A DNA stretch of 35,752 nucleotides, from positions 1 through 35,752 of the forward strand of contig JALOAD010000034.1 of assembly GCA_023228995.1 (NCBI GenBank). The letters run 5' to 3'. The notes beneath the pieces are model-generated. The model made no database searches. It saw nothing but the letters and a program-made list of their open reading frames with translations, and was not told where the DNA came from. Each line of letters begins with the position of its first letter. Position 1 is the stretch's first letter. This DNA is from Candidatus Muiribacterium halophilum. GTDB taxonomy: Bacteria > Muiribacteriota > Muiribacteriia > Muiribacteriales > Muiribacteriaceae. The position numbers and the translations under genes were made by a program. Positions 1-35,752 of the stretch are shown here, one piece after another.

Positions 1-1049
1 TCTATATTCAACCGTTAGAAGATATTCTAACTTTCGGTTATGTTGAACAAGTATCAGACGAAAAGAACGACTTGGTATATTACGAAGTACGTAGATTCTT
101 AGAACTTATCTCAACTAACAACCCTAATATCTTAGAATTATTGAACTTACCAGATGAATGTATTGTTTATAAACATCCAGTTTATGACTTGATTCTAGAA
201 AATGGTGATAAGTTCATCTCTAAAATTTGTAAAAATTCTTTTGCAGGATATGCCATTGCTCAAATAAAAAAGGCAAGAGGACTTAACAAGAAAATTGTTA
301 ACCCTGTCGCAAAAGAAAAAAGAAATCCATTAGATTTCTGCTATGTTATTGAAGGACATTCTACTTATCCATTGAATAAATGGTTAGATGATAATGACTT
401 AGAACAAAAATTTTGTGGTATTGTAAATGTACCAAATGCTAGAGACATTTATGCACTTTATTATGATCGATATTCTCATAATGCGTTTTCTGAATTATCA
501 GAAATCGAAGATATTGAATATTATAAAGAACAATGCATCGAACAAAAAAAATTCTTACATTACAAAGGAATTGTAAAAGAACACGAAGATGGAAACTTTC
601 CATCTAATCAATTAAGGTTATCTTCTATTCCAAAAAGTGAAGAATCAATTTGTATTTTCTCTTTTAACCAAGACGGTTATACTAAGTATTGTAAAGATTA
701 CAAAGAATACTGGGATTGGGTTGAAAAACGAAATGAACATAGATATAATGACAATGCAAAACACGGAAAAGGTTACGATTCCAAGAATATGATGCATTGC
801 CACAGATTACTTGATATGGCTATTGAGATTGGATCTGGAAAAGGTATCAATGTCCGCAGACCTAATAGAGATTATCTTATGAATATTAGAGCAGGTGAAA
901 TGGATTATGATGTACTTGTTTCTGATGCAGAAAGAAAAATCGAACAAGTAGATGAAATGTTTGAAAAATCAAATTTACAGGACAAAGTATCATCTGAATT
1001 TGTTAATGATTTACTTCTTAAAATAAGAAAAGAATTTTATAATTTATAG
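1..1049 (+). CDS. 5'-truncated ORF running off the window start; possible predicted-nucleotidyltransferase-like protein (C-terminal part)
   Basis: The frame of track ORF 72..1049 stays open back to nt 3, so the gene starts upstream. The segment KHGKGYDSKNMMHCHRLLDMAIEIG resembles motifs I associate with PF10127-type predicted NTases. The family assignment is tentative. Confidence 0.5.
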   Translation, partial: YIQPLEDILTFGYVEQVSDEKNDLVYYEVRRFLELISTNNPNILELLNLPDECIVYKHPVYDLILENGDKFISKICKNSFAGYAIAQIKKARGLNKKIVNPVAKEKRNPLDFCYVIEGHSTYPLNKWLDDNDLEQKFCGIVNVPNARDIYALYYDRYSHNAFSELSEIEDIEYYKEQCIEQKKFLHYKGIVKEHEDGNFPSNQLRLSSIPKSEESICIFSFNQDGYTKYCKDYKEYWDWVEKRNEHRYNDNAKHGKGYDSKNMMHCHRLLDMAIEIGSGKGINVRRPNRDYLMNIRAGEMDYDVLVSDAERKIEQVDEMFEKSNLQDKVSSEFVNDLLLKIRKEFYNL

Positions 1050-1052
1050 TAA

Positions 1053-1092
1053 AAAAGGAGCCTAAAAATTTTTATTTGGGCTCCTTTTGCTG
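1053..1092 (+). terminator. Rho-independent terminator
   Basis: 10-bp stem AAAAGGAGCC/GGCTCCTTTT (1053-1062/1079-1088) with a 15-nt loop and a T-rich tail. It lies directly after the TAG stop at 1047-1049. Confidence 0.6.
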
Positions 1093-1100
1093 TATCTTTG
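1093..1100 (+). promoter_or_regulatory. Bacteroidota-type -7 promoter element TATCTTTG (TAnnTTTG)
   Basis: Matches the TAnnTTTG consensus 40 nt upstream of the ATG at 1141. Confidence 0.4.
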
Positions 1101-1140
1101 TATTAAGAAAAAAAATTATTAACATTTAATATATACAGAC

Positions 1141-1755
1141 ATGATTAAAATTTTACTTATTATCACAGCACTCGTAATTTTCTGGGCACTTTTTGGCAAA
1201 TGGATTATGAAATTATTAAATTTCTCATTGAAAGTTGCTTTTAGAGTGATTGCTATTATAATCGGTATTCTTTTAGTTTTAAGTCTATCAACAAAGGCTC
1301 AAACTGTAACATATGATGCTACATCAATTTGGTCAAATGTTGAAAAAGACCAAACGACAAAAATCATTGATTCACTCGTAATAGAAACTAGTAGAGTTGA
1401 TACAACAACCTATGAAAAATTCTGGGCTAACAGAGATGGTAGAACTAAACAATCTTTTGTACAATATTCTGAGGAAGTTGATGTGGATACAACAGAATAT
1501 GAAACAATTAGTGATGAAGAGTTGAAAGTGAAAATAAAAAGTACATACAATAATGTGTCAAATTTCTTTGATCAAGTAGTTGAAAGTGATGAATTTAAGG
1601 ACACTGAAAAAGATGTAATTGACTTCAGTAAAAAATCTATAACAACAATCGGTAAATATTCTCATATAATCTACATTGAAGGTAAAAAATACTATAAAAA
1701 CGGTAGTGAATGGTTCAATGAGGGCTGGGAAAAAGTGGAAGATCCAAGAAACTAA
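1141..1755 (+). CDS. membrane protein, hypothetical
   Basis: Track ORF. The N-terminal ~50 residues are strongly hydrophobic (two predicted TM helices), followed by a polar domain. Confidence 0.6.
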   Translation: MIKILLIITALVIFWALFGKWIMKLLNFSLKVAFRVIAIIIGILLVLSLSTKAQTVTYDATSIWSNVEKDQTTKIIDSLVIETSRVDTTTYEKFWANRDGRTKQSFVQYSEEVDVDTTEYETISDEELKVKIKSTYNNVSNFFDQVVESDEFKDTEKDVIDFSKKSITTIGKYSHIIYIEGKKYYKNGSEWFNEGWEKVEDPRN

Positions 1756-1771
1756 AAATAAAATTAACTAT

Positions 1772-2020
1772 ATGAATTGGGAAGTAACGTATGTAACATA
1801 CATTTTTAAAGACAAGAAGGGTAAAGAAATTGAAAAAACAAAGACTTACAAGGTGATGGGAGAGGACGTAGCTGAAGCCGAGAGAAACTTCCTAAACAAA
1901 AACATTAAATTCAAGAAAATTAAATCAATAGTCGAAGATAAAACCAACACTATTGGAAATATTTGTCCTGAATTATTAGAGATTAGAAATAAGATGTCTA
2001 AATCTGAGAAGAAGAAATAA
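1772..2020 (+). CDS. hypothetical small protein
   Basis: Track ORF 1676..2020 overlaps the previous gene. The in-frame ATG at 1772 (MNWEVTYVTY...) lies just after that gene's stop and is the more plausible start. Confidence 0.45.
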   Translation: MNWEVTYVTYIFKDKKGKEIEKTKTYKVMGEDVAEAERNFLNKNIKFKKIKSIVEDKTNTIGNICPELLEIRNKMSKSEKKK

Positions 2021-2705
2021 AATAATTTTCACAAATTTGTTCGATATTATTCTCGAACTTCTGAACAACTTCGTTGCTTAGTGACGGAGTTTTTTTGTTT
2101 TTAATATTTCTCTTTATTCTTTTAATAACCATATTCGTTATATGTTTAAGAGATATTGTAATAAGACCCATAGTAGTACTGATAGTTGCGCCTTTTGGAT
2201 TAGTCATTATTTCATCAAAGTTATCAAAACCAATTTGGTATAATTTTATTACATCTAATAAACCAACCAAAAATGGAACAAATAATGCAGTATATGAAAA
2301 CATATCAACGACACCACTAATAGTTCTACCTAATATTTCACCTGTTTTTTCAAATAATTTAGTTAGATTTTTCATAGCATCCATAAAATTATCAACTAAT
2401 GATGATAAACCTCTTTCTTTAACAACATTCTGTAATTTCTCAATATTTTCTCTACTTTCTTTCATCATTATAGTTAAACCACAAATAACTATTAATACTA
2501 CATCTGTATCAGTTATCGTATTCTTTATTTGACTTGTTTTAACTATTGTATCAAAAAATGGGAATAATGCTGTGATTGCAGTTCCAAAAGTTGCAGCGAA
2601 ATATAAGTTAATACCCAATTCGTCTAATACTTTTTTCTGTAATTTACTAAACTTATTAAAAAATAATCCTTCGTTTATTTCATTGTATGTCTTTAATGTT
2701 CTCAT
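1998..2705 (-). CDS. hypothetical protein
   Basis: 235-aa minus-strand ORF with protein-like composition. The overlapping + strand ORF 2074..2532 is low-complexity and hydrophobic, which is typical of an AT-rich shadow frame. Confidence 0.55.
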   Translation of the reverse strand: MRTLKTYNEINEGLFFNKFSKLQKKVLDELGINLYFAATFGTAITALFPFFDTIVKTSQIKNTITDTDVVLIVICGLTIMMKESRENIEKLQNVVKERGLSSLVDNFMDAMKNLTKLFEKTGEILGRTISGVVDMFSYTALFVPFLVGLLDVIKLYQIGFDNFDEIMTNPKGATISTTMGLITISLKHITNMVIKRIKRNIKNKKTPSLSNEVVQKFENNIEQICENYFISSSQI

Positions 2706-2847
2706 TTGATACTCTTATTTTGGTTATTTTTATATATTAAATTTTGTTTTCTAAAAAACTTTACATATTTTTGTGAATACAAAACAAAACGGTATGAAAA
2801 ATAATGAAGAAATTATAAGAATAATTTTTTATTTTCAGGAAACACCG

Positions 2848-2855
2848 TATATTTG
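2848..2855 (+). promoter_or_regulatory. -7 promoter element TATATTTG
   Basis: Exact TAnnTTTG, 34 nt upstream of the ATG at 2890. The following gene has no SD. Confidence 0.5.
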
Positions 2856-2889
2856 TACAAATATTTATTAACTATTAAAATCGAAAAAT

Positions 2890-3747
2890 ATGGCTCGTGC
2901 AAGAAAAATTGAACAAATCTATGATAAGAATGCAATCTTTGGTACTCTCGACAAATTAGCTCTTTCGAGAAAGGACAACAACATTCTTACTCATTTTGAT
3001 GGCAGACTTATTGCCAATACGCTTGTTACTAACAAGTATGAACTTTTCGACTTTCCTACTTTTGCTAAAGATGTTATTGAAGAAGTTGAAAATTATTTCT
3101 CACCTGAAAAATACAATCTACGTATTACAAAAGGCACCCAAGAACTTCGTCTTATTGGTGAAGAAGTTCTAATCAATGGTGACCGTTACTCCAAAATGTT
3201 TAACATTCTCAACTCAACTGATAAGAGCCGTGCTCTTCAATTGAACGTTGGTCTTATCCGTTTCATCTGTACTAACGGTATGGTAGTTGCTGCAGATAAC
3301 GAATATGCTGGTCTTAAAACAAAACACTTTAAGGCAACACTTCCTGAGAAAGTTCAAACTTTCGTTGAAAGTCTTGATACATTCGAGATGAATATCAACA
3401 AACAATCTGAAACACTTGAAAACCTTACTGGTCGTTTCGTTTCTTTCAGAGAATTAGCTGAAAAAATCGCTATGGACGAAGACGGTGTAATTAAAGACAG
3501 TGGCGCATTGAAATTACGTGCTTTCGCTAAGAAACTTCTTTCTTCCGAAACTGATGCCCTTGTGGATCTTCACTCAGAACAAGAAGCGTTGCTTAGAAAT
3601 GCTAATATGTTCTTAAACCCAGAGTTCAAGAATGTTGATATTGAGATGCCTGCTTACAACGCATTAAACTGTTGGATAGAAGTTTATAGAAACTATGATT
3701 CTTCTGTACTTAAAAGAGAAACTAACAGAATTCTCGAATTAGTATAA
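2890..3747 (+). CDS. hypothetical protein (monocistronic unit with its own promoter and terminator)
   Basis: 285-aa track ORF flanked by a TATATTTG element and a strong hairpin terminator. I cannot place it in a family with confidence. Confidence 0.6.
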   Translation: MARARKIEQIYDKNAIFGTLDKLALSRKDNNILTHFDGRLIANTLVTNKYELFDFPTFAKDVIEEVENYFSPEKYNLRITKGTQELRLIGEEVLINGDRYSKMFNILNSTDKSRALQLNVGLIRFICTNGMVVAADNEYAGLKTKHFKATLPEKVQTFVESLDTFEMNINKQSETLENLTGRFVSFRELAEKIAMDEDGVIKDSGALKLRAFAKKLLSSETDALVDLHSEQEALLRNANMFLNPEFKNVDIEMPAYNALNCWIEVYRNYDSSVLKRETNRILELV

Positions 3748-3754
3748 ACTTATT

Positions 3755-3790
3755 GGTGGTCGTATGTTATGCGACCACCTTATTTATTAA
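3755..3790 (+). terminator. Rho-independent terminator
   Basis: GGTGGTCG/CGACCACC 8-bp GC-rich stem (3755-3762/3772-3779) with a 9-nt loop, then TTATTTATT. Confidence 0.65.
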
Positions 3791-3811
3791 CCTTATAAAA
3801 AATACAAAATT

Positions 3812-3979
3812 ATGTTGAATCCTATTGGAATGACTGTATTCTTCTTACTACTTGTTGTGGTATTAGTTTTTTGGATGTATAAGAGTTCTAAAGATGGTAA
3901 AAAAGATTTACTTGACGAACTTTGGAAGAACGAAGAAATCAGTGATGATACGTACAAAAAGTACATGGACAAATTTTAA
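3812..3979 (+). CDS. small membrane protein with SHOCT-like C-terminus (55 aa)
   Basis: ATG at 3812 and TAA at 3977-3979. The N-terminal TM segment is MTVFFLLLVVVLVFWMY. The tail LLDELWKNEEISDDTYKKYMDKF resembles the SHOCT short C-terminal domain. The ORF is below the track's length cutoff. Confidence 0.4.
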   Translation: MLNPIGMTVFFLLLVVVLVFWMYKSSKDGKKDLLDELWKNEEISDDTYKKYMDKF

Positions 3980-4035
3980 ATATTTATTTACAAACAATTT
4001 ATTTACAAACTTTTATTTATTAATTAACAAATTTT

Positions 4036-4390
4036 ATGAATTTTATGAAAAATTTAACTCGTAGTCAAAAAAGACTTTTAAAATTAGGTGGAACTGTATT
4101 AGCAGGTGTAATCTTATTAGTAATTATCCTTTCGACTTGTTTGGTGACAATCGAACCAGGTGAAAAAGGAGTATTATTCTACAAATGGGGCGATGGTCTC
4201 GACAAAGAAACAGTTTATGATGAAGGTGTTCATTTCGTGTCTCCTTGGAACACAATGATTATTTATGATGTTCGTTAAGCACGGAAGAGAATTTGAACAT
4301 TTAGACACAAATGGTTGTGAGTTGGATGTTACTAATGTTGATGATAAACACTTGCCTTTTTATGAGTGGTTTGCAAAGTATTACACATAA
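4036..4390 (+). pseudogene. SPFH/band-7 (HflK/C-, stomatin-like) family gene, N-terminal fragment
   Basis: Track ORF 4036..4278 carries an N-terminal TM helix plus IEPGEKGVLFYKWGDGLDKETVYDEGVHFVSPWNTMIIYDVR, a canonical SPFH domain start. It stops at 4276-4278. A +1 frame continues REFEHLDTNGCELDVTNVDD...FAKYYT to about 4390, still SPFH-like, so the gene is frameshifted and then broken. Confidence 0.6.
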
Positions 4391-4496
4391 CAGACAGCAA
4401 TATGAAACGTGCGGAATTTAGCATTGCCCTTACCACGAAGCACAAAAAAACAAAACAATTTTTAGGGCGGGATTTTAAAACTTAAATTTTATAGAT

Positions 4497-5096
4497 ATGA
4501 CAAACTCAAAATTACATGCGAAACGAGAGCTGGAGTTACTCGAAAAAACAACTCCTGATGCAATAATTACACCATTCAAAAACGAAATACTTGCTTTATG
4601 CGAGGCGTTTGGTAAAAGTGGTCAAAGTGGTGGTTCTGCACCATTTACGGCAACAGCGATATCTCAGGCAGTAAAAAAGCTAATGATGTTTGAAACACTT
4701 GCTCCATTGACTGGTGAAGATAGTGAATGGGAAGATATAAGTGAATACAGTAACGGAGAATCAATATTTCAGAATAATCGTGATAGTCGTGTTTTTAAAA
4801 ATGGTAAAGACGGACAAGCATATTTCATTGAAGCTATTGTTTTTGATGGAGATATTGGTGGAAGATTTACCGGAAACGGAAGTGTAACTCATAATGGAGA
4901 GAATATTAGCAGTAGCCAATATATTAAAGAGTTTCCGTTTATTCCAAAAACATTTTACGTTGATGTGATTGACCACAGATGGGTAGATAAAGAAGAAAAA
5001 ACACCTGATGAAAACGGTGACTGGTGGACGCATTCAATTAAAGACGAAAATCAATTGAATGAAGTATTTGAGTACTATGATAAATTGACTTCTTAA
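4497..5096 (+). CDS. hypothetical protein
   Basis: 199-aa track ORF with no recognised motif. Confidence 0.5.
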   Translation: MTNSKLHAKRELELLEKTTPDAIITPFKNEILALCEAFGKSGQSGGSAPFTATAISQAVKKLMMFETLAPLTGEDSEWEDISEYSNGESIFQNNRDSRVFKNGKDGQAYFIEAIVFDGDIGGRFTGNGSVTHNGENISSSQYIKEFPFIPKTFYVDVIDHRWVDKEEKTPDENGDWWTHSIKDENQLNEVFEYYDKLTS

Positions 5097-5186
5097 ATGT
5101 GCGTGAGGAAAATTGTTTTGTTTTTCTCTTTCGGATTAGCACAGACCTTGAAACGAAGCACAGCACTAAGCATGTTTTATATTGCA

Positions 5187-5217
5187 TGTTGTGCAATCGT
5201 TTTAATGTTGCACAACA
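5187..5217. repeat. perfect 10-bp inverted repeat TGTTGTGCAA-N11-TTGCACAACA
   Basis: Read directly from the sequence. It lies in the intergenic region upstream of the ATG at 5262. It could be an operator or a hairpin. Confidence 0.5.
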
Positions 5218-5290
5218 TAGCATTTACGAATGTTTTAATTAAAAAAAACAAAAAACAAGATATGAATAAAATATTTAATGACAATGCAAT
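5218..5290. repeat. direct repeat copy 1 (~73 bp) covering an upstream region plus the first 10 codons MNKIFNDNAI
   Basis: Near-identical to 5972-6043. The only difference is a 1-nt length change in an A-run. Confidence 0.7.
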
Positions 5291-5447
5291 CAAAGTTAAT
5301 GAACTTGAAAAGAGAGTTATAAAACTTGAAAAATTAGTTGCTCAATTAGTAGCAATAGAAACTAATAAACAACGTGAATTTGAAGCCTACGAAGAATTTG
5401 AAAGGCTTAGAGATGAGGCAAGTTCTCAAATAGGACACGACATGTAG
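5262..5447 (+). CDS. small coiled-coil protein (61 aa)
   Basis: ATG at 5262, in frame with track ORF 5097..5447. The heptad-like segment VNELEKRVIKLEKLVAQLVAIE suggests a coiled coil. The N-terminal 10 aa are identical to those of the methyltransferase at 6015. Confidence 0.45.
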   Translation: MNKIFNDNAIKVNELEKRVIKLEKLVAQLVAIETNKQREFEAYEEFERLRDEASSQIGHDM

Positions 5448-5471
5448 CACTTGCCACTAAAGATTGAAATT

Positions 5472-5957
5472 ATGAAAAATTTAGAAAACAAAGAAATACT
5501 TTCAGATAATATTTTAAACGCAATTTCGCTGATTATAAAACAAACACCAACTGCCGTTTTTGGCGGTTCAATTGCCTTAAATGCTGTTGGATTAATCAAT
5601 AGACCTATTTCTGATATTGATTTGTTTTTTGGAATGAATGAAAGTTTATCTAAAAATGGATATTTATCGATTAGAACTATGGGTGAAATAACTTCCGATA
5701 CGGTTACTAATACAAATGGAATTGAAATACAAAGAACTGGGGCTAAAATCGCAGGGGTAAAAACCTGTTGTTTTAAAGTACCTGATGAAGAATTGCAATG
5801 CTCAAAACATAAATTTGAAAGGAATGGAATAGAATTTACCATTTATATTCAAAATGTGAATTACGCAATTGAGGCGAAAAAATCTTATTCAAGTCGAAAC
5901 CCAAAACACAAAACAGATTTGGAAACTATCTCGAATGTGTTGGACAGTCTTTTTTAA
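5472..5957 (+). CDS. minimal nucleotidyltransferase (pol-beta superfamily NTase fold)
   Basis: VFGGSIALNAVGLINRPISDIDLFF fits the h-G-[GS]-x(9-13)-D-h-D-h NTase signature. ATG at 5472 is in frame with track ORF 5451..5957, whose own start is a TTG. Confidence 0.55.
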   Translation: MKNLENKEILSDNILNAISLIIKQTPTAVFGGSIALNAVGLINRPISDIDLFFGMNESLSKNGYLSIRTMGEITSDTVTNTNGIEIQRTGAKIAGVKTCCFKVPDEELQCSKHKFERNGIEFTIYIQNVNYAIEAKKSYSSRNPKHKTDLETISNVLDSLF

Positions 5958-5971
5958 GGCTGTGCATAACC

Positions 5972-6043
5972 TAGCATTTACGAATGTTTTAATTAAAAAA
6001 ACAAAAAACAAGATATGAATAAAATATTTAATGACAATGCAAT
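5972..6043. repeat. direct repeat copy 2 (~72 bp)
   Basis: Near-identical to 5218-5290. It includes the start codon of the methyltransferase gene at 6015. Confidence 0.7.
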
Positions 6044-6704
6044 AGCAATTATGGATAGAATGATTGCAAAAGATTACAAAGTGGACTTAGTTGTAACAGA
6101 CCCACCATATCCTACAACATCAAGAGGTTGTGCAGGTAATAGCGGTGGGATGCTACAAAAAGACATTAACAAAAAAGGTAAAGTATTTGAAAACAATGAT
6201 ATTCACGTAAAAGTTTGGGGAGAAAAACTATATCAAATATTAAAAGAAACAGGACATTGTTACATTATGACTAATCATAAAAACTTGCAAGAGTATCTGA
6301 ATGTTTTAACAGACATAGGTTTTCACTTCATAAAAAGTTTAATTTGGGATAAAGGAAATAAAATAATGGGGCAATATTATATGAGCCAATTTGAGTATAT
6401 TTTATTTTTTAGAAAAGGTGCTGGAGTGAAAATAAATAATTGTGGAACTGCTGATATACTTTCAATACCAAATAAAAAAACAAAAGACAATGAAGGTAAA
6501 AATATCCACGATACAGAAAAACCTATTGAGTTAATGAGAATACTTATTGAAAATTCATCAAAAGAAAACGAAATAGTATTTGAACCATTTATGGGTGTAG
6601 GTGCTACTTGTATAGCAAGTTTATTATCAAACAGGCAATACATAGGAGTAGAACTTGATGAAAATTATTTTAAAATTGCAGAAGAACGTATTAAAAAAGC
6701 ATGA
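6015..6704 (+). CDS. DNA methyltransferase, beta-class N4/N6 (PF01555-like)
   Basis: Motif IV VVTDPPY is N-terminal, and motif I EPFMGVGAT...YIGVELDENYF is C-terminal. That order is the beta-class arrangement. Confidence 0.8.
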   Translation: MNKIFNDNAIAIMDRMIAKDYKVDLVVTDPPYPTTSRGCAGNSGGMLQKDINKKGKVFENNDIHVKVWGEKLYQILKETGHCYIMTNHKNLQEYLNVLTDIGFHFIKSLIWDKGNKIMGQYYMSQFEYILFFRKGAGVKINNCGTADILSIPNKKTKDNEGKNIHDTEKPIELMRILIENSSKENEIVFEPFMGVGATCIASLLSNRQYIGVELDENYFKIAEERIKKA

Positions 6705-6770
6705 AAAGAAAAAGATTTAAAATCAATGACTCTGTTTGGTGAAGAAATAAAAATAATTAAATAATAAAAT

Positions 6771-7483
6771 ATGAATTTAATAAATGGAGAAGCAGTAGAA
6801 CAATTAAAATTGATACCCGACAAAAGTGTTGATTTTGTATGTATTGATCCACCTTATGAATTAGATAATCACGGTGGTGGAAAGACTGATTTTGCACAAC
6901 GGAAATTAGTAAAGGACTTGCATATTGATTTTATAAGCAATGGTTTTGAAATGGAAAAAGTATTTACTGAAATTGAAAGAATAAGTAAAACTATGAATAT
7001 GATTTGTTTTTGTTCAAATAAGCAAGTTTCTAAAATTATGAATTATTGGGAACAAAAAAGTATTCAGTTACTTTATTGGTGTGGCAAAAATCAAATCCTG
7101 TACCCTTTGGTAATGGTAAATATATTTCTGATTTAGAATTTATGATTTATGTAAGAGGCAAAAAAGCTATATACAATAATACAGGTTATAAAAATCAACT
7201 TAAAGTATTTAACTATCCAGCACCAAGTTCAAAAACAAGAATACACCCAACTGAAAAACCTATTGAATTATTAAAAAGATTAATTGAAATACATTCAAAT
7301 AAAGGTAGTGTTGTTTTAGATTGTTATGGCGGTAGTTTTTCAACGGGGTTAGCTTGCATAGAATTAGGACGTGAATTTATAGGGATAGAAATTGATGAAG
7401 AAATTTTTAATTCAGCAAAAAAGAGGATGGAAGAAAAAATAAAAGAAAAAGATTTACAAGCAGGAACTCTATTTAACTTGTAA
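6771..7483 (+). pseudogene. DNA methyltransferase, beta-class N4/N6, interrupted by a frameshift in an A6 run (~7054-7059)
   Basis: Track ORFs 6771..7136 (VCIDPPYEL) and 7046..7483 (TLLVWQKSN..., motif I GGSFSTGLACIELGREFIGIEID) are two halves of one gene. Alignment to the 6015 paralog places the shift in the run aacAAAAAAg. Confidence 0.65.
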
Positions 7484-7495
7484 GTAAGAAACAAA

Positions 7496-7636
7496 ATGAG
7501 TAAAGAAAACAAAACTTTAGATAAGCAGAAAAACAGCAATGAAACAAGTACTTTCATTATTGCACCAAACGTTCGTCCCTTAGTATTGGTACTAACATCG
7601 ACATATCGTAAAACCACCCGCCAGAAGGCGGGGTAA
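7496..7636 (+). CDS. possible small ORF (46 aa)
   Basis: ATG at 7496. The ORF ends inside the GC hairpin at 7617-7632. Support is weak. Confidence 0.25.
   Translation: MSKENKTLDKQKNSNETSTFIIAPNVRPLVLVLTSTYRKTTRQKAG
7617..7632. other. GC-rich hairpin CCCGCC-agaa-GGCGGG
   Basis: A 6-bp all-GC stem is conspicuous in an AT-rich background. The + strand tail is A-rich and the - strand tail is UGGUUUUAC. It may act as a terminator or RNA stability element after the methyltransferase cluster. Confidence 0.35.
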
Positions 7637-7647
7637 AACAAAACAAC

Positions 7648-7914
7648 ATGAATATATATTTTGGTAATGTAACATTTAACAAGGTTTTAGAAGAAACTGG
7701 ATACAAACTTACAGAAGAAGATAAAAAGCTATGGGATAAATACCATAGTGATAAGGCTGATTTGTCAGAAAAAGAAAGCTGTTTTCATATTTTTAGTATG
7801 CCATTAGAAATACACTTCAAGGGTGATGAAGCAAAAGAAGCCTTATTAAAAATGTTTACCCCTGATAAATGTGTAGAGGCTAAAGGATACTTTAACGTTA
7901 TTAGGAAGGAGTAA
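7648..7914 (+). CDS. hypothetical protein
   Basis: 88-aa track ORF. Confidence 0.5.
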   Translation: MNIYFGNVTFNKVLEETGYKLTEEDKKLWDKYHSDKADLSEKESCFHIFSMPLEIHFKGDEAKEALLKMFTPDKCVEAKGYFNVIRKE

Positions 7915-8136
7915 AGTAGTATTACACACAACAACGGACGAGTGTATGGAAAGTAAGCCATGCACAACTTAAAAACGTTCAGGAATATTTCAGAGGGCTT
8001 ATTGATACAAGTGATATAGATGAATTAGTTGGAGATCCTAATGATGATGAGAGTGGTACAATTGGTGGTTTTACAAAGAAAACAAGAAATTTAGAAGGTG
8101 TTGAAGATAAGATTTCAAATAAAAAATAAACATTTT

Positions 8137-8675
8137 ATGATTGGACACTTACATGGTGATGTCGGTAAAGATATAAAAATATTATCGTTATACCATATCC
8201 AAGAAACGTAGTAAGAGAAGTAACAGGTCAATTTACTGCAGAAGAATTATATTCTACTAAACGTGACCAACTTCAATCTCAATGTGAAGAAATGTTAATG
8301 GAGAAATTCAAGGATAAAAACATCATTCTATTAGATGTACTTATTCGTGACGTAAATCTTCCTAAGAAAATTAAAGATGGTATTGAAGCAAAAGAGTCTC
8401 AGAAACAAAAGAACGAACTTGCTGAAAAAATCAATGCTGAAAAAGAATTCCTTGCTAAAGCAGCTATTACAGAAGCAGAAGGTATCAAACAATCTAATAT
8501 TCTTGTTGCTCAAGGTGAAGCTGAAGCAATTAAGTTGAAACAACAACAACTTAGACAATCACCACAATATATTGAATATATTAAGTGGCAAGGTTACGCT
8601 TCAAGTGGCAAATCACCATACGGAGATAATAACGTATTCGGTGGAAATACTTCAGTAATCAAAGGATTGAAGTAA
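8137..8675 (+). pseudogene. SPFH/band-7 family gene, C-terminal fragment
   Basis: Track ORF 8292..8675 contains ILLDVLIRDVNLPKKIKDGIEAKESQKQ...AEGIKQSNILVAQGEAEAIK, a canonical SPFH C-terminal region. The same frame is open from 8169 (NIIVIPYPRNVVREVTGQFTAEELYSTKRDQL). A further SPFH-like stretch lies in another frame from 8137, so a second frameshift is present. The fragment complements the N-terminal piece at 4036. Confidence 0.6.
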
Positions 8676-8688
8676 TAAAACTTAATAA

Positions 8689-8717
8689 GGTGTGGTGTGA
8701 AAGCCACACTTTATTCT
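8689..8717 (+). terminator. Rho-independent terminator
   Basis: GTGTGG/CCACAC stem with a short loop, then TTTATTCT, directly after the TAA at 8673-8675. Confidence 0.5.
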
Positions 8718-8746
8718 AATCATTTAATCATTAATAAAATATAATT

Positions 8747-9058
8747 ATGAAAAACTTTTACAAAAGAAACAGAAGAATTATTGGAATCGGAATCTTAGTT
8801 GTTATAACAATGTTATTTATGACAAGTTGTGCAGATGTTACAAACATTGATGAATGTAGAGTAGATGACCCTTACGGTTTTTGGGGTGGTTTGTGGCATG
8901 GTTTAATTGCATTCTTTTCATTTTTCGGATCATTGTTTTCAGATGATATTGCTGTATATGCAGTAAATAATAATGGTGCATGGTACGATTTTGGTTTCGT
9001 ATTAGGTTCAGGAATTCTTGGTTTTGGTGCAAGTTCAAGCACTCGAAAAAGAAATTAA
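8747..9058 (+). CDS. small membrane or lipoprotein-like protein
   Basis: The N-terminus has a basic region, a hydrophobic region, and a lipobox-like MTSC. Gly-rich hydrophobic segments follow. Confidence 0.5.
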   Translation: MKNFYKRNRRIIGIGILVVITMLFMTSCADVTNIDECRVDDPYGFWGGLWHGLIAFFSFFGSLFSDDIAVYAVNNNGAWYDFGFVLGSGILGFGASSSTRKRN

Positions 9059-9219
9059 AAAAGTTTTCTTTTTATGAAACTTTTTTTAATATATTGAGTA
9101 TAATATAGGCTGGACAAATTTGTTCGGTTTGCAATAAATTGATGATGAGAAACAAAGGAATATTAATCTAAAGTCACTGGTCTTTCACCTTTATTAGTAG
9201 AGATATTTTATTTCTATGT

Positions 9220-9861
9220 ATGCCTTATTGTCTTATTAAAAATATCAAAACATCAATTTTTATGAATCACTTTGAAAAAAAATTCGAGCAAAAAACGGGA
9301 TTAAATTTCCAAGTGTTCTACAAAGAACACAAACCAAAACTTACTTGGTATTTGTCTAAATGGACAGGAGACTTAGAAGTAGCAGAAGATTTCGCAGATG
9401 AAGCGTTTATTAAAGCATTAACATCAATAGATGGTTACAATGTTGAAAAAGCACAACCACAAACTTGGCTTTATACTATCGCTATTAACTTCGTTAAAAA
9501 AGATTACCAAGACAAACAAAAAATGCCTTCTATCTCTATGGATAGAGAATTGGCTAATGAAGCAACAATGTCTATGTTTCTTCCTTATGATGACGGCAGA
9601 AAACGTCAAGAGAAAGATGCAGAAGATAAGGCTAAAGCTGAGATTGCACGTGATGCTATTTATAGTATGCCTGACAAACATTATAAGTACCGTAGAGTTC
9701 TTATTCTTAGAGAATTGAAAAATTATTCTTATAATGAGATTGCTGATAAGTTAGAATTAAACCTCTCAACAGTTAAGTCACAGATCAAACAAGGTCGTGC
9801 TTTAATTGCTAAAAAGATTGAGAAGAAAATCGCATATATTGACGAACATGGGTTAAAGTAA
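9220..9861 (+). CDS. RNA polymerase sigma factor, sigma-70/ECF family
   Basis: The region-2-like segment is FADEAFIKALTSIDGY...QTWLYTIAINFVKKDY. The region-4 HTH segment is YRRVLILRELKNYSYNEIADKLELNLSTVKSQIKQGRALI. The true start may be the ATG at 9262 (MNHFEKK...). Confidence 0.75.
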   Translation: MPYCLIKNIKTSIFMNHFEKKFEQKTGLNFQVFYKEHKPKLTWYLSKWTGDLEVAEDFADEAFIKALTSIDGYNVEKAQPQTWLYTIAINFVKKDYQDKQKMPSISMDRELANEATMSMFLPYDDGRKRQEKDAEDKAKAEIARDAIYSMPDKHYKYRRVLILRELKNYSYNEIADKLELNLSTVKSQIKQGRALIAKKIEKKIAYIDEHGLK

Positions 9862-9868
9862 GGCACAA

Positions 9869-9900
9869 AGCCACTCAGAAATGAGTGGCTTTTTTGTTTC
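9869..9900 (+). terminator. Rho-independent terminator
   Basis: AGCCACTCA-gaaa-TGAGTGGCT is a 9-bp stem. It is followed by TTTTTTGTTTC. Confidence 0.75.
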
Positions 9901-9932
9901 AAACAATTATAAAAATAAATTATATAAGACAT

Positions 9933-10094
9933 ATGAAAGGAAAATGGACTTGGGCAAGCGATAAAGAACATATCAATATTAATACAGGTGTTGGTACTAT
10001 AAAATTTACAAAATCAGATTTTGATAAAATTCAATCAGAACTTTTAAAAAAACAACGAGAAAAGAAAATAAAAAGAATACTCAATGAAGAATAA
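9933..10094 (+). CDS. small protein, member of the C-terminal KL[EK]RIL-tail family (tail KKIKRILNEE)
   Basis: ATG at 9933 is in frame with track ORF 9885..10094, whose GTG start lies inside the terminator. The stop overlaps the next gene's ATG. Confidence 0.5.
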   Translation: MKGKWTWASDKEHININTGVGTIKFTKSDFDKIQSELLKKQREKKIKRILNEE

Positions 10095-10866
10095 AATTTA
10101 TAATGAAGATAATATCAAAACTATGGAGAAAATACCTGACAACCATTGTCATGGTATTATCACAACACCACCATATAACTTAGGTCGAAACCCAAACCAC
10201 AGAAGAAAAGATCAAGAAGATTACAACTTATATGCTGATAATGTTGATAACCTAACAGAAGAAGAATATTTAGAGGTTAGAACAACCGAATTTAAGGAGT
10301 TTCAGAGAATAGTTAAAGATGATGGTGTCATACTATATAATATGTCATACTCAAAAGAAAATCCAATGCTACCATTACTTCTTATGAACAAAATACACAA
10401 TGAAACTGACCTCACAGTAGCCGATGTTATCACCTGGAAAAAGAATAAGGCAAATCCATTCCAAACCTCTCCAAATAAACTTACAAGAATATCAGAACTC
10501 ATATATGTAATTGTTAATAAAAAACATTTACATACGTTCAAAGCTAATAAGGAAATATCTAAAATAAACGAAAAAACAAAACAAAAGTTCTATAAGAATT
10601 ATACTAATCTAATTGAAGCAAGAAATAATGATGGTATTAAATCTAAAAACAAAGCCACATTTTCAATAGATTTAGTTGAACAACTAATACACATTTACTT
10701 TCCACCAAAATCAATAATTTATGATCCATTCATGGGTATTGGTACAACTGCTAAAGGTTGATTGTCTAAAGATTGTTATTTTCTTGGTAGTGAATTGATA
10801 AAAGAATTTTATGAAGAATCAAAAACAAATATAAAAGATTATGTCGGACTGTTGCGCAAATCCTAA
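10084..10866 (+). pseudogene. DNA methyltransferase, beta-class N6/N4, with an in-frame TGA at 10759-10761
   Basis: Motif IV is ITTPPYN and motif I is DPFMGIGTTAKG. The TGA follows, and the same frame continues LSKDCYFLGSELIKEFYEE..., which matches the ...YIGVELDENYF region of the 6015 paralog. The stop aligns with Ser/Cys in the paralogs. Either a nonsense mutation or readthrough would explain it. Confidence 0.6.
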
Positions 10867-11059
10867 TATAAAGAAGAAAAAGAAACCAACATATTTAGAA
10901 AGAATTATGTTAAAAATTATAGCAATTTTTATTGTTGTCGGAATACTTATTTTTGCTGGTTTCTTCTGGGTAACATTATTAATTGCTGCCGCACTATTTT
11001 TTATAGTGTTTTTTGGTTATTATTTCATAGGTAAATTAAAGAAAAGAAGAAAACGATGA
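10841..11059 (+). CDS. small two-TM membrane protein with polybasic C-terminus
   Basis: Track ORF. The alternative start is the ATG at 10907 (MLKIIAIF...). The C-terminus is KLKKRRKR. It looks holin-like, but the context does not support that call. Confidence 0.45.
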   Translation: MSDCCANPNIKKKKKPTYLERIMLKIIAIFIVVGILIFAGFFWVTLLIAAALFFIVFFGYYFIGKLKKRRKR

Positions 11060-11427
11060 AAAAGAAATGTAGAGTATTTACAACTTGTTTAGGTTGGTCT
11101 GAAGTAATGTTTATTTTTGATGAAGAAACAAAATTTTCTGAAATAAAGAATAAACCACAAACACATATGTTAACCAGAGATGATTATGTTGGTACATATG
11201 AATTTGATAAGAAATTTATACAATTATTTAATAGATCGAAGATAGGCGATAAATATTACTTCTATCGTTTCAGTTATCATAAAGATGATAAACCACAAGA
11301 AGAACAACAATGGATTAAAATTCCTGAGTTTGTTCCAAAAGAGGAACCTAAACAACAAGAATATACAAGCGTTAAAAAAGAAGAAGGTCAATCAAACGCA
11401 GAAGACTTTCAATCATTATTTGATTAA
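11056..11427 (+). CDS. hypothetical protein
   Basis: 123-aa track ORF. Confidence 0.5.
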   Translation: MKKKCRVFTTCLGWSEVMFIFDEETKFSEIKNKPQTHMLTRDDYVGTYEFDKKFIQLFNRSKIGDKYYFYRFSYHKDDKPQEEQQWIKIPEFVPKEEPKQQEYTSVKKEEGQSNAEDFQSLFD

Positions 11428-11428
11428 T

Positions 11429-11749
11429 ATGTGTAAAGTAGTACATTTCAAGAAAGATGATTATGATGTTTATATAGGTAGGTTACCTGGTGGTGAGTTT
11501 AATAAATGGGCTTATCCTAAAGATTTGAGAGACACATTCCCAGAAGGAACACCAAGACAAGAAATCATAGATGCTTATGAAGATTATTTGTTATCAAATA
11601 AAAAACTCATGCAGGATCTACATGAGTTGAAGTATAAAACATTAGGTTGTTGGTGTAAACCTAAATCTTGTCACGGTGATATTCTTAAAAAATATGTTGA
11701 TAAGTTAGAAAGAATAGATGAAAGAAAAAATCTTGTTAATACAGACTAA
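11429..11749 (+). CDS. DUF4326-family protein
   Basis: ATG at 11429 is in frame with track ORF 11285..11749. GCWCKPKSCHGDIL matches the CWC-x-P-x-x-CHGD signature that I recall for DUF4326. Confidence 0.55.
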   Translation: MCKVVHFKKDDYDVYIGRLPGGEFNKWAYPKDLRDTFPEGTPRQEIIDAYEDYLLSNKKLMQDLHELKYKTLGCWCKPKSCHGDILKKYVDKLERIDERKNLVNTD

Positions 11750-12206
11750 CATTAAACAATTCCTCACCAATAGATGCAATGATTTCATGTCTAGGATAAT
11801 CAAGAGAAACAGTCAAATCCAATAAATCAGAAATAAAGTTATATATATTGTCATCATCTTCTAACGAACCTTCTGAAAAAATACCTTCACTATCTGATAA
11901 ATGTTTCTTTGCAAGTTCCAAAAAATCATTAAATTTTATATCATCACATATTTGATCAAATATCGAATCAGGTATTCCCATATTATCAAAAAGGTTAATG
12001 AAATCATCATAATAATCTTTAGTGAACTTTTCGTCATCACTTAGTTTCACAAATTCACTTTTATCTATCAATTGTTTCCTATAATTTGCATCAAATATAT
12101 TTGGTCTACTTCCAGCCTGTTTCTTATTATTTTCTCTTTTACGTCTTTTTTGTTCTATCCTTTCTTCAGGTGTTAAAAATGACTCAAACGTTTTCAATAT
12201 TTTCAT
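11736..12206 (-). CDS. acidic hypothetical protein
   Basis: Track ORF. N-terminus is MKILKTFESF. Confidence 0.55.
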   Translation of the reverse strand: MKILKTFESFLTPEERIEQKRRKRENNKKQAGSRPNIFDANYRKQLIDKSEFVKLSDDEKFTKDYYDDFINLFDNMGIPDSIFDQICDDIKFNDFLELAKKHLSDSEGIFSEGSLEDDDNIYNFISDLLDLTVSLDYPRHEIIASIGEELFNVSLY

Positions 12207-12207
12207 T

Positions 12208-12462
12208 TTACATTAATTCTTTTATAAATTCCAGAGTATCTTGCCAACCATCGTATAATCCCCAATGTTCTTCTAAACAAGATGTGAGTTTCTTGGCTTT
12301 TTCTTCTTTTGATAATGAACTATCATTAACAATTTCATCATATTGTTCATCAAAGAAATCTTCACCATCATAAAAATCAAAACCAAAATCATACAGGAAA
12401 CTTTTTAGTTTTGATAAAGTTTCATCTATTTCGTAATTTTCATATGTTTGTAAATACTTCAT
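12208..12462 (-). CDS. acidic hypothetical protein
   Basis: Track ORF. N-terminus is MKYLQTYENY. Confidence 0.5.
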   Translation of the reverse strand: MKYLQTYENYEIDETLSKLKSFLYDFGFDFYDGEDFFDEQYDEIVNDSSLSKEEKAKKLTSCLEEHWGLYDGWQDTLEFIKELM

Positions 12463-12640
12463 TATGATGGGTTTTCAAGTCTTTTTCTTCTTTCAGCTCT
12501 CTTATCAGCCATTCTTCAATAGGATCTGTCGTTTTCGCTTCAATTCTATTATCTATAAATGATGTCAATCCTAATCCGCCAATCGTTAAAACTGTAACAA
12601 CACCAACACCAATTAATATTTTTTTAAGTATATCATTCAT
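12440..12640 (-). CDS. small membrane-anchored protein
   Basis: Track ORF. TM segment is ILIGVGVVTVLTIGGLGL. Confidence 0.45.
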   Translation of the reverse strand: MNDILKKILIGVGVVTVLTIGGLGLTSFIDNRIEAKTTDPIEEWLIRELKEEKDLKTHHNEVFTNI

Positions 12641-13455
12641 TACTCTTCTAATCTAATTTCATAGTCTCCTAATCTCGAATTATCACTATATTCATCATTC
12701 CACCAAGTTGATACATACCATCCATCAATGTCTTGTTGTTCGAAACCTTCACCCCAACCATCAGAACATTGTCCTTCAAGATAATCTTTAATTAGTTCTA
12801 TTTCTTCATCAGTAATGTCAGGCTTAACCATAACTTCTACCCAGAATCTACTTTCATCATCAAAATTATTACCAACCATTTGCATTGATGTTGCACCTAC
12901 TTCTTCTGCTTCATCGAAATATTGGATAAGATCTTCTTTATTAAAATCTTCTTGCATTTCATCATAAATAATTTTCATTTCTCTCTTATCTAAAGCATCA
13001 GCAATTTTTTCTTTGATTTGGAAGCTATCTGCGAATTTACCCCAACCACCAGCACTAGCTACATAATCATCAAAAAGATCCTCAAAATCTTTTTCCATAA
13101 ATTCTTCATATTCGTTTGTTCTTTCTTCCCATTCCTGATGTTCTGCTTCAAAATCTTCTTCATTATCGAAATCGTCTATTTCTGGTTCATCTTCATCAAA
13201 ATAAGGTGCTTGTCCGTCTTTCCAATCTTCAAAATCTTGTTCTAACCAATCAGCATCATAACCTTGTCTTGATAATTCCATTTCAATATCTCTAATACTA
13301 CCATACATACTAAAAATACTCTCATCAAGTTCTTTCTGTACATAAGTTGGCACAGATAATTTTATCTTTTTAAGTTCTGTTACTGCTGGTTCTGGAAGAA
13401 GTGATTTTGGTTCTCCACCAACAAATGCTTCATATCTTTTAATCAATTTCATCAT
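12640..13455 (-). CDS. highly acidic, Trp-rich hypothetical protein
   Basis: 271 aa with a very high D/E content. N-terminus is MMKLIKRYEAF. Confidence 0.6.
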   Translation of the reverse strand: MMKLIKRYEAFVGGEPKSLLPEPAVTELKKIKLSVPTYVQKELDESIFSMYGSIRDIEMELSRQGYDADWLEQDFEDWKDGQAPYFDEDEPEIDDFDNEEDFEAEHQEWEERTNEYEEFMEKDFEDLFDDYVASAGGWGKFADSFQIKEKIADALDKREMKIIYDEMQEDFNKEDLIQYFDEAEEVGATSMQMVGNNFDDESRFWVEVMVKPDITDEEIELIKDYLEGQCSDGWGEGFEQQDIDGWYVSTWWNDEYSDNSRLGDYEIRLEE

Positions 13456-13469
13456 ATTTTTATTTTTTT

Positions 13470-13793
13470 TTATAATGTTAATTTATCTTGTAATTCATCA
13501 TTTTCTATTTCACCTTTCAACAAATATGGATCTCCAATCTCTTGAATATAACCTCTACCATCAAAATAATCATCATTAATTTCTTGTAATGTTGATTCGT
13601 CTCTACATTCAATCTCAAAATCAGTAGAATATGTACCAATTGTTGGAGTACTGTAGATACTTATGTTTGGATAATTAGATTGTAGATAATCTATTAATTC
13701 TTCTACTATTTCGTTTAATTCATCCTGACTATATTCAATGTTTTCATAATATCTGTTCCAAGTATTAAATTGTTTCCAGTTTTTTACTTTCAT
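13470..13793 (-). CDS. hypothetical protein
   Basis: 107-aa track ORF. Confidence 0.5.
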   Translation of the reverse strand: MKVKNWKQFNTWNRYYENIEYSQDELNEIVEELIDYLQSNYPNISIYSTPTIGTYSTDFEIECRDESTLQEINDDYFDGRGYIQEIGDPYLLKGEIENDELQDKLTL

Positions 13794-13828
13794 TACATTA
13801 TTATTATTATTTTTGTTGTTTTTATATA

Positions 13829-14866
13829 TTAAATAACTCTAATAAAAAATCCTTGCCTATACATTTTTTCTGCCATCTTCTGGGCAATTTGTTTTACTGC
13901 AGGACTAATATCAAATTGATCTTCTAAATCAAATATTTTCCATACGTTTTTACAAACATATATTGTTAGTATTTCTTCACTTTTTTCATCTGTTGAATAA
14001 ATCAATTCAACATTAAATAATTCACTTTCTACATTAAATTCATCACCTATCTCTTTATCATCAAAACCAACTATTTGCCCATCATAAAATACAGCATGAC
14101 TGTTACCATATCTTTTCACTAACCATTTATCATTTTGTGCATTCTCAAAAGTAGCAAAAGACTCAGTGTACTTAAATTTTGTAATTTTATTTCTATATTG
14201 TGCTTGACTCATACCTTTTGGTGTCTTAATTTTTTTAGGTTTATATCCCATAGCAAGTAACATTTGTCTTTTTTGTTCTGGTGGTAATGTGTGAATTTTC
14301 ATTAATGTTTCTTCATCCCATTGTTCTGATCCAGAATACTTTTTCAATGGTATTAAATCTGTTTGATGTCTATTTTGTCTGCTAAAGTATTTACCTTCTT
14401 CCCATTCACCATTTGGCTCAACAACAACTTCTACTCTCCATTCAGGATCACTAAAATCAATACCATCATATTTATCTATGTATCTTCCATCTAAAGCAGA
14501 CTCATTATTATGAGCATAATCTAATTCTTCTGCTAATATTTCTAAAAAATCCTCAAAATCTTCTTTTGGTGGATGCCACCAAAAAGAAATAATTTTACTA
14601 TCTAACCACAATCTACCAGCATATTTTAATCCCCATCTATCACCAGGACCATTACCTTCCCTATCAATCAAATCACTATGATAATGTAAGTGATGTGTAC
14701 CCACTAACATTTTTTCATGTGAATCTGGATCATCCCAAATACCAAATGCTCTTGCATCTTCATCATCATAATACACCAATGCTCCATCATTTTTACCTAT
14801 GATTTCACCAGGTTTATAAACATATTCAGCATCTTCTCTTAGATATTCGTTAAATCTAATTATCAT
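13829..14866 (-). CDS. hypothetical protein
   Basis: 345 aa. The N-terminus MIIRFNEYL is almost identical to the N-terminus MILRFNEHIL of the neighbouring cyclase. Confidence 0.6.
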   Translation of the reverse strand: MIIRFNEYLREDAEYVYKPGEIIGKNDGALVYYDDEDARAFGIWDDPDSHEKMLVGTHHLHYHSDLIDREGNGPGDRWGLKYAGRLWLDSKIISFWWHPPKEDFEDFLEILAEELDYAHNNESALDGRYIDKYDGIDFSDPEWRVEVVVEPNGEWEEGKYFSRQNRHQTDLIPLKKYSGSEQWDEETLMKIHTLPPEQKRQMLLAMGYKPKKIKTPKGMSQAQYRNKITKFKYTESFATFENAQNDKWLVKRYGNSHAVFYDGQIVGFDDKEIGDEFNVESELFNVELIYSTDEKSEEILTIYVCKNVWKIFDLEDQFDISPAVKQIAQKMAEKMYRQGFFIRVI

Positions 14867-14867
14867 A

Positions 14868-15530
14868 TTATAATCTTATTTTATATGCGGTTATTTCATC
14901 AACACCTTTCAATTCTGAAACATTTTTACACATATAGTTATGTACATCTGTTAAAAGTCTTTCGGATCTTTTTCTTTCAGATACTCGACAATCATCCTTA
15001 AAATCAATAGCATCAACTTTATAATCAAGTTCTAAATCATCAACTTTACCATCATAAGCAAATGCTATACCACCAACATCAGATACTTTTGATTCCATTC
15101 TTGATGCAGTATTAACTACATTACCAAAATAGTCCACAATCTCATTACCCTGTCTTATAACAACTCTTTTATATACTTCACCACCACATATACCTATTCT
15201 TAATTCTAATCTCTTAGAACCAACCTTAATATGTGTTTTCTCTAAATCTTTTTGTAATTCTATTGCGAAATCAATAGCAGTTTTAAGTTTATCAAAAGAT
15301 AACATAAAAGCATCACCAATAGATTTCAATATAACTGCATTATATTTTTCTGACAATTTAACAATTTGTTTTTCATGAGTATCTAATGCCTTAAACATTT
15401 CTTCTTCGTATTTATTCCAAAGTTCTGAACTACTTTTAATATCAGTAAATAATATAGTACGTTCTTCTATATCCATACCATATTTCTTTTTCTTCCCTTC
15501 TAATATATGTTCATTAAACCTTAAAATCAT
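14868..15530 (-). CDS. class III nucleotidyl (adenylyl/guanylyl) cyclase catalytic-domain protein
   Basis: ILFTDIKSSSELW (metal-binding Asp), KSIGDAFMLSF (IGDA), RIGICGGEV, and FGNVVNTASRMES correspond to PF00211 signature blocks. Confidence 0.75.
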   Translation of the reverse strand: MILRFNEHILEGKKKKYGMDIEERTILFTDIKSSSELWNKYEEEMFKALDTHEKQIVKLSEKYNAVILKSIGDAFMLSFDKLKTAIDFAIELQKDLEKTHIKVGSKRLELRIGICGGEVYKRVVIRQGNEIVDYFGNVVNTASRMESKVSDVGGIAFAYDGKVDDLELDYKVDAIDFKDDCRVSERKRSERLLTDVHNYMCKNVSELKGVDEITAYKIRL

Positions 15531-15626
15531 TTCAGTTAGATGTTTATTTGATAATATATATTAAAAACAAAAACTATAATTGAAAGTATAAACATGTGTT
15601 ATGTTTTTTTATAAAGTAAAAATACG

Positions 15627-15634
15627 TATATTTG
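15627..15634 (+). promoter_or_regulatory. -7 promoter element TATATTTG, 4 nt upstream of the ATG at 15639 (leaderless arrangement)
   Basis: Exact motif. The N4 spacing is also seen at 22693, 28062 and the minus gene at 26588. Confidence 0.5.
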
Positions 15635-15638
15635 TAGA

Positions 15639-16358
15639 ATGAAGAAAAAATTTCAAATATTCGGTAGCACATCATCTGAAGACTATGATGTGATGGTTTT
15701 CGTTGATGAAATTCCCATAACAGAGGAAGCGAAACGACTATGCGAGAAATATAACAAAAAACTTTATATGAGATTTGTTGATACTGGTATGCCAATCAAA
15801 AAATTAAACTGCAACCTTGCCGTATTAAAAGATGGTGTTGTTGTAGAAGTTTTCAAGGGAACAAGTGATGAAGTAAACAACTCTTGTTTCCTCACATATG
15901 ATTTTCATACACAGATTCACCCAAATCAAATCTTGAAAACTGTTGATAGAGATGTTGATATAAAAATTATGCGTTCAGCAAGATTTATGTTAATGTATCT
16001 TTCAAGATCAGAACATAGATTTGATGTAAAAAGAGGTTTGAAATCAAACTTTGTTAAGAAAATTAAAGTTTTAGAAAATATTGACCTAACCAAGACAACT
16101 GACTTAGGAGAGAAAGGTGTTGATTGGGTTGATTATCTGAAAAGTATGAGTTTTCAATTAGGACAAAGTTTAGCATTATTAAATGGGATTGAGTTGTATA
16201 CCAAAGAAGATATATCATCTCACTTTCCATCATTAGAAACAATGCTAAACCGAACAGGTGAAGATTTATTGGCAATCGAAAGTATGAAGGAGGATTTTAT
16301 CAGAGAATGTAAATTACATATGAAAAGTATGAAAACATTCGATGAATATAAAAAATGA
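15639..16358 (+). CDS. hypothetical protein
   Basis: 239-aa track ORF. Confidence 0.55.
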   Translation: MKKKFQIFGSTSSEDYDVMVFVDEIPITEEAKRLCEKYNKKLYMRFVDTGMPIKKLNCNLAVLKDGVVVEVFKGTSDEVNNSCFLTYDFHTQIHPNQILKTVDRDVDIKIMRSARFMLMYLSRSEHRFDVKRGLKSNFVKKIKVLENIDLTKTTDLGEKGVDWVDYLKSMSFQLGQSLALLNGIELYTKEDISSHFPSLETMLNRTGEDLLAIESMKEDFIRECKLHMKSMKTFDEYKK

Positions 16359-16761
16359 TGAAGAAATGAAAAAAGAAAAGCCAAAAATCATTCCAACTCA
16401 CAACGGTTTGGAACGAATTAAGATTTTATCAATCGAAGAAGTATTTAAGTGGATTGAAGAAAACCCAAGAAGAATTTATTGGGAAAGATCCGACTATACA
16501 ATTAATTGTAAAAGAGCAAAAGTCTTTCATAAGAAAGGTTTAGTTTGTGTTAATTGTGGCGTTGAAGGAAAATTCTTTGCACTTGAAAAAGATAGAGGTG
16601 GTGGATTACACCTTGACTTATATGGCTACATAGACGATGAAGAAGTTCTTATTACTATTGACCACATTGTACCTAAATCAAAAGGTGGTGTAAATAAATT
16701 AATAAACTTCCAAACAATGTGTAAGATATGCAACGAAATGAAAGCAGATTCAGACGAATAA
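16342..16761 (+). CDS. HNH endonuclease
   Basis: CVNCGVEGKFF...HLDLYGY...ITIDHIVPKSKGGVNKLINFQTMCKICNEMK fits the HNH beta-beta-alpha-metal pattern C-x2-C...H...DHI-P...N...C-x2-C-N. Confidence 0.8.
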   Translation: MNIKNDEEMKKEKPKIIPTHNGLERIKILSIEEVFKWIEENPRRIYWERSDYTINCKRAKVFHKKGLVCVNCGVEGKFFALEKDRGGGLHLDLYGYIDDEEVLITIDHIVPKSKGGVNKLINFQTMCKICNEMKADSDE

Positions 16762-16772
16762 TTTTTTAGAAC

Positions 16773-16791
16773 TAATTTTGTAGTATATTTG
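16773..16791 (+). promoter_or_regulatory. tandem -7 elements TAATTTTG and TATATTTG
   Basis: Both match TAnnTTTG, upstream of the ATG at 16836. Confidence 0.4.
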
Positions 16792-16835
16792 TAAATAACA
16801 AACAGATAATAATTAAATATCAATTAATCAAAATT

Positions 16836-17312
16836 ATGGAAAAATATAAATTATCAGAATTCGGATTGAATAAGCAGTCATTGAAAAGGAAATTGAAAGA
16901 AATAACACACGATTGTTGGAAACACGGTTTAACATCTATCTTAGATGAAAGAACAACAAAATATTCTTTAGATGACATAGAACATTTAGTCGAAGGTTTT
17001 TATTCTGGAGATGGTCAAATTGAACCAACTAAATCAGAACAACCGTTGAGTAAATATTACGCTGAAAAGAATAAAGAGAAATATGAAAAATTAAAAACTC
17101 TAATTTCTATCAAGAAGAATGGTTCTGCTGACAAAGTAATTGAAAAAGAAATTAGAAAAGTTGTAAGAGATTCACAAAAATCTTTTATAGACTTTGATAC
17201 ATATACAAAAAAATTAGAAACAATTGCTGATAAATTTGGTATTAATCCAACAAAAGTATATGAGATTTCTAACAAAATAGAAACCGAATGGTTAGACGAA
17301 ATAAGTAAATAA
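16836..17312 (+). CDS. hypothetical protein
   Basis: 158-aa track ORF. Confidence 0.5.
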   Translation: MEKYKLSEFGLNKQSLKRKLKEITHDCWKHGLTSILDERTTKYSLDDIEHLVEGFYSGDGQIEPTKSEQPLSKYYAEKNKEKYEKLKTLISIKKNGSADKVIEKEIRKVVRDSQKSFIDFDTYTKKLETIADKFGINPTKVYEISNKIETEWLDEISK

Positions 17313-17315
17313 AAT

Positions 17316-17732
17316 ATGATAACATTACTATACATATTCGCCATTATAACTTTTACATTTATTTGTATATTTGTTGGTTATAAACTCGCAGTCATGCGTT
17401 GGCAACCTAAGGATCTAATTGAGAAATTAGAAAAATATGATGCTGTAAATAGAGAATTATCTGACGGTGTTAAAAAATTGAATGAATTAAATACACAAAA
17501 AGATACTTGGTATATGTCTCAATTACAATCCTTAGGACAATATATGAAAGACAAACATAACGACAATTATGTTTTTGATCAACTAAAGCAACATAACATT
17601 CAACCTATTGGCGGAACAGAAGAATCACTAACAACGGTTGATGATATTTTAGATAAAGCATCTAAGTTCGGCTTAGATTCTTTGACAGAAGACGAATTAA
17701 ACATACTTAAAAACTCAGGAAACAATGGCTAA
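17316..17732 (+). CDS. hypothetical protein with N-terminal TM helix
   Basis: Track ORF. TM segment is LLYIFAIITFTFICIFVGY. Confidence 0.5.
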   Translation: MITLLYIFAIITFTFICIFVGYKLAVMRWQPKDLIEKLEKYDAVNRELSDGVKKLNELNTQKDTWYMSQLQSLGQYMKDKHNDNYVFDQLKQHNIQPIGGTEESLTTVDDILDKASKFGLDSLTEDELNILKNSGNNG

Positions 17733-17910
17733 AAGAAAAAGAAATATAAAAAAGACTATCACAATGAATGACATTCTTAAAGCTACTCGTCACGGTGAAT
17801 GGATGGCTACTAATGAGAATGAGTGTGGCTTTGTTTCAAAACACAAAGTTCATAAGTCAAAGAAAAACTATACAAGAAAATCAAAACATAAGAATGACTA
17901 TCAGAGATAA
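17725..17910 (+). CDS. small highly basic protein
   Basis: 61-aa track ORF, rich in K and R. Confidence 0.4.
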   Translation: MAKRKRNIKKTITMNDILKATRHGEWMATNENECGFVSKHKVHKSKKNYTRKSKHKNDYQR

Positions 17911-18370
17911 AAATATTAAAGTTCTTGTTAATAAAAGAAAAGAAATCTTAAAACAACACGAAGACTCTTGTGACGAAAAAATTAGTGATTACACTATTGA
18001 AGAACCTGAAGAAATTTTCACACTTAGAGATGAAATATTAAACTTAATCTTTAAGTATGAACCTGAATTAGATACAGATTGTATCATTGAAACAATGACA
18101 GAATTAGGATATGCTCCTAATATCTTGTATGATGATAACGGTAACTTCGCTGTTATAACAGATTGTTTCACCAGTGTTTCTTTCGGTGATGATCCAGTAG
18201 ATATGGATATGTCATTTCATGTTGAAGCAAGACACTGGAAACCAACAATCAGAGAAGCAATTAAACATTACTTAGAAGATTTTGATCCTGAATTGTGGTT
18301 GAAAACACATAGAGAAAAGAAAATAAATAAAATTTGGAAAAACCACATCAATAGTTTTATCTACAGATAA
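17894..18370 (+). CDS. hypothetical protein
   Basis: ATG at 17894 (MTIRDKNIKVL...) is in frame with track ORF 17768..18370. Confidence 0.5.
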   Translation: MTIRDKNIKVLVNKRKEILKQHEDSCDEKISDYTIEEPEEIFTLRDEILNLIFKYEPELDTDCIIETMTELGYAPNILYDDNGNFAVITDCFTSVSFGDDPVDMDMSFHVEARHWKPTIREAIKHYLEDFDPELWLKTHREKKINKIWKNHINSFIYR

Positions 18371-18401
18371 ATTAATAATTAGTTCGTTCGGCACACCTAT
18401 A

Positions 18402-18662
18402 TTGTATTTAATATTCCCGTTCTTGAAATTTCACTACTTTCATAAATGGGAATACGATTATATACAAAGTAAATGTAAATTACCTGATAGAAACACATAT
18501 ATTGACATACCTCTTAATATTAGAACTTGTAAAGTTTGTGGTATAAAACAAAGACAGATAGCTTTGGGTGATAAATGGAGAGATGTAAGTCCAGACTTTG
18601 GGTTAGATCCAAAATCAATATTAAGAAAGAAAAAATTAGAAAGGATTCTAAATGAAAGCTGA
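18402..18662 (+). CDS. Zn-ribbon-like small protein, KLERIL-tail family (tail KKKLERILNES)
   Basis: Track ORF. Cysteine pattern is CKLP...CKVCG. Confidence 0.55.
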   Translation: MYLIFPFLKFHYFHKWEYDYIQSKCKLPDRNTYIDIPLNIRTCKVCGIKQRQIALGDKWRDVSPDFGLDPKSILRKKKLERILNES

Positions 18663-19278
18663 AGAAATTTATAAAAAAGAGACAGGTCTTGATGCAAGAC
18701 AAGATAGGAGAGAAAATCACCTATTACTCAAAAATACACCAACCAAAGAATATTTGGAATGGTTAGAAAATATGGTTGAACGTAGATATGAACCAACTAT
18801 TCTTAAATGGATAAAGAAAATGTTCGCTCACGCAGAAGAAAAAGAATGGTTTGAAACATATTGGACTTTTGATATTCACGGTACAATATCTCGACCAGAT
18901 TATAGAAAAGCCACAAAAGTAGTGGATTATTATCCATATGCCAAAGAATGCTTACAACTTATGTCTGACAGAAAAGATATAATTATGATTCTTTGGACTT
19001 CTTCATACCCAGAAGAAATGAAAGTTTATAGAGAAACATTAAAGAAAGATAATATACATTTTGAGTATGAAAGTGAAAATCCTGATGTATCAAGTTCTAA
19101 AGGTTCATTTGGTTTTTACGAAAAAAAGCATTATTTTAATGTATTATTTGAAGATAAATCAGGTTTCAATCCTGAAAGAGATTGGAAATTCCTTTATGAC
19201 TATTTAACAAACACAGATTATAGACCAGATCCAAGTTGGTCTATGAAATATAACGAAGATTATCACAACAATGACTGA
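18652..19278 (+). CDS. hypothetical protein
   Basis: 208-aa track ORF. Confidence 0.55.
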   Translation: MKAEEIYKKETGLDARQDRRENHLLLKNTPTKEYLEWLENMVERRYEPTILKWIKKMFAHAEEKEWFETYWTFDIHGTISRPDYRKATKVVDYYPYAKECLQLMSDRKDIIMILWTSSYPEEMKVYRETLKKDNIHFEYESENPDVSSSKGSFGFYEKKHYFNVLFEDKSGFNPERDWKFLYDYLTNTDYRPDPSWSMKYNEDYHNND

Positions 19279-19543
19279 TAAAGAAAAAATAGAAAGACTT
19301 GAAAAAGAATTAGATAAAGTTTATGAAGAACTTTATGACTTGAAATCTAAAAAAGATAATTCATATCCACAGGATTCTCATTTCGAGTTAATTAGAGATA
19401 TAGAAATTGCAATAATAACAAAATTAGACGATTACAAAAAAGTCTTATACTCCGATGAAGAACCTACAACAGAAGATTTCATCGAAGTATTAAACAATAT
19501 TAATAGATACATAAAAGAATATAAAAAATCTTATAAATTATAA
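19271..19543 (+). CDS. hypothetical protein
   Basis: 90-aa track ORF. Confidence 0.5.
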   Translation: MTDKEKIERLEKELDKVYEELYDLKSKKDNSYPQDSHFELIRDIEIAIITKLDDYKKVLYSDEEPTTEDFIEVLNNINRYIKEYKKSYKL

Positions 19544-19545
19544 AA

Positions 19546-20163
19546 ATGTTAGTAAGAGTAAAAAATAAAGCATATGGTTTATCAAGTAAATTAAGTAAAG
19601 AACCTGCTTACTCTGTTTATAGAGAAGACGAACAACATTACTATGTTCGTAACAATGATGGTATGATCGAAGGTTTTATGAAACAATCTTTTACTAAAAC
19701 TTCAAAAAGAGAAGAAAGAGAATTGAAATTGAAAAGAATTCTTCGTGAATGTGATGCAGTAAAAGAAACAAAAGAATTCTCTGATTATGATATAGATAAC
19801 GCTAAAATTAAAGTAGAATGGTCTGGTTCTTATCCAAACTTGTGTTCAGGTGAATGGACTATAAGAATCAACGAAATGGTTATACCGATACCTGAAGAAA
19901 GAATAGGTGGTTCAATGGGAACGAGTGGTGAATACTCAAGATGGTATTTTGGTGAAAATTACGAAGAACACACAGAACATTATTATGATGGTGATGACTC
20001 TGAATGGTCAAACGATGACAATTGGTTAAAGTATGCTATTTGGTGTTTATCAGAATATCATTCTCTTAGATTTATTGGTGACTTAGACAGACTATATGAT
20101 AGAATTTACAACGAAATATCTGAGAACGATTGGAGAAGTGGTTCTTGTGGAGGTTGTATATAA
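19546..20163 (+). CDS. hypothetical protein
   Basis: 205-aa track ORF. Confidence 0.55.
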   Translation: MLVRVKNKAYGLSSKLSKEPAYSVYREDEQHYYVRNNDGMIEGFMKQSFTKTSKREERELKLKRILRECDAVKETKEFSDYDIDNAKIKVEWSGSYPNLCSGEWTIRINEMVIPIPEERIGGSMGTSGEYSRWYFGENYEEHTEHYYDGDDSEWSNDDNWLKYAIWCLSEYHSLRFIGDLDRLYDRIYNEISENDWRSGSCGGCI

Positions 20164-20177
20164 ACAAAATTAAAAAA

Positions 20178-20963
20178 ATGAAAAAAGTACAATACATATC
20201 AGATTTACATTTGGAAATGTATCCGAATGGTGACTACTGGGCTGAAAATAAAATAGAACCAGTAGCCGATATTCTTGTGCTTGCTGGAGACATCTCAAAA
20301 CTCTCAAAAATACACTATTCTAATCCTTTCTTTGACCAAGTGTCAAAAGACTTTAAGCAAGTGTTTTGGGTGCCAGGAAATCACGAATATTACGATTTAA
20401 CAGACTTAAACTTGTTAAATAAAGAATCATTAGATATTGATATTAGAGACAATGTGAAAATTGTAAATAATAAATCTATCAATTATGATGGTATCAATTT
20501 CATATTCTCAACATTTTGGTCTGAGATACCAATATCTTATGCTCGAAATGTTACAAGAGGTATGATGTGTTTTAGAAAAATCAAATATTTAGGAAATCAT
20601 TTTGAGGCTAAATATATTGATTTCGGAAAATATAATAGACTTCACCAAGATTCTGTTTACTTCTTGAAGAATGCTTTAGCAGATATTGATAATGAAGATC
20701 CTATTGTGGTTGTAACACATCACGCACCAACAATCTATGTCGTTTCTGATGAATTTAAGGCAAGTACAATAAGACACGGGTTCTATTCAGAACAAATGCC
20801 TTTGATTAAAAGTTCACGTTTCATAGATTATTGGATTTATGGACACACTCATAGAAATGTTGATTTTGAGTTAGATGGTACTCAAATAGTTTCTAATCAA
20901 CAAGGATATGTTCATATGGGAGAACATGCTACATTTAATCCTACAAAATATATTGAACTATGA
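20178..20963 (+). CDS. calcineurin-like metallophosphoesterase
   Basis: SDLHLE, AGDI, GNHEYY, THHAP and GHTH motifs are present. ATG at 20178 is in frame with track ORF 20130..20963. Confidence 0.7.
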   Translation: MKKVQYISDLHLEMYPNGDYWAENKIEPVADILVLAGDISKLSKIHYSNPFFDQVSKDFKQVFWVPGNHEYYDLTDLNLLNKESLDIDIRDNVKIVNNKSINYDGINFIFSTFWSEIPISYARNVTRGMMCFRKIKYLGNHFEAKYIDFGKYNRLHQDSVYFLKNALADIDNEDPIVVVTHHAPTIYVVSDEFKASTIRHGFYSEQMPLIKSSRFIDYWIYGHTHRNVDFELDGTQIVSNQQGYVHMGEHATFNPTKYIEL

Positions 20964-21217
20964 TGGAAATAATAAAATGTGAAGTTACCAGAGAATACAT
21001 AAACGAACTTATGTATTTTCAATGTTTAGAATACACTGTTAAATATAAAGACAACACGTTTATTTATAGTAAGAAGAGAGGTGAAAACAAATGGTACCAC
21101 GTAAATCAAAAAGGATTAAATAGAGAATTATATGATGTCACAAGATTAAATGAACTCTTTGAGAAATCATATAAACACTATAAGAGAAGAAAAGTTTTAG
21201 AGAAAGTCTGCCAGTAA
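20960..21217 (+). CDS. hypothetical protein
   Basis: 85-aa track ORF. A T-rich terminator-like region follows it. Confidence 0.5.
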   Translation: MMEIIKCEVTREYINELMYFQCLEYTVKYKDNTFIYSKKRGENKWYHVNQKGLNRELYDVTRLNELFEKSYKHYKRRKVLEKVCQ

Positions 21218-21255
21218 GCAGGCTTTTTTTATTTTTTATTTTTGCTTTTTTTATT

Positions 21256-21263
21256 TATATTTG
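21256..21263 (+). promoter_or_regulatory. -7 promoter element TATATTTG
   Basis: Upstream of the gene at 21298. That gene also carries an AGGAGG Shine-Dalgarno at 21287-21292, which is unusual here. Confidence 0.45.
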
Positions 21264-21297
21264 TATTATTAACCATAAAAAATAATAGGAGGTTATT

Positions 21298-21663
21298 ATG
21301 ATTGAAGTTAGAAAATTAAAAGCACAAATCAAATGTGATTGTGGAAAATTAAGCACAGATTGGTCAGCATCTATTCGTTGTGATGATGTTGGTTTTGTTT
21401 CACTTATGAAAATAAACGATTTTGCAACAGAACAATTTGTTGATTTTGAGAAAATTGATCTTGTATCTGATAAGTTTCATAAAATTAAAGAATGGAAATA
21501 TAAAGATTGTTGCAAATGTAATAACTACTTATACTTAACTGGTGATGGTAATGTAGTTAGAGTTTATAGTAGATGTAATATGAAACAAATGGTTAGTATA
21601 AGTAATTTAGTGTTTGACGGAGAAAACTTGAAAACAGGATTTTTAGGGGAGGTGATATGTTAA
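21298..21663 (+). CDS. Cys-rich small protein
   Basis: Track ORF. Cysteine pairs are CDCGK...C and CCKCNNY...RC. Confidence 0.55.
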   Translation: MIEVRKLKAQIKCDCGKLSTDWSASIRCDDVGFVSLMKINDFATEQFVDFEKIDLVSDKFHKIKEWKYKDCCKCNNYLYLTGDGNVVRVYSRCNMKQMVSISNLVFDGENLKTGFLGEVIC

Positions 21664-21908
21664 TGGAAAATAGTTGGATAAGAAGAACTTTAAGAGAGAA
21701 TGGTTTTGTGACCTTTAAGAATTATGTGATGAGAAGAAATGGTGATTCTGCACACATTGGAACAGTACCAGGTGATAGATGGGCAGTTACATTATTTGTA
21801 AACAGAAAATCACAAGGCAATTTTTATACAGAAGAACAATTGAAAGAATATTTCAAGAACGAATTAAGAGAAAAGAAATTAAAAAGAATAATTAAAAAAC
21901 AAAAATAA
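21657..21908 (+). CDS. KLERIL-tail family member (tail LREKKLKRIIKKQK)
   Basis: Track ORF, preceded by a GGGAGGTGAT SD-like sequence. Confidence 0.55.
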   Translation: MLMENSWIRRTLRENGFVTFKNYVMRRNGDSAHIGTVPGDRWAVTLFVNRKSQGNFYTEEQLKEYFKNELREKKLKRIIKKQK

Positions 21909-21917
21909 AATACGACT

Positions 21918-22058
21918 ATGAACGAGAAAATTAAAAAAGAATTGGAATTAGAAGGATATGACTTCGCAATTGCAGTAGCAACAAAAGCTGAAATCGAAAA
22001 CGGGGCAGCTTGTGGACAATTAAGTATAATCATTGAGTCTGAAGAAGATGAAGGATAA
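21918..22058 (+). CDS. possible small ORF (46 aa)
   Basis: An ATG-to-TAA ORF below the track cutoff. Confidence 0.25.
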   Translation: MNEKIKKELELEGYDFAIAVATKAEIENGAACGQLSIIIESEEDEG

Positions 22059-22392
22059 TCAAGTAAAAAATCCTTATTGGAAAAATCCATATAAACCATA
22101 TGTTAGAATACTAACTTGGGCTTGGATGATTATCTGTTTTGGAACTTTAGGAATACATTTGTACCTATATCCAAATGATGCGAATACACCATTTATGGTA
22201 GTAAATATCTTATTGTGGTGGGGTGGTATTCAATATCTTCGTTGGTTTAAGAAAAATAGATATGATAAGTGGTTTATTGAAAATGAAAACACTAAATATA
22301 TTTCTGAAGAAGAACTAATGCAACTAGAACGACAAAAGAAACTGGAACGCATTATAAATGAAGAAGAAAAAGAAAAAATTTCTTTCTTTTAG
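22048..22392 (+). CDS. two-TM membrane protein, KLERIL-tail family (internal QKKLERIINEEE)
   Basis: ATG at 22048 is in frame with track ORF 22033..22392, whose own start is a TTG. The KLERI codons here (ctg/cgc/att/ata) are synonymous variants of those in other members. Confidence 0.55.
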   Translation: MKDNQVKNPYWKNPYKPYVRILTWAWMIICFGTLGIHLYLYPNDANTPFMVVNILLWWGGIQYLRWFKKNRYDKWFIENENTKYISEEELMQLERQKKLERIINEEEKEKISFF

Positions 22393-22621
22393 AAACTTTG
22401 TTGTATTTTTTTAATATATAATAGTGTATGATAAATGATTTTTTGTACGAACATAAGATAATTGCCGAAGACTAATAGAAGTTTATTCTATAAATGTGTT
22501 CGGCTTTTTTTTTGTTAATGAAAACAGTTAAGCAGAAAAGCGGCTCCAATAACCAATCGGTCACCTAGAGTGGGATGCTATCAGTTAAACTCTGGTTTAA
22601 AGTCATTAACAGGAGACAATA

Positions 22622-22668
22622 AACCCCAAACTAATACCATTGTTTGGGGTTGTTTCTTTTTTATTTTT
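22622..22668 (+). terminator. Rho-independent terminator
   Basis: AACCCCAAAC/GTTTGGGGTT 10-bp stem with a 10-nt loop, then GTTTCTTTTTTATTTTT. Confidence 0.7.
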
Positions 22669-22680
22669 CAATTAATTCCT

Positions 22681-22688
22681 TATATTTG
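22681..22688 (+). promoter_or_regulatory. -7 promoter element TATATTTG, 4 nt upstream of the ATG at 22693
   Basis: Exact motif. Confidence 0.5.
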
Positions 22689-22692
22689 TAAC

Positions 22693-23046
22693 ATGCGAGA
22701 TAAAAGAGTATTTATAAAATATGAAAATATTAGACAAACTTATTGGCTAAATGAACATGGCTGGCGTTTATGGAAACATAAATGGTTACCATATGAATTA
22801 GACAGTCACTATTGGTGGGTTGATAGTGTTTCGTTACTTTGGAATTATTATGATGAAGAAATGGATTATACAGGTAGAAGATATGTTGGTGAAGGTCCGA
22901 GATATGATTTAACCAACAAATCAACATTTTATGATAAAGTAAATAATGTAACATTATGTTTTGAGGATTTTGAGCCAATACAAAAATACGAAAGAAGAAA
23001 AAAATTAGAAAGGATCTTGAAAGATGAAGATAGTAAAGAGACTTAG
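22693..23046 (+). CDS. KLERIL-tail family member (tail RRKKLERILKDEDSKET)
   Basis: ATG at 22693 is in frame with track ORF 22570..23046. The region upstream of 22693 holds a terminator and a promoter, so the longer ORF is unlikely. Confidence 0.55.
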   Translation: MRDKRVFIKYENIRQTYWLNEHGWRLWKHKWLPYELDSHYWWVDSVSLLWNYYDEEMDYTGRRYVGEGPRYDLTNKSTFYDKVNNVTLCFEDFEPIQKYERRKKLERILKDEDSKET

Positions 23047-23350
23047 AAGAAATAAAAAAACTTATAAATATATCAAAATTTACTTTGAGTATGATGGTAA
23101 TAAGTATTGTAAAGAAATAAAGGAAGATTTTATAACTAAAACAAAGAAAGTTACTTGGAAAACTCAAATAGTTGTAAAAAGATATTATAGCGAAACTCAT
23201 AAGAAAAAAGAATATGAATATAAAGAGTATAAAGAGATACCAACTAATGTAATGAGTAGATTACAAAATTTTTCAGAAAAGTTTGATAAAGCATATGAAC
23301 TTTATAAGTTTAATTTAAGAGAAAAGAAACTAAAAAGAATAACAAAATGA
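23024..23350 (+). CDS. KLERIL-tail family member (tail LREKKLKRITK)
   Basis: Track ORF with an ATGA overlap to the next gene. Confidence 0.55.
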   Translation: MKIVKRLRRNKKTYKYIKIYFEYDGNKYCKEIKEDFITKTKKVTWKTQIVVKRYYSETHKKKEYEYKEYKEIPTNVMSRLQNFSEKFDKAYELYKFNLREKKLKRITK

Positions 23351-23979
23351 ATATAAAAGGTGTAAAAGTAAGAAAATCAACTGCTCTCGGCTTCAGAATG
23401 GCTATCGAAGGTGATAAAAACCTTAGAGGTGATCAAGTCGAAAGTAACTATGTTTCATTTGTAAAAATAAAAGATTGTCCCATTGTAGTTAAAGATGGAA
23501 AAGAATTTTATGATCCTAAATCAGAGGACGCTAAATCTATTCCAGTAACTCACGGTGGGACTTTTTATGCTTATGGTAAACCTAAACTAAAATTAAATCA
23601 GAAAAGACATGTCGGTGTTGAATATGGTTGGGATAAAAAGAAATATGGTGATTTAGCAGGATCTTACATTGTTGATAACAATTGGATTGAAACACCTTTC
23701 TATGCAGTTAAAGATGCTCAAGTTTATGTTGGTAATACTAAAAGGGCTATCGCACCAGCAGAATTGAAAAGAATACAAAGAGAAAAGAAAATTAAAAGAA
23801 TATTATATTCTGAAAACCAATGTGGTAAAGGTGGTCGTTATCCTACTAAGGAAAATCTTCTTTTAGCATTAATGGCTAATCCGAAAGATTATGGTCTACA
23901 ATTAGAAAACATGTATAATGAATTTATACAAAACGAAACAAGAGAAAATAAACTTAAAAGAATTCTAAAAGATGACTAA
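23347..23979 (+). CDS. KLERIL-tail family member with two copies of the motif (internal REKKIKRIL and terminal ENKLKRILKDD)
   Basis: Track ORF. The motif occurs at residues ~139-147 and at the C-terminus. Confidence 0.6.
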   Translation: MNIKGVKVRKSTALGFRMAIEGDKNLRGDQVESNYVSFVKIKDCPIVVKDGKEFYDPKSEDAKSIPVTHGGTFYAYGKPKLKLNQKRHVGVEYGWDKKKYGDLAGSYIVDNNWIETPFYAVKDAQVYVGNTKRAIAPAELKRIQREKKIKRILYSENQCGKGGRYPTKENLLLALMANPKDYGLQLENMYNEFIQNETRENKLKRILKDD

Positions 23980-24457
23980 AGACGACTATACAAGACGAGA
24001 AGAAGAAAGAATTAAAACTCTAACTTGGGGTTCAGTTCCAAGATGTTCTATGGAACATGAGACTGAATATGTTTGGTATAAAGACGAAATTGCTTGGACT
24101 TATGACTTCCATGATGGTAGAATTGAAATCAGTAGAATACAAATGACAGGCGAAAGATGGATGACTGAATGGAAAACTGGGAACAAACCAATTTATCAAT
24201 ATAAAATATTAGAACACACTAATGGAAAATTTATGGGCAATTATGGCATAACTCACAGTGATAGTTCAGAGATATTTGAAGATTTACAAGGTCTAAAAGA
24301 ATATATCTTTTCCAGACAAGAAAGGTATATTGAAAGACAAATGGAATACCTTAATGTAACCTTGAAAGAAAATAAAGAAATGATTTTAGAATTTACTAAA
24401 CAATTTGATGGCAACAGACCAGAAAAATTAGAAAGAATATTGAAAGATGAAAACTAA
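23972..24457 (+). CDS. KLERIL-tail family member (tail EKLERILKDEN)
   Basis: Track ORF. Confidence 0.55.
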   Translation: MTKDDYTRREEERIKTLTWGSVPRCSMEHETEYVWYKDEIAWTYDFHDGRIEISRIQMTGERWMTEWKTGNKPIYQYKILEHTNGKFMGNYGITHSDSSEIFEDLQGLKEYIFSRQERYIERQMEYLNVTLKENKEMILEFTKQFDGNRPEKLERILKDEN

Positions 24458-24725
24458 CTTATGTAGAATGATGGATAGACTGAAGAAGGTTGGTGTTGAT
24501 TTAGAATTAGCAGGTAATTATCCTTGGGTCTATATAAATAAAATAAACGGCAAATATGTAAAAGAAAATTTCCAATCAGACCACGGATTTGTTCTTTGTT
24601 TTTCACCAAAAACAACAAATGGTGATTATAGTTTTGCCTATGGTTTTACAGATGCCTTTAATTTAATAAGAAAATACACAAAAGAAAGACAACATAAATT
24701 AGAAAGGATATTGAAAGATGATTAA
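24447..24725 (+). CDS. KLERIL-tail family member (tail HKLERILKDD)
   Basis: Track ORF. Confidence 0.55.
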   Translation: MKTNLCRMMDRLKKVGVDLELAGNYPWVYINKINGKYVKENFQSDHGFVLCFSPKTTNGDYSFAYGFTDAFNLIRKYTKERQHKLERILKDD

Positions 24726-25002
24726 TGGATATAGTTTAGAATATGATGATAGAGTAAAAATAGAAGATAGATTATTAGAATATCTTCATAAAAATCCTGA
24801 AACAGTCATAGAGAATCTGAAAAATTCTTTTATGAATGTTCCTGATTACTCTATAGTTAGAGTCGAAAATGTTTATTTAGAACGAGATAATCTATATGAA
24901 TGTCACGTTAAATGGCATAAAGATTTAATGTGTGCTATATCCGTTTTACCTATACCCGAAGGATTTTTAAGACAAATGAAATTAGAAAGGATATTAAAAT
25001 AA
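24718..25002 (+). CDS. KLERIL-tail family member (tail QMKLERILK)
   Basis: Track ORF. Confidence 0.55.
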   Translation: MINGYSLEYDDRVKIEDRLLEYLHKNPETVIENLKNSFMNVPDYSIVRVENVYLERDNLYECHVKWHKDLMCAISVLPIPEGFLRQMKLERILK

Positions 25003-25322
25003 TGGAAAAGAAAGTAGGTTATAATTATTTAGTCAGACACAATGATAAAATTCTTGAAATAAAGATACATAGATTAACTAAAAAAGAATATGCTTTAGTT
25101 GAAATATTTTCACCAGACCTAAAAACATCTGAAATGAAATGGATGGGTAGGTTTGATTTATTAACAGATAGTAGCTATGCCAATGATAAAAGATATACTA
25201 TTGTTGAAGAATTGGATCCAAAAGATCCTTATTACAGACAACGTAAATTAGAAAGAATTCTTAAATTGGCTGATGAAGAGAAATTAGAAAAATTGTTGAA
25301 CTTATTAGAAGAAACAAAATAA
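25002..25322 (+). CDS. KLERIL-tail family member (internal RQRKLERILKLADEEKLEKLL)
   Basis: ATG at 25002 overlaps the preceding TAA as TAATG. It is in frame with track ORF 24930..25322. Confidence 0.5.
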   Translation: MEKKVGYNYLVRHNDKILEIKIHRLTKKEYALVEIFSPDLKTSEMKWMGRFDLLTDSSYANDKRYTIVEELDPKDPYYRQRKLERILKLADEEKLEKLLNLLEETK

Positions 25323-26179
25323 TGTACTGGGAACCTCAATTACAAATGATGTGTCCACTTTGTAAAACAAATGTGGAAGTTGATAAAGAAGAAGAAACAT
25401 TCAGATATGAAGATGTCTGTGGTTCTACTGTAGGTTCTTGGAAACACATTTGCCCTAATAAAGATTGTATATTACACAAGAAAAAATCATTCTGGAATGA
25501 CCACGGTGATTTTTATTCAGGTGATTTAGGATTTAAGAAAGCAAGAAAATTATTTCCAGATGATAAGTATGCCGCACTAAACTCAATGGCAAAAAGACAT
25601 GAAGTTGAAATTTACGGCAAAGGCTTGAAAAGAAAAATCTATCTTTCTGAATGGTGGACACTAAAAATACTAAAACCTATGATTGAGTTTAAGTATAAAG
25701 GTGATGATATGGGTAATGTTCTTGGTAGAACTTGGAAACTCAGATGGTTATATAAGTCTGGTAATCAAGATTACTATGGAACATATTACACATCACCAAT
25801 TGTTCATTTATACCGTATGCTTAAACATACAAGAAGAGATATTAAAAGATATAAAAAACGAAAATCTCTATACGATTTACAAGAAATATGGAGATGGTTT
25901 GATATGGGTGTTAAAACTGGCTGGGATAGAAAACTTTATAGGTGGTATTTCAATACATTCCATAAGAAAATATTAAATTATTCTAAAAATTTTGTTGATT
26001 TTATAGAACATGTTAGAAGAAATAAACACAACATAGATGAAAATTTTGTGAGATTTTGGGACGGTAAGTTACCTTATGATTTTTCTGTTAATGATTACTT
26101 ACTCAAAGAGAAATGTAAAGGTTCTTATATGGACAATTTAATAAGACAAAGAAAATTAGAAAGAATTATAAATGACTGA
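25322..26179 (+). CDS. Zn-ribbon N-terminus protein, KLERIL-tail family (tail RQRKLERIIND)
   Basis: 285-aa track ORF. N-terminal cysteine pattern is CPLCKTN...CGST...ICPNKDC. Confidence 0.6.
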   Translation: MYWEPQLQMMCPLCKTNVEVDKEEETFRYEDVCGSTVGSWKHICPNKDCILHKKKSFWNDHGDFYSGDLGFKKARKLFPDDKYAALNSMAKRHEVEIYGKGLKRKIYLSEWWTLKILKPMIEFKYKGDDMGNVLGRTWKLRWLYKSGNQDYYGTYYTSPIVHLYRMLKHTRRDIKRYKKRKSLYDLQEIWRWFDMGVKTGWDRKLYRWYFNTFHKKILNYSKNFVDFIEHVRRNKHNIDENFVRFWDGKLPYDFSVNDYLLKEKCKGSYMDNLIRQRKLERIIND

Positions 26180-26369
26180 TAAAGAACTATATAAGATGAT
26201 TATTGAAAAAGATGGTGTATGATCTCATCTTTGGTGTAAAGAATGTGGATTTAATTCTAATTCTCTTTGTAGATTACATGAGCAAATATATGATAATTTG
26301 TTCATATGGGACTATGGTTTAACATCAGATATTAAAAAGGATTGCACCGATATGAAATTTCTTGTTTAA
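26172..26369 (+). pseudogene. small Cys-containing ORF interrupted by an in-frame TGA (26220-26222)
   Basis: ATG at 26172 sits in the usual ATGA overlap. MTDKELYKMIIEKDGV is followed by TGA, then SHLWCKECGFNSNSLCRLHEQ... continues in the same frame with no start codon of its own. Confidence 0.35.
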
Positions 26370-26588
26370 TTGACTGTTGAAACAAGACAATGCACTAAAA
26401 AGCGTTGGATTTTCGCCCGTTCTGTACATCACGCCTTTGTCTATTGCCGTAAGCCATTGAGAGTTGCGGTAATGCCTTTGCAAAAAATAAGATATTCCGT
26501 TTTCGTTGAGCCACGCACCAAAATACAACGCACCTGACGGAAGTTGTTGTAGTAAAGAGTTTATTTTTGTCTGTCCTGTTGTATTCAT
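26325..26588 (-). CDS. hypothetical protein encoded in a GC-richer insert (moron-like)
   Basis: The minus-strand track ORF sits in a roughly 250-bp region that is visibly GC-richer than its flanks. Its own TAATTTTG element lies 4 nt upstream of its ATG on the minus strand. Confidence 0.45.
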   Translation of the reverse strand: MNTTGQTKINSLLQQLPSGALYFGAWLNENGISYFLQRHYRNSQWLTAIDKGVMYRTGENPTLFSALSCFNSQLNKKFHIGAILFNI

Positions 26589-26592
26589 ACTG

Positions 26593-26600
26593 CAAAATTA
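26593..26600 (-). promoter_or_regulatory. -7 element TAATTTTG on the minus strand, 4 nt upstream of the start of the 26588 gene
   Basis: The plus strand reads CAAAATTA. Reverse-complemented, this matches TAnnTTTG. Confidence 0.4.
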
Positions 26601-26640
26601 CAAAAAAAAATAAACTCAACAGAATTTATCTTTATTGTAA

Positions 26641-26703
26641 AAAGAAATTGAAAGAAATACAAATTGAAGAACGAGAAGATAAACTAAAAAGAATATGTGG
26701 TTA
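26641..26703 (+). pseudogene. vestigial 3' end of a KLERIL-tail family gene (encodes ...EEREDKLKRICG*)
   Basis: The frame is open only from the stop at 26638. It has no ATG, but it encodes the family tail and overlaps the next gene's ATG (26695) exactly as intact members do. Confidence 0.5.
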
Positions 26704-26910
26704 AAATGTACATACACAGATTTCTACCAAAACAACTTGAAAATAACAAAAGGTAAGTATTACAAAGTTATATCGAAAGATAAGACAGAAAATAATTTAT
26801 ATTGGATAGTTGATGATAATGGAGAAACTCATAGATACTCTATTGATTTCTTCAAGGTAGTTGATAAAAACGAAATTAGAGAAAAGAAACTTAAAAGAAT
26901 TATAAAATGA
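26695..26910 (+). CDS. KLERIL-tail family member (tail IREKKLKRIIK)
   Basis: Track ORF. Confidence 0.55.
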   Translation: MWLKCTYTDFYQNNLKITKGKYYKVISKDKTENNLYWIVDDNGETHRYSIDFFKVVDKNEIREKKLKRIIK

Positions 26911-27353
26911 AAAAGAAAGTAACTTATTATTCACCTGGTACTTTTGTAGCAGAAATGACACAAAGAGAAATTCGTGGTAAAGATAAAGAAGAAATCATAA
27001 GAAATGCAACCATTGAAGGACAAAAAATTATAGAGAGATATAATGCTACACCTTATGGTTTCAGAATAGAAGGAGAAAGTATCACATACTATCTACCACA
27101 CACAAGAATTGAATTACTAAAAGAAATCAAGGATAGAAATGATCCTAAGGATAGAATATTGATTTCTAATATGGAATGCAATAATTGGAATGCCGTTGTT
27201 GTTACAACTGAAGGTTGGAAAACCACACAACCATTAGATGAAGAAGATTGTATTGTTGATGCTTTTGGTAACATAATCCTTAGAGGATTTGAGGCTGATA
27301 TTAATATTGTTAGAGAAAGAAAGTTAGAAAGAATATTGAAAAATGCAGATTAG
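26907..27353 (+). CDS. KLERIL-tail family member (tail VRERKLERILKNAD)
   Basis: Track ORF. Confidence 0.55.
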   Translation: MKKKVTYYSPGTFVAEMTQREIRGKDKEEIIRNATIEGQKIIERYNATPYGFRIEGESITYYLPHTRIELLKEIKDRNDPKDRILISNMECNNWNAVVVTTEGWKTTQPLDEEDCIVDAFGNIILRGFEADINIVRERKLERILKNAD

Positions 27354-27624
27354 AAACTATCTCATAAAAACTGATAATCCTAGAAAAGTAATGGATTATC
27401 TTAAATCAATTAATGAACCCATCTATAAAAACTGGTACAAGTATATTTCTATTCTCAATGATCTTCAAGACAGTAACCAAATATTAATCGGTTATTTAGA
27501 TGATGAAGATCAAGAATGGGATTGGGATGGAGATAGTTACTGGTATAAAACATACCCAAACAGAATAGTTATTTCTTTTAATGAATTATTAAGAGAAGAA
27601 AAATTAAAAAGAATATTGAAATGA
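27343..27624 (+). CDS. KLERIL-tail family member (tail LREEKLKRILK)
   Basis: Track ORF. Confidence 0.55.
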   Translation: MQIRNYLIKTDNPRKVMDYLKSINEPIYKNWYKYISILNDLQDSNQILIGYLDDEDQEWDWDGDSYWYKTYPNRIVISFNELLREEKLKRILK

Positions 27625-28049
27625 ATAGTTGGTTTGAAAATGAATACGATGAAGATGCATATTTTAAAAATCATATGCAATGGTTAGACCATATGAGACA
27701 AATCGAAAAGAAACCTGACGAGAATGGTAAAGTTGTTTTGACAAATTTTGACAACGATAAAATAGAAATTTATAGAAAATCTATAAAACTCTATGAAAGT
27801 GTTGATTATGAAAAAAGTCAAGAATGTCAATTTGAGATAAAAGAAAATGTCGCACATGACGTTTATGGTAAAACTATAAACAAAGAAGATGATCCTTCTC
27901 ATTCATCTTTATGGCATAAACCTGGTGGTAAATTTGGTGCTGACAGAGGTGATTTTTGGCAAGTTTATGATGAAGTGTTAGCTAAATATGAAAAAGATTA
28001 TTTAAGACAAGAAAAACTCAAAAGAATTTTATTTGATAAAAATAATTAG
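27621..28049 (+). CDS. KLERIL-tail family member (tail LRQEKLKRILFDKNN)
   Basis: Track ORF. Confidence 0.55.
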   Translation: MNSWFENEYDEDAYFKNHMQWLDHMRQIEKKPDENGKVVLTNFDNDKIEIYRKSIKLYESVDYEKSQECQFEIKENVAHDVYGKTINKEDDPSHSSLWHKPGGKFGADRGDFWQVYDEVLAKYEKDYLRQEKLKRILFDKNN

Positions 28050-28057
28050 TATATTTG
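28050..28057 (+). promoter_or_regulatory. -7 promoter element TATATTTG, 4 nt upstream of the ATG at 28062
   Basis: Exact motif. Confidence 0.5.
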
Positions 28058-28061
28058 CGTT

Positions 28062-28424
28062 ATGACTAGAATTAATGTAGCAATTTTACCAAAAGAACTT
28101 AGTGATAAGCATCTTATTGCTGAGCATAGGGAAATTAAACGAATACCTAACTGTGTTGCCAAAGGTCGGTTTTCTCTCAAAGACCAACCTACACAATTTA
28201 AGTTAGGTACTGGTCATGTTAAATTTTTCTACGATAAATTATTATATCTTAAAAATAGATATGAAAGTTTATATCAAGAATGTGTGAATAGAGGGTTCAA
28301 TGTAACTTACTATGGTGATGCTTGGGACGAAATACCAGTAGAATTGATGAACGATTATAATGAAACGAAGAGAGATAGAGAAATTTTATTACAAAGAATA
28401 AAAGAGAAAAATGAAAGAACATAA
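28062..28424 (+). CDS. denV: pyrimidine-dimer DNA glycosylase / endonuclease V (T4 DenV homolog)
   Basis: The N-terminus MTRINVAILPKELSDKHLIAEHREIKR, then GTGHVKFFYDKLLYLKNRYESLYQECVNRGFN, closely parallel T4 endonuclease V (MTRINLTLVSEL..HLMAEYREL...GAGHVTFFYDKLEFL...ECLKRGFN). Confidence 0.85.
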   Translation: MTRINVAILPKELSDKHLIAEHREIKRIPNCVAKGRFSLKDQPTQFKLGTGHVKFFYDKLLYLKNRYESLYQECVNRGFNVTYYGDAWDEIPVELMNDYNETKRDREILLQRIKEKNERT

Positions 28425-28845
28425 TTATTTCGATTACGATATACCTAGAGACTACTATCCATTGAAATTGGATGAAGCAGTCTATACAAAAGATGCACTC
28501 TTTATCAAAGATAAATATTATCAACCAATGGAACCTGTAATGCTAGATGTTGTGACTGTTTCAGCCGTTAATCTAAATGGATTACGCAGACCAGCCAACT
28601 ATACTGAAATTATGAGAGACAAAATACTTCTTATGATGTCGTTAGCTAAAAGGAATAATTGTGATAATATTATTCTTGGTGCTTGGGGTTGTGGTGTTTA
28701 CAAAAACGATCCTGAAGAAGTCGCTAATCTATTTAAGGAATGGGCGATAGTTGATTTTGATAACATAGTATATGCAGTTATAAATGACCACAATTCAGTA
28801 GATAATAATTATAAAATTTTTAAGACAATATTAGATGAACGATAG
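28411..28845 (+). CDS. DUF2263/TIGR02452-like protein (PARG-related, possibly macro-domain-like; possible ADP-ribose processing)
   Basis: ILGAWGCGVYKNDPEEVANLF resembles the GAWGCGxFxNDP signature that I recall for this family. The assignment is tentative. Confidence 0.4.
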   Translation: MKEHNYFDYDIPRDYYPLKLDEAVYTKDALFIKDKYYQPMEPVMLDVVTVSAVNLNGLRRPANYTEIMRDKILLMMSLAKRNNCDNIILGAWGCGVYKNDPEEVANLFKEWAIVDFDNIVYAVINDHNSVDNNYKIFKTILDER

Positions 28846-29266
28846 AATATATGCAAATGTTGATTCTGAAAGACTTCAGAATTTTTTAGATAAAGTAAGA
28901 ATCACATTAACAGAGAAGAAAGAATCAGAAAAATTTCATTTTAGTCGCCATTCAACATATTTTGGTTTAGATATAAAGATAATGTATAAAAAACCAATGA
29001 TTAATGGTGATAAACTTTTAATGAGAATTGAAACAAATCTTAAAGAAAATAGGGTTTCTTTGTATAAAGAAGATTATCATATAGCAACCTTATATAAAAA
29101 TAACACGCAAGCGACTGCTGATTTTATTACATTCATAAAAAGAGAATGTAGAGAGATAGAGAAGATGTTAGATGAATTCATTAAAGAATTGGATGATATA
29201 AACAAAGAAGAAAAGGTACCTGAACCAAAAGTAAAAGTTAAAAAGAAGTTTTTTTGGAATAAATAA
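28835..29266 (+). CDS. hypothetical protein
   Basis: 143-aa track ORF. Confidence 0.5.
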   Translation: MNDRIYANVDSERLQNFLDKVRITLTEKKESEKFHFSRHSTYFGLDIKIMYKKPMINGDKLLMRIETNLKENRVSLYKEDYHIATLYKNNTQATADFITFIKRECREIEKMLDEFIKELDDINKEEKVPEPKVKVKKKFFWNK

Positions 29267-29289
29267 TTTTATTCTAAAGAAATTTTCCT

Positions 29290-29297
29290 TATATTTG
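29290..29297 (+). promoter_or_regulatory. -7 promoter element TATATTTG
   Basis: 30 nt upstream of the ATG at 29328. Confidence 0.45.
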
Positions 29298-29327
29298 TAG
29301 ATAGTATAAATTTTAAAAACTTAAACA

Positions 29328-29525
29328 ATGAAATTTTTAATCAGAATAGGAATAGCTGCAATACTTTATATGTGTATATTCGGTGTGATTATGACAGGTG
29401 TTGATTTGTTTGGTAATTTCGACAACTTAACAGAACTAAACTACAAAGTAATCAGAGTAATATGCGCAACTATTGCAATTATTACAGCAGTAGTAACTAA
29501 AATAACAATAAACGGAAAAGATTAA
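29328..29525 (+). CDS. small two-TM membrane protein
   Basis: 65-aa track ORF, strongly hydrophobic. Confidence 0.5.
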   Translation: MKFLIRIGIAAILYMCIFGVIMTGVDLFGNFDNLTELNYKVIRVICATIAIITAVVTKITINGKD

Positions 29526-29647
29526 TGAAAAAGATACTAACAATAAGTGAAGCTGAACTTCAACTTGTCGCAGAATCTAATTCTGAAATGTTCGATGTTT
29601 TAAACTCAAAACAAAACTTAGACAACAATAAATTAAATGAATTTTAA
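29525..29647 (+). CDS. possible small ORF (40 aa)
   Basis: TAATG overlap with the previous gene. It overlaps the 3' end of the minus-strand LAGLIDADG gene. Support is weak. Confidence 0.2.
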   Translation: MKKILTISEAELQLVAESNSEMFDVLNSKQNLDNNKLNEF

Positions 29648-30721
29648 TTTTTTGATGTTATAAATAACACCTTTCTTAACACCTAATTTATCTGTAATAT
29701 CTTTATAAGAATATCCATCTTTTATCATTTGGATAATTTTATCTTTCTTATCATCTGATAATGGTTTGGACTGGTTAGAATTTTTATCAAATAATTCTTT
29801 TAATCCATTATACTTTTTAATATACTCATATAAACCACTTGTATAATTGTATTTATTCATAACATCTCTTATACTCATACCAGATTTAGCCATATTAAAT
29901 AATTCTTGTTCAGTATGATATACAGGATTCATTTTATTTGTTGAAAAACTACATATCTCTCTATATTTGTCATATTTTCGTTTCAATCCGATAGTGTCAT
30001 AATTTTGATAAATATAATCACCAAATATTTTAACATTATTAGAACCAACAATTCTTATTTGTGAAGATTTTGATTTATCACTTTTTATTTGTTCATATCT
30101 ATATTCTATTCCTAAATTATCTAATAATTGTGTGAAATATGTCCAATCTTGTTCATGTGTTGAAGACAATATATATTGGTATAGATAATGTTTTTTATTA
30201 ATATAAAAACAACCATCTCCATCACTTAGACCCCTGAAAAAATAATAATGATATTTTTCTGGTATGGTTTCTAATACTTTATCAGCAGAAACATACGATT
30301 TTTTATCAAAATCTAAATCTTTTAATAAAAAATATAAATCCTTATTGCCTAATGAATATGTTATTTGTTTTCTATTTTTTCCTGAATATTCATAAATATT
30401 CCAATCATCAGTAAATAATATTATATTTTTTATTTCAATTGCATCTTCTTCAATAATTGATAATTTTGTAGTGTAATTTTTTTCTACTATATATCCATCA
30501 GACCATAAAAATCCAAGAATATATGATATTTCTTTACTTATTTTATCATCATTTATATTATTAAACAACTTTAACTTTTTATTTCTATATTTTATACCTA
30601 ATTTTGAAACTTTATTTTTAATAGCAATTTTTGTCCTATTCATTTTTTCATTACAATATGACAAACCACTTACAGTATAATAATCTCTTAAATATTTAAT
30701 TTCTTCTTTTGACCATTTCAT
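29633..30721 (-). CDS. LAGLIDADG homing endonuclease (double-motif), freestanding
   Basis: The two motifs are ISYILGFLWSDGYI and YHYYFFRGLSDGDGCF. HTH-like segments sit at both termini. It lies on the strand opposite to its neighbours. Confidence 0.8.
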   Translation of the reverse strand: MKWSKEEIKYLRDYYTVSGLSYCNEKMNRTKIAIKNKVSKLGIKYRNKKLKLFNNINDDKISKEISYILGFLWSDGYIVEKNYTTKLSIIEEDAIEIKNIILFTDDWNIYEYSGKNRKQITYSLGNKDLYFLLKDLDFDKKSYVSADKVLETIPEKYHYYFFRGLSDGDGCFYINKKHYLYQYILSSTHEQDWTYFTQLLDNLGIEYRYEQIKSDKSKSSQIRIVGSNNVKIFGDYIYQNYDTIGLKRKYDKYREICSFSTNKMNPVYHTEQELFNMAKSGMSIRDVMNKYNYTSGLYEYIKKYNGLKELFDKNSNQSKPLSDDKKDKIIQMIKDGYSYKDITDKLGVKKGVIYNIKKLKFI

Positions 30722-30750
30722 TTTAATTTTTTATTTTTTAACTTTTTCCA

Positions 30751-30758
30751 TATATTTG
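30751..30758 (+). promoter_or_regulatory. -7 promoter element TATATTTG
   Basis: 26 nt upstream of the ATG at 30785. Confidence 0.45.
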
Positions 30759-30784
30759 TATATATTAAAATTAAAAGACCAAAA

Positions 30785-31567
30785 ATGATAAAAGCACCAA
30801 AAAATAATAAATTACGTGTTATAACCGTGGGTGATGTACATGGTTTTGACACTTGGAAAGTGCCGTTAAACTATTTTCGTCCAGACGAAGAAGAAACAAA
30901 TCTTCATCTGTATGATTATATCGTCTTCGTTGGTGACTATGTTGATGAATGGGATATGAATGATGCTCAAATCTATAAAAATCTTGTAGAAATAATTGAG
31001 TTGAAAAAGAAATATCCTGAAAAAGTTATTTTACTTTTAGGTAATCACGACATTCATTACATATATAAAGATGGTAATAAATGTACTGGTTTCCGTGAAA
31101 GTATGTATATGCAATTGAACCAATTATTTACAGAAAATCAAAAATTGTTTCAACTAGCATTTCAATATAAAAACTATCTTTGGACTCACGCTGGTCTACA
31201 TAAAGGATGGTGGAAATTTCAAGTTGAAGATCAAAAATTTGTAATCCGTGATGGTGAAAAACTTGAATGGTTAGAAATTGATAAAACAGGTAATGTTGCT
31301 GATATTCTTAACTTCTGTTATGAAGCACGACACCAACCAATCTTTGATTGTGGTTGGGCTCGTGGAGGTCGCCAAAAAGTTGGTGGACCACTTTGGGCAG
31401 ATAAAAACGAAACTTACAAAAAACCTTTAGAAGGTTATCATCAAATTGTAGGTCACACTCGAATAAAAGAAATAAAACATTACGATAATTATAAAGGTGA
31501 TACATCTATGACATATGTAGATTGTATGCACATAGAATATAATAACTACTACACTATCGAAGTGTAG
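30785..31567 (+). CDS. PPP-family metallophosphatase (lambda-phosphatase / Ser/Thr phosphatase-like)
   Basis: GDVHG, GDYVDEW, GNHD and GHTR motifs appear in the canonical order. Confidence 0.7.
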   Translation: MIKAPKNNKLRVITVGDVHGFDTWKVPLNYFRPDEEETNLHLYDYIVFVGDYVDEWDMNDAQIYKNLVEIIELKKKYPEKVILLLGNHDIHYIYKDGNKCTGFRESMYMQLNQLFTENQKLFQLAFQYKNYLWTHAGLHKGWWKFQVEDQKFVIRDGEKLEWLEIDKTGNVADILNFCYEARHQPIFDCGWARGGRQKVGGPLWADKNETYKKPLEGYHQIVGHTRIKEIKHYDNYKGDTSMTYVDCMHIEYNNYYTIEV

Positions 31568-31594
31568 TGGTTTTTTATTTTTAAATATTCATAT

Positions 31595-31602
31595 TATATT
31601 TG
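31595..31602 (+). promoter_or_regulatory. -7 promoter element TATATTTG
   Basis: 26 nt upstream of the ATG at 31629. Confidence 0.45.
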
Positions 31603-31628
31603 TAGAATAAATATTAAAATAATAAACA

Positions 31629-31814
31629 ATGGCAAAAGAAACAAAATTAGATAAGGTATTAAAAAAGAGAACAATAGACGTAAAAGAAATGAAAAAACTT
31701 TGTAATTATGGTACAGCATATCATAATTATTGGTTTAAAATGAAGAAATTAGAAAGAATTCTTATGGAAGAATTTGAAGACGATTTTGATTTTGAAACAG
31801 AAAACGCAGAATAA
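31629..31814 (+). CDS. KLERIL-tail family member (internal MKKLERILMEE, acidic end)
   Basis: Track ORF. Confidence 0.5.
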   Translation: MAKETKLDKVLKKRTIDVKEMKKLCNYGTAYHNYWFKMKKLERILMEEFEDDFDFETENAE

Positions 31815-31816
31815 TT

Positions 31817-32062
31817 ATGGTAGCAATAATATCTATTATAGCCGTATGTTTAATGATGGTGTACCTAGTGTACTCCGTCATTAAAATGCGAGATAGAACA
31901 GACAAAGTAAGAAATGTAAGAAAGTATATGTGCTATTCTTTAATAGCATTGTGTTTACTTGTATCTTTTGGTTATGTTATTAGTGGAAATGGTGGTAGTG
32001 CATCTATTTGGGCATTCAATTCTGCTCTTTGGGGATTTAATTTATATATGGTTCTTAAATAA
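31817..32062 (+). CDS. small two-TM membrane protein
   Basis: 81-aa track ORF. Confidence 0.5.
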   Translation: MVAIISIIAVCLMMVYLVYSVIKMRDRTDKVRNVRKYMCYSLIALCLLVSFGYVISGNGGSASIWAFNSALWGFNLYMVLK

Positions 32063-32235
32063 TGATGAAAACAATCATAATTTATAACGGTGAAAAATTA
32101 GATCCTGAACAAGAGTGGGTGCTCGAAAATAATGAATTAGGTTATATCATTTTAGCCAAAAACAATGAAAATTTTTGGGCTATGTGGATGATGAATGCAT
32201 CTGCTACAACCACTAACGTACAAGTGTATGGGTAG
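32062..32235 (+). CDS. possible small ORF (57 aa)
   Basis: TAATG overlap with the previous gene. It is below the track cutoff. Confidence 0.3.
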   Translation: MMKTIIIYNGEKLDPEQEWVLENNELGYIILAKNNENFWAMWMMNASATTTNVQVYG

Positions 32236-32270
32236 TTTTTACCCGATTTAATAAACTAAAATTTAAAATA

Positions 32271-32531
32271 ATGGAAGCAAAAGAAATTTACCTAAAGATT
32301 AAAAGAGAAATAACCAAAGGATTATACGCTTATGATGACCAAATAGCTGCAATTGCTAAATGGGTAGAAAGCGAATTTGAACCGAAAAAACAAGGGAAAA
32401 AATTACCTATACACAATGTTAGCAATAACGAAGTGGCGTTAAAGGCGTTTGTTGAAGAGTTCGTTGAGGCTTGGGAAGATGGAATGGGTGGAGATACTGA
32501 TTTATATAGAAAAGCTAAAAGCCTTTTATGA
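32271..32531 (+). CDS. hypothetical protein
   Basis: 86-aa track ORF. Confidence 0.5.
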   Translation: MEAKEIYLKIKREITKGLYAYDDQIAAIAKWVESEFEPKKQGKKLPIHNVSNNEVALKAFVEEFVEAWEDGMGGDTDLYRKAKSLL

Positions 32532-32794
32532 TTGCTAACACAGAAATTGACGAATATACTATGTATTGTAATGTTACAGAAATACATAACAAATATTTGT
32601 CATTCCACACTAGACAAGGTAATCAAATTGCATTTGAGAGTAATATACACGGTACTGGCTCAACACCTAATATGCAACAATTTGATGAAATATACATATA
32701 TGATGCAGATACAAAATTTGATTCATACTATGGAAGTAAGAAAAGAGTTGCACAATTTATAAGAAGACTTAAATTAGAAAGAATATTGAAATGA
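32528..32794 (+). CDS. KLERIL-tail family member (tail IRRLKLERILK)
   Basis: Track ORF. Confidence 0.55.
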   Translation: MIANTEIDEYTMYCNVTEIHNKYLSFHTRQGNQIAFESNIHGTGSTPNMQQFDEIYIYDADTKFDSYYGSKKRVAQFIRRLKLERILK

Positions 32795-33207
32795 AAAAAT
32801 TAAACTGTTGGTTTGGAAAACACGATTGGGACACTTTCAAACACATCACAAAATCAAAACCACCACATTATGAAAGATGTTGTAAAGTTTGCAATAAAGT
32901 ACAAATAATGAGCGAATTAGAACATAAAAAATTGTTAGATAATGGTGTAATAGAAATTAACAAATGCTTTAATGGTATTTTTAGAGTTATTGATATTAGA
33001 TTAGAAAAAGGACACTATCAGCATATCTATGAAGATTTGGAAGATGTTATTGAAACGCTAACAAATGTTAAGAAAAACTACACAACTGAACACTTTATAA
33101 AAGTTAAAGATAATATACTTGATAGTATAGATTATTTATATAGAGGTGATAAACATTTCATCTCAACGAGAATGGAAGAATATTTTAAAACAATTGAAAA
33201 TTTATAA
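32791..33207 (+). CDS. hypothetical protein with N-terminal Zn-ribbon-like CWFGKH...CCKVCNK
   Basis: Track ORF. It has no family tail. Confidence 0.5.
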   Translation: MKKLNCWFGKHDWDTFKHITKSKPPHYERCCKVCNKVQIMSELEHKKLLDNGVIEINKCFNGIFRVIDIRLEKGHYQHIYEDLEDVIETLTNVKKNYTTEHFIKVKDNILDSIDYLYRGDKHFISTRMEEYFKTIENL

Positions 33208-33212
33208 AAAAA

Positions 33213-33695
33213 ATGGAACCAATTAAACAAGCAAACAGACCATATACTCAAATGCCTGGTTATGGATTGTATGATTTTACAGACTTCGTTCCAACTGATG
33301 AAGAAGTCTTAATCAATATGTTAGAATATATGAGTTATTGGGGAACTCATTGGATGTTCGATTATATGCCAAAAACAAGATTTTGTGACCTAATGGAATT
33401 ATATCTAAATGATTGGAGACCAGAAGGTTATGCTAGACAATATAAACACATTTTAGTTGAAAAATCTAAAAGAAAGAATGGTGGGAGTGAATATAAAGGT
33501 CCTGCACCATTGCATTGGATAGAAAGAACTTGGGAATTTCAAAGTAGAGATATGACAGATGAAGAAGTATTGGTAGAGCCAAATTATTGGTATCAAGGTG
33601 TACTTGAATGGTGTAAGAAGAATCCTGAAGGTATGAGAATGTTAGGAGAATTAAAATTAGATAGAATACTCGATGAAAATAAAATTAATGAATAA
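33213..33695 (+). CDS. KLERIL-tail family member (divergent tail ELKLDRILDENKINE)
   Basis: Track ORF. Confidence 0.55.
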   Translation: MEPIKQANRPYTQMPGYGLYDFTDFVPTDEEVLINMLEYMSYWGTHWMFDYMPKTRFCDLMELYLNDWRPEGYARQYKHILVEKSKRKNGGSEYKGPAPLHWIERTWEFQSRDMTDEEVLVEPNYWYQGVLEWCKKNPEGMRMLGELKLDRILDENKINE

Positions 33696-33912
33696 GTTGC
33701 AAGTTTATTGTACTTGGAATTTTAAGGTAGGTGAAGAATATCATTTGGAATATGATCCTGAAATAGAATACTTTTCAGTTTTTGATCATAATGGTGTAGA
33801 AAGACTATCAATGACAAGTAAAAGTCTAATGAAATACTTTGATGAAAAATCTTGCAAACAACTAATGAGAGAACAAAAACTCAAACGAATATGTAAAGAT
33901 GAAGATTGTTAA
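33673..33912 (+). CDS. KLERIL-tail family member (tail REQKLKRICKDEDC)
   Basis: Track ORF. The alternative start is the ATG at 33688. Confidence 0.5.
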   Translation: MKIKLMNKLQVYCTWNFKVGEEYHLEYDPEIEYFSVFDHNGVERLSMTSKSLMKYFDEKSCKQLMREQKLKRICKDEDC

Positions 33913-34186
33913 ACACGTAGATCATTCCGATAAAAGAAAAAGATTAGTTTCTACTGAGAAAGCATATACTACCGTTAATTATAACGATATTATATTTCTT
34001 AGAGTCGAAACAGATTACGGTGAAGATGCACCTTCAGATTATTATTGGAATATTGGTAGAGGCGAAAACAATTGGTTACTTTGTAATGATGAAGAAAACT
34101 TAGCATTAGAAAAACTATATCAAATAGAATTAGAAAGATTAGAAAGAGAAAACAAATTAAAACGAATATTAAATGAGAAAGATTAG
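33899..34186 (+). CDS. KLERIL-tail family member (tail RENKLKRILNEKD)
   Basis: Track ORF. Confidence 0.55.
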   Translation: MKIVKHVDHSDKRKRLVSTEKAYTTVNYNDIIFLRVETDYGEDAPSDYYWNIGRGENNWLLCNDEENLALEKLYQIELERLERENKLKRILNEKD

Positions 34187-34436
34187 AATTAAACATTACG
34201 AAACAATTAATGTAATTAGACAAAAAGAAGCATTAGAAATTGAAATACCTGATGATTTAGACTTAGAAGATGAAGATGCACTGGAAGATTATATAACTAT
34301 GTGGTATGAAAATGAAGACAATTTTGATACTATTTGTGATTTAGATTGGGATGGTAATGATCAATGGTCAGACCCAACGGAATTAGGTTTCCACATCGAA
34401 ACTGATGACGAAGATTATGGATTTATTCGAGTATAA
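34173..34436 (+). CDS. acidic hypothetical protein
   Basis: Track ORF. It has no family tail. Confidence 0.5.
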   Translation: MRKIRIKHYETINVIRQKEALEIEIPDDLDLEDEDALEDYITMWYENEDNFDTICDLDWDGNDQWSDPTELGFHIETDDEDYGFIRV

Positions 34437-34878
34437 ACATTTACATTGGGATACAAACCTAAAAAATATGTGGTATATTTATGTTCTTAATTGTTCAGAT
34501 GATACATACTATTGTGGTATAACAAACAATTTCCACAAAAGAATGGACGATCATAATAGTGGAAAAGGTGCAAAATACACCCGTGGAAGAACACCTGTTA
34601 AACCAGTGTATTGGACTGTTGTTGGAACAAAATCTGAAGCACTTAAATTAGAATATAAGATAAAACAATATTCTCGAAAACAAAAAGAAAAATTAATAAA
34701 ATATCGTGTATTTCCTGAGTATATATTCAACTATAAAGGAAATTTATACTACATGAAAGGTGATATTCTATATATCTGGGGAGCAATAGAGGGAGAGGAC
34801 GACTGGTTAGAGTTGCAATCCGAAGAAATGAAACAAATATATCATAGAAGTAAAAAATTAAAAAGAATTTTAGAATGA
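34405..34878 (+). CDS. GIY-YIG nuclease domain protein carrying the KLERIL family tail (HRSKKLKRILE)
   Basis: WYIYVLNCSDDTYYCGITNNFHKRMDDHNSGKGAKYTRGRTPVKPVYW fits the GIY-YIG (Slx1/UPF0213-like) pattern. A possible later start is the ATG at 34468. Confidence 0.65.
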   Translation: MTKIMDLFEYKHLHWDTNLKNMWYIYVLNCSDDTYYCGITNNFHKRMDDHNSGKGAKYTRGRTPVKPVYWTVVGTKSEALKLEYKIKQYSRKQKEKLIKYRVFPEYIFNYKGNLYYMKGDILYIWGAIEGEDDWLELQSEEMKQIYHRSKKLKRILE

Positions 34879-35237
34879 AAAAATTAGTATTAGTATTAAG
34901 TATTTTATTTTGTTTCCTTATTGCAAATGCACAGAAACAAGATAAGCCTTTACCACTCAAATATAATAAAGTGGAAAATGTAAATTACCAAATGTTGAAT
35001 TATCAACAAGATTACAAACCTTTGGACCTTAAACTAAACTCAATTAGTTTAGGCGGTAGTCAAAATGATGATAATATAAAAGTCATTTCTACAATAGGTC
35101 TTGTAGGTGCAGTAACAATAGAATCAATTAATTATTATACACAACCTAAGAACGTTAGAAAAGACAATGCTTGGGCGCACTATGGTTTTATGGGTGTCTG
35201 TGCCGCAGGTTGGATAGCAATTCAAATAACATTTTAA
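34875..35237 (+). CDS. secreted or exported protein (signal peptide)
   Basis: MKKLVLVLSILFCFLIANA|QKQ is a typical SPase I signal with an A-x-A cleavage site. Confidence 0.55.
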   Translation: MKKLVLVLSILFCFLIANAQKQDKPLPLKYNKVENVNYQMLNYQQDYKPLDLKLNSISLGGSQNDDNIKVISTIGLVGAVTIESINYYTQPKNVRKDNAWAHYGFMGVCAAGWIAIQITF

Positions 35238-35238
35238 T

Positions 35239-35752
35239 ATGAAAATAAGAAACGGATTTGTAAGTAATAGTAGTTCTTCTTCATTCATAATTAATGATAA
35301 TGAAGAATTTAGTTCAGTTTTTGATATAGCTGAATATATGCTTCCATGTAGAGATATGTATGAAAATACAGATGAACTACTTAAAAGACTAAAAGAGAGT
35401 GATAAACATCCTGATACACCAATTAATTTTGGTTCTTGTAATTATGATACATTTATCTATAAACATAAAGATATTTATTTAGTTAGAACTTGTAATAATC
35501 ACGAATGGGGTAAATTAGAGCAATATCCAGATGTTGATTATTGTAATAATGAACATATATTAAAGAAATACCCTGAATTAGATCCTAATAACAATGGGTA
35601 TGTAGATTTTTACACTTTTCTTGAAGATAAAGAATTCTGGTCATTAGAAATGGGTTTTATGTTTAAGGAAACACAGGATTGGGATATATGTATGAATCCA
35701 GGAAATTATTCTTGGGATGACAAAGAAAATGTTTGTTGTGGTGAATTTTACA
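35239..35752 (+). CDS. 3'-truncated ORF (runs off the window end), hypothetical
   Basis: ATG at 35239. The frame is open to the end of the window, so the ORF is absent from the track because it has no stop. Confidence 0.45.
   Translation, partial: MKIRNGFVSNSSSSSFIINDNEEFSSVFDIAEYMLPCRDMYENTDELLKRLKESDKHPDTPINFGSCNYDTFIYKHKDIYLVRTCNNHEWGKLEQYPDVDYCNNEHILKKYPELDPNNNGYVDFYTFLEDKEFWSLEMGFMFKETQDWDICMNPGNYSWDDKENVCCGEFY

Follow-up and report, generated by a model that had tools for sequence, protein, structure and literature searches.

Phage morons and hyperplastic accessory regions, a concept of Hendrix and Juhala, are the closest described systems for the locus studied here, together with the promoter-stem-loop-flanked shuffling found in T4-type phages. 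Morons are autonomous accessory units, each of one gene with a promoter and terminator of its own, which some genomes have and close relatives lack; classical morons sit between genes. A second kind of comparable region is the phage anti-defence cluster, in which Thoeris inhibitors (Tad3-Tad8) and orphan methyltransferases (MTases) are found. The founding member of Tad3 is reported to bind the Thoeris TIR protein ThsB (PMC13402655, PMC13243611). A list of the non-core ORFs in T4-like phages includes SPFH ORFs (PMC1524935), and SPFH proteins also occur in other cultured phages. The window analysed here, a stretch of 35,752 nucleotides, is part of the early/accessory region of a tailed phage that is uncultured and low in GC; binning placed its contig in a metagenome-assembled genome of 'Candidatus Muirbacterium halophilum'. 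Like the phage SPFH/Band-7 (prohibitin/HflKC-like) proteins, the disrupted gene of this locus encodes an N-terminal transmembrane (TM) helix and a PF01145 domain, and its closest cultured-phage homologues are less than 30% identical; unlike the other phage-encoded SPFH proteins, this copy is a pseudogene. The best explanation for the whole, and quite a probable one, is a phage SPFH gene split by a foreign mosaic of mostly counter-defence modules. All the features described below lie on the + strand, except a GC hairpin to which no strand was assigned.

The N-terminal SPFH remnant (4036..4275) comprises codons 1-80, which encode the TM helix and the first part of the SPFH domain. Its hydrophobic TM stretch, LLKLGGTVLAGVILLVIILSTCLV, precedes a Pfam match to positions 2-41 of the Band_7 profile. 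It matched the SPFH profile with an E value of 9.6e-35 and showed 62-77% identity to residues 1-77/80 of the intact proteins P0001-P0004 in tblastn. This 5' stub retains its start codon and upstream region, and the TAA at 4276-4278 which ends its ORF comes from the insert. The C-terminal remnant (8140..8675) represents residues ~110-287 and is read in frame 1 up to ~8170 and then in frame 0. The frame 0 part, 8172-8672, was 79-88% identical to residues 121-287 (tblastn) and matched the SPFH profile with an E value of 3.6e-98; in Pfam the remnant covers Band_7 positions 93-175 (1.6e-12). The frame 1 piece 8113-8178 spans profile positions 104-125 with an E value of 0.14, the third-best among 1,700 ORF pieces. 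The change of frame results from a 1-nt deletion near 8170, GATTAT to GATAT, and the longest ATG-initiated ORF in this remnant is 8292-8675 (127 aa). Mapping on the profile was colinear and non-overlapping, with the N fragment on positions 1-80 and the C fragment on 104/124-290, and 99-100% of the joined fragments is covered by intact homologues, which are 287-291 aa long and up to 72% identical. The ORFs at 4036 and 8292 correspond, in colinear order, to the two halves of a single SPFH/Band-7 protein of 287-291 aa and are not members of two complete families.

The blastn alignments to the related loci L001 and L002 stop exactly at 4275 and restart at 8140/8149. The pattern of family-invariant residues I110, G111, L113, H114 and G118, which are matched only from 8140 onwards, agrees with this right-hand breakpoint. 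Both breakpoints, 4275 and 8140, are placed to within a few bases. Between them 3,864 bp (4276-8139) stand in place of ~96 bp of the SPFH gene, which encoded residues ~78-109 (~32 residues). With these residues absent and a 1-nt deletion near 8170, the locus holds no complete one-frame SPFH domain (PF01145); neither remnant can make one, and this copy is a pseudogene. The initial annotation had proposed an SPFH gene split into N- and C-terminal remnants by an insertion, with the domain resuming at 8137/8169 and a frameshift near the right junction, and the analysis bears out all these points. Its insertion of ~3.7 kb is indeed present, with a true size of 3,864 bp and a replaced target of ~96 bp. 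The SPFH-like continuation which it had drawn to about 4390 is not supported. Local alignment of 4276-4395 with the missing SPFH segment scored 15 against a null mean of 15.7 +/- 2.5, and the SPFH profile gives nothing in the frame of 4276..4388.

The split structure is real and not an assembly artefact. The contig comes from a metagenome-assembled genome and one of the frameshifts lies in a homopolymer (A6), as might be expected of a chimeric contig with sequencing errors, but this explanation is extremely improbable. Three other assemblies (ENA ERZ27247346, JGI 3300015214 and ENA ERZ27247376) have the same structure and are 99.99-100% identical across the region. Of these, the two independent 11-kb assemblies contain both junctions and both 1-nt deletions (near 8170 and at the A6 run in MTase2); the third, of 6 kb, breaks off within the first MTase and bears out the left junction alone. 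On either side of the insert lies one syntenic backbone with its orientation unchanged, and a chimera would have to exit that genome and then re-enter it within 100 bp.

In syntenic relatives the gene order is DUF932, SPFH, a 103-aa gene and a sigma factor. L001 possesses an uninterrupted SPFH gene in this DUF932 to sigma synteny, which provides the related phage with an intact gene that had been proposed as a check, and the insert DNA is absent from such relatives. In L003, L004 and L017, from two samples, a 578-bp microhomology (AAAC) deletion removed residues 1-149, and the L002 gene has a 1-nt deletion at residue 105. Outside these lesions, the protein that all of them encode shows 100% identity to intact P0001. 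This SPFH gene was thus lost independently in sister phages, and it appears to be dispensable. Comparison of the remnants with intact relatives gave dN/dS values of 0.23-0.27 (N part) and 0.088-0.097 (C part), and the values between two relatives were 0.225 and 0.092, respectively. All family-invariant residues are retained in both remnants, and they show no relaxed selection. Since the remnant dN/dS matches that of the intact relatives, the break seems to be recent; this timing is read from dN/dS alone, because the backbone is only ~77% identical to its nearest relatives. The low dN/dS, the retained invariant residues and the preserved start codon and upstream region of the stub would also fit remnants which are still functional, for example if the TM stub of 80 aa and a coiled-coil fragment from the C-terminus were expressed separately. 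This is very unlikely, as ~32 residues of the SPFH core are absent, and the C part is frameshifted, leaving a 127-aa ORF with an internal ATG and no evident promoter. Moreover, the same gene is deleted or frameshifted in sister phages, and a low dN/dS is equally expected after a recent break.

The insert contents given in the initial annotation, namely a 199-aa ORF, a coiled-coil mini-gene, a minimal nucleotidyltransferase (NTase) of pol-beta type, two beta-class MTases and a GC hairpin, were all recovered; the mini-gene is a 61-aa helical ORF, both MTases match PF01555, the hairpin lies at 7617-7632, and motifs and fold back the NTase assignment. The Tad3 identity of the 199-aa ORF, the frameshift in MTase2, the 88-aa gene (7648-7914) and the orphan end segments are additional to it. 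An accessory cassette inactivating a resident gene was the picture drawn there; the gene is broken, and what broke it is a mosaic of at least five modules, the change being an insertion-deletion.

The leftmost module (4389..5219) consists of a leader, the Tad3 gene (4497-5096, 199 aa) and a stem-loop at 5188-5216 (dG -19, z -4.2). The protein is homologous to the Thoeris inhibitor Tad3 over its full length. It matched PF25185 at 1e-25 (90.2 bits against a cutoff of 27) and chain B, 'Tad3', of PDB entry 9b7d with an E value of 1.1e-37, where residues 3-198 of 199 align to 2-192. On the basis of this homology it is predicted to block the ThsB TIR protein. The module is 93% identical in nucleotide sequence to L011 1553-2384, which has an unrelated context. 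The insert begins with an orphan segment of 113 bp (4276..4388) carrying a start-less frame of 37 codons that ends with a TAA at 4388-4390, and no relative of it was found among 190 comparison loci. At the other end, an orphan segment of 207 bp (7933..8139) carries a frame of 69 codons (7920-8129) with no ATG, GTG or TTG start. It has no relatives in viral contigs, and a library of 1.84 billion proteins returned just repeat-protein noise. A direct similarity of 25 nt was noticed between the two orphan ends (4320-4344 and 8027-8050; empirical p ~0.01-0.02), and it could be a hint of a duplication-generating mechanism.

A direct repeat of 91 bp surrounds the NTase module, with copy 1 at 5200..5290 and copy 2 at 5952-6043 (91-95% in the repeat search, 93.5% in the megablast self-hit). 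It contains a 3' hairpin arm, a leader rich in A and codons 1-10 of MTase1 (MNKIFNDNAI), and MTase1 homologues elsewhere have 5' ends that match the MTase1 stub in the repeat. These 10 duplicated codons are joined to 51 codons of helical sequence in a chimeric 61-aa ORF (5262..5447), for which Pfam gave a weak helical-hairpin match only (E 0.011); 5291-5470 has no relatives among the comparison loci. The NTase module (5471..5970) comprises a gene at 5472-5957 (161 aa) and a downstream hairpin-like element ending in GCATAAC. Translation starts at the ATG at 5472 and not at the TTG at 5451. The protein has the hG[GS] ... [DE]x[DE] motif, the third carboxylate and the NTase fold of the pol-beta superfamily. 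Described minimal NTases of this type include TM1012-like proteins, the ANT(2'')/LnuA antibiotic NTases and the MenT/AbiEii toxins; the protein here falls in no described sequence family such as AbiEii/DUF1814 or NTP_transf_2. Nothing in Pfam, NCBIfam or PHROG reaches threshold; AbiEii, the best Pfam match, had an E value of 0.25 and scored 11.6 bits where 22.5 are required, and PHROG, NCBIfam and PADLOC gave no matches. The gene is phage-borne and travels alone, with no adjacent antitoxin or HEPN partner.

The MTase1 module (5991..6713) contains an intact gene (6015-6704, 229 aa) for a beta-class N6/N4 MTase with DPPY in the N-terminal part and FxGxG near the C-terminus (VVTDPPY...FMGVGAT). 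It matched PF01555 (4.7e-34), phrog_67 (5.5e-52) and PADLOC MTase_II (2.3e-45), and is 87-89% identical to L034/L035 in nucleotide sequence. It is an orphan MTase without a restriction partner. The MTase2 module (6749..7483) carries a second beta-class N6/N4 MTase gene (6771-7483), in which the loss of 1 nt from a poly-A run, A7 to A6 (A6 at 7054-7059), leaves two ORFs, 6771-7136 and 7046-7483. Its motifs are CIDPPY...CYGGSFS, and the C-terminal part matched PF01555 at 9.7e-26. The repaired protein is 92% identical to the uninterrupted gene in L114, and all the related loci aligned across the A-run (11/11) have one base more in it; the deletion is predicted to inactivate MTase2. Homology to relatives stops at 7473. 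In the spacer 7484-7638 lies the GC hairpin CCCGCC-AGAA-GGCGGG (7617..7632; dG -13.2, z -3.7), which is followed by no U-run on the + strand. The last module (7639..7932) contains the 88-aa gene, with 84-90% amino-acid and 81-86% nucleotide identity to L031-L033. For its protein, Pfam gave only a sub-threshold DUF7829 match and PDB no relative.

Both orphan MTases are predicted to protect against restriction, MTase2 being now frameshifted. Judged from homology, the insert genes are mostly known or likely counter-defence genes, and the net role of the block may be counter-defence. It resembles phage anti-defence clusters in having a Tad3 homologue beside two orphan beta-class MTases and small genes. 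It differs from them in that one MTase is frameshifted and that neither the NTase nor the 88-aa protein falls in any described anti-defence family (nothing from PADLOC, Pfam and NCBIfam).

Taken as a whole, the insert is a mosaic in which at least five single-gene modules can be told apart, and the nearest relative differs from module to module. Each of five modules matches its own unrelated phage contig, with 86-93.5% identity, and no more than one module occurs in any of the 190 comparison loci retrieved. A discrete mobile element targeting the SPFH gene, whether a transposon or insertion sequence, a homing-endonuclease cassette or a group I/II intron, would explain an insert placed inside coding sequence with start-less gene fragments at both ends, and the marginal 25-nt direct similarity near both ends may be added in its favour. 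We regard it as highly improbable, as scans with Pfam, PHROG and NCBIfam revealed no transposase, integrase, HNH, GIY-YIG or LAGLIDADG domain in any ORF, and the Rfam scan of 3700-8800 for an intron or ribozyme gave only one chance-level match. The terminal inverted-repeat score of the ends is 14 against a null of 15.8. Target-site duplications, which the initial annotation had advised to look for, are absent, and ~96 bp of target is lost instead. The modules are also found singly elsewhere. The insert thus shows neither the hallmarks of a transposon or insertion sequence nor those of a group I/II intron or homing-endonuclease cassette.

Under the preferred reading, the ancestor phage would have carried an intact gene for a ~290-aa SPFH/prohibitin-like membrane protein between the DUF932 and sigma-factor genes. 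Foreign phage DNA of 3,864 bp would then have replaced ~96 bp in the middle of this gene, leaving the stub 4036-4275 and the remnant 8140-8675. The incoming DNA would have been a patchwork of moron-like single-gene modules which circulate separately among unrelated phages. The joining likely took place while phages co-infected a cell, through recombination that was illegitimate or microhomology-mediated and involved no mobile-element enzyme. The block probably arrived recently and largely pre-assembled; one-step import is something we infer, because neither a donor with the same multi-gene block nor an empty-site allele of the exact backbone was found. The block could instead have been built in place, a small first insertion splitting the SPFH gene and modules being added singly at a permissive spot. 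This is rather unlikely, though each module has a different nearest relative with no locus having two, and the 91-bp duplication, nested around the NTase module, resembles a distinct event of later date. Against it, the SPFH remnants show no excess of non-synonymous change and only one extra lesion, which leaves a short span for at least five acquisitions in succession and the MTase2 frameshift.

Like morons, the modules of this mosaic each consist of one gene and its leader, are swapped between otherwise unrelated phages with gene boundaries as the points of exchange, lack mobility genes and gather in the early/accessory region. Unlike morons, the block lies inside a coding sequence and destroys the gene. 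The sigma-70 scan for insert promoters did no better than on shuffled sequence, and the stem-loop element of the modules does not recur across this genome. Downstream stem-loops are seen for the Tad3 and NTase modules, and presence/absence and single-gene exchange are seen for the modules in general. The SPFH break is an ordinary kind of phage genome shuffling, yet a clean example of it. The block also bears recombination scars, namely the two start-less end fragments, the 91-bp duplication which gave the chimeric 61-aa ORF, and a frameshift. These scars could predate arrival under both the pre-assembled and the in-place models.

The SPFH/Band-7 gene of the window was found to be split and inactivated by foreign DNA, which agrees in outline with the initial annotation. 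The N-terminal ORF (4036-4278) encodes 80 residues, with a hydrophobic helix and, after it, a match to the first 40 positions of the Pfam Band_7 profile. The C-terminal stretch (8169-8675), open in frame 0, covers Band_7 positions 93-175. The concatenated fragments were covered over 99-100% of the query by intact proteins of 287-291 aa, with identity up to 72% (P0001-P0006). In tblastn to P0001, window 4045-4275 aligned with residues 1-77 and 8172-8672 with residues 121-287, and a frame-1 piece (8101-8178) aligned with residues ~97-122. An SPFH profile was built from ten intact proteins and run on 1,700 ORF pieces of the contig. It recovered the two main pieces with E-values of 1e-34 and 4e-98, and the frame-1 piece ranked third-best of the 1,700. 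The colinear tblastn matches, the profile scores and the intact homologues agree that the two ORFs are halves of one gene, and the homology search did not place them in two different complete families. An uninterrupted gene is present in the related locus L001, in the order DUF932 - SPFH - 100-aa - ... - sigma. The frameshift noticed earlier near the right junction is also present, as a GATTAT to GATAT change which alters the frame 30 bases into the C-terminal remnant.

The breakpoints were located by comparison with L001 and with L002, the nearest backbone relative (~77% nucleotide identity). The blastn homology to both ends at window 4275 and restarts at 8140/8149. On the right side, the family-invariant residues I110, G111, L113, H114 and G118 match, only from I110 (8140) onward, and the invariant D98, S100 and Y103 upstream of 8140 are not matched. 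From these limits it follows that P0001 residues ~78-109 (~96 bp) are absent, with 3,864 bp (4276-8139) in their stead instead of the ~3.7 kb proposed at first. A search for a target-site duplication showed that target DNA was lost and not duplicated. The SPFH-like sequence had been thought to run on after a frameshift to about 4390, and a permissive DNA alignment also suggested such a degenerate continuation past 4275. This was not supported, as the left-end alignment scored 15 against a null of 15.7 +/- 2.5 (all 120-nt windows of the contig) and no SPFH profile match was found in the frame of the proposed continuation. A ~70-bp target duplication at both insert ends, also drawn from permissive alignments, was rejected with the same null-mean score at the left end. 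At the right end, SPFH similarity upstream of 8140 is marginal (p about 0.01-0.06), with D98, S100 and Y103 lost.

The split structure is real, because three other assemblies (ENA ERZ27247346, JGI 3300015214 and ENA ERZ27247376) agree with the window at 99.99-100% identity. The two 11-kb assemblies contain both junctions, together with the A6 run in the second methyltransferase gene and the GATAT deletion. The 6-kb assembly stops within the first methyltransferase gene and confirms the left junction only.

The complete 35,752-bp contig comes from a MAG labelled 'Candidatus Muirbacterium halophilum'. It has a GC content of ~29%, many small ORFs mostly on the same strand and no tRNA genes. Phage-type PHROG matches include a sigma factor, methyltransferases, a nucleotidyltransferase and metallophosphoesterases, and synteny was observed with several metagenome contigs and with the IMG/VR viral contig L008 (84.8 kb). 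On the basis of the small ORFs, the phage-type matches and the synteny with a viral contig, the window was read as part of a phage genome, and its place in the Muirbacterium MAG is probably due to mis-binning. No close cultured relative was found, including by megablast against GenBank phages. Many genes of the window are preceded by A-rich leaders (AAAACAAAAC) without Shine-Dalgarno sequences. The left contig end carries a larger nucleotidyltransferase of 325 aa (72-1049; phrog_388, 3e-37).

The inserted interval had been described as one accessory cassette. It was instead resolved into single-gene modules and orphan DNA, each module with a different relative, and no two of the modules occur together as close homologues in any of the 190 comparison loci fetched. 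The first module (4389-5219) matches L011 at 93% identity; this 56-kb contig is phage-like, and the rest of its genes are unrelated. The 199-aa gene of the module (4497-5096) reaches 90 bits against Pfam Tad3, and its product aligns along the full length with the solved Tad3 structure (PDB 9b7d_B, E 1e-37), an identity that the first reading had missed. Published accounts (PMC13402655, PMC13243611) describe Tad3 as a phage-encoded binder of the Thoeris TIR protein ThsB. Next follows a minimal nucleotidyltransferase (NTase) module (5471-5970), 89% identical to L027/L028 and 85% to L029/L030 in different contexts. Two DNA methyltransferases had been recognised, and both are beta-class. MTase1 (5991-6713) is an intact N6/N4 enzyme (PF01555, 5e-34) with 87-89% nucleotide identity to L034/L035. 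MTase2 (6749-7473), 93.5% identical to L114, is frameshifted, which was overlooked earlier; it is broken into two ORFs because its poly-A run is A6, and all 11 related loci aligned there have one base more. The last module (7639-7932) holds the gene of a predicted 88-aa protein and is 86% identical to L031/L033. The reading of 7648-7914 and 7920-8129 as one frameshifted gene was rejected, as the homology to L031/L033 stops at 7932 and the joined protein brought no gain in Pfam score.

Other phage contigs repeatedly carry PF01555 methyltransferases in tandem, as pairs or triplets (L029 5419-9750; L050-L052 4354-5681). A third PF01555 methyltransferase of 225 aa lies in the backbone of the window (10084-10761), just 3' of the phage sigma factor (9220-9861; sigma-70 regions 2 and 4), so that one or more orphan methyltransferases already belonged to the phage before it acquired the two of the insert.

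The NTase gene (5472-5957, starting at ATG 5472) encodes 161 aa. Its family comprises 187 or more proteins on metagenomic contigs, of which those examined look phage-like. No Pfam domain was found in this family, and the 161-aa protein had no useful relative among GenBank phages. The motifs GGS and DID are invariant, a third Asp is near-invariant and the AlphaFold model reaches pLDDT 93. The minimal NTase named earlier thus stands as a fold, outside any described family, and it is unrelated to the 325-aa nucleotidyltransferase of the left contig end. The gene moves as a single-gene module and is placed here between the Tad3 homologue and the orphan methyltransferases. In other phage contigs it lies directly 5' of different N6/N4 methyltransferases (L029 5419-9750; L050-L052 4354-5681). 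Together with the recurring methyltransferase tandems, this suggests that these gene types habitually co-locate. By association, the NTase family and the 88-aa protein are flagged as counter-defence candidates. That the 161-aa NTase is a new phage counter-defence enzyme is a speculative and rather unlikely proposal. If true, possible modes of action include nucleotidylation of a defence protein, signal or tRNA of the host and mimicry of an MNT antitoxin to neutralise HEPN/AbiE-type toxins.

Between and beside the modules, no relatives of 4276-4388, 5291-5470, 7474-7638 and 7933-8139 were detected in sequence searches. A GC hairpin lies within the segment 7474-7638. The two end segments (4276-4388 and 7933-8139) both carry start-less reading frames, which look like 3' ends of broken genes. 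The 69-aa fragment at 7920-8129 had no IMG/VR match, and a library of 1.84 billion proteins gave giant repeat proteins only. Both end segments also contain a 25-nt direct similarity, AGTTGGATGTTACTAATGTTGATGA at 4320-4344 and AGTTGGAGATCCTAATGATGATGA at 8027-8050, which is marginal (empirical p about 0.01-0.02). The NTase module is flanked on both sides by a 91-bp direct repeat (5200-5290 and 5952-6043; 93.5% identical) through which a hairpin arm, the leader and MTase1 codons 1-10 are present twice. The 'coiled-coil mini-gene' annotated there does correspond to a 61-aa ORF, which is a chimera created by this duplication; gene callers lengthen it to a spurious 116-aa ORF (5097-5447).

A stem-loop with the conserved loop TCGTTTTAATG flanks the Tad3 genes at window 5188-5216 and at L011 1527-1555 and 2353-2381. 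It shows fully compensatory stem changes (GCAA/TTGC, AGCA/TGCT, GCTT/AAGC) and folds with dG of -14 to -19 and z of -2.8 to -4.2. A similar hairpin ending GCATAAC is found 3' of the NTase gene in the window and in L027/L029. The stem-loop GTTGT....TCGTTTTAATG....ACAAC was considered as a genome-wide shuffling repeat and rejected, being single copy in the window. A perfect 17-nt inverted repeat flanks the Tad3 gene (4446-4462 and 5109-5125). It was rejected as transposon ends, since one arm is a low-complexity A-rich leader, a type that precedes many genes of the window, and the arms do not mark the limits of the Tad3 homology block (4389-5219).

No transposase, integrase or homing-endonuclease domain was found in any insert ORF (Pfam, PHROG, NCBIfam), no intron in the insert region (Rfam) and no inverted repeat at the insert ends. 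The exchange points between modules lie at gene boundaries, two of them at the 3' arm of a stem-loop ending GCAYAAC. Moron-like units are thought to move by illegitimate or short-homology recombination. Such recombination between co-infecting phages, which would have joined the foreign DNA into the SPFH gene, is the best-supported route of insertion. We can only infer this route, because neither a donor with the insert block nor an empty-site allele was recovered from the 190 comparison loci, GTDB genomes and IMG/VR. In IMG/VR, the exact left-junction 29-mer gave no useful match and a DUF932 protein search no useful relative or donor, and an SPFH alignment search of JGI metagenomes returned only known or short contigs.

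Measured against intact relatives, the N part has a dN/dS of 0.23-0.27 and the C part one of 0.088-0.097, the same as between two relatives (0.225 and 0.092), and both remnants keep every family-invariant residue. These substitution patterns argue that the gene was under purifying selection almost throughout its history and that the break is recent. A recent break favours, without proving, the arrival of the block largely pre-assembled over slow accretion in place.

Moron-like modules and counter-defence clusters gather in the plastic early region of phages. The same is seen here, with the difference that accessory modules accumulate at the cost of a resident accessory gene. The insert fits known phage biology and is not a system of a new kind. 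It gives a clean, independently reproduced snapshot of accessory-region evolution, in which a selectively maintained resident gene was recently destroyed by a patchwork of predicted counter-defence modules from several unrelated phages, without mobile-element machinery. As leads, the uncharacterised NTase family, the 88-aa protein and the recurrent SPFH loss are the most useful.

SPFH ORFs are counted as non-core in T4-like phages (PMC1524935). In this phage group, comparison of sister contigs shows repeated natural loss of the SPFH gene, which suggests that it is dispensable. Such inactivation may have been selected, with the protein triggering host defence, a weaker reading than that of the NTase as a counter-defence enzyme. 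In L002 (725-1587) the loss of one nucleotide (CC to C) at residue 105 splits SPFH into ORFs of 124 and 182 aa; seen in a single contig, this may be either a genuine third lesion or an error of sequencing. Three contigs from two samples (L003, L004 and L017) carry a 578-bp deletion between AAAC microhomologies (L003 1346-2222 against L002 593-1170), which is a natural SPFH knockout independent of that in the window. It removes SPFH residues 1-149 and the 3' part of a 53-aa TM gene, so that what is left of this upstream gene is fused to SPFH residue 150, the remainder being 99.7-100% identical to L002. The SPFH residues of the lesion-bearing sister contigs are 100% identical to the intact P0001.

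Follow-up and report, generated by a model that had tools for sequence, protein, structure and literature searches.

This locus raises the question of why many small ORFs, coding for proteins that otherwise look unrelated, should end in the same short basic peptide, and at what level that ending is conserved. A six-frame scan of the window (the whole stretch of DNA analysed, 35,752 nucleotides) with the pattern K[LIVM][EKD]R[IV] returned 26 matches, 26/26 of them in plus-strand coding frames, against a mean of 1.44 and a maximum of 6 in Markov-1 simulations of the window; within called proteins there are 22 matches, against 0.35 after within-protein residue shuffling. A stop codon follows the motif after 2–20 residues in 24/26 matches (the other two are internal), and the crowding of 24/26 into the last 25 residues is far beyond chance (binomial P = 4e-16). 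The original prediction of a shared C-terminal tail on many small ORFs is thereby confirmed, and its coordinates and peptides proved correct save for three small points (the start at 22693 and the tails at 11702 and 26681). At the nucleotide level, the degenerate pattern AGA-N6-AAAYTNRAAAGRATHYT matches the window 12 times, with 0 matches in 100 shuffles.

The tail is ~12–16 residues long, with a core of [LI]-R-[EQK]-x-K-L-[EK]-R-I-[LIC], a mean net charge of about +3 and frequently an aromatic residue near −8 (counting from the motif lysine as 0). Arginine at −3, which was no part of the search pattern, is found in 21/24 window tails and 76/81 unique tails clade-wide, and forms an invariant face together with Lys 0, Leu 1, Arg 3 and Ile 4. 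The end of the motif as first proposed ([KN]-[DE], or K and stop) is not part of the peptide signal: here the upstream frame runs through the ATG of the following gene, yielding AAT GAA, AAA GAT GAx or AAA TGA. Where Cys stands at +5 (RIC), the codons are ATA TGT with the ATG at +14. We found no description of such a tail in the literature searched, matching the earlier remark that no described phage system built this way was known. The copies in the window are listed below, with the motif pentapeptide set off by hyphens and the position of the next ATG given in nt from the lysine codon.

10056–10082, plus strand: tail QREK-KIKRI-LNEE-stop of gene 9933–10094 (53 aa); next ATG 10084 (+19)
11693–11719, plus strand: weak tail KYVD-KLERI-DERKNLVNTD-stop of DUF4326 protein 11285–11749; doubtful member
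18624–18650, plus strand: tail LRKK-KLERI-LNES-stop of gene 18402–18662; next ATG 18652 (+19)
19717–19743, plus strand: internal copy EREL-KLKRI-LRE, residues ~58–66 of the 205-aa protein 19546–20163
21867–21893, plus strand: tail LREK-KLKRI-IKKQK-stop of gene 21657–21908; stop, then 9 nt, then the next gene
22330–22356, plus strand: tail ERQK-KLERI-INEEEKEKISFF-stop of gene 22048–22392; last gene of its unit, then a 300-nt gap
22993–23019, plus strand: tail ERRK-KLERI-LKDEDSKET-stop of gene 22693–23046; next ATG 23024 (+22), 23-nt overlap
23318–23344, plus strand: tail LREK-KLKRI-TK-stop of gene 23024–23350; ATGA junction
23779–23805, plus strand: internal copy QREK-KIKRI-LYS in gene 23347–23979
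23941–23967, plus strand: tail TREN-KLKRI-LKDD-stop of gene 23347–23979; next ATG +22
24416–24442, plus strand: tail NRPE-KLERI-LKDEN-stop of gene 23972–24457; next ATG +22
24687–24713, plus strand: tail ERQH-KLERI-LKDD-stop of gene 24447–24725; next ATG +22
24970–24996, plus strand: tail LRQM-KLERI-LK-stop of gene 24718–25002; TAATG junction
25236–25262, plus strand: tail YRQR-KLERI-LK plus a 20-residue acidic extension, gene 25002–25322
26144–26170, plus strand: tail IRQR-KLERI-IND-stop of gene 25322–26179 (285 aa, P0001 family); operon-final, next gene convergent
26672–26698, plus strand: remnant tail ERED-KLKRI-CG-stop on the 45-codon TTG mini-ORF 26567–26704; directly upstream of ATG 26695
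26878–26904, plus strand: tail IREK-KLKRI-IK-stop of gene 26695–26910; ATGA junction
27312–27338, plus strand: tail VRER-KLERI-LKNAD-stop of gene 26907–27353; next ATG +22
27592–27618, plus strand: tail LREE-KLKRI-LK-stop of gene 27343–27624; ATGA junction
28005–28031, plus strand: tail LRQE-KLKRI-LFDKNN-stop of gene 27621–28049; operon-final, TATATTTG box next, at 28050
31737–31763, plus strand: tail FKMK-KLERI-LMEE plus an acidic extension, gene 31629–31814; Lys replaces Arg at −3
32762–32788, plus strand: tail IRRL-KLERI-LK-stop of gene 32528–32794; ATGA junction
33645–33671, plus strand: tail LGEL-KLDRI-LDENKINE-stop of gene 33213–33695; Gly at −3, next ATG +19
33868–33894, plus strand: tail MREQ-KLKRI-CKDEDC-stop of gene 33673–33912; next ATG +22, tail also in the L007 orthologue
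34145–34171, plus strand: tail EREN-KLKRI-LNEKD-stop of gene 33899–34186; next ATG +19
34846–34872, plus strand: tail HRSK-KLKRI-LE-stop of GIY-YIG protein 34405–34878; ATGA junction

For the gene at 22693 we took the ATG as start rather than the longer GTG ORF at 22570. The DUF4326 tail at 11702 is without Arg at −3, and the gene downstream of it is convergent. The internal copy in 19546–20163 is likely an old C-terminus that survived a gene fusion as a fossil; gene 23347–23979 is identified as a fusion because its L016 orthologue (150 aa) ends exactly at the internal copy. The mini-ORF with the 26681 tail is probably the remnant of a gene disrupted at the insertion of minus-strand gene 26325–26588. 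By eye, the body of gene 22048–22392 has hydrophobic stretches resembling two transmembrane segments, and the tail codons GAA AGG A of gene 24447–24725 are Shine-Dalgarno-like.

That selection acts on the peptide and not on a DNA site, as was first suggested, is supported by several comparisons. Codons at the invariant residues follow genomic usage (Arg AGA/AGG/CGA/CGT/CGC, Leu TTA/CTN, Ile ATT/ATA), such that synonymous codons vary at background frequencies. Across 48 orthologue pairs, non-synonymous codon differences affect 29% of the tail 10-mer versus 50% of the body, while synonymous differences are level (16% versus 15%); the tail is kept in orthologues whose bodies are 32–86% identical, and the 285-aa P0001 protein keeps IRERKL[EK]RI in orthologues down to 41% identity (homologues further removed, from a sister clade, are without it). 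Nearly all of 32 multi-member families are uniformly tail-bearing or uniformly tail-less, the few mixed ones having truncated or degenerate tails (e.g., RERKLSRILS, RKRKFENILKN). A fixed nucleotide string in non-coding frames was also looked for, and a 27-nt position weight matrix gave zero matches outside the tail's own frame, on the opposite strand or at control loci. The register of the tail to the upstream reading frame is constant, whereas the downstream ATG takes five registers across different frames (+14, +19, +20, +22 and +23). The tail is under peptide-level purifying selection; the codon for Arg −3 is mildly biased (AGG 11 observed versus 4.5 expected, CGT 0 versus 6.3; P = 2e-4), as weak selection for purines or for a Shine-Dalgarno-like sequence could produce.

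The bodies that carry the tail are as diverse as originally described: all-versus-all blastp of the tail proteins gave no match between bodies below E = 0.09, hhalign reached a best probability of 11%, and no family common to them was found in Pfam, PHROG, NCBIfam or PADLOC. Beyond the window, about 100 tails occur in related metagenomic contigs, at roughly 2–14 per 10 kb in clade members, and none in the equally AT-rich relatives L011, L012, L021 and L028 or in the LR756500 huge phage (24% GC). Because these equally AT-rich relatives have none, the tail is not an artefact of composition, and AT-richness does not explain its frequency; it is specific to one clade of uncultivated phages, which are probably of jumbo size and probably have Bacteroidota hosts.

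A C-terminal, clade-specific peptide held by purifying selection on unrelated bodies is most simply read, in line with the original prediction, as one signal shared by a varied set of proteins. We favor, at about even chances of being right, a portable C-terminal helix that docks or targets the members of a hypervariable accessory repertoire, acting in trans on a putative common partner. Borne by many small accessory proteins of one phage clade, unrelated to each other and quick to turn over, the tail would label the completed proteins for docking or addressing. Its invariant face would bind one shared partner (candidates are a hub protein of host or phage, a protease/unfoldase, or nucleic acid), and through it the whole repertoire would gain the same location, timing or fate. 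The DNA coding for the tail also does a second, subordinate job as the A-rich, largely SD-less initiation region of the next overlapping cistron, often supplying the first bases of its start codon as well. AlphaFold2 models the P0001 tail as a confident helix (residues 268–284, pLDDT 82–90), and we infer a helix in the tails generally, as we do action in trans and the existence of a single partner. The nearest precedent, again a short peptide on diverse proteins, is the capsid-targeting sequence (CTS) of the T4 internal proteins, a diverse set with only these ~10 residues in common (PMC3012670, PMC8442874). Many co-expressed proteins sharing one site would compete, a point against docking.

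The arrangement of the tail genes bears on what else the tail might do. A TATATTTG box, resembling the Bacteroidota −7 promoter element, stands ahead of three operons, and tail operons may be expressed early:

21256–21263, plus strand: TATATTTG box ahead of operon 21298–22392
22681–22688, plus strand: TATATTTG box 4 nt before ATG 22693, heading operon 22693–26179 (nine genes, 9/9 tail-bearing)
31595–31602, plus strand: TATATTTG box ahead of operon 31629–35237+ (tails on 6/12 genes)

In 17 window tails the next gene's ATG lies +14 to +23 nt from the lysine codon, and its spacing from the motif varies less than that of the tail gene's stop; the first description, of a next ATG that in most cases overlaps the stop, holds in spirit, although true ATGA/TAATG junctions are a minority and overlaps are mostly 8–23 nt. 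The termination–reinitiation coupling peptide proposed at the outset would have the nascent tail, or the tail with its A-rich mRNA, slow or condition the terminating ribosome and so let it reinitiate at the ATG that overlaps, the host being one whose ribosomes ignore SD sequences. Overlap with the downstream start is indeed enriched in tail genes (35/60 versus 36/167 other genes; odds ratio 5.1, P = 5e-7), the ATG falls 14–23 nt after the lysine codon regardless of where the stop is, gene starts in intergenic DNA mostly have no Shine-Dalgarno sequence, promoter boxes are Bacteroidota-like, and Bacteroidia ribosomes leave Shine-Dalgarno sequences unused, preferring A-rich initiation regions (PMC6847099). 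Amino-acid-level conservation would also be expected of a nascent-peptide effect, and some starts are directly preceded by a tail-only mini-ORF or an orphan copy, one in a 5′ leader of L014 (2776) and the remnant at 26681 before ATG 26695, hinting that junction DNA or RNA has a value of its own. Overlap enrichment and tight ATG placement make the link to coupling real though not obligatory. Yet tails persist on the final genes of three tail-rich units (22048–22392, 25322–26179, 27621–28049) and, in two phages, where the following gene is convergent (P0001, in the window and L007), so coupling is not their main role; moreover, the fused gene 23347–23979 retains its former C-terminal tail, tail copies are also found internally and N-terminally, gaps of >15 nt follow 12/60 tail genes (about 20%), and tail-less genes of the same operons overlap their neighbors too (21918/22048, 32271/32528, 34173/34405). 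Nor do the variable motif–stop distance of 2–20 residues (known arrest peptides keep a fixed distance from the peptidyl-transferase centre), the five ATG registers and the lack of a consistent A at −3, −6, −12 and −13 suit such a device, to which we leave a slim but real chance. Were the conserved gene end and start instead mainly a recombination linker for hypervariable islands, the peptide being a tolerated by-product, the junctions would be a coding counterpart of the T4 PeSLs, elements that recur at boundaries within the hyperplastic regions of phages (PMC2839356). Window and L004 share a conserved backbone (metallophosphoesterase, radical SAM, 21918-like gene, 25002-like gene, P0001) with different tail-bearing genes between, remnant or orphan tails are located where rearrangement has taken place, one fusion and frameshifted tails are present, and MKIVK N-termini recur on unrelated proteins after KDED-type junctions, similarity therefore extending across the ATG. 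We nevertheless consider a linker unlikely: tail substitutions are overwhelmingly synonymous or conservative, which a pure DNA linker does not predict, synonymous sites appear saturated, homogenisation within genomes is absent (synonymous-codon identity of non-orthologous tails 0.647 within versus 0.636 between genomes), and exact matches between window tails (longest 21 nt, median 9 nt) are short for homologous recombination.

Two further readings were considered. The tail could be a generic helix for solubility, stability or self-association, whether as a tag for oligomerisation or as a basic helix that binds nucleic acid, serving each protein separately with no shared partner. The P0001 helix is predicted to be continuous with a helical domain, the net charge is positive (about +3), the c-Jun basic-region/zipper junction RKRKLERI resembles the tail at chance level (E~1), and the consensus puts hydrophobic residues on two helix sides, so that the tail could pack against each body. 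We judge this decidedly unlikely, in that five residues near-invariant across ~100 tails on unrelated folds exceed what solubility or helix formation needs, a tail packed on bodies that differ in fold would not keep one and the same face conserved, a bZIP domain would need a longer motif, and a self-association tag shared by co-expressed proteins would give promiscuous heteromers. Packaging or ejection targeting, also raised originally, would make the tail a signal loading proteins into the capsid for co-injection. A prohead-protease site has the consensus (L/I)-x-E, and [LI]-R-E precedes the core in about 30% of tails (by-eye estimate), but most tails are missing this feature, and no capsid, scaffold or protease gene was found in the window. 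On this reading the tail would correspond, at the C-terminus, to the T4 capsid-targeting sequence or to the targeting peptides of encapsulins, since both the internal proteins of T4 and the cargo of encapsulins are varied sets with only a short terminal peptide in common (PMC3012670, PMC7925596); the tail is basic, and T4 internal proteins are described as highly basic (PMC8442874). We rate packaging very unlikely, given that tail operons sit behind TATATTTG boxes of host-like type and that a better capsid-cargo candidate is at hand: the separate minus-strand genes at 11736–15530 and 1998–2705 have very T4-CTS-like N-termini and lie behind a different, promoter-like box, TTAATATATA.

The shared C-terminal peptide of the original prediction was borne out by six-frame translation of the window: the pattern K[LIVM][EKD]R[IV] returned 26 matches, all in plus-strand coding frames, and 24 of these lie 2–20 residues from a stop codon. 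Neither chance nor low complexity accounts for this number (1.4 matches in simulated sequences; 0.35 after shuffling residues within proteins vs 22 observed), and the bias toward the C-terminus is pronounced (P = 4e-16). When numbered from the first lysine of the core (position 0), the tail has five near-invariant residues, with an aromatic residue frequent near −8 and Leu/Ile frequent at −4; 76 of the clade's 81 unique tails have Arg −3, though it was absent from the search pattern. An artefact of composition (low complexity or AT-richness) is ruled out by the shuffles together with sister phages that have no tails although their GC is the same or lower. Recoded stop codons were set aside, all three stops being found at the ends of tails and most of the TGA stops inspected having a further in-frame stop 1–5 codons on.

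The bodies preceding the tail (total protein lengths of 53 to 285 aa, one body being a GIY-YIG domain) are as unrelated as had been proposed: blastp E values are at least 0.09, hhalign probabilities do not exceed 11% over 276 family pairs, and four libraries place no common family over them. A paralogous family in which the tail is the last surviving homology is thereby rejected at the level of sequence and profile, body similarity being found by neither blastp nor hhalign. No known domain in Pfam, PHROGs, NCBIfam or PADLOC covers the tail; a PDB profile search with it gave chance-level matches to c-Jun and VP1 only, the exact junction string has no match in IMG/VR, and P0001 (the family of the 285-aa tail protein at 25322–26179, last in its operon) has no tblastn match among GenBank phages. 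Literature searched by peptide string and by concept likewise yielded no prior description. Because no description of it was found in the literature or the family libraries, we place the tail outside any known family, in a "terminal address tag" kind.

The window contig (35,752 bp, 29% GC) was deposited at NCBI inside a 'Candidatus Muirbacterium halophilum' MAG. Judged by its genes, it is a phage accessory region, which includes the following.

Selected genes of the window
4497–5096, clear homologue of Tad3, the anti-Thoeris inhibitor of Type I Thoeris (Pfam PF25185, E = 1e-25)
9220–9861, sigma-70-family factor
14868–15530, minus-strand block, nucleotide cyclase-domain protein
28062–28424, T4 denV-like (pyrimidine-dimer glycosylase) gene, identity read from the N-terminus
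Within the window, two N6/N4 DNA methylases (family scan)
Within the window, HNH, LAGLIDADG and GIY-YIG nucleases
Within the window, two metallophosphoesterases

Scans of the window for tRNAs and Rfam families were both empty. The sole nucleotide match to GenBank phages covers 324 bp of the denV-like gene, at 80% identity to LR756500.1, a 462-kb uncultured phage otherwise unrelated to the window, and points to horizontal transfer of this gene between huge phages. Its C-terminus (RDREILLQRIKEK) is tail-like, yet native to its family, since the LR756500 homologue ends in the same way. Relatives of the window come from metagenomes only, among them a pair of ~100-kb contigs from a single MAG bin (CAZCJR010000003.1 and CAZCJR010000005.1) and a 61-kb IMG/VR contig (IMGVR_UViG_3300020048_000150), so the lineage is probably that of a jumbo phage. 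The clade members L135 and L143, each ~100 kb long, are binned in a 'Cellvibrionaceae' MAG. Both the Muirbacterium and the Cellvibrionaceae binning are probably artefacts, and bin taxonomy is therefore unfit as a host assignment. We infer a Bacteroidota host from a promoter-like box, TATATTTG, which matches the Bacteroidota −7 promoter element, TAnnTTTG.

What selection acts on was examined at the codon level. The synonymous variation from which selection on the peptide had been deduced extends to 66 unique tails, which follow genomic usage at the invariant residues (Arg from AGR and CGN, Leu from TTA and CTN, Ile from ATT and ATA); Arg 3 alone departs notably from this, in that AGG occurs 11 times vs 4.5 expected and CGT 0 times vs 6.3 expected (P = 2e-4). 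Orthologue pairs differ synonymously by 16% in the tail vs 15% in the body, and in amino acids by 29% vs 50%. Codon identity among non-orthologous tails is equivalent within and between genomes (0.647 vs 0.636) and the exact stretches that tails have in common are short (median 9 nt, maximum 21 nt), hence there is no sign of gene conversion. A 27-nt weight matrix, applied as the check for a DNA-level repeat, found no out-of-frame copy, and none on the opposite strand or in control loci; its extra matches comprise in-frame internal or N-terminal copies, one orphan in a 5′ leader of the related contig L014, and a tail carried by a short ORF of a second relative, L018. Codon usage, the matrix scan and the multiple registers of the downstream ATG together reject a DNA or RNA repeat, and on sequence grounds the tail is a peptide, not a nucleic-acid element. 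The orphan of L014 (2776–2830, AGA GAA AAG AAA TTA GAA AGG ATT) has no ORF upstream of it and sits between divergent promoters, and a second, partial copy in a different frame spans the ATG at 2804.

One part of the predicted motif did not hold: its terminal [KN]-[DE] or K-stop is the ATG of the next gene, read in the upstream frame (AAT GAA, AAA GAT GAx, AAA TGA), and in the 'RIC' variants Cys +5 arises from ATA TGT, which carries an ATG at +14. The overlap with the next start is itself well founded, being present in 35 of 60 tail genes vs 36 of 167 others (P = 5e-7), but coupling as the purpose of the tail is disfavored. The downstream ATG falls at +14 to +23, in five registers against an invariant upstream reading frame, and the stop of the tail gene itself ranges from +21 to +75. 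This tight placement can be explained without a coupling function, in that the constrained part of the protein would end at about +6, the next start would be set directly after it, and the upstream frame would continue to the next chance stop. Coupling is disfavored because the last genes in three tail-rich units bear tails, because the P0001 tail is kept in the window and in the related contig L007 where the next gene is convergent, because gaps of more than 15 nt follow 12 of 60 tail genes, because tail-less genes of the same operons also overlap their neighbors, and because the five ATG registers are inconsistent with the preference for A at −3, −6, −12 and −13 measured for initiation in Flavobacterium johnsoniae (PMC6847099). 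An RNA-level (re)initiation element (Shine-Dalgarno-like, TURBS-like or of the A-rich Bacteroidia type) is rejected by the five registers, the fixed upstream frame, near-background codons and the lack of out-of-frame copies; the tail-coding region is A-rich, with a Shine-Dalgarno-like GAA-AGG-A in 4 window tails, and a minor RNA-level contribution is plausible. TURBS of caliciviruses acts as RNA, by pairing with rRNA. It and prokaryotic ATGA coupling resemble the present arrangement in having a conserved element just upstream of a stop/start overlap; unlike TURBS, the tail is conserved as amino acids, occurs with several ATG registers and persists without a downstream cistron.

In an AlphaFold2 model of P0001 the tail is predicted to form a helix (residues 268–284, pLDDT 82–90); a fold search with the same model returned nothing significant. 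Read from the consensus, the conserved residues span more than half of the helix circumference, and their face mixes basic (Arg −3, Lys 0, Arg 3) with hydrophobic (Leu −4, Leu 1, Ile 4, Leu 5) side chains. The hydrophobic moment (0.27–0.40) and mean hydrophobicity (0.08–0.15) of the tail compare with 0.55–0.61 and 0.40–0.41 for MinD/FtsA sequences, values too low for a membrane-targeting amphipathic helix of that type, which the near-invariance of five residues also argues against. Anything from 2 to 20 residues separates Ile 4 from the stop, and internal copies are present; recognition of a free carboxyl end is thus excluded, and with it a degron of the ssrA or MuA type (ClpX, Tsp), which needs a fixed, extreme C-terminal position. 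A protease adaptor may instead recognize the helix internally. For bZIP proteins there is only a 9–11-residue match to c-Jun (RKRKLERI, E~1), the tail being too short for a basic region of ~20 residues and a zipper of at least four heptads.

Tails are confined to a narrow clade. Contigs with a P0001 orthologue (43–58% identical) carry roughly 2–14 tails per 10 kb; more distant, equally AT-rich relatives and the huge phage LR756500 (24% GC) carry none, and distant P0001 homologues end in a different C-terminus. Orthologue clusters are almost always wholly tailed or wholly tail-less, the few mixed ones carrying truncated or degenerate tails. Scans of genome and viral collections with degenerate patterns gave, among the matches listed, mostly single hits ascribed to chance; further clade members among them are L135, L143, L223 and L255, to which L161, with two tails, may belong as well. 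Because the window and the related contig L004 have a common backbone of anchor genes and differ in the tail-bearing genes in between, tail operons behave as hypervariable islands. The gene at 23347–23979 is a fusion, its orthologue in the related contig L016 ending where the window protein has its internal tail. At 26172–26704 a former tail gene is seemingly disrupted by a GC-richer, 87-aa minus-strand gene (26325–26588) with its own TAATTTTG box, leaving a 16-codon 5′ stump (ATG 26172) and an intact 3′ tail (26672–26698) before the ATG at 26695. A conserved family lying between two radical SAM genes (L004 4008–4478; L007 838–1278 and 1281–1682) has a tail-like motif (REKKLKRVFNYD) near its N-terminus and no member in the window.

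Of the intergenic gene starts, most are without a Shine-Dalgarno sequence. The TATATTTG box is enriched (17 matches vs 5.9 expected), with eight copies directly upstream of operon-first genes; at 15627, 22681 and 28050 just 4 nt separate its end from the ATG, a spacing that suggests mRNAs with little or no leader. A different box, TTAATATATA, is also enriched (6 matches vs 0.9 expected) and lies upstream of gene 1141–1755, the LAGLIDADG gene and several genes whose N-termini resemble the capsid-targeting sequence (CTS) of phage T4; it is a second promoter-like box, and may be read by the phage sigma factor at 9220–9861.

Promoter-like boxes of the window
2848, 15627, 16784, 21256, 22681, 28050, 29290, 30751 and 31595, plus strand, TATATTTG
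1126–1135 and 22411–22420, plus strand, TTAATATATA
2731–2740, 13823–13832, 15555–15564 and 30759–30768, minus strand, TTAATATATA

Canonical Shine-Dalgarno sequences occur at 21280–21297 (taggaggttatt-ATG) and 21640–21656 (ggggaggtgat-ATG) in a window otherwise largely without them. The former precedes gene 21298–21663, whose 121-aa product is a fragment with homology to the radical SAM proteins (285 aa) that related phages encode, and suggests a recent acquisition or a special regulatory case. Terminator-like hairpins are found mostly where units end (21198, 31544), with none at a tail.

Several known systems attach one short peptide to many proteins. The T4 CTS, MKTYQEFIAE, is a ~10-residue peptide common to T4 internal proteins (PMC3012670, PMC8442874), and the parallel is close, both being diverse, fast-evolving phage accessory sets with only a terminal peptide of ~10 residues in common as an address tag. 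However, the CTS lies at the N-terminus, where the prohead protease cleaves it, marks late, virion-packaged proteins and is unrelated in sequence; the tail lies at the C-terminus, without a consistent cleavage site, and belongs to operons behind host-type-like promoter boxes. The prohead-protease site has the consensus (L/I)-x-E, and only a minority of tails read [LI]-R-E ([LI] at −4 in 48%, Glu at −2 in 51%). Encapsulin cargo proteins, otherwise unrelated, are docked to an HK97-fold shell by short C-terminal peptides (PMC7925596), a likeness that does not extend to sequence, to the basic helix of the tail or to the far greater number of tagged proteins per genome; no shell gene is nearby, and no shell or capsid family was found among the window proteins scanned against Pfam. 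The tail consensus, [LI]RExKL[EK]RIL, is without the Gly/Ser/Leu core of an encapsulin targeting peptide, and this assignment was rejected. Encapsulin peptides are Gly/Ser/Leu-rich and extended. Hub-docking motifs (the clamp-binding QL[SD]LF, the PIP box, the SSB C-terminal tail) and translocation motifs such as oomycete RxLR likewise place one short terminal motif on many unrelated proteins that meet a single hub or route, but these have no sequence similarity to the tail, which is restricted to one phage clade.

The interpretation we favor, to which we give an even chance, is that the tail is a trans-acting C-terminal docking or address helix on a hypervariable, probably early accessory repertoire, its coding DNA doubling as the initiation region of the next cistron. 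A cis translational role, for which the excess of stop/start overlaps speaks and against which stand the tails of operon-final genes, is improbable. That the tail is a recombination junction module is a reading we consider about as improbable. PeSLs are promoter/stem-loop cassettes at small-ORF boundaries in hyperplastic regions of T4-type phages, linked there to genes being gained, lost and replaced (PMC2839356, PMC4122927), and the tail resembles them as a short conserved element repeated at the borders of many unrelated small ORFs in hypervariable regions; the fusion, the disrupted gene at 26172–26704 and island turnover recall the shuffling of T4 PeSL boundary elements (PMC2839356). The start MKIVK is moreover common to unrelated proteins after KDED-type junctions (window 23024–23038 and 33899–33913; L014 5528), so nucleotide similarity runs a few codons beyond the start codon. 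PeSLs, however, are non-coding and conserved as DNA, whereas the tail is coding, conserved as peptide and devoid of a hairpin or promoter signature; a PeSL-type mobile cassette is rejected by the constant in-frame position and free synonymous sites of the tail, and because those sites are free, recombination would be at most a side-effect of tail DNA.

A generic structural or nucleic-acid-binding appendage has only a slim chance, and a packaging signal a slimmer one. The CTS resemblance bears on the latter through a separate set of genes: in the minus-strand block 11736–15530 and gene 1998–2705 (minus strand), six or seven otherwise different proteins have a common N-terminal peptide (MKILKTFESF, MKYLQTYENYEIDE, MMKLIKRYEAF, MIIRFNEYLRE, MILRFNEHILE, MRTLKTYNEINE) that strikingly resembles MKTYQEFIAE, with an (L/I)-x-E site at residues 9–14 in four of them. 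They are candidates for proteins that are held in the capsid and injected. It thus seems that a separate class of genes in this lineage, probably a late one, already bears an N-terminal tag of the T4 type, which makes capsid loading less likely for the C-terminal tail; this also shows that diverse proteins with only a terminal tag in common are an established strategy in the lineage.

The docking-helix reading, if correct, would mean that sequence alone marks the whole protein set sent to a common destination by one phage lineage, roughly 30% of the genes in the 36-kb window, and in two of its operons all or nearly all genes. We hold more tentatively, and consider rather less probable than not, that this is an address-tag system new to science, in which a basic C-terminal R-x-x-K-L-x-R-I-L helix routes a large, hypervariable repertoire of host-takeover or anti-defense proteins to a dedicated receptor or compartment, parallel to and distinct from the T4-like N-terminal capsid tag. 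In a still more exotic variant, the peptide may act before it has left the ribosome and so allow termination-reinitiation by Bacteroidota ribosomes that are blind to Shine-Dalgarno sequences. As an address or docking tag, the tail would offer a handle for finding the receptor, a means of sorting the ORFan "dark matter" of the lineage into functional classes, and, as happened with encapsulin peptides and the T4 CTS, a portable tag, here for the engineering of Bacteroidota phages. It also presents a clean natural case of dual coding, the DNA of a strongly selected peptide serving also as initiation region and start codon for the gene that follows, in a largely Shine-Dalgarno-free system.

A third motif, a different C-terminal peptide, was observed in the sister-clade contig L011 (IMGVR_UViG_3300022890_000011), which is without KLERI tails and in which five ORFs end in NKMGL[LIY]-stop.

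ORFs of L011 ending in NKMGL[LIY]
9591–9959, plus strand
13201–13524, minus strand
13606–13638, minus strand
16326–16703, minus strand
18667–19206, minus strand

Three of the five have CTS-like starts (MKYLKTFEN, MKYLKTYNEN, MKNYNNFINES), and one ORF encodes a leucine-rich-repeat protein.

Follow-up and report, generated by a model that had tools for sequence, protein, structure and literature searches.

The locus and its phage origin

The window (the whole stretch of DNA analysed here, 35,752 nucleotides of contig JALOAD010000034.1) carries on its minus strand a gene for a small nucleotidyl cyclase. As the sequence-only reading had described, this gene heads an operon of seven co-directional minus-strand genes, which runs from 15530 down to 11736 with gaps of -23 to +35 nt. 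The features discussed below are the following (coordinates are those of the window).

15555..15565, minus strand: promoter-like TTTAATATATA, located 24 nt ahead of the cyclase start codon
14868..15530, minus strand: cyclase gene, ATG start, 220 aa, stand-alone class III nucleotidyl (predicted adenylyl) cyclase
15498..15530, minus strand: leader MILRFNEHILE, codons 1-11, resembling a T4 capsid-targeting signal, with a predicted protease site at I9-L10-E11, before G12
14871..15476, minus strand: cyclase homology domain, residues 19-220, from alignment and fold model
14946..14975, minus strand: RKRSERLLTD, residues 186-195, conserved basic motif in a disordered insert
13829..14866, minus strand: operon gene 2, 345-aa acidic ORFan, leader MIIRFNEYLRE followed by D
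13823..13833, minus strand: second exact TTTAATATATA, possible internal promoter, 29 nt upstream of the 107-aa gene
13470..13793, minus strand: operon gene 3, 107 aa, leader-like MKVKNWKQFN, pI 4.05
12640..13455, minus strand: operon gene 4, 271 aa, leader MMKLIKRYEAF, net charge -55
12440..12640, minus strand: operon gene 5, 66-aa small hydrophobic protein, the sole operon member with no leader
12208..12462, minus strand: operon gene 6, 84 aa, leader MKYLQTYENYEIDE followed by T
11736..12206, minus strand: operon gene 7, 156 aa, leader MKILKTFESF
11604..11628, minus strand: terminator-like hairpin and T-run, 3' of the operon
1998..2705, minus strand: isolated gene with the same leader, MRTLKTYNEINE followed by G, and an exact TTTAATATATA 25 nt upstream (2731..2741)

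The public record bins the contig as part of a bacterial MAG, but several observations place it in a phage. First, nucleotide matches across the window are nearly all to huge phages (LR7565xx and LR745206); the exceptions are methylase genes common to Cellulophaga, Flavobacterium, Fusobacterium and Proteus phages, and short HNH and DenV-type segments. Second, the window encodes orphan methylases, homing endonucleases of three kinds (HNH, LAGLIDADG and GIY-YIG), a DenV-type glycosylase, a Tad3-type Thoeris inhibitor (90 bits) and about 60 small, co-directional ORFans; a tRNA scan of the window found none. Third, relatives of the cyclase occur in 64 curated IMG/VR viral contigs, including contigs of 313, 483 and 505 kb, and its full-length relatives lie in viral contigs, adjoining portal, capsid and sheath genes. 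No close family member was found in 185,579 species-representative genomes, where the best matches had 28-35% identity over the core only. The cyclase is nearly missing from deposited phage genomes as well (2 matches in 50,697 records), and no PHROG family matched it or its operon partners. The contig is a mis-binned phage fragment inside a public bacterial MAG, and the cyclase is phage-encoded, as had been proposed from the sequence. Judging from the DNA-level matches, the window phage is a member of a clade of 460-735 kb huge phages with T4-type heads, whose hosts are probably Bacteroidota.

A stand-alone class III cyclase

Assignment to the class III nucleotidyl cyclases, first made from motif blocks, was borne out by a profile HMM search: the protein matches PF00211 with E=3.7e-21 and 76 bits (gathering cut-off 21.9), as do 120/120 homologues among the matches listed. 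All four blocks are present (FTDI at residues 28-31, IGDA at 71-74, RIGICGGEV at 111-119 and NVVNTASRME at 137-146), and the full catalytic set is kept: D30 and D73 bind metal, K69 and D133 specify the base, R111 contacts phosphate, and N140 and R144 act in the transition state. The catalytic Asp and Arg residues (D30, D73, R111 and R144) were checked in a family alignment of 30 members with 41-79% identity. In that alignment D30, K69, R111, D133 and R144 never vary, and D73 and N140 reach at least 90% conservation. The metal-binding pair aligns with the FTDI and GDGF motifs of the Mycobacterium avium enzyme Ma1120, and the cyclase domain has a terminal LKG..Y hairpin (residues 207-216).

The predicted structure agrees with this assignment. 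An AF2 monomer model has pLDDT 85 and pTM 0.81, and Foldseek aligned it over about 210 columns to solved class III domains (E=1e-12, TM up to 0.79-0.83); the family profile matches 59 solved AC/GC chains. The closest sequence and profile matches, which share the fold, are minimal class III adenylyl cyclases: Ma1120 (PDB 4wp8) and the catalytic domains of trypanosome GRESAG4 and Rv1625c. Common to the phage enzyme and the Ma1120 type are a single domain, the metal Asp pair, the Lys/Asp and Asn/Arg pairs and the phosphate Arg. Identity to these enzymes is about 20-30%, however, and the phage family, which is predicted to be active, is found only in viral contigs. It also has two additions relative to the Ma1120 type: the 11-residue leader, and an insert of about 28 residues with RKRSxRLLT before the last hairpin. 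The RKRSERLLTD motif is conserved in the family alignment and disordered in the AF2 model; in a sister subfamily it sits N-terminal of the catalytic core instead.

The enzyme is a single-domain, phage-specific, stand-alone cyclase whose phage origin and intact catalytic set are established. Each chain carries the full residue set, so a homodimer is assumed, and given that there is no regulatory domain this homodimer should be constitutively active.

Its product is most probably 3',5'-cAMP made from ATP, to judge from the base-specifying residues. K69 (in KSIGD) lies four residues before the second metal Asp and D133 lies in DYFG; the pair is invariant in the family and aligns with the Lys and Asp of Ma1120, whose KDA-to-EGY mutant was crystallised with GTP (entry 5d0g). 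The best profile matches among solved relatives are likewise adenylyl cyclases. The clade D uridylate cyclase AnPycC has a Lys (K104) at the same place, four residues ahead of the metal Asp; since this Lys also occurs in one uridylate cyclase clade, the Lys/Asp pair is suggestive of ATP use and not proof of it. The PycC specificity residues as a whole differ from those of the phage cyclase. Metallophos proteins were considered as cAMP phosphodiesterases, an assignment unsupported by their score (31.8 bits, cut-off 225).

Operon partners and regulatory elements

The partners of the cyclase are very acidic (pI 4.0-4.9). The 345-aa gene follows the cyclase after 1 nt. Its product matched nothing in Pfam, PADLOC or PHROG, its structure model is unusable (pLDDT 48), and it has only 6 homologues, all of which have the leader, with E11 invariant. 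The 271-aa protein has 38% identity to a 280-aa protein in the cyclase operon of a related locus, L001 (loci of relatives are given by their L numbers). No neighbour is conserved across the 29 cyclase groups: the 345-aa family accompanies the cyclase in 2/29, and the cyclase is a lone gene in its closest relatives (L074/L075) and in L003 and L007. These results do not support a required partner gene.

The element TTTAATATATA may be a phage-specific promoter. The window has 6 exact copies of this 11-mer (0.30 expected; 0/300 simulations reached 6), and the same element precedes cyclase units in L074, L006, L007, L005, L040 and L049. With one mismatch allowed the count is not significant (13 against 8.9 expected). 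The T4 late promoter TATAAATA was rejected as a candidate, with 8 occurrences in the window against 9.2 expected and none ahead of minus-strand units, and a sigma-70 promoter scan of the window was uninformative (27 against 36 expected). The single terminator-like site compares with 1.2 expected by chance and is therefore weak evidence.

A leader resembling the T4 capsid-targeting signal

The sequence-only reading had pointed out that the next gene, 13829..14866, begins like the cyclase (MIIRFNEYLRE and MILRFNEHILE). The likeness of the two genes is real, but it is not confined to them, and what it implies had been missed: the segment belongs to a lineage-wide leader resembling the capsid-targeting signal (CTS) of T4. 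The T-even internal proteins have just this signal in common. In T4, residues 4 and 7 serve targeting, residues 8 and 10 serve processing, and cleavage follows L/I-X-E (PMC9026906; the cleavage rule is also given in PMC12991175).

The leader is a conserved, separable unit. Residues 1-12 of the cyclase are disordered in the AF2 model (pLDDT 41) and lie outside the fold. The key residues are F5, I9 and E11, of which E11 is at least 90% conserved in the family, and conservation is at the peptide level, not the DNA level. The motif [LIVM]xE is found in 101/108 family members, as against 33% of control windows, with a peak of Glu at positions 10-12; a few members have no leader at all. Counted from the Glu as position 0, the leader has Ile/Leu at -2, an aromatic or hydrophobic side chain at -3 and an aromatic one at -6, a layout that resembles the T4 signal; its aromatic, I/L and Glu residues are spaced as in the N-terminal leaders of about ten residues of IPI, IPII, IPIII and Alt. 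In the window cyclase F5 stands at -6 from the Glu and is the equivalent of T4 Y4; at -3 it has His, the T4 signal Phe and the neighbour gene Tyr, and across the family the consensus there is aromatic or aliphatic (64/101).

Some family members come closer still, with 6-7 of 10 residues as in the MKTYQEFIAE of T4 ipII/ipIII: the L047 cyclase starts MKTFIEFINE and the L043 cyclase MKSFKEFINE. At least 6/10 identity to the T4 signal was found in 4/966 N-termini of the phage loci as compared with 1/11,341 controls, and all four belong either to the cyclase itself or to a gene that neighbours it or shares its operon.

Within the window, the leader stands on every operon gene but gene 5 (six of seven), on the isolated gene at 1998..2705, also on the minus strand, and on no plus-strand gene, a count of 7 where 1.4 were expected. 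The broad form of the leader is in 12.5-fold excess in the window when the cyclase is excluded (p=1.6e-6) and in 7.5-fold excess in independent loci (p=8e-32). It stands on about 10% of the genes in these loci, far above the few CTS proteins of T4. The regular expression that defines this broad form is unspecific and in T4 also flags gp20, 57B, e, vs.4 and vs.6, and several of the operon leaders have no clean L/I-x-E. The strict motif of targeting plus cleavage was not enriched at the N-termini of all genes of the loci (23/845, p=0.19), though this test lacks power even when applied to T4 (p=0.11).

Head genes and protease in relatives

In relatives, the leader is associated with T4-type head genes and a T4-type protease. 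In L010-13, L016 and L023 the genes just upstream of the cyclase encode a Peptidase_S77 protein and a Gp23 capsid protein, and Portal_T4 lies 3-5 kb from it in 16 loci. The Peptidase_S77 match scores 36.5 bits in L011, the catalytic H85 and S140 of gp21 are invariant in the protease of the clade, and the N-terminus of that protease (MKPVLIIE) resembles that of gp21 (MNEPQLLIE). In L047, five leader genes in a row ending in L/I-x-E resemble the internal-protein locus of T-even phages. The L040 portal has 82% identity to that of LR745206, a complete genome in which portal, protease and MCP follow one another in T4 order; there, 330 kb separate the cyclase from the head module. Head genes are absent from the window contig itself, and tblastn searches with T4 head proteins gave nothing in the first loci, matches arising only with the IMG/VR loci. 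The tie of the window phage to a T4-type protease would run through its relatives and its DNA-level clade membership.

A proposed packaged and injected cyclase

Given that the first 11 residues of the cyclase resemble the tag by which T4 loads its head with proteins to be injected, this second-messenger synthase may be one that the phage injects into its host. We tentatively favour this reading, at somewhat less than even confidence and by analogy with T4: the protein would be a stand-alone adenylyl cyclase of a huge phage, packaged by means of its leader, trimmed after Glu11 and injected. We infer the product, packaging, cleavage, injection and host effect, which can be pictured as follows. 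The cyclase would be made from a promoter specific to the phage, on the strand opposite that of the small genes around it. The leader would dock the cyclase into the core of the assembling prohead, where the T4-type (S77) prohead protease would cleave after Glu11, leaving a predicted mature enzyme of G12-L220 that starts GKKKKYGMDIEER. Ejected with the DNA into the next host, the mature cyclase would raise host cAMP at once and so reprogramme physiology or blunt defence, much as T4 delivers the ADP-ribosyltransferase Alt and the anti-restriction protein IPI*. The other leader-bearing operon proteins, most of them very acidic, would be co-delivered cargo.

A broader version of this proposal is more doubtful, and we put it forward as a conjecture: that T4-headed huge phages package and inject a constitutively active adenylyl cyclase, which would make them the first bacterial viruses to deliver a second-messenger synthase as a virion protein, and that the leader marks a large, hypervariable arsenal of injected effectors amounting to the tenth or so of genes noted above, mostly ORFans and many of them very acidic.

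The likeness to T4 internal proteins extends beyond the leader itself. In both cases the leader is carried by unrelated proteins encoded in clustered arrays, and the clade has a T4-type portal, capsid and S77 protease with its His and Ser kept. The cyclase and Alt, an enzyme packaged by T4, are also close in pI (6.2 and 6.0). There are differences, too: the T4 internal proteins are basic whereas the operon partners are acidic, the leader is commoner here and often comes with no cleavage motif, and the proposed cargo is a cyclase.

These differences bear on an alternative that we consider less likely: the same unregulated adenylyl cyclase could raise host cAMP only in the cell that produces it, unpackaged, and the leader would have another job. 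It might be an N-terminal helix for a phage chaperone, an AAA+ protease or a sorting factor, a tag for expression or folding, or a module spread by recombination among accessory genes. The abundance of the leader fits such a role, being many times what capsid cargo would predict, as do the lack of a clean L/I-x-E in most leaders, the lack of enrichment of the strict motif, the acidity of the partners and the non-packaged T4 proteins that the broad pattern flags. Apparent P-loop proteins are among the carriers (a 151-aa protein in L005 and, with weak AAA matches, a 444-aa protein in L058), an FtsH-like protease adjoins the cyclase in L006, and in LR745206 the cyclase is distant from the head genes. 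A generic helix, however, needs neither the Glu nor the I/L two residues ahead of it, both of which are kept in 94% of the cyclase family. N-termini nearly identical to real T4 signals cluster on the cyclase and the genes closest to it, the cyclase has repeatedly been inserted next to genes for portal, MCP and protease, and the gp21-type protease of the clade has the same I-x-E at its own N-terminus.

A different question is what the cyclase acts on. It is improbable, though conceivable, that it interferes with host immune signalling and not with general physiology, its product perhaps not being plain cAMP. It could flood the cell with a cyclic nucleotide competing for receptor domains in Pycsar, CBASS or other effectors, or refill an inhibitory nucleotide in "inverse-signalling" defences, a form of immunity whose existence is described in PMC12657230. 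A further anti-signalling gene, the Tad3-type inhibitor, lies in the window, which looks like an accessory or anti-defence region, T-even internal proteins are typically anti-defence factors, and the base-specifying residues, as noted, do not prove ATP use. Against this, the K69/D133 pair and the nearest solved relatives are those of adenylyl cyclases, and a defence blocked by cAMP was not found in the searched literature. Interference with immunity would fit packaged or unpackaged delivery, so that it competes with the injected-cyclase proposal on the downstream target only.

Very unlikely is the idea, raised in the sequence-only reading, that the cyclase belongs to a Pycsar-like defence module carried by the phage. 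It would then be the sensor-cyclase in a two-gene system for abortive infection or superinfection exclusion, and the effector activated by a cNMP would be the 345-aa neighbour or, for some relatives, a patatin phospholipase. The 1-nt spacing of the two genes would suit such a pair. In L006 the cyclase is followed by a 348-aa gene of weak similarity to the neighbour, and in the L020 group by a patatin-like phospholipase (95.8 bits). The PADLOC PycC model does match the cyclase, but weakly (21.5 bits, E=3.2e-5) and far below the generic PF00211, and PycC is absent from the 59 solved-structure profile matches and from the best 50 fold matches. No cNMP-binding, TIR or pore-type domain was found in the 345-aa protein or the window, and the cNMP-binding partner that had been suggested did not materialise in that protein or in any scanned window ORF of at least 100 aa. 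With no family matches, 6 homologues and an unusable model, the 345-aa protein gave nothing to support a role as a cNMP receptor; its family's presence in so few cyclase groups, the lack of a conserved partner, the lone cyclases and the differing specificity residues likewise speak against a two-gene module, and we rejected the Pycsar reading. Moreover, an enzyme lacking a regulator would always be active and could not serve as a suicide trigger. What the phage enzyme does share with PycC is the class III fold, the metal Asp, a small and mostly single-domain protein and a link to phage-host conflict; unlike PycC, it is encoded by the phage and not the host and has no cNMP-binding effector.

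Least probable of all is that this is an ordinary bacterial signalling cyclase of Candidatus Muirbacterium halophilum and no phage gene, as the NCBI attribution of the protein to that MAG would have it: the nucleotide matches of phage type, the gene content and the viral relatives described above led us to drop it for practical purposes.

Relation to other nucleotide-signal systems

Cyclases delivered by an invader are familiar from bacterial pathogens. The toxins CyaA of Bordetella, EF of anthrax and ExoY of Pseudomonas belong to another cyclase class and need a eukaryotic cofactor. Their likeness to the injected phage cyclase proposed here is functional only, in that a cyclase delivered by the invader derails signalling in the target (as set out in PMC9223806); the phage enzyme differs in being class III and in showing no sign of cofactor dependence, and its target would be bacterial. 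Another parallel lies in the CD-NTases of CBASS that are switched by a protease, their activation loop being cut by the prohead protease of the phage. As in the phage cyclase, where the site is predicted, a synthase of a nucleotide signal is combined with a disordered segment that has an I/L-x-E site for a gp21-type protease. The CD-NTase, however, is a host enzyme of another fold for which cleavage is the alarm, whereas the phage would be processing its own enzyme in assembly.

Implications

Class III cyclases and capsid-targeted internal proteins are each already well known; a phage family of class III cyclases, or a cyclase as capsid cargo, was not found in the searched literature. If the enzyme makes cAMP, huge phages would directly manipulate a second messenger of the host, and the cyclase would offer a route into the takeover of Bacteroidota-type hosts, whose cAMP biology is, to our knowledge, poorly known. 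Should the leader prove to be a capsid-targeting signal, the CTS principle of T4 would reach the largest known phage genomes, and the injected proteins of uncultured huge phages could be listed from sequence only. The functions of ORFans would then become approachable, for example those of the very acidic proteins of this operon, which are candidate DNA mimics.

The cyclase gene and its operon

The 220-aa ORF that the sequence-only reading described as a nucleotidyl cyclase was recovered with all of its quoted motif blocks, and it matches the PF00211 profile (E=3.7e-21; 76 bits, where the gathering cut-off is 21.9). Its proposed place at the head of a seven-gene minus-strand operon also holds: the ORFs are closely packed down to 11736, with intergenic distances of -23 to +35 nt, and a terminator-like hairpin lies downstream. 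The second gene encodes a 345-aa protein that begins MIIRFNEYLRE, close to the MILRFNEHILE of the cyclase, as had been noticed earlier; this shared N-terminus is called the leader here. The operon partners of the cyclase are very acidic (pI 4.0-4.9), and those that bear the leader may be DNA mimics or anti-restriction proteins.

Features of the cyclase operon
14868..15530 (-): class III nucleotidyl cyclase ORF, 220 aa, ATG start (ORF scan and Pfam)
13829..14866 (-): 345-aa neighbour, acidic and leader-bearing (pI within 4.05-4.9)
13470..13793 (-): acidic leader-bearing protein (pI within 4.05-4.9)
12640..13455 (-): 271-aa protein, 80 D+E against 25 K+R, pI 4.05, net charge -55
12440..12640 (-): 66-aa hydrophobic protein, probably with a membrane-spanning segment; the sole operon gene without the leader
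12208..12462 (-): acidic leader-bearing protein (pI within 4.05-4.9)

Phage origin of the contig and the family

At NCBI the identical protein is assigned to the MAG of Candidatus Muirbacterium halophilum, and the contig that encodes it is the window itself (35,752 bp). The window has about 60 small co-directional ORFs and encodes a sigma factor, together with the following genes.

4497..5096 (+): Tad3 (Type I Thoeris inhibitor), 199 aa (Pfam E=1e-25, 90 bits); this anti-defence gene and the cyclase operon are 10 kb apart
6015..6704, 6771..7483 and 10084..10761 (+): N6/N4 DNA methylases
16342..16761 (+): HNH homing endonuclease
28062..28424 (+): T4 DenV-type pyrimidine-dimer glycosylase (Pyr_excise, 56.9 bits), its DNA resembling that of endonuclease V from a jumbo Erwinia phage
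29633..30721 (-): LAGLIDADG_3 homing endonuclease with HTH
34405..34878 (+): GIY-YIG homing endonuclease

One 35-kb window holds three different homing-endonuclease types. Two of the methylases are complete and one is a further fragment, and no restriction partner was seen for them in the window. ORF 7046..7483, which overlaps ORF 6771..7136, aligns with the C-terminal part of the methylase profile alone (76-221), pointing to a methylase that is split or frameshifted.

When five stretches covering most of the window were searched against 50,697 phage records, the DNA matched almost solely LR756500-504 and LR745206 (uncultured phages of 462-735 kb); the remaining matches were methylase genes common to Cellulophaga, Flavobacterium, Fusobacterium and Proteus phages, and short HNH and DenV-type segments. 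An IMG/VR scan found cyclase relatives in 64 viral contigs, among them contigs of 313, 483 and 505 kb. The same scan across 185,579 bacterial and archaeal species (one genome per species) returned generic cyclases only, at 28-35% identity and in the core only. Homologues on long contigs adjoin a T4-type portal and family B polymerase, and others a tail sheath, tRNA synthetase and NAD-dependent ligase. Both its content and its DNA matches mark the contig as a piece of a huge phage, with LR756500-504 and LR745206 as relatives. Given this gene content, the DNA matches, the viral relatives and their phage-gene neighbours, the cyclase family appears phage-specific and the contig was probably mis-binned; the earlier proposal of a phage-encoded class III cyclase is upheld.

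Catalytic residues, fold and predicted product

In an alignment of 30 cyclase homologues (41-79% identity), D30, K69, R111, D133 and R144 are invariant, and D73 and N140 are conserved in at least 90%. Judged on this alignment, the enzyme has the full class III set: two metal-binding Asp, a Lys/Asp base pair, a phosphate-binding Arg and an Asn/Arg transition-state pair; the catalytic Asp and Arg residues (D30, D73, R111 and R144) are all present. The nearest solved proteins by sequence are the minimal adenylyl cyclases Ma1120 and trypanosome GRESAG4, with the Lys and Asp of Ma1120 aligning with K69 and D133. The family profile matched 59 chains of solved structures, all canonical adenylyl or guanylyl cyclases. 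The product is predicted, with moderate confidence, to be cAMP. The Pycsar literature gives other specificity residues for pyrimidine cyclases (EaPycC F100/R142/Q144; BcPycC Y50/D94/R97), but one pyrimidine cyclase clade does have Lys (AnPycC K104), so the Lys is suggestive of ATP but no proof of it.

An AlphaFold model from the family alignment is confident (pLDDT 85.2, pTM 0.81) and superposes on entire cyclase homology domains (about 210 columns). Because it covers these whole domains, the protein is a single catalytic domain without a sensor or regulatory domain. Residues 1-12 and 184-198 are disordered, and the second segment contains the conserved motif RKRSERLLTD. Written (R)KRSxRLLT (14946..14975, minus strand), this basic motif is invariant; here it lies in the disordered C-terminal insert, and in a sister subfamily of cyclases (loci L039-L058 and L005) it follows the leader directly, N-terminal of the catalytic core. 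To go by these placements, the motif is positionally mobile.

The window also encodes two calcineurin-like phosphoesterases. For the first (20130..20963, plus strand) the best NCBIfam match is the CpdA cAMP phosphodiesterase model, far under its cut-off (31.8 versus 225 bits); the second (30785..31567, plus strand) has a weak likeness to PPP Ser/Thr phosphatases. A link between them and the cyclase product is a weak lead.

The alternative of a Pycsar-like or other defence module, raised in the sequence-only reading, does not stand: the PADLOC PycC match is weak (21.5 bits), no effector domain was found and no partner is conserved across the cyclase groups. No cyclic-nucleotide-binding, TIR or pore domain was detected in the operon or in the scanned window ORFs of at least 100 aa, the 345-aa neighbour included, and a PHROGs search gave no match. 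The 345-aa protein has six homologues only, its structure model is unusable (pLDDT 48), and its family sits beside the cyclase in only 2 of 29 non-redundant cyclase groups; apart from a single syntenic block, no neighbouring family is found again from group to group. In the nearest relatives (78% identity), the cyclase stands alone on the opposite strand amid small genes. Just one viral-contig group (L020) has a patatin-like phospholipase (8641..9600, plus strand; 95.8 bits) directly after and overlapping the cyclase.

A candidate promoter class

Each of the four minus-strand start points in the window has an exact copy of the 11-mer TTTAATATATA upstream, at a distance of 24-37 nt. Under a first-order Markov model 0.30 copies would be expected; the window has six, a count that none of 300 simulations reached.

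2731..2741, 13823..13833, 15555..15565 and 30759..30769 (-); 1125..1135 and 22410..22420 (+): copies of TTTAATATATA

Six homologous loci (L074, L006, L007, L005, L040 and L049) have a T(T/A)ATATATA element ahead of the cyclase unit; in distant relatives its distance from the ATG is sometimes as little as 4 nt. The window shows no enrichment of the T4 late consensus TATAAATA. Together, TTTAATATATA and T(T/A)ATATATA look like a phage-specific promoter class.

The leader as a capsid-targeting candidate

In the window, six of the seven operon genes have the leader, as does an isolated minus-strand gene (1998..2705); no plus-strand gene does. Relative L001 is syntenic, and its cyclase operon consists of a series of genes starting MK(F/Y/N)LKTYE(K/G)(F/Y); the complete 635-kb phage LR745206 has this leader too, around its own copy of the cyclase. 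Synonymous codons vary freely from leader to leader, so selection is on the peptide. In a regular-expression test of N-termini against internal positions of the same proteins, the leader was enriched 12.5-fold in the window (p=1.6e-6) and 7.5-fold in independent IMG/VR loci (p=8e-32); with the broad expression, about one in ten genes in these loci is leader-bearing. Among cyclases with an N-terminal extension, 101 of 108 have [LIVM]-x-E within the first 18 residues (33% of control windows), the Glu peaking at positions 10-12, and a few family members lack the extension entirely. This pattern, the members without it and the disorder in the model indicate a separable module.

The leader resembles the capsid-targeting sequence (CTS) of phage T4. 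The first 10 residues of IPIII suffice for capsid targeting, with determinants at residues 4 and 7 (PMC9026906), and the prohead protease gp21 cuts after L/I-X-E, residues 8 and 10 (PMC9026906; confirmed PMC12991175). T-even internal proteins are diverse anti-defence proteins whose sole shared sequence is the CTS (PMC3012670). In the T4 record the N-termini, with a slash after the Glu, are MKTYQEFIAE/A (ipII/ipIII), MKTFKEF... (ipI), MAKINELLRE/S (gp24) and MNEPQLLIE/T (gp21). Counted back from the Glu (-6, -3, -2, 0), T4 has Y, F, I, E, the window cyclase F, H, I, E and the 345-aa neighbour F, Y, L, E; sister-subfamily cyclases start MKTFIEFINE/S or MKSFKEFINE/S.

When all 966 non-redundant phage-locus N-termini were scored by identity to MKTYQEFIAE, four reached at least 6/10: two of them are cyclases, one is the gene that opens the L001 cyclase operon and one adjoins the L074 cyclase. 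Among controls, this level was reached by none of 4,034 internal 10-mers starting with Met, none of 1,104 bacterial N-termini and one of 6,203 internal 10-mers from bacteria. In locus L047, five consecutive genes have leaders closing in L/I-x-E, an array resembling a T-even internal-protein locus. A strict CTS-plus-cleavage motif was not enriched at the N-termini of all genes in these loci (p=0.19), and T4 itself gave only p=0.11. On T4, the broad expression recovered all three internal proteins plus five other annotated proteins, none internal, and one unannotated ORF. Several operon leaders have no clean L/I-x-E. T4 internal proteins are basic, unlike the acidic operon partners, whereas the pI of the cyclase (6.2) is similar to that of the packaged T4 enzyme Alt (6.0).

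Head genes, protease and cassette mobility

By tblastn of T4 head proteins against the IMG/VR loci, gp21 and gp23 homologues directly precede the cyclase in L010-13, L016 and L023, and gp20 portal homologues lie 3-5 kb from it in 16 further loci; Pfam confirmed these assignments (Peptidase_S77 36.5 bits versus 27, Gp23 125 bits, Portal_T4 191-243 bits). The window contig itself has no head genes. The portal adjoining the L040 cyclase shares 82% identity with the LR745206 portal and 79% with the LR756502 one, and its more distant relatives are in 735-kb phages, Lak phages of Prevotella, and Tenacibaculum and Flavobacterium jumbo phages; the portal-related phage records are those that match the window DNA. 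LR745206 has a portal, a protease-containing 707-aa protein and a capsid protein in T4 order. The catalytic His85 and Ser140 of gp21 are invariant in the protease-containing proteins of the clade, and the LR745206 protein starts MKPVLIIE/N, an echo of gp21's own LIE-9 site. The gp21-type domain makes up the N-terminal third of a protein of 657-707 aa (3795..5768 in L011; 12547..14670 in L156, the 186000..210000 segment of LR745206), which may be a protease-scaffold fusion.

The cyclase is 4 kb upstream of the portal in L040 (7908..8561) as opposed to 330 kb from it in LR745206, so it is a mobile cassette. L156 is otherwise syntenic to L040 upstream of the portal and has no cyclase there, where L040 and its relatives have one. 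This head region also encodes glutamine-synthetase-like (3664..4740, minus strand), RNase II/R-type exoribonuclease (RNB, 375 bits; 9383..11287, minus strand) and NFACT-R RNA-binding (16509..16898, plus strand) proteins.

The best-supported mechanism is a stand-alone, predicted constitutively active and probably cAMP-forming enzyme encoded by a huge phage whose head is of the T4 type. Because of its leader, the cyclase is a good candidate for a protein that would be guided into the capsid, trimmed after Glu11 and injected. No earlier description of such a cyclase family was found in the searched literature. It is of fairly high interest because both the product and the function of the leader are directly testable.
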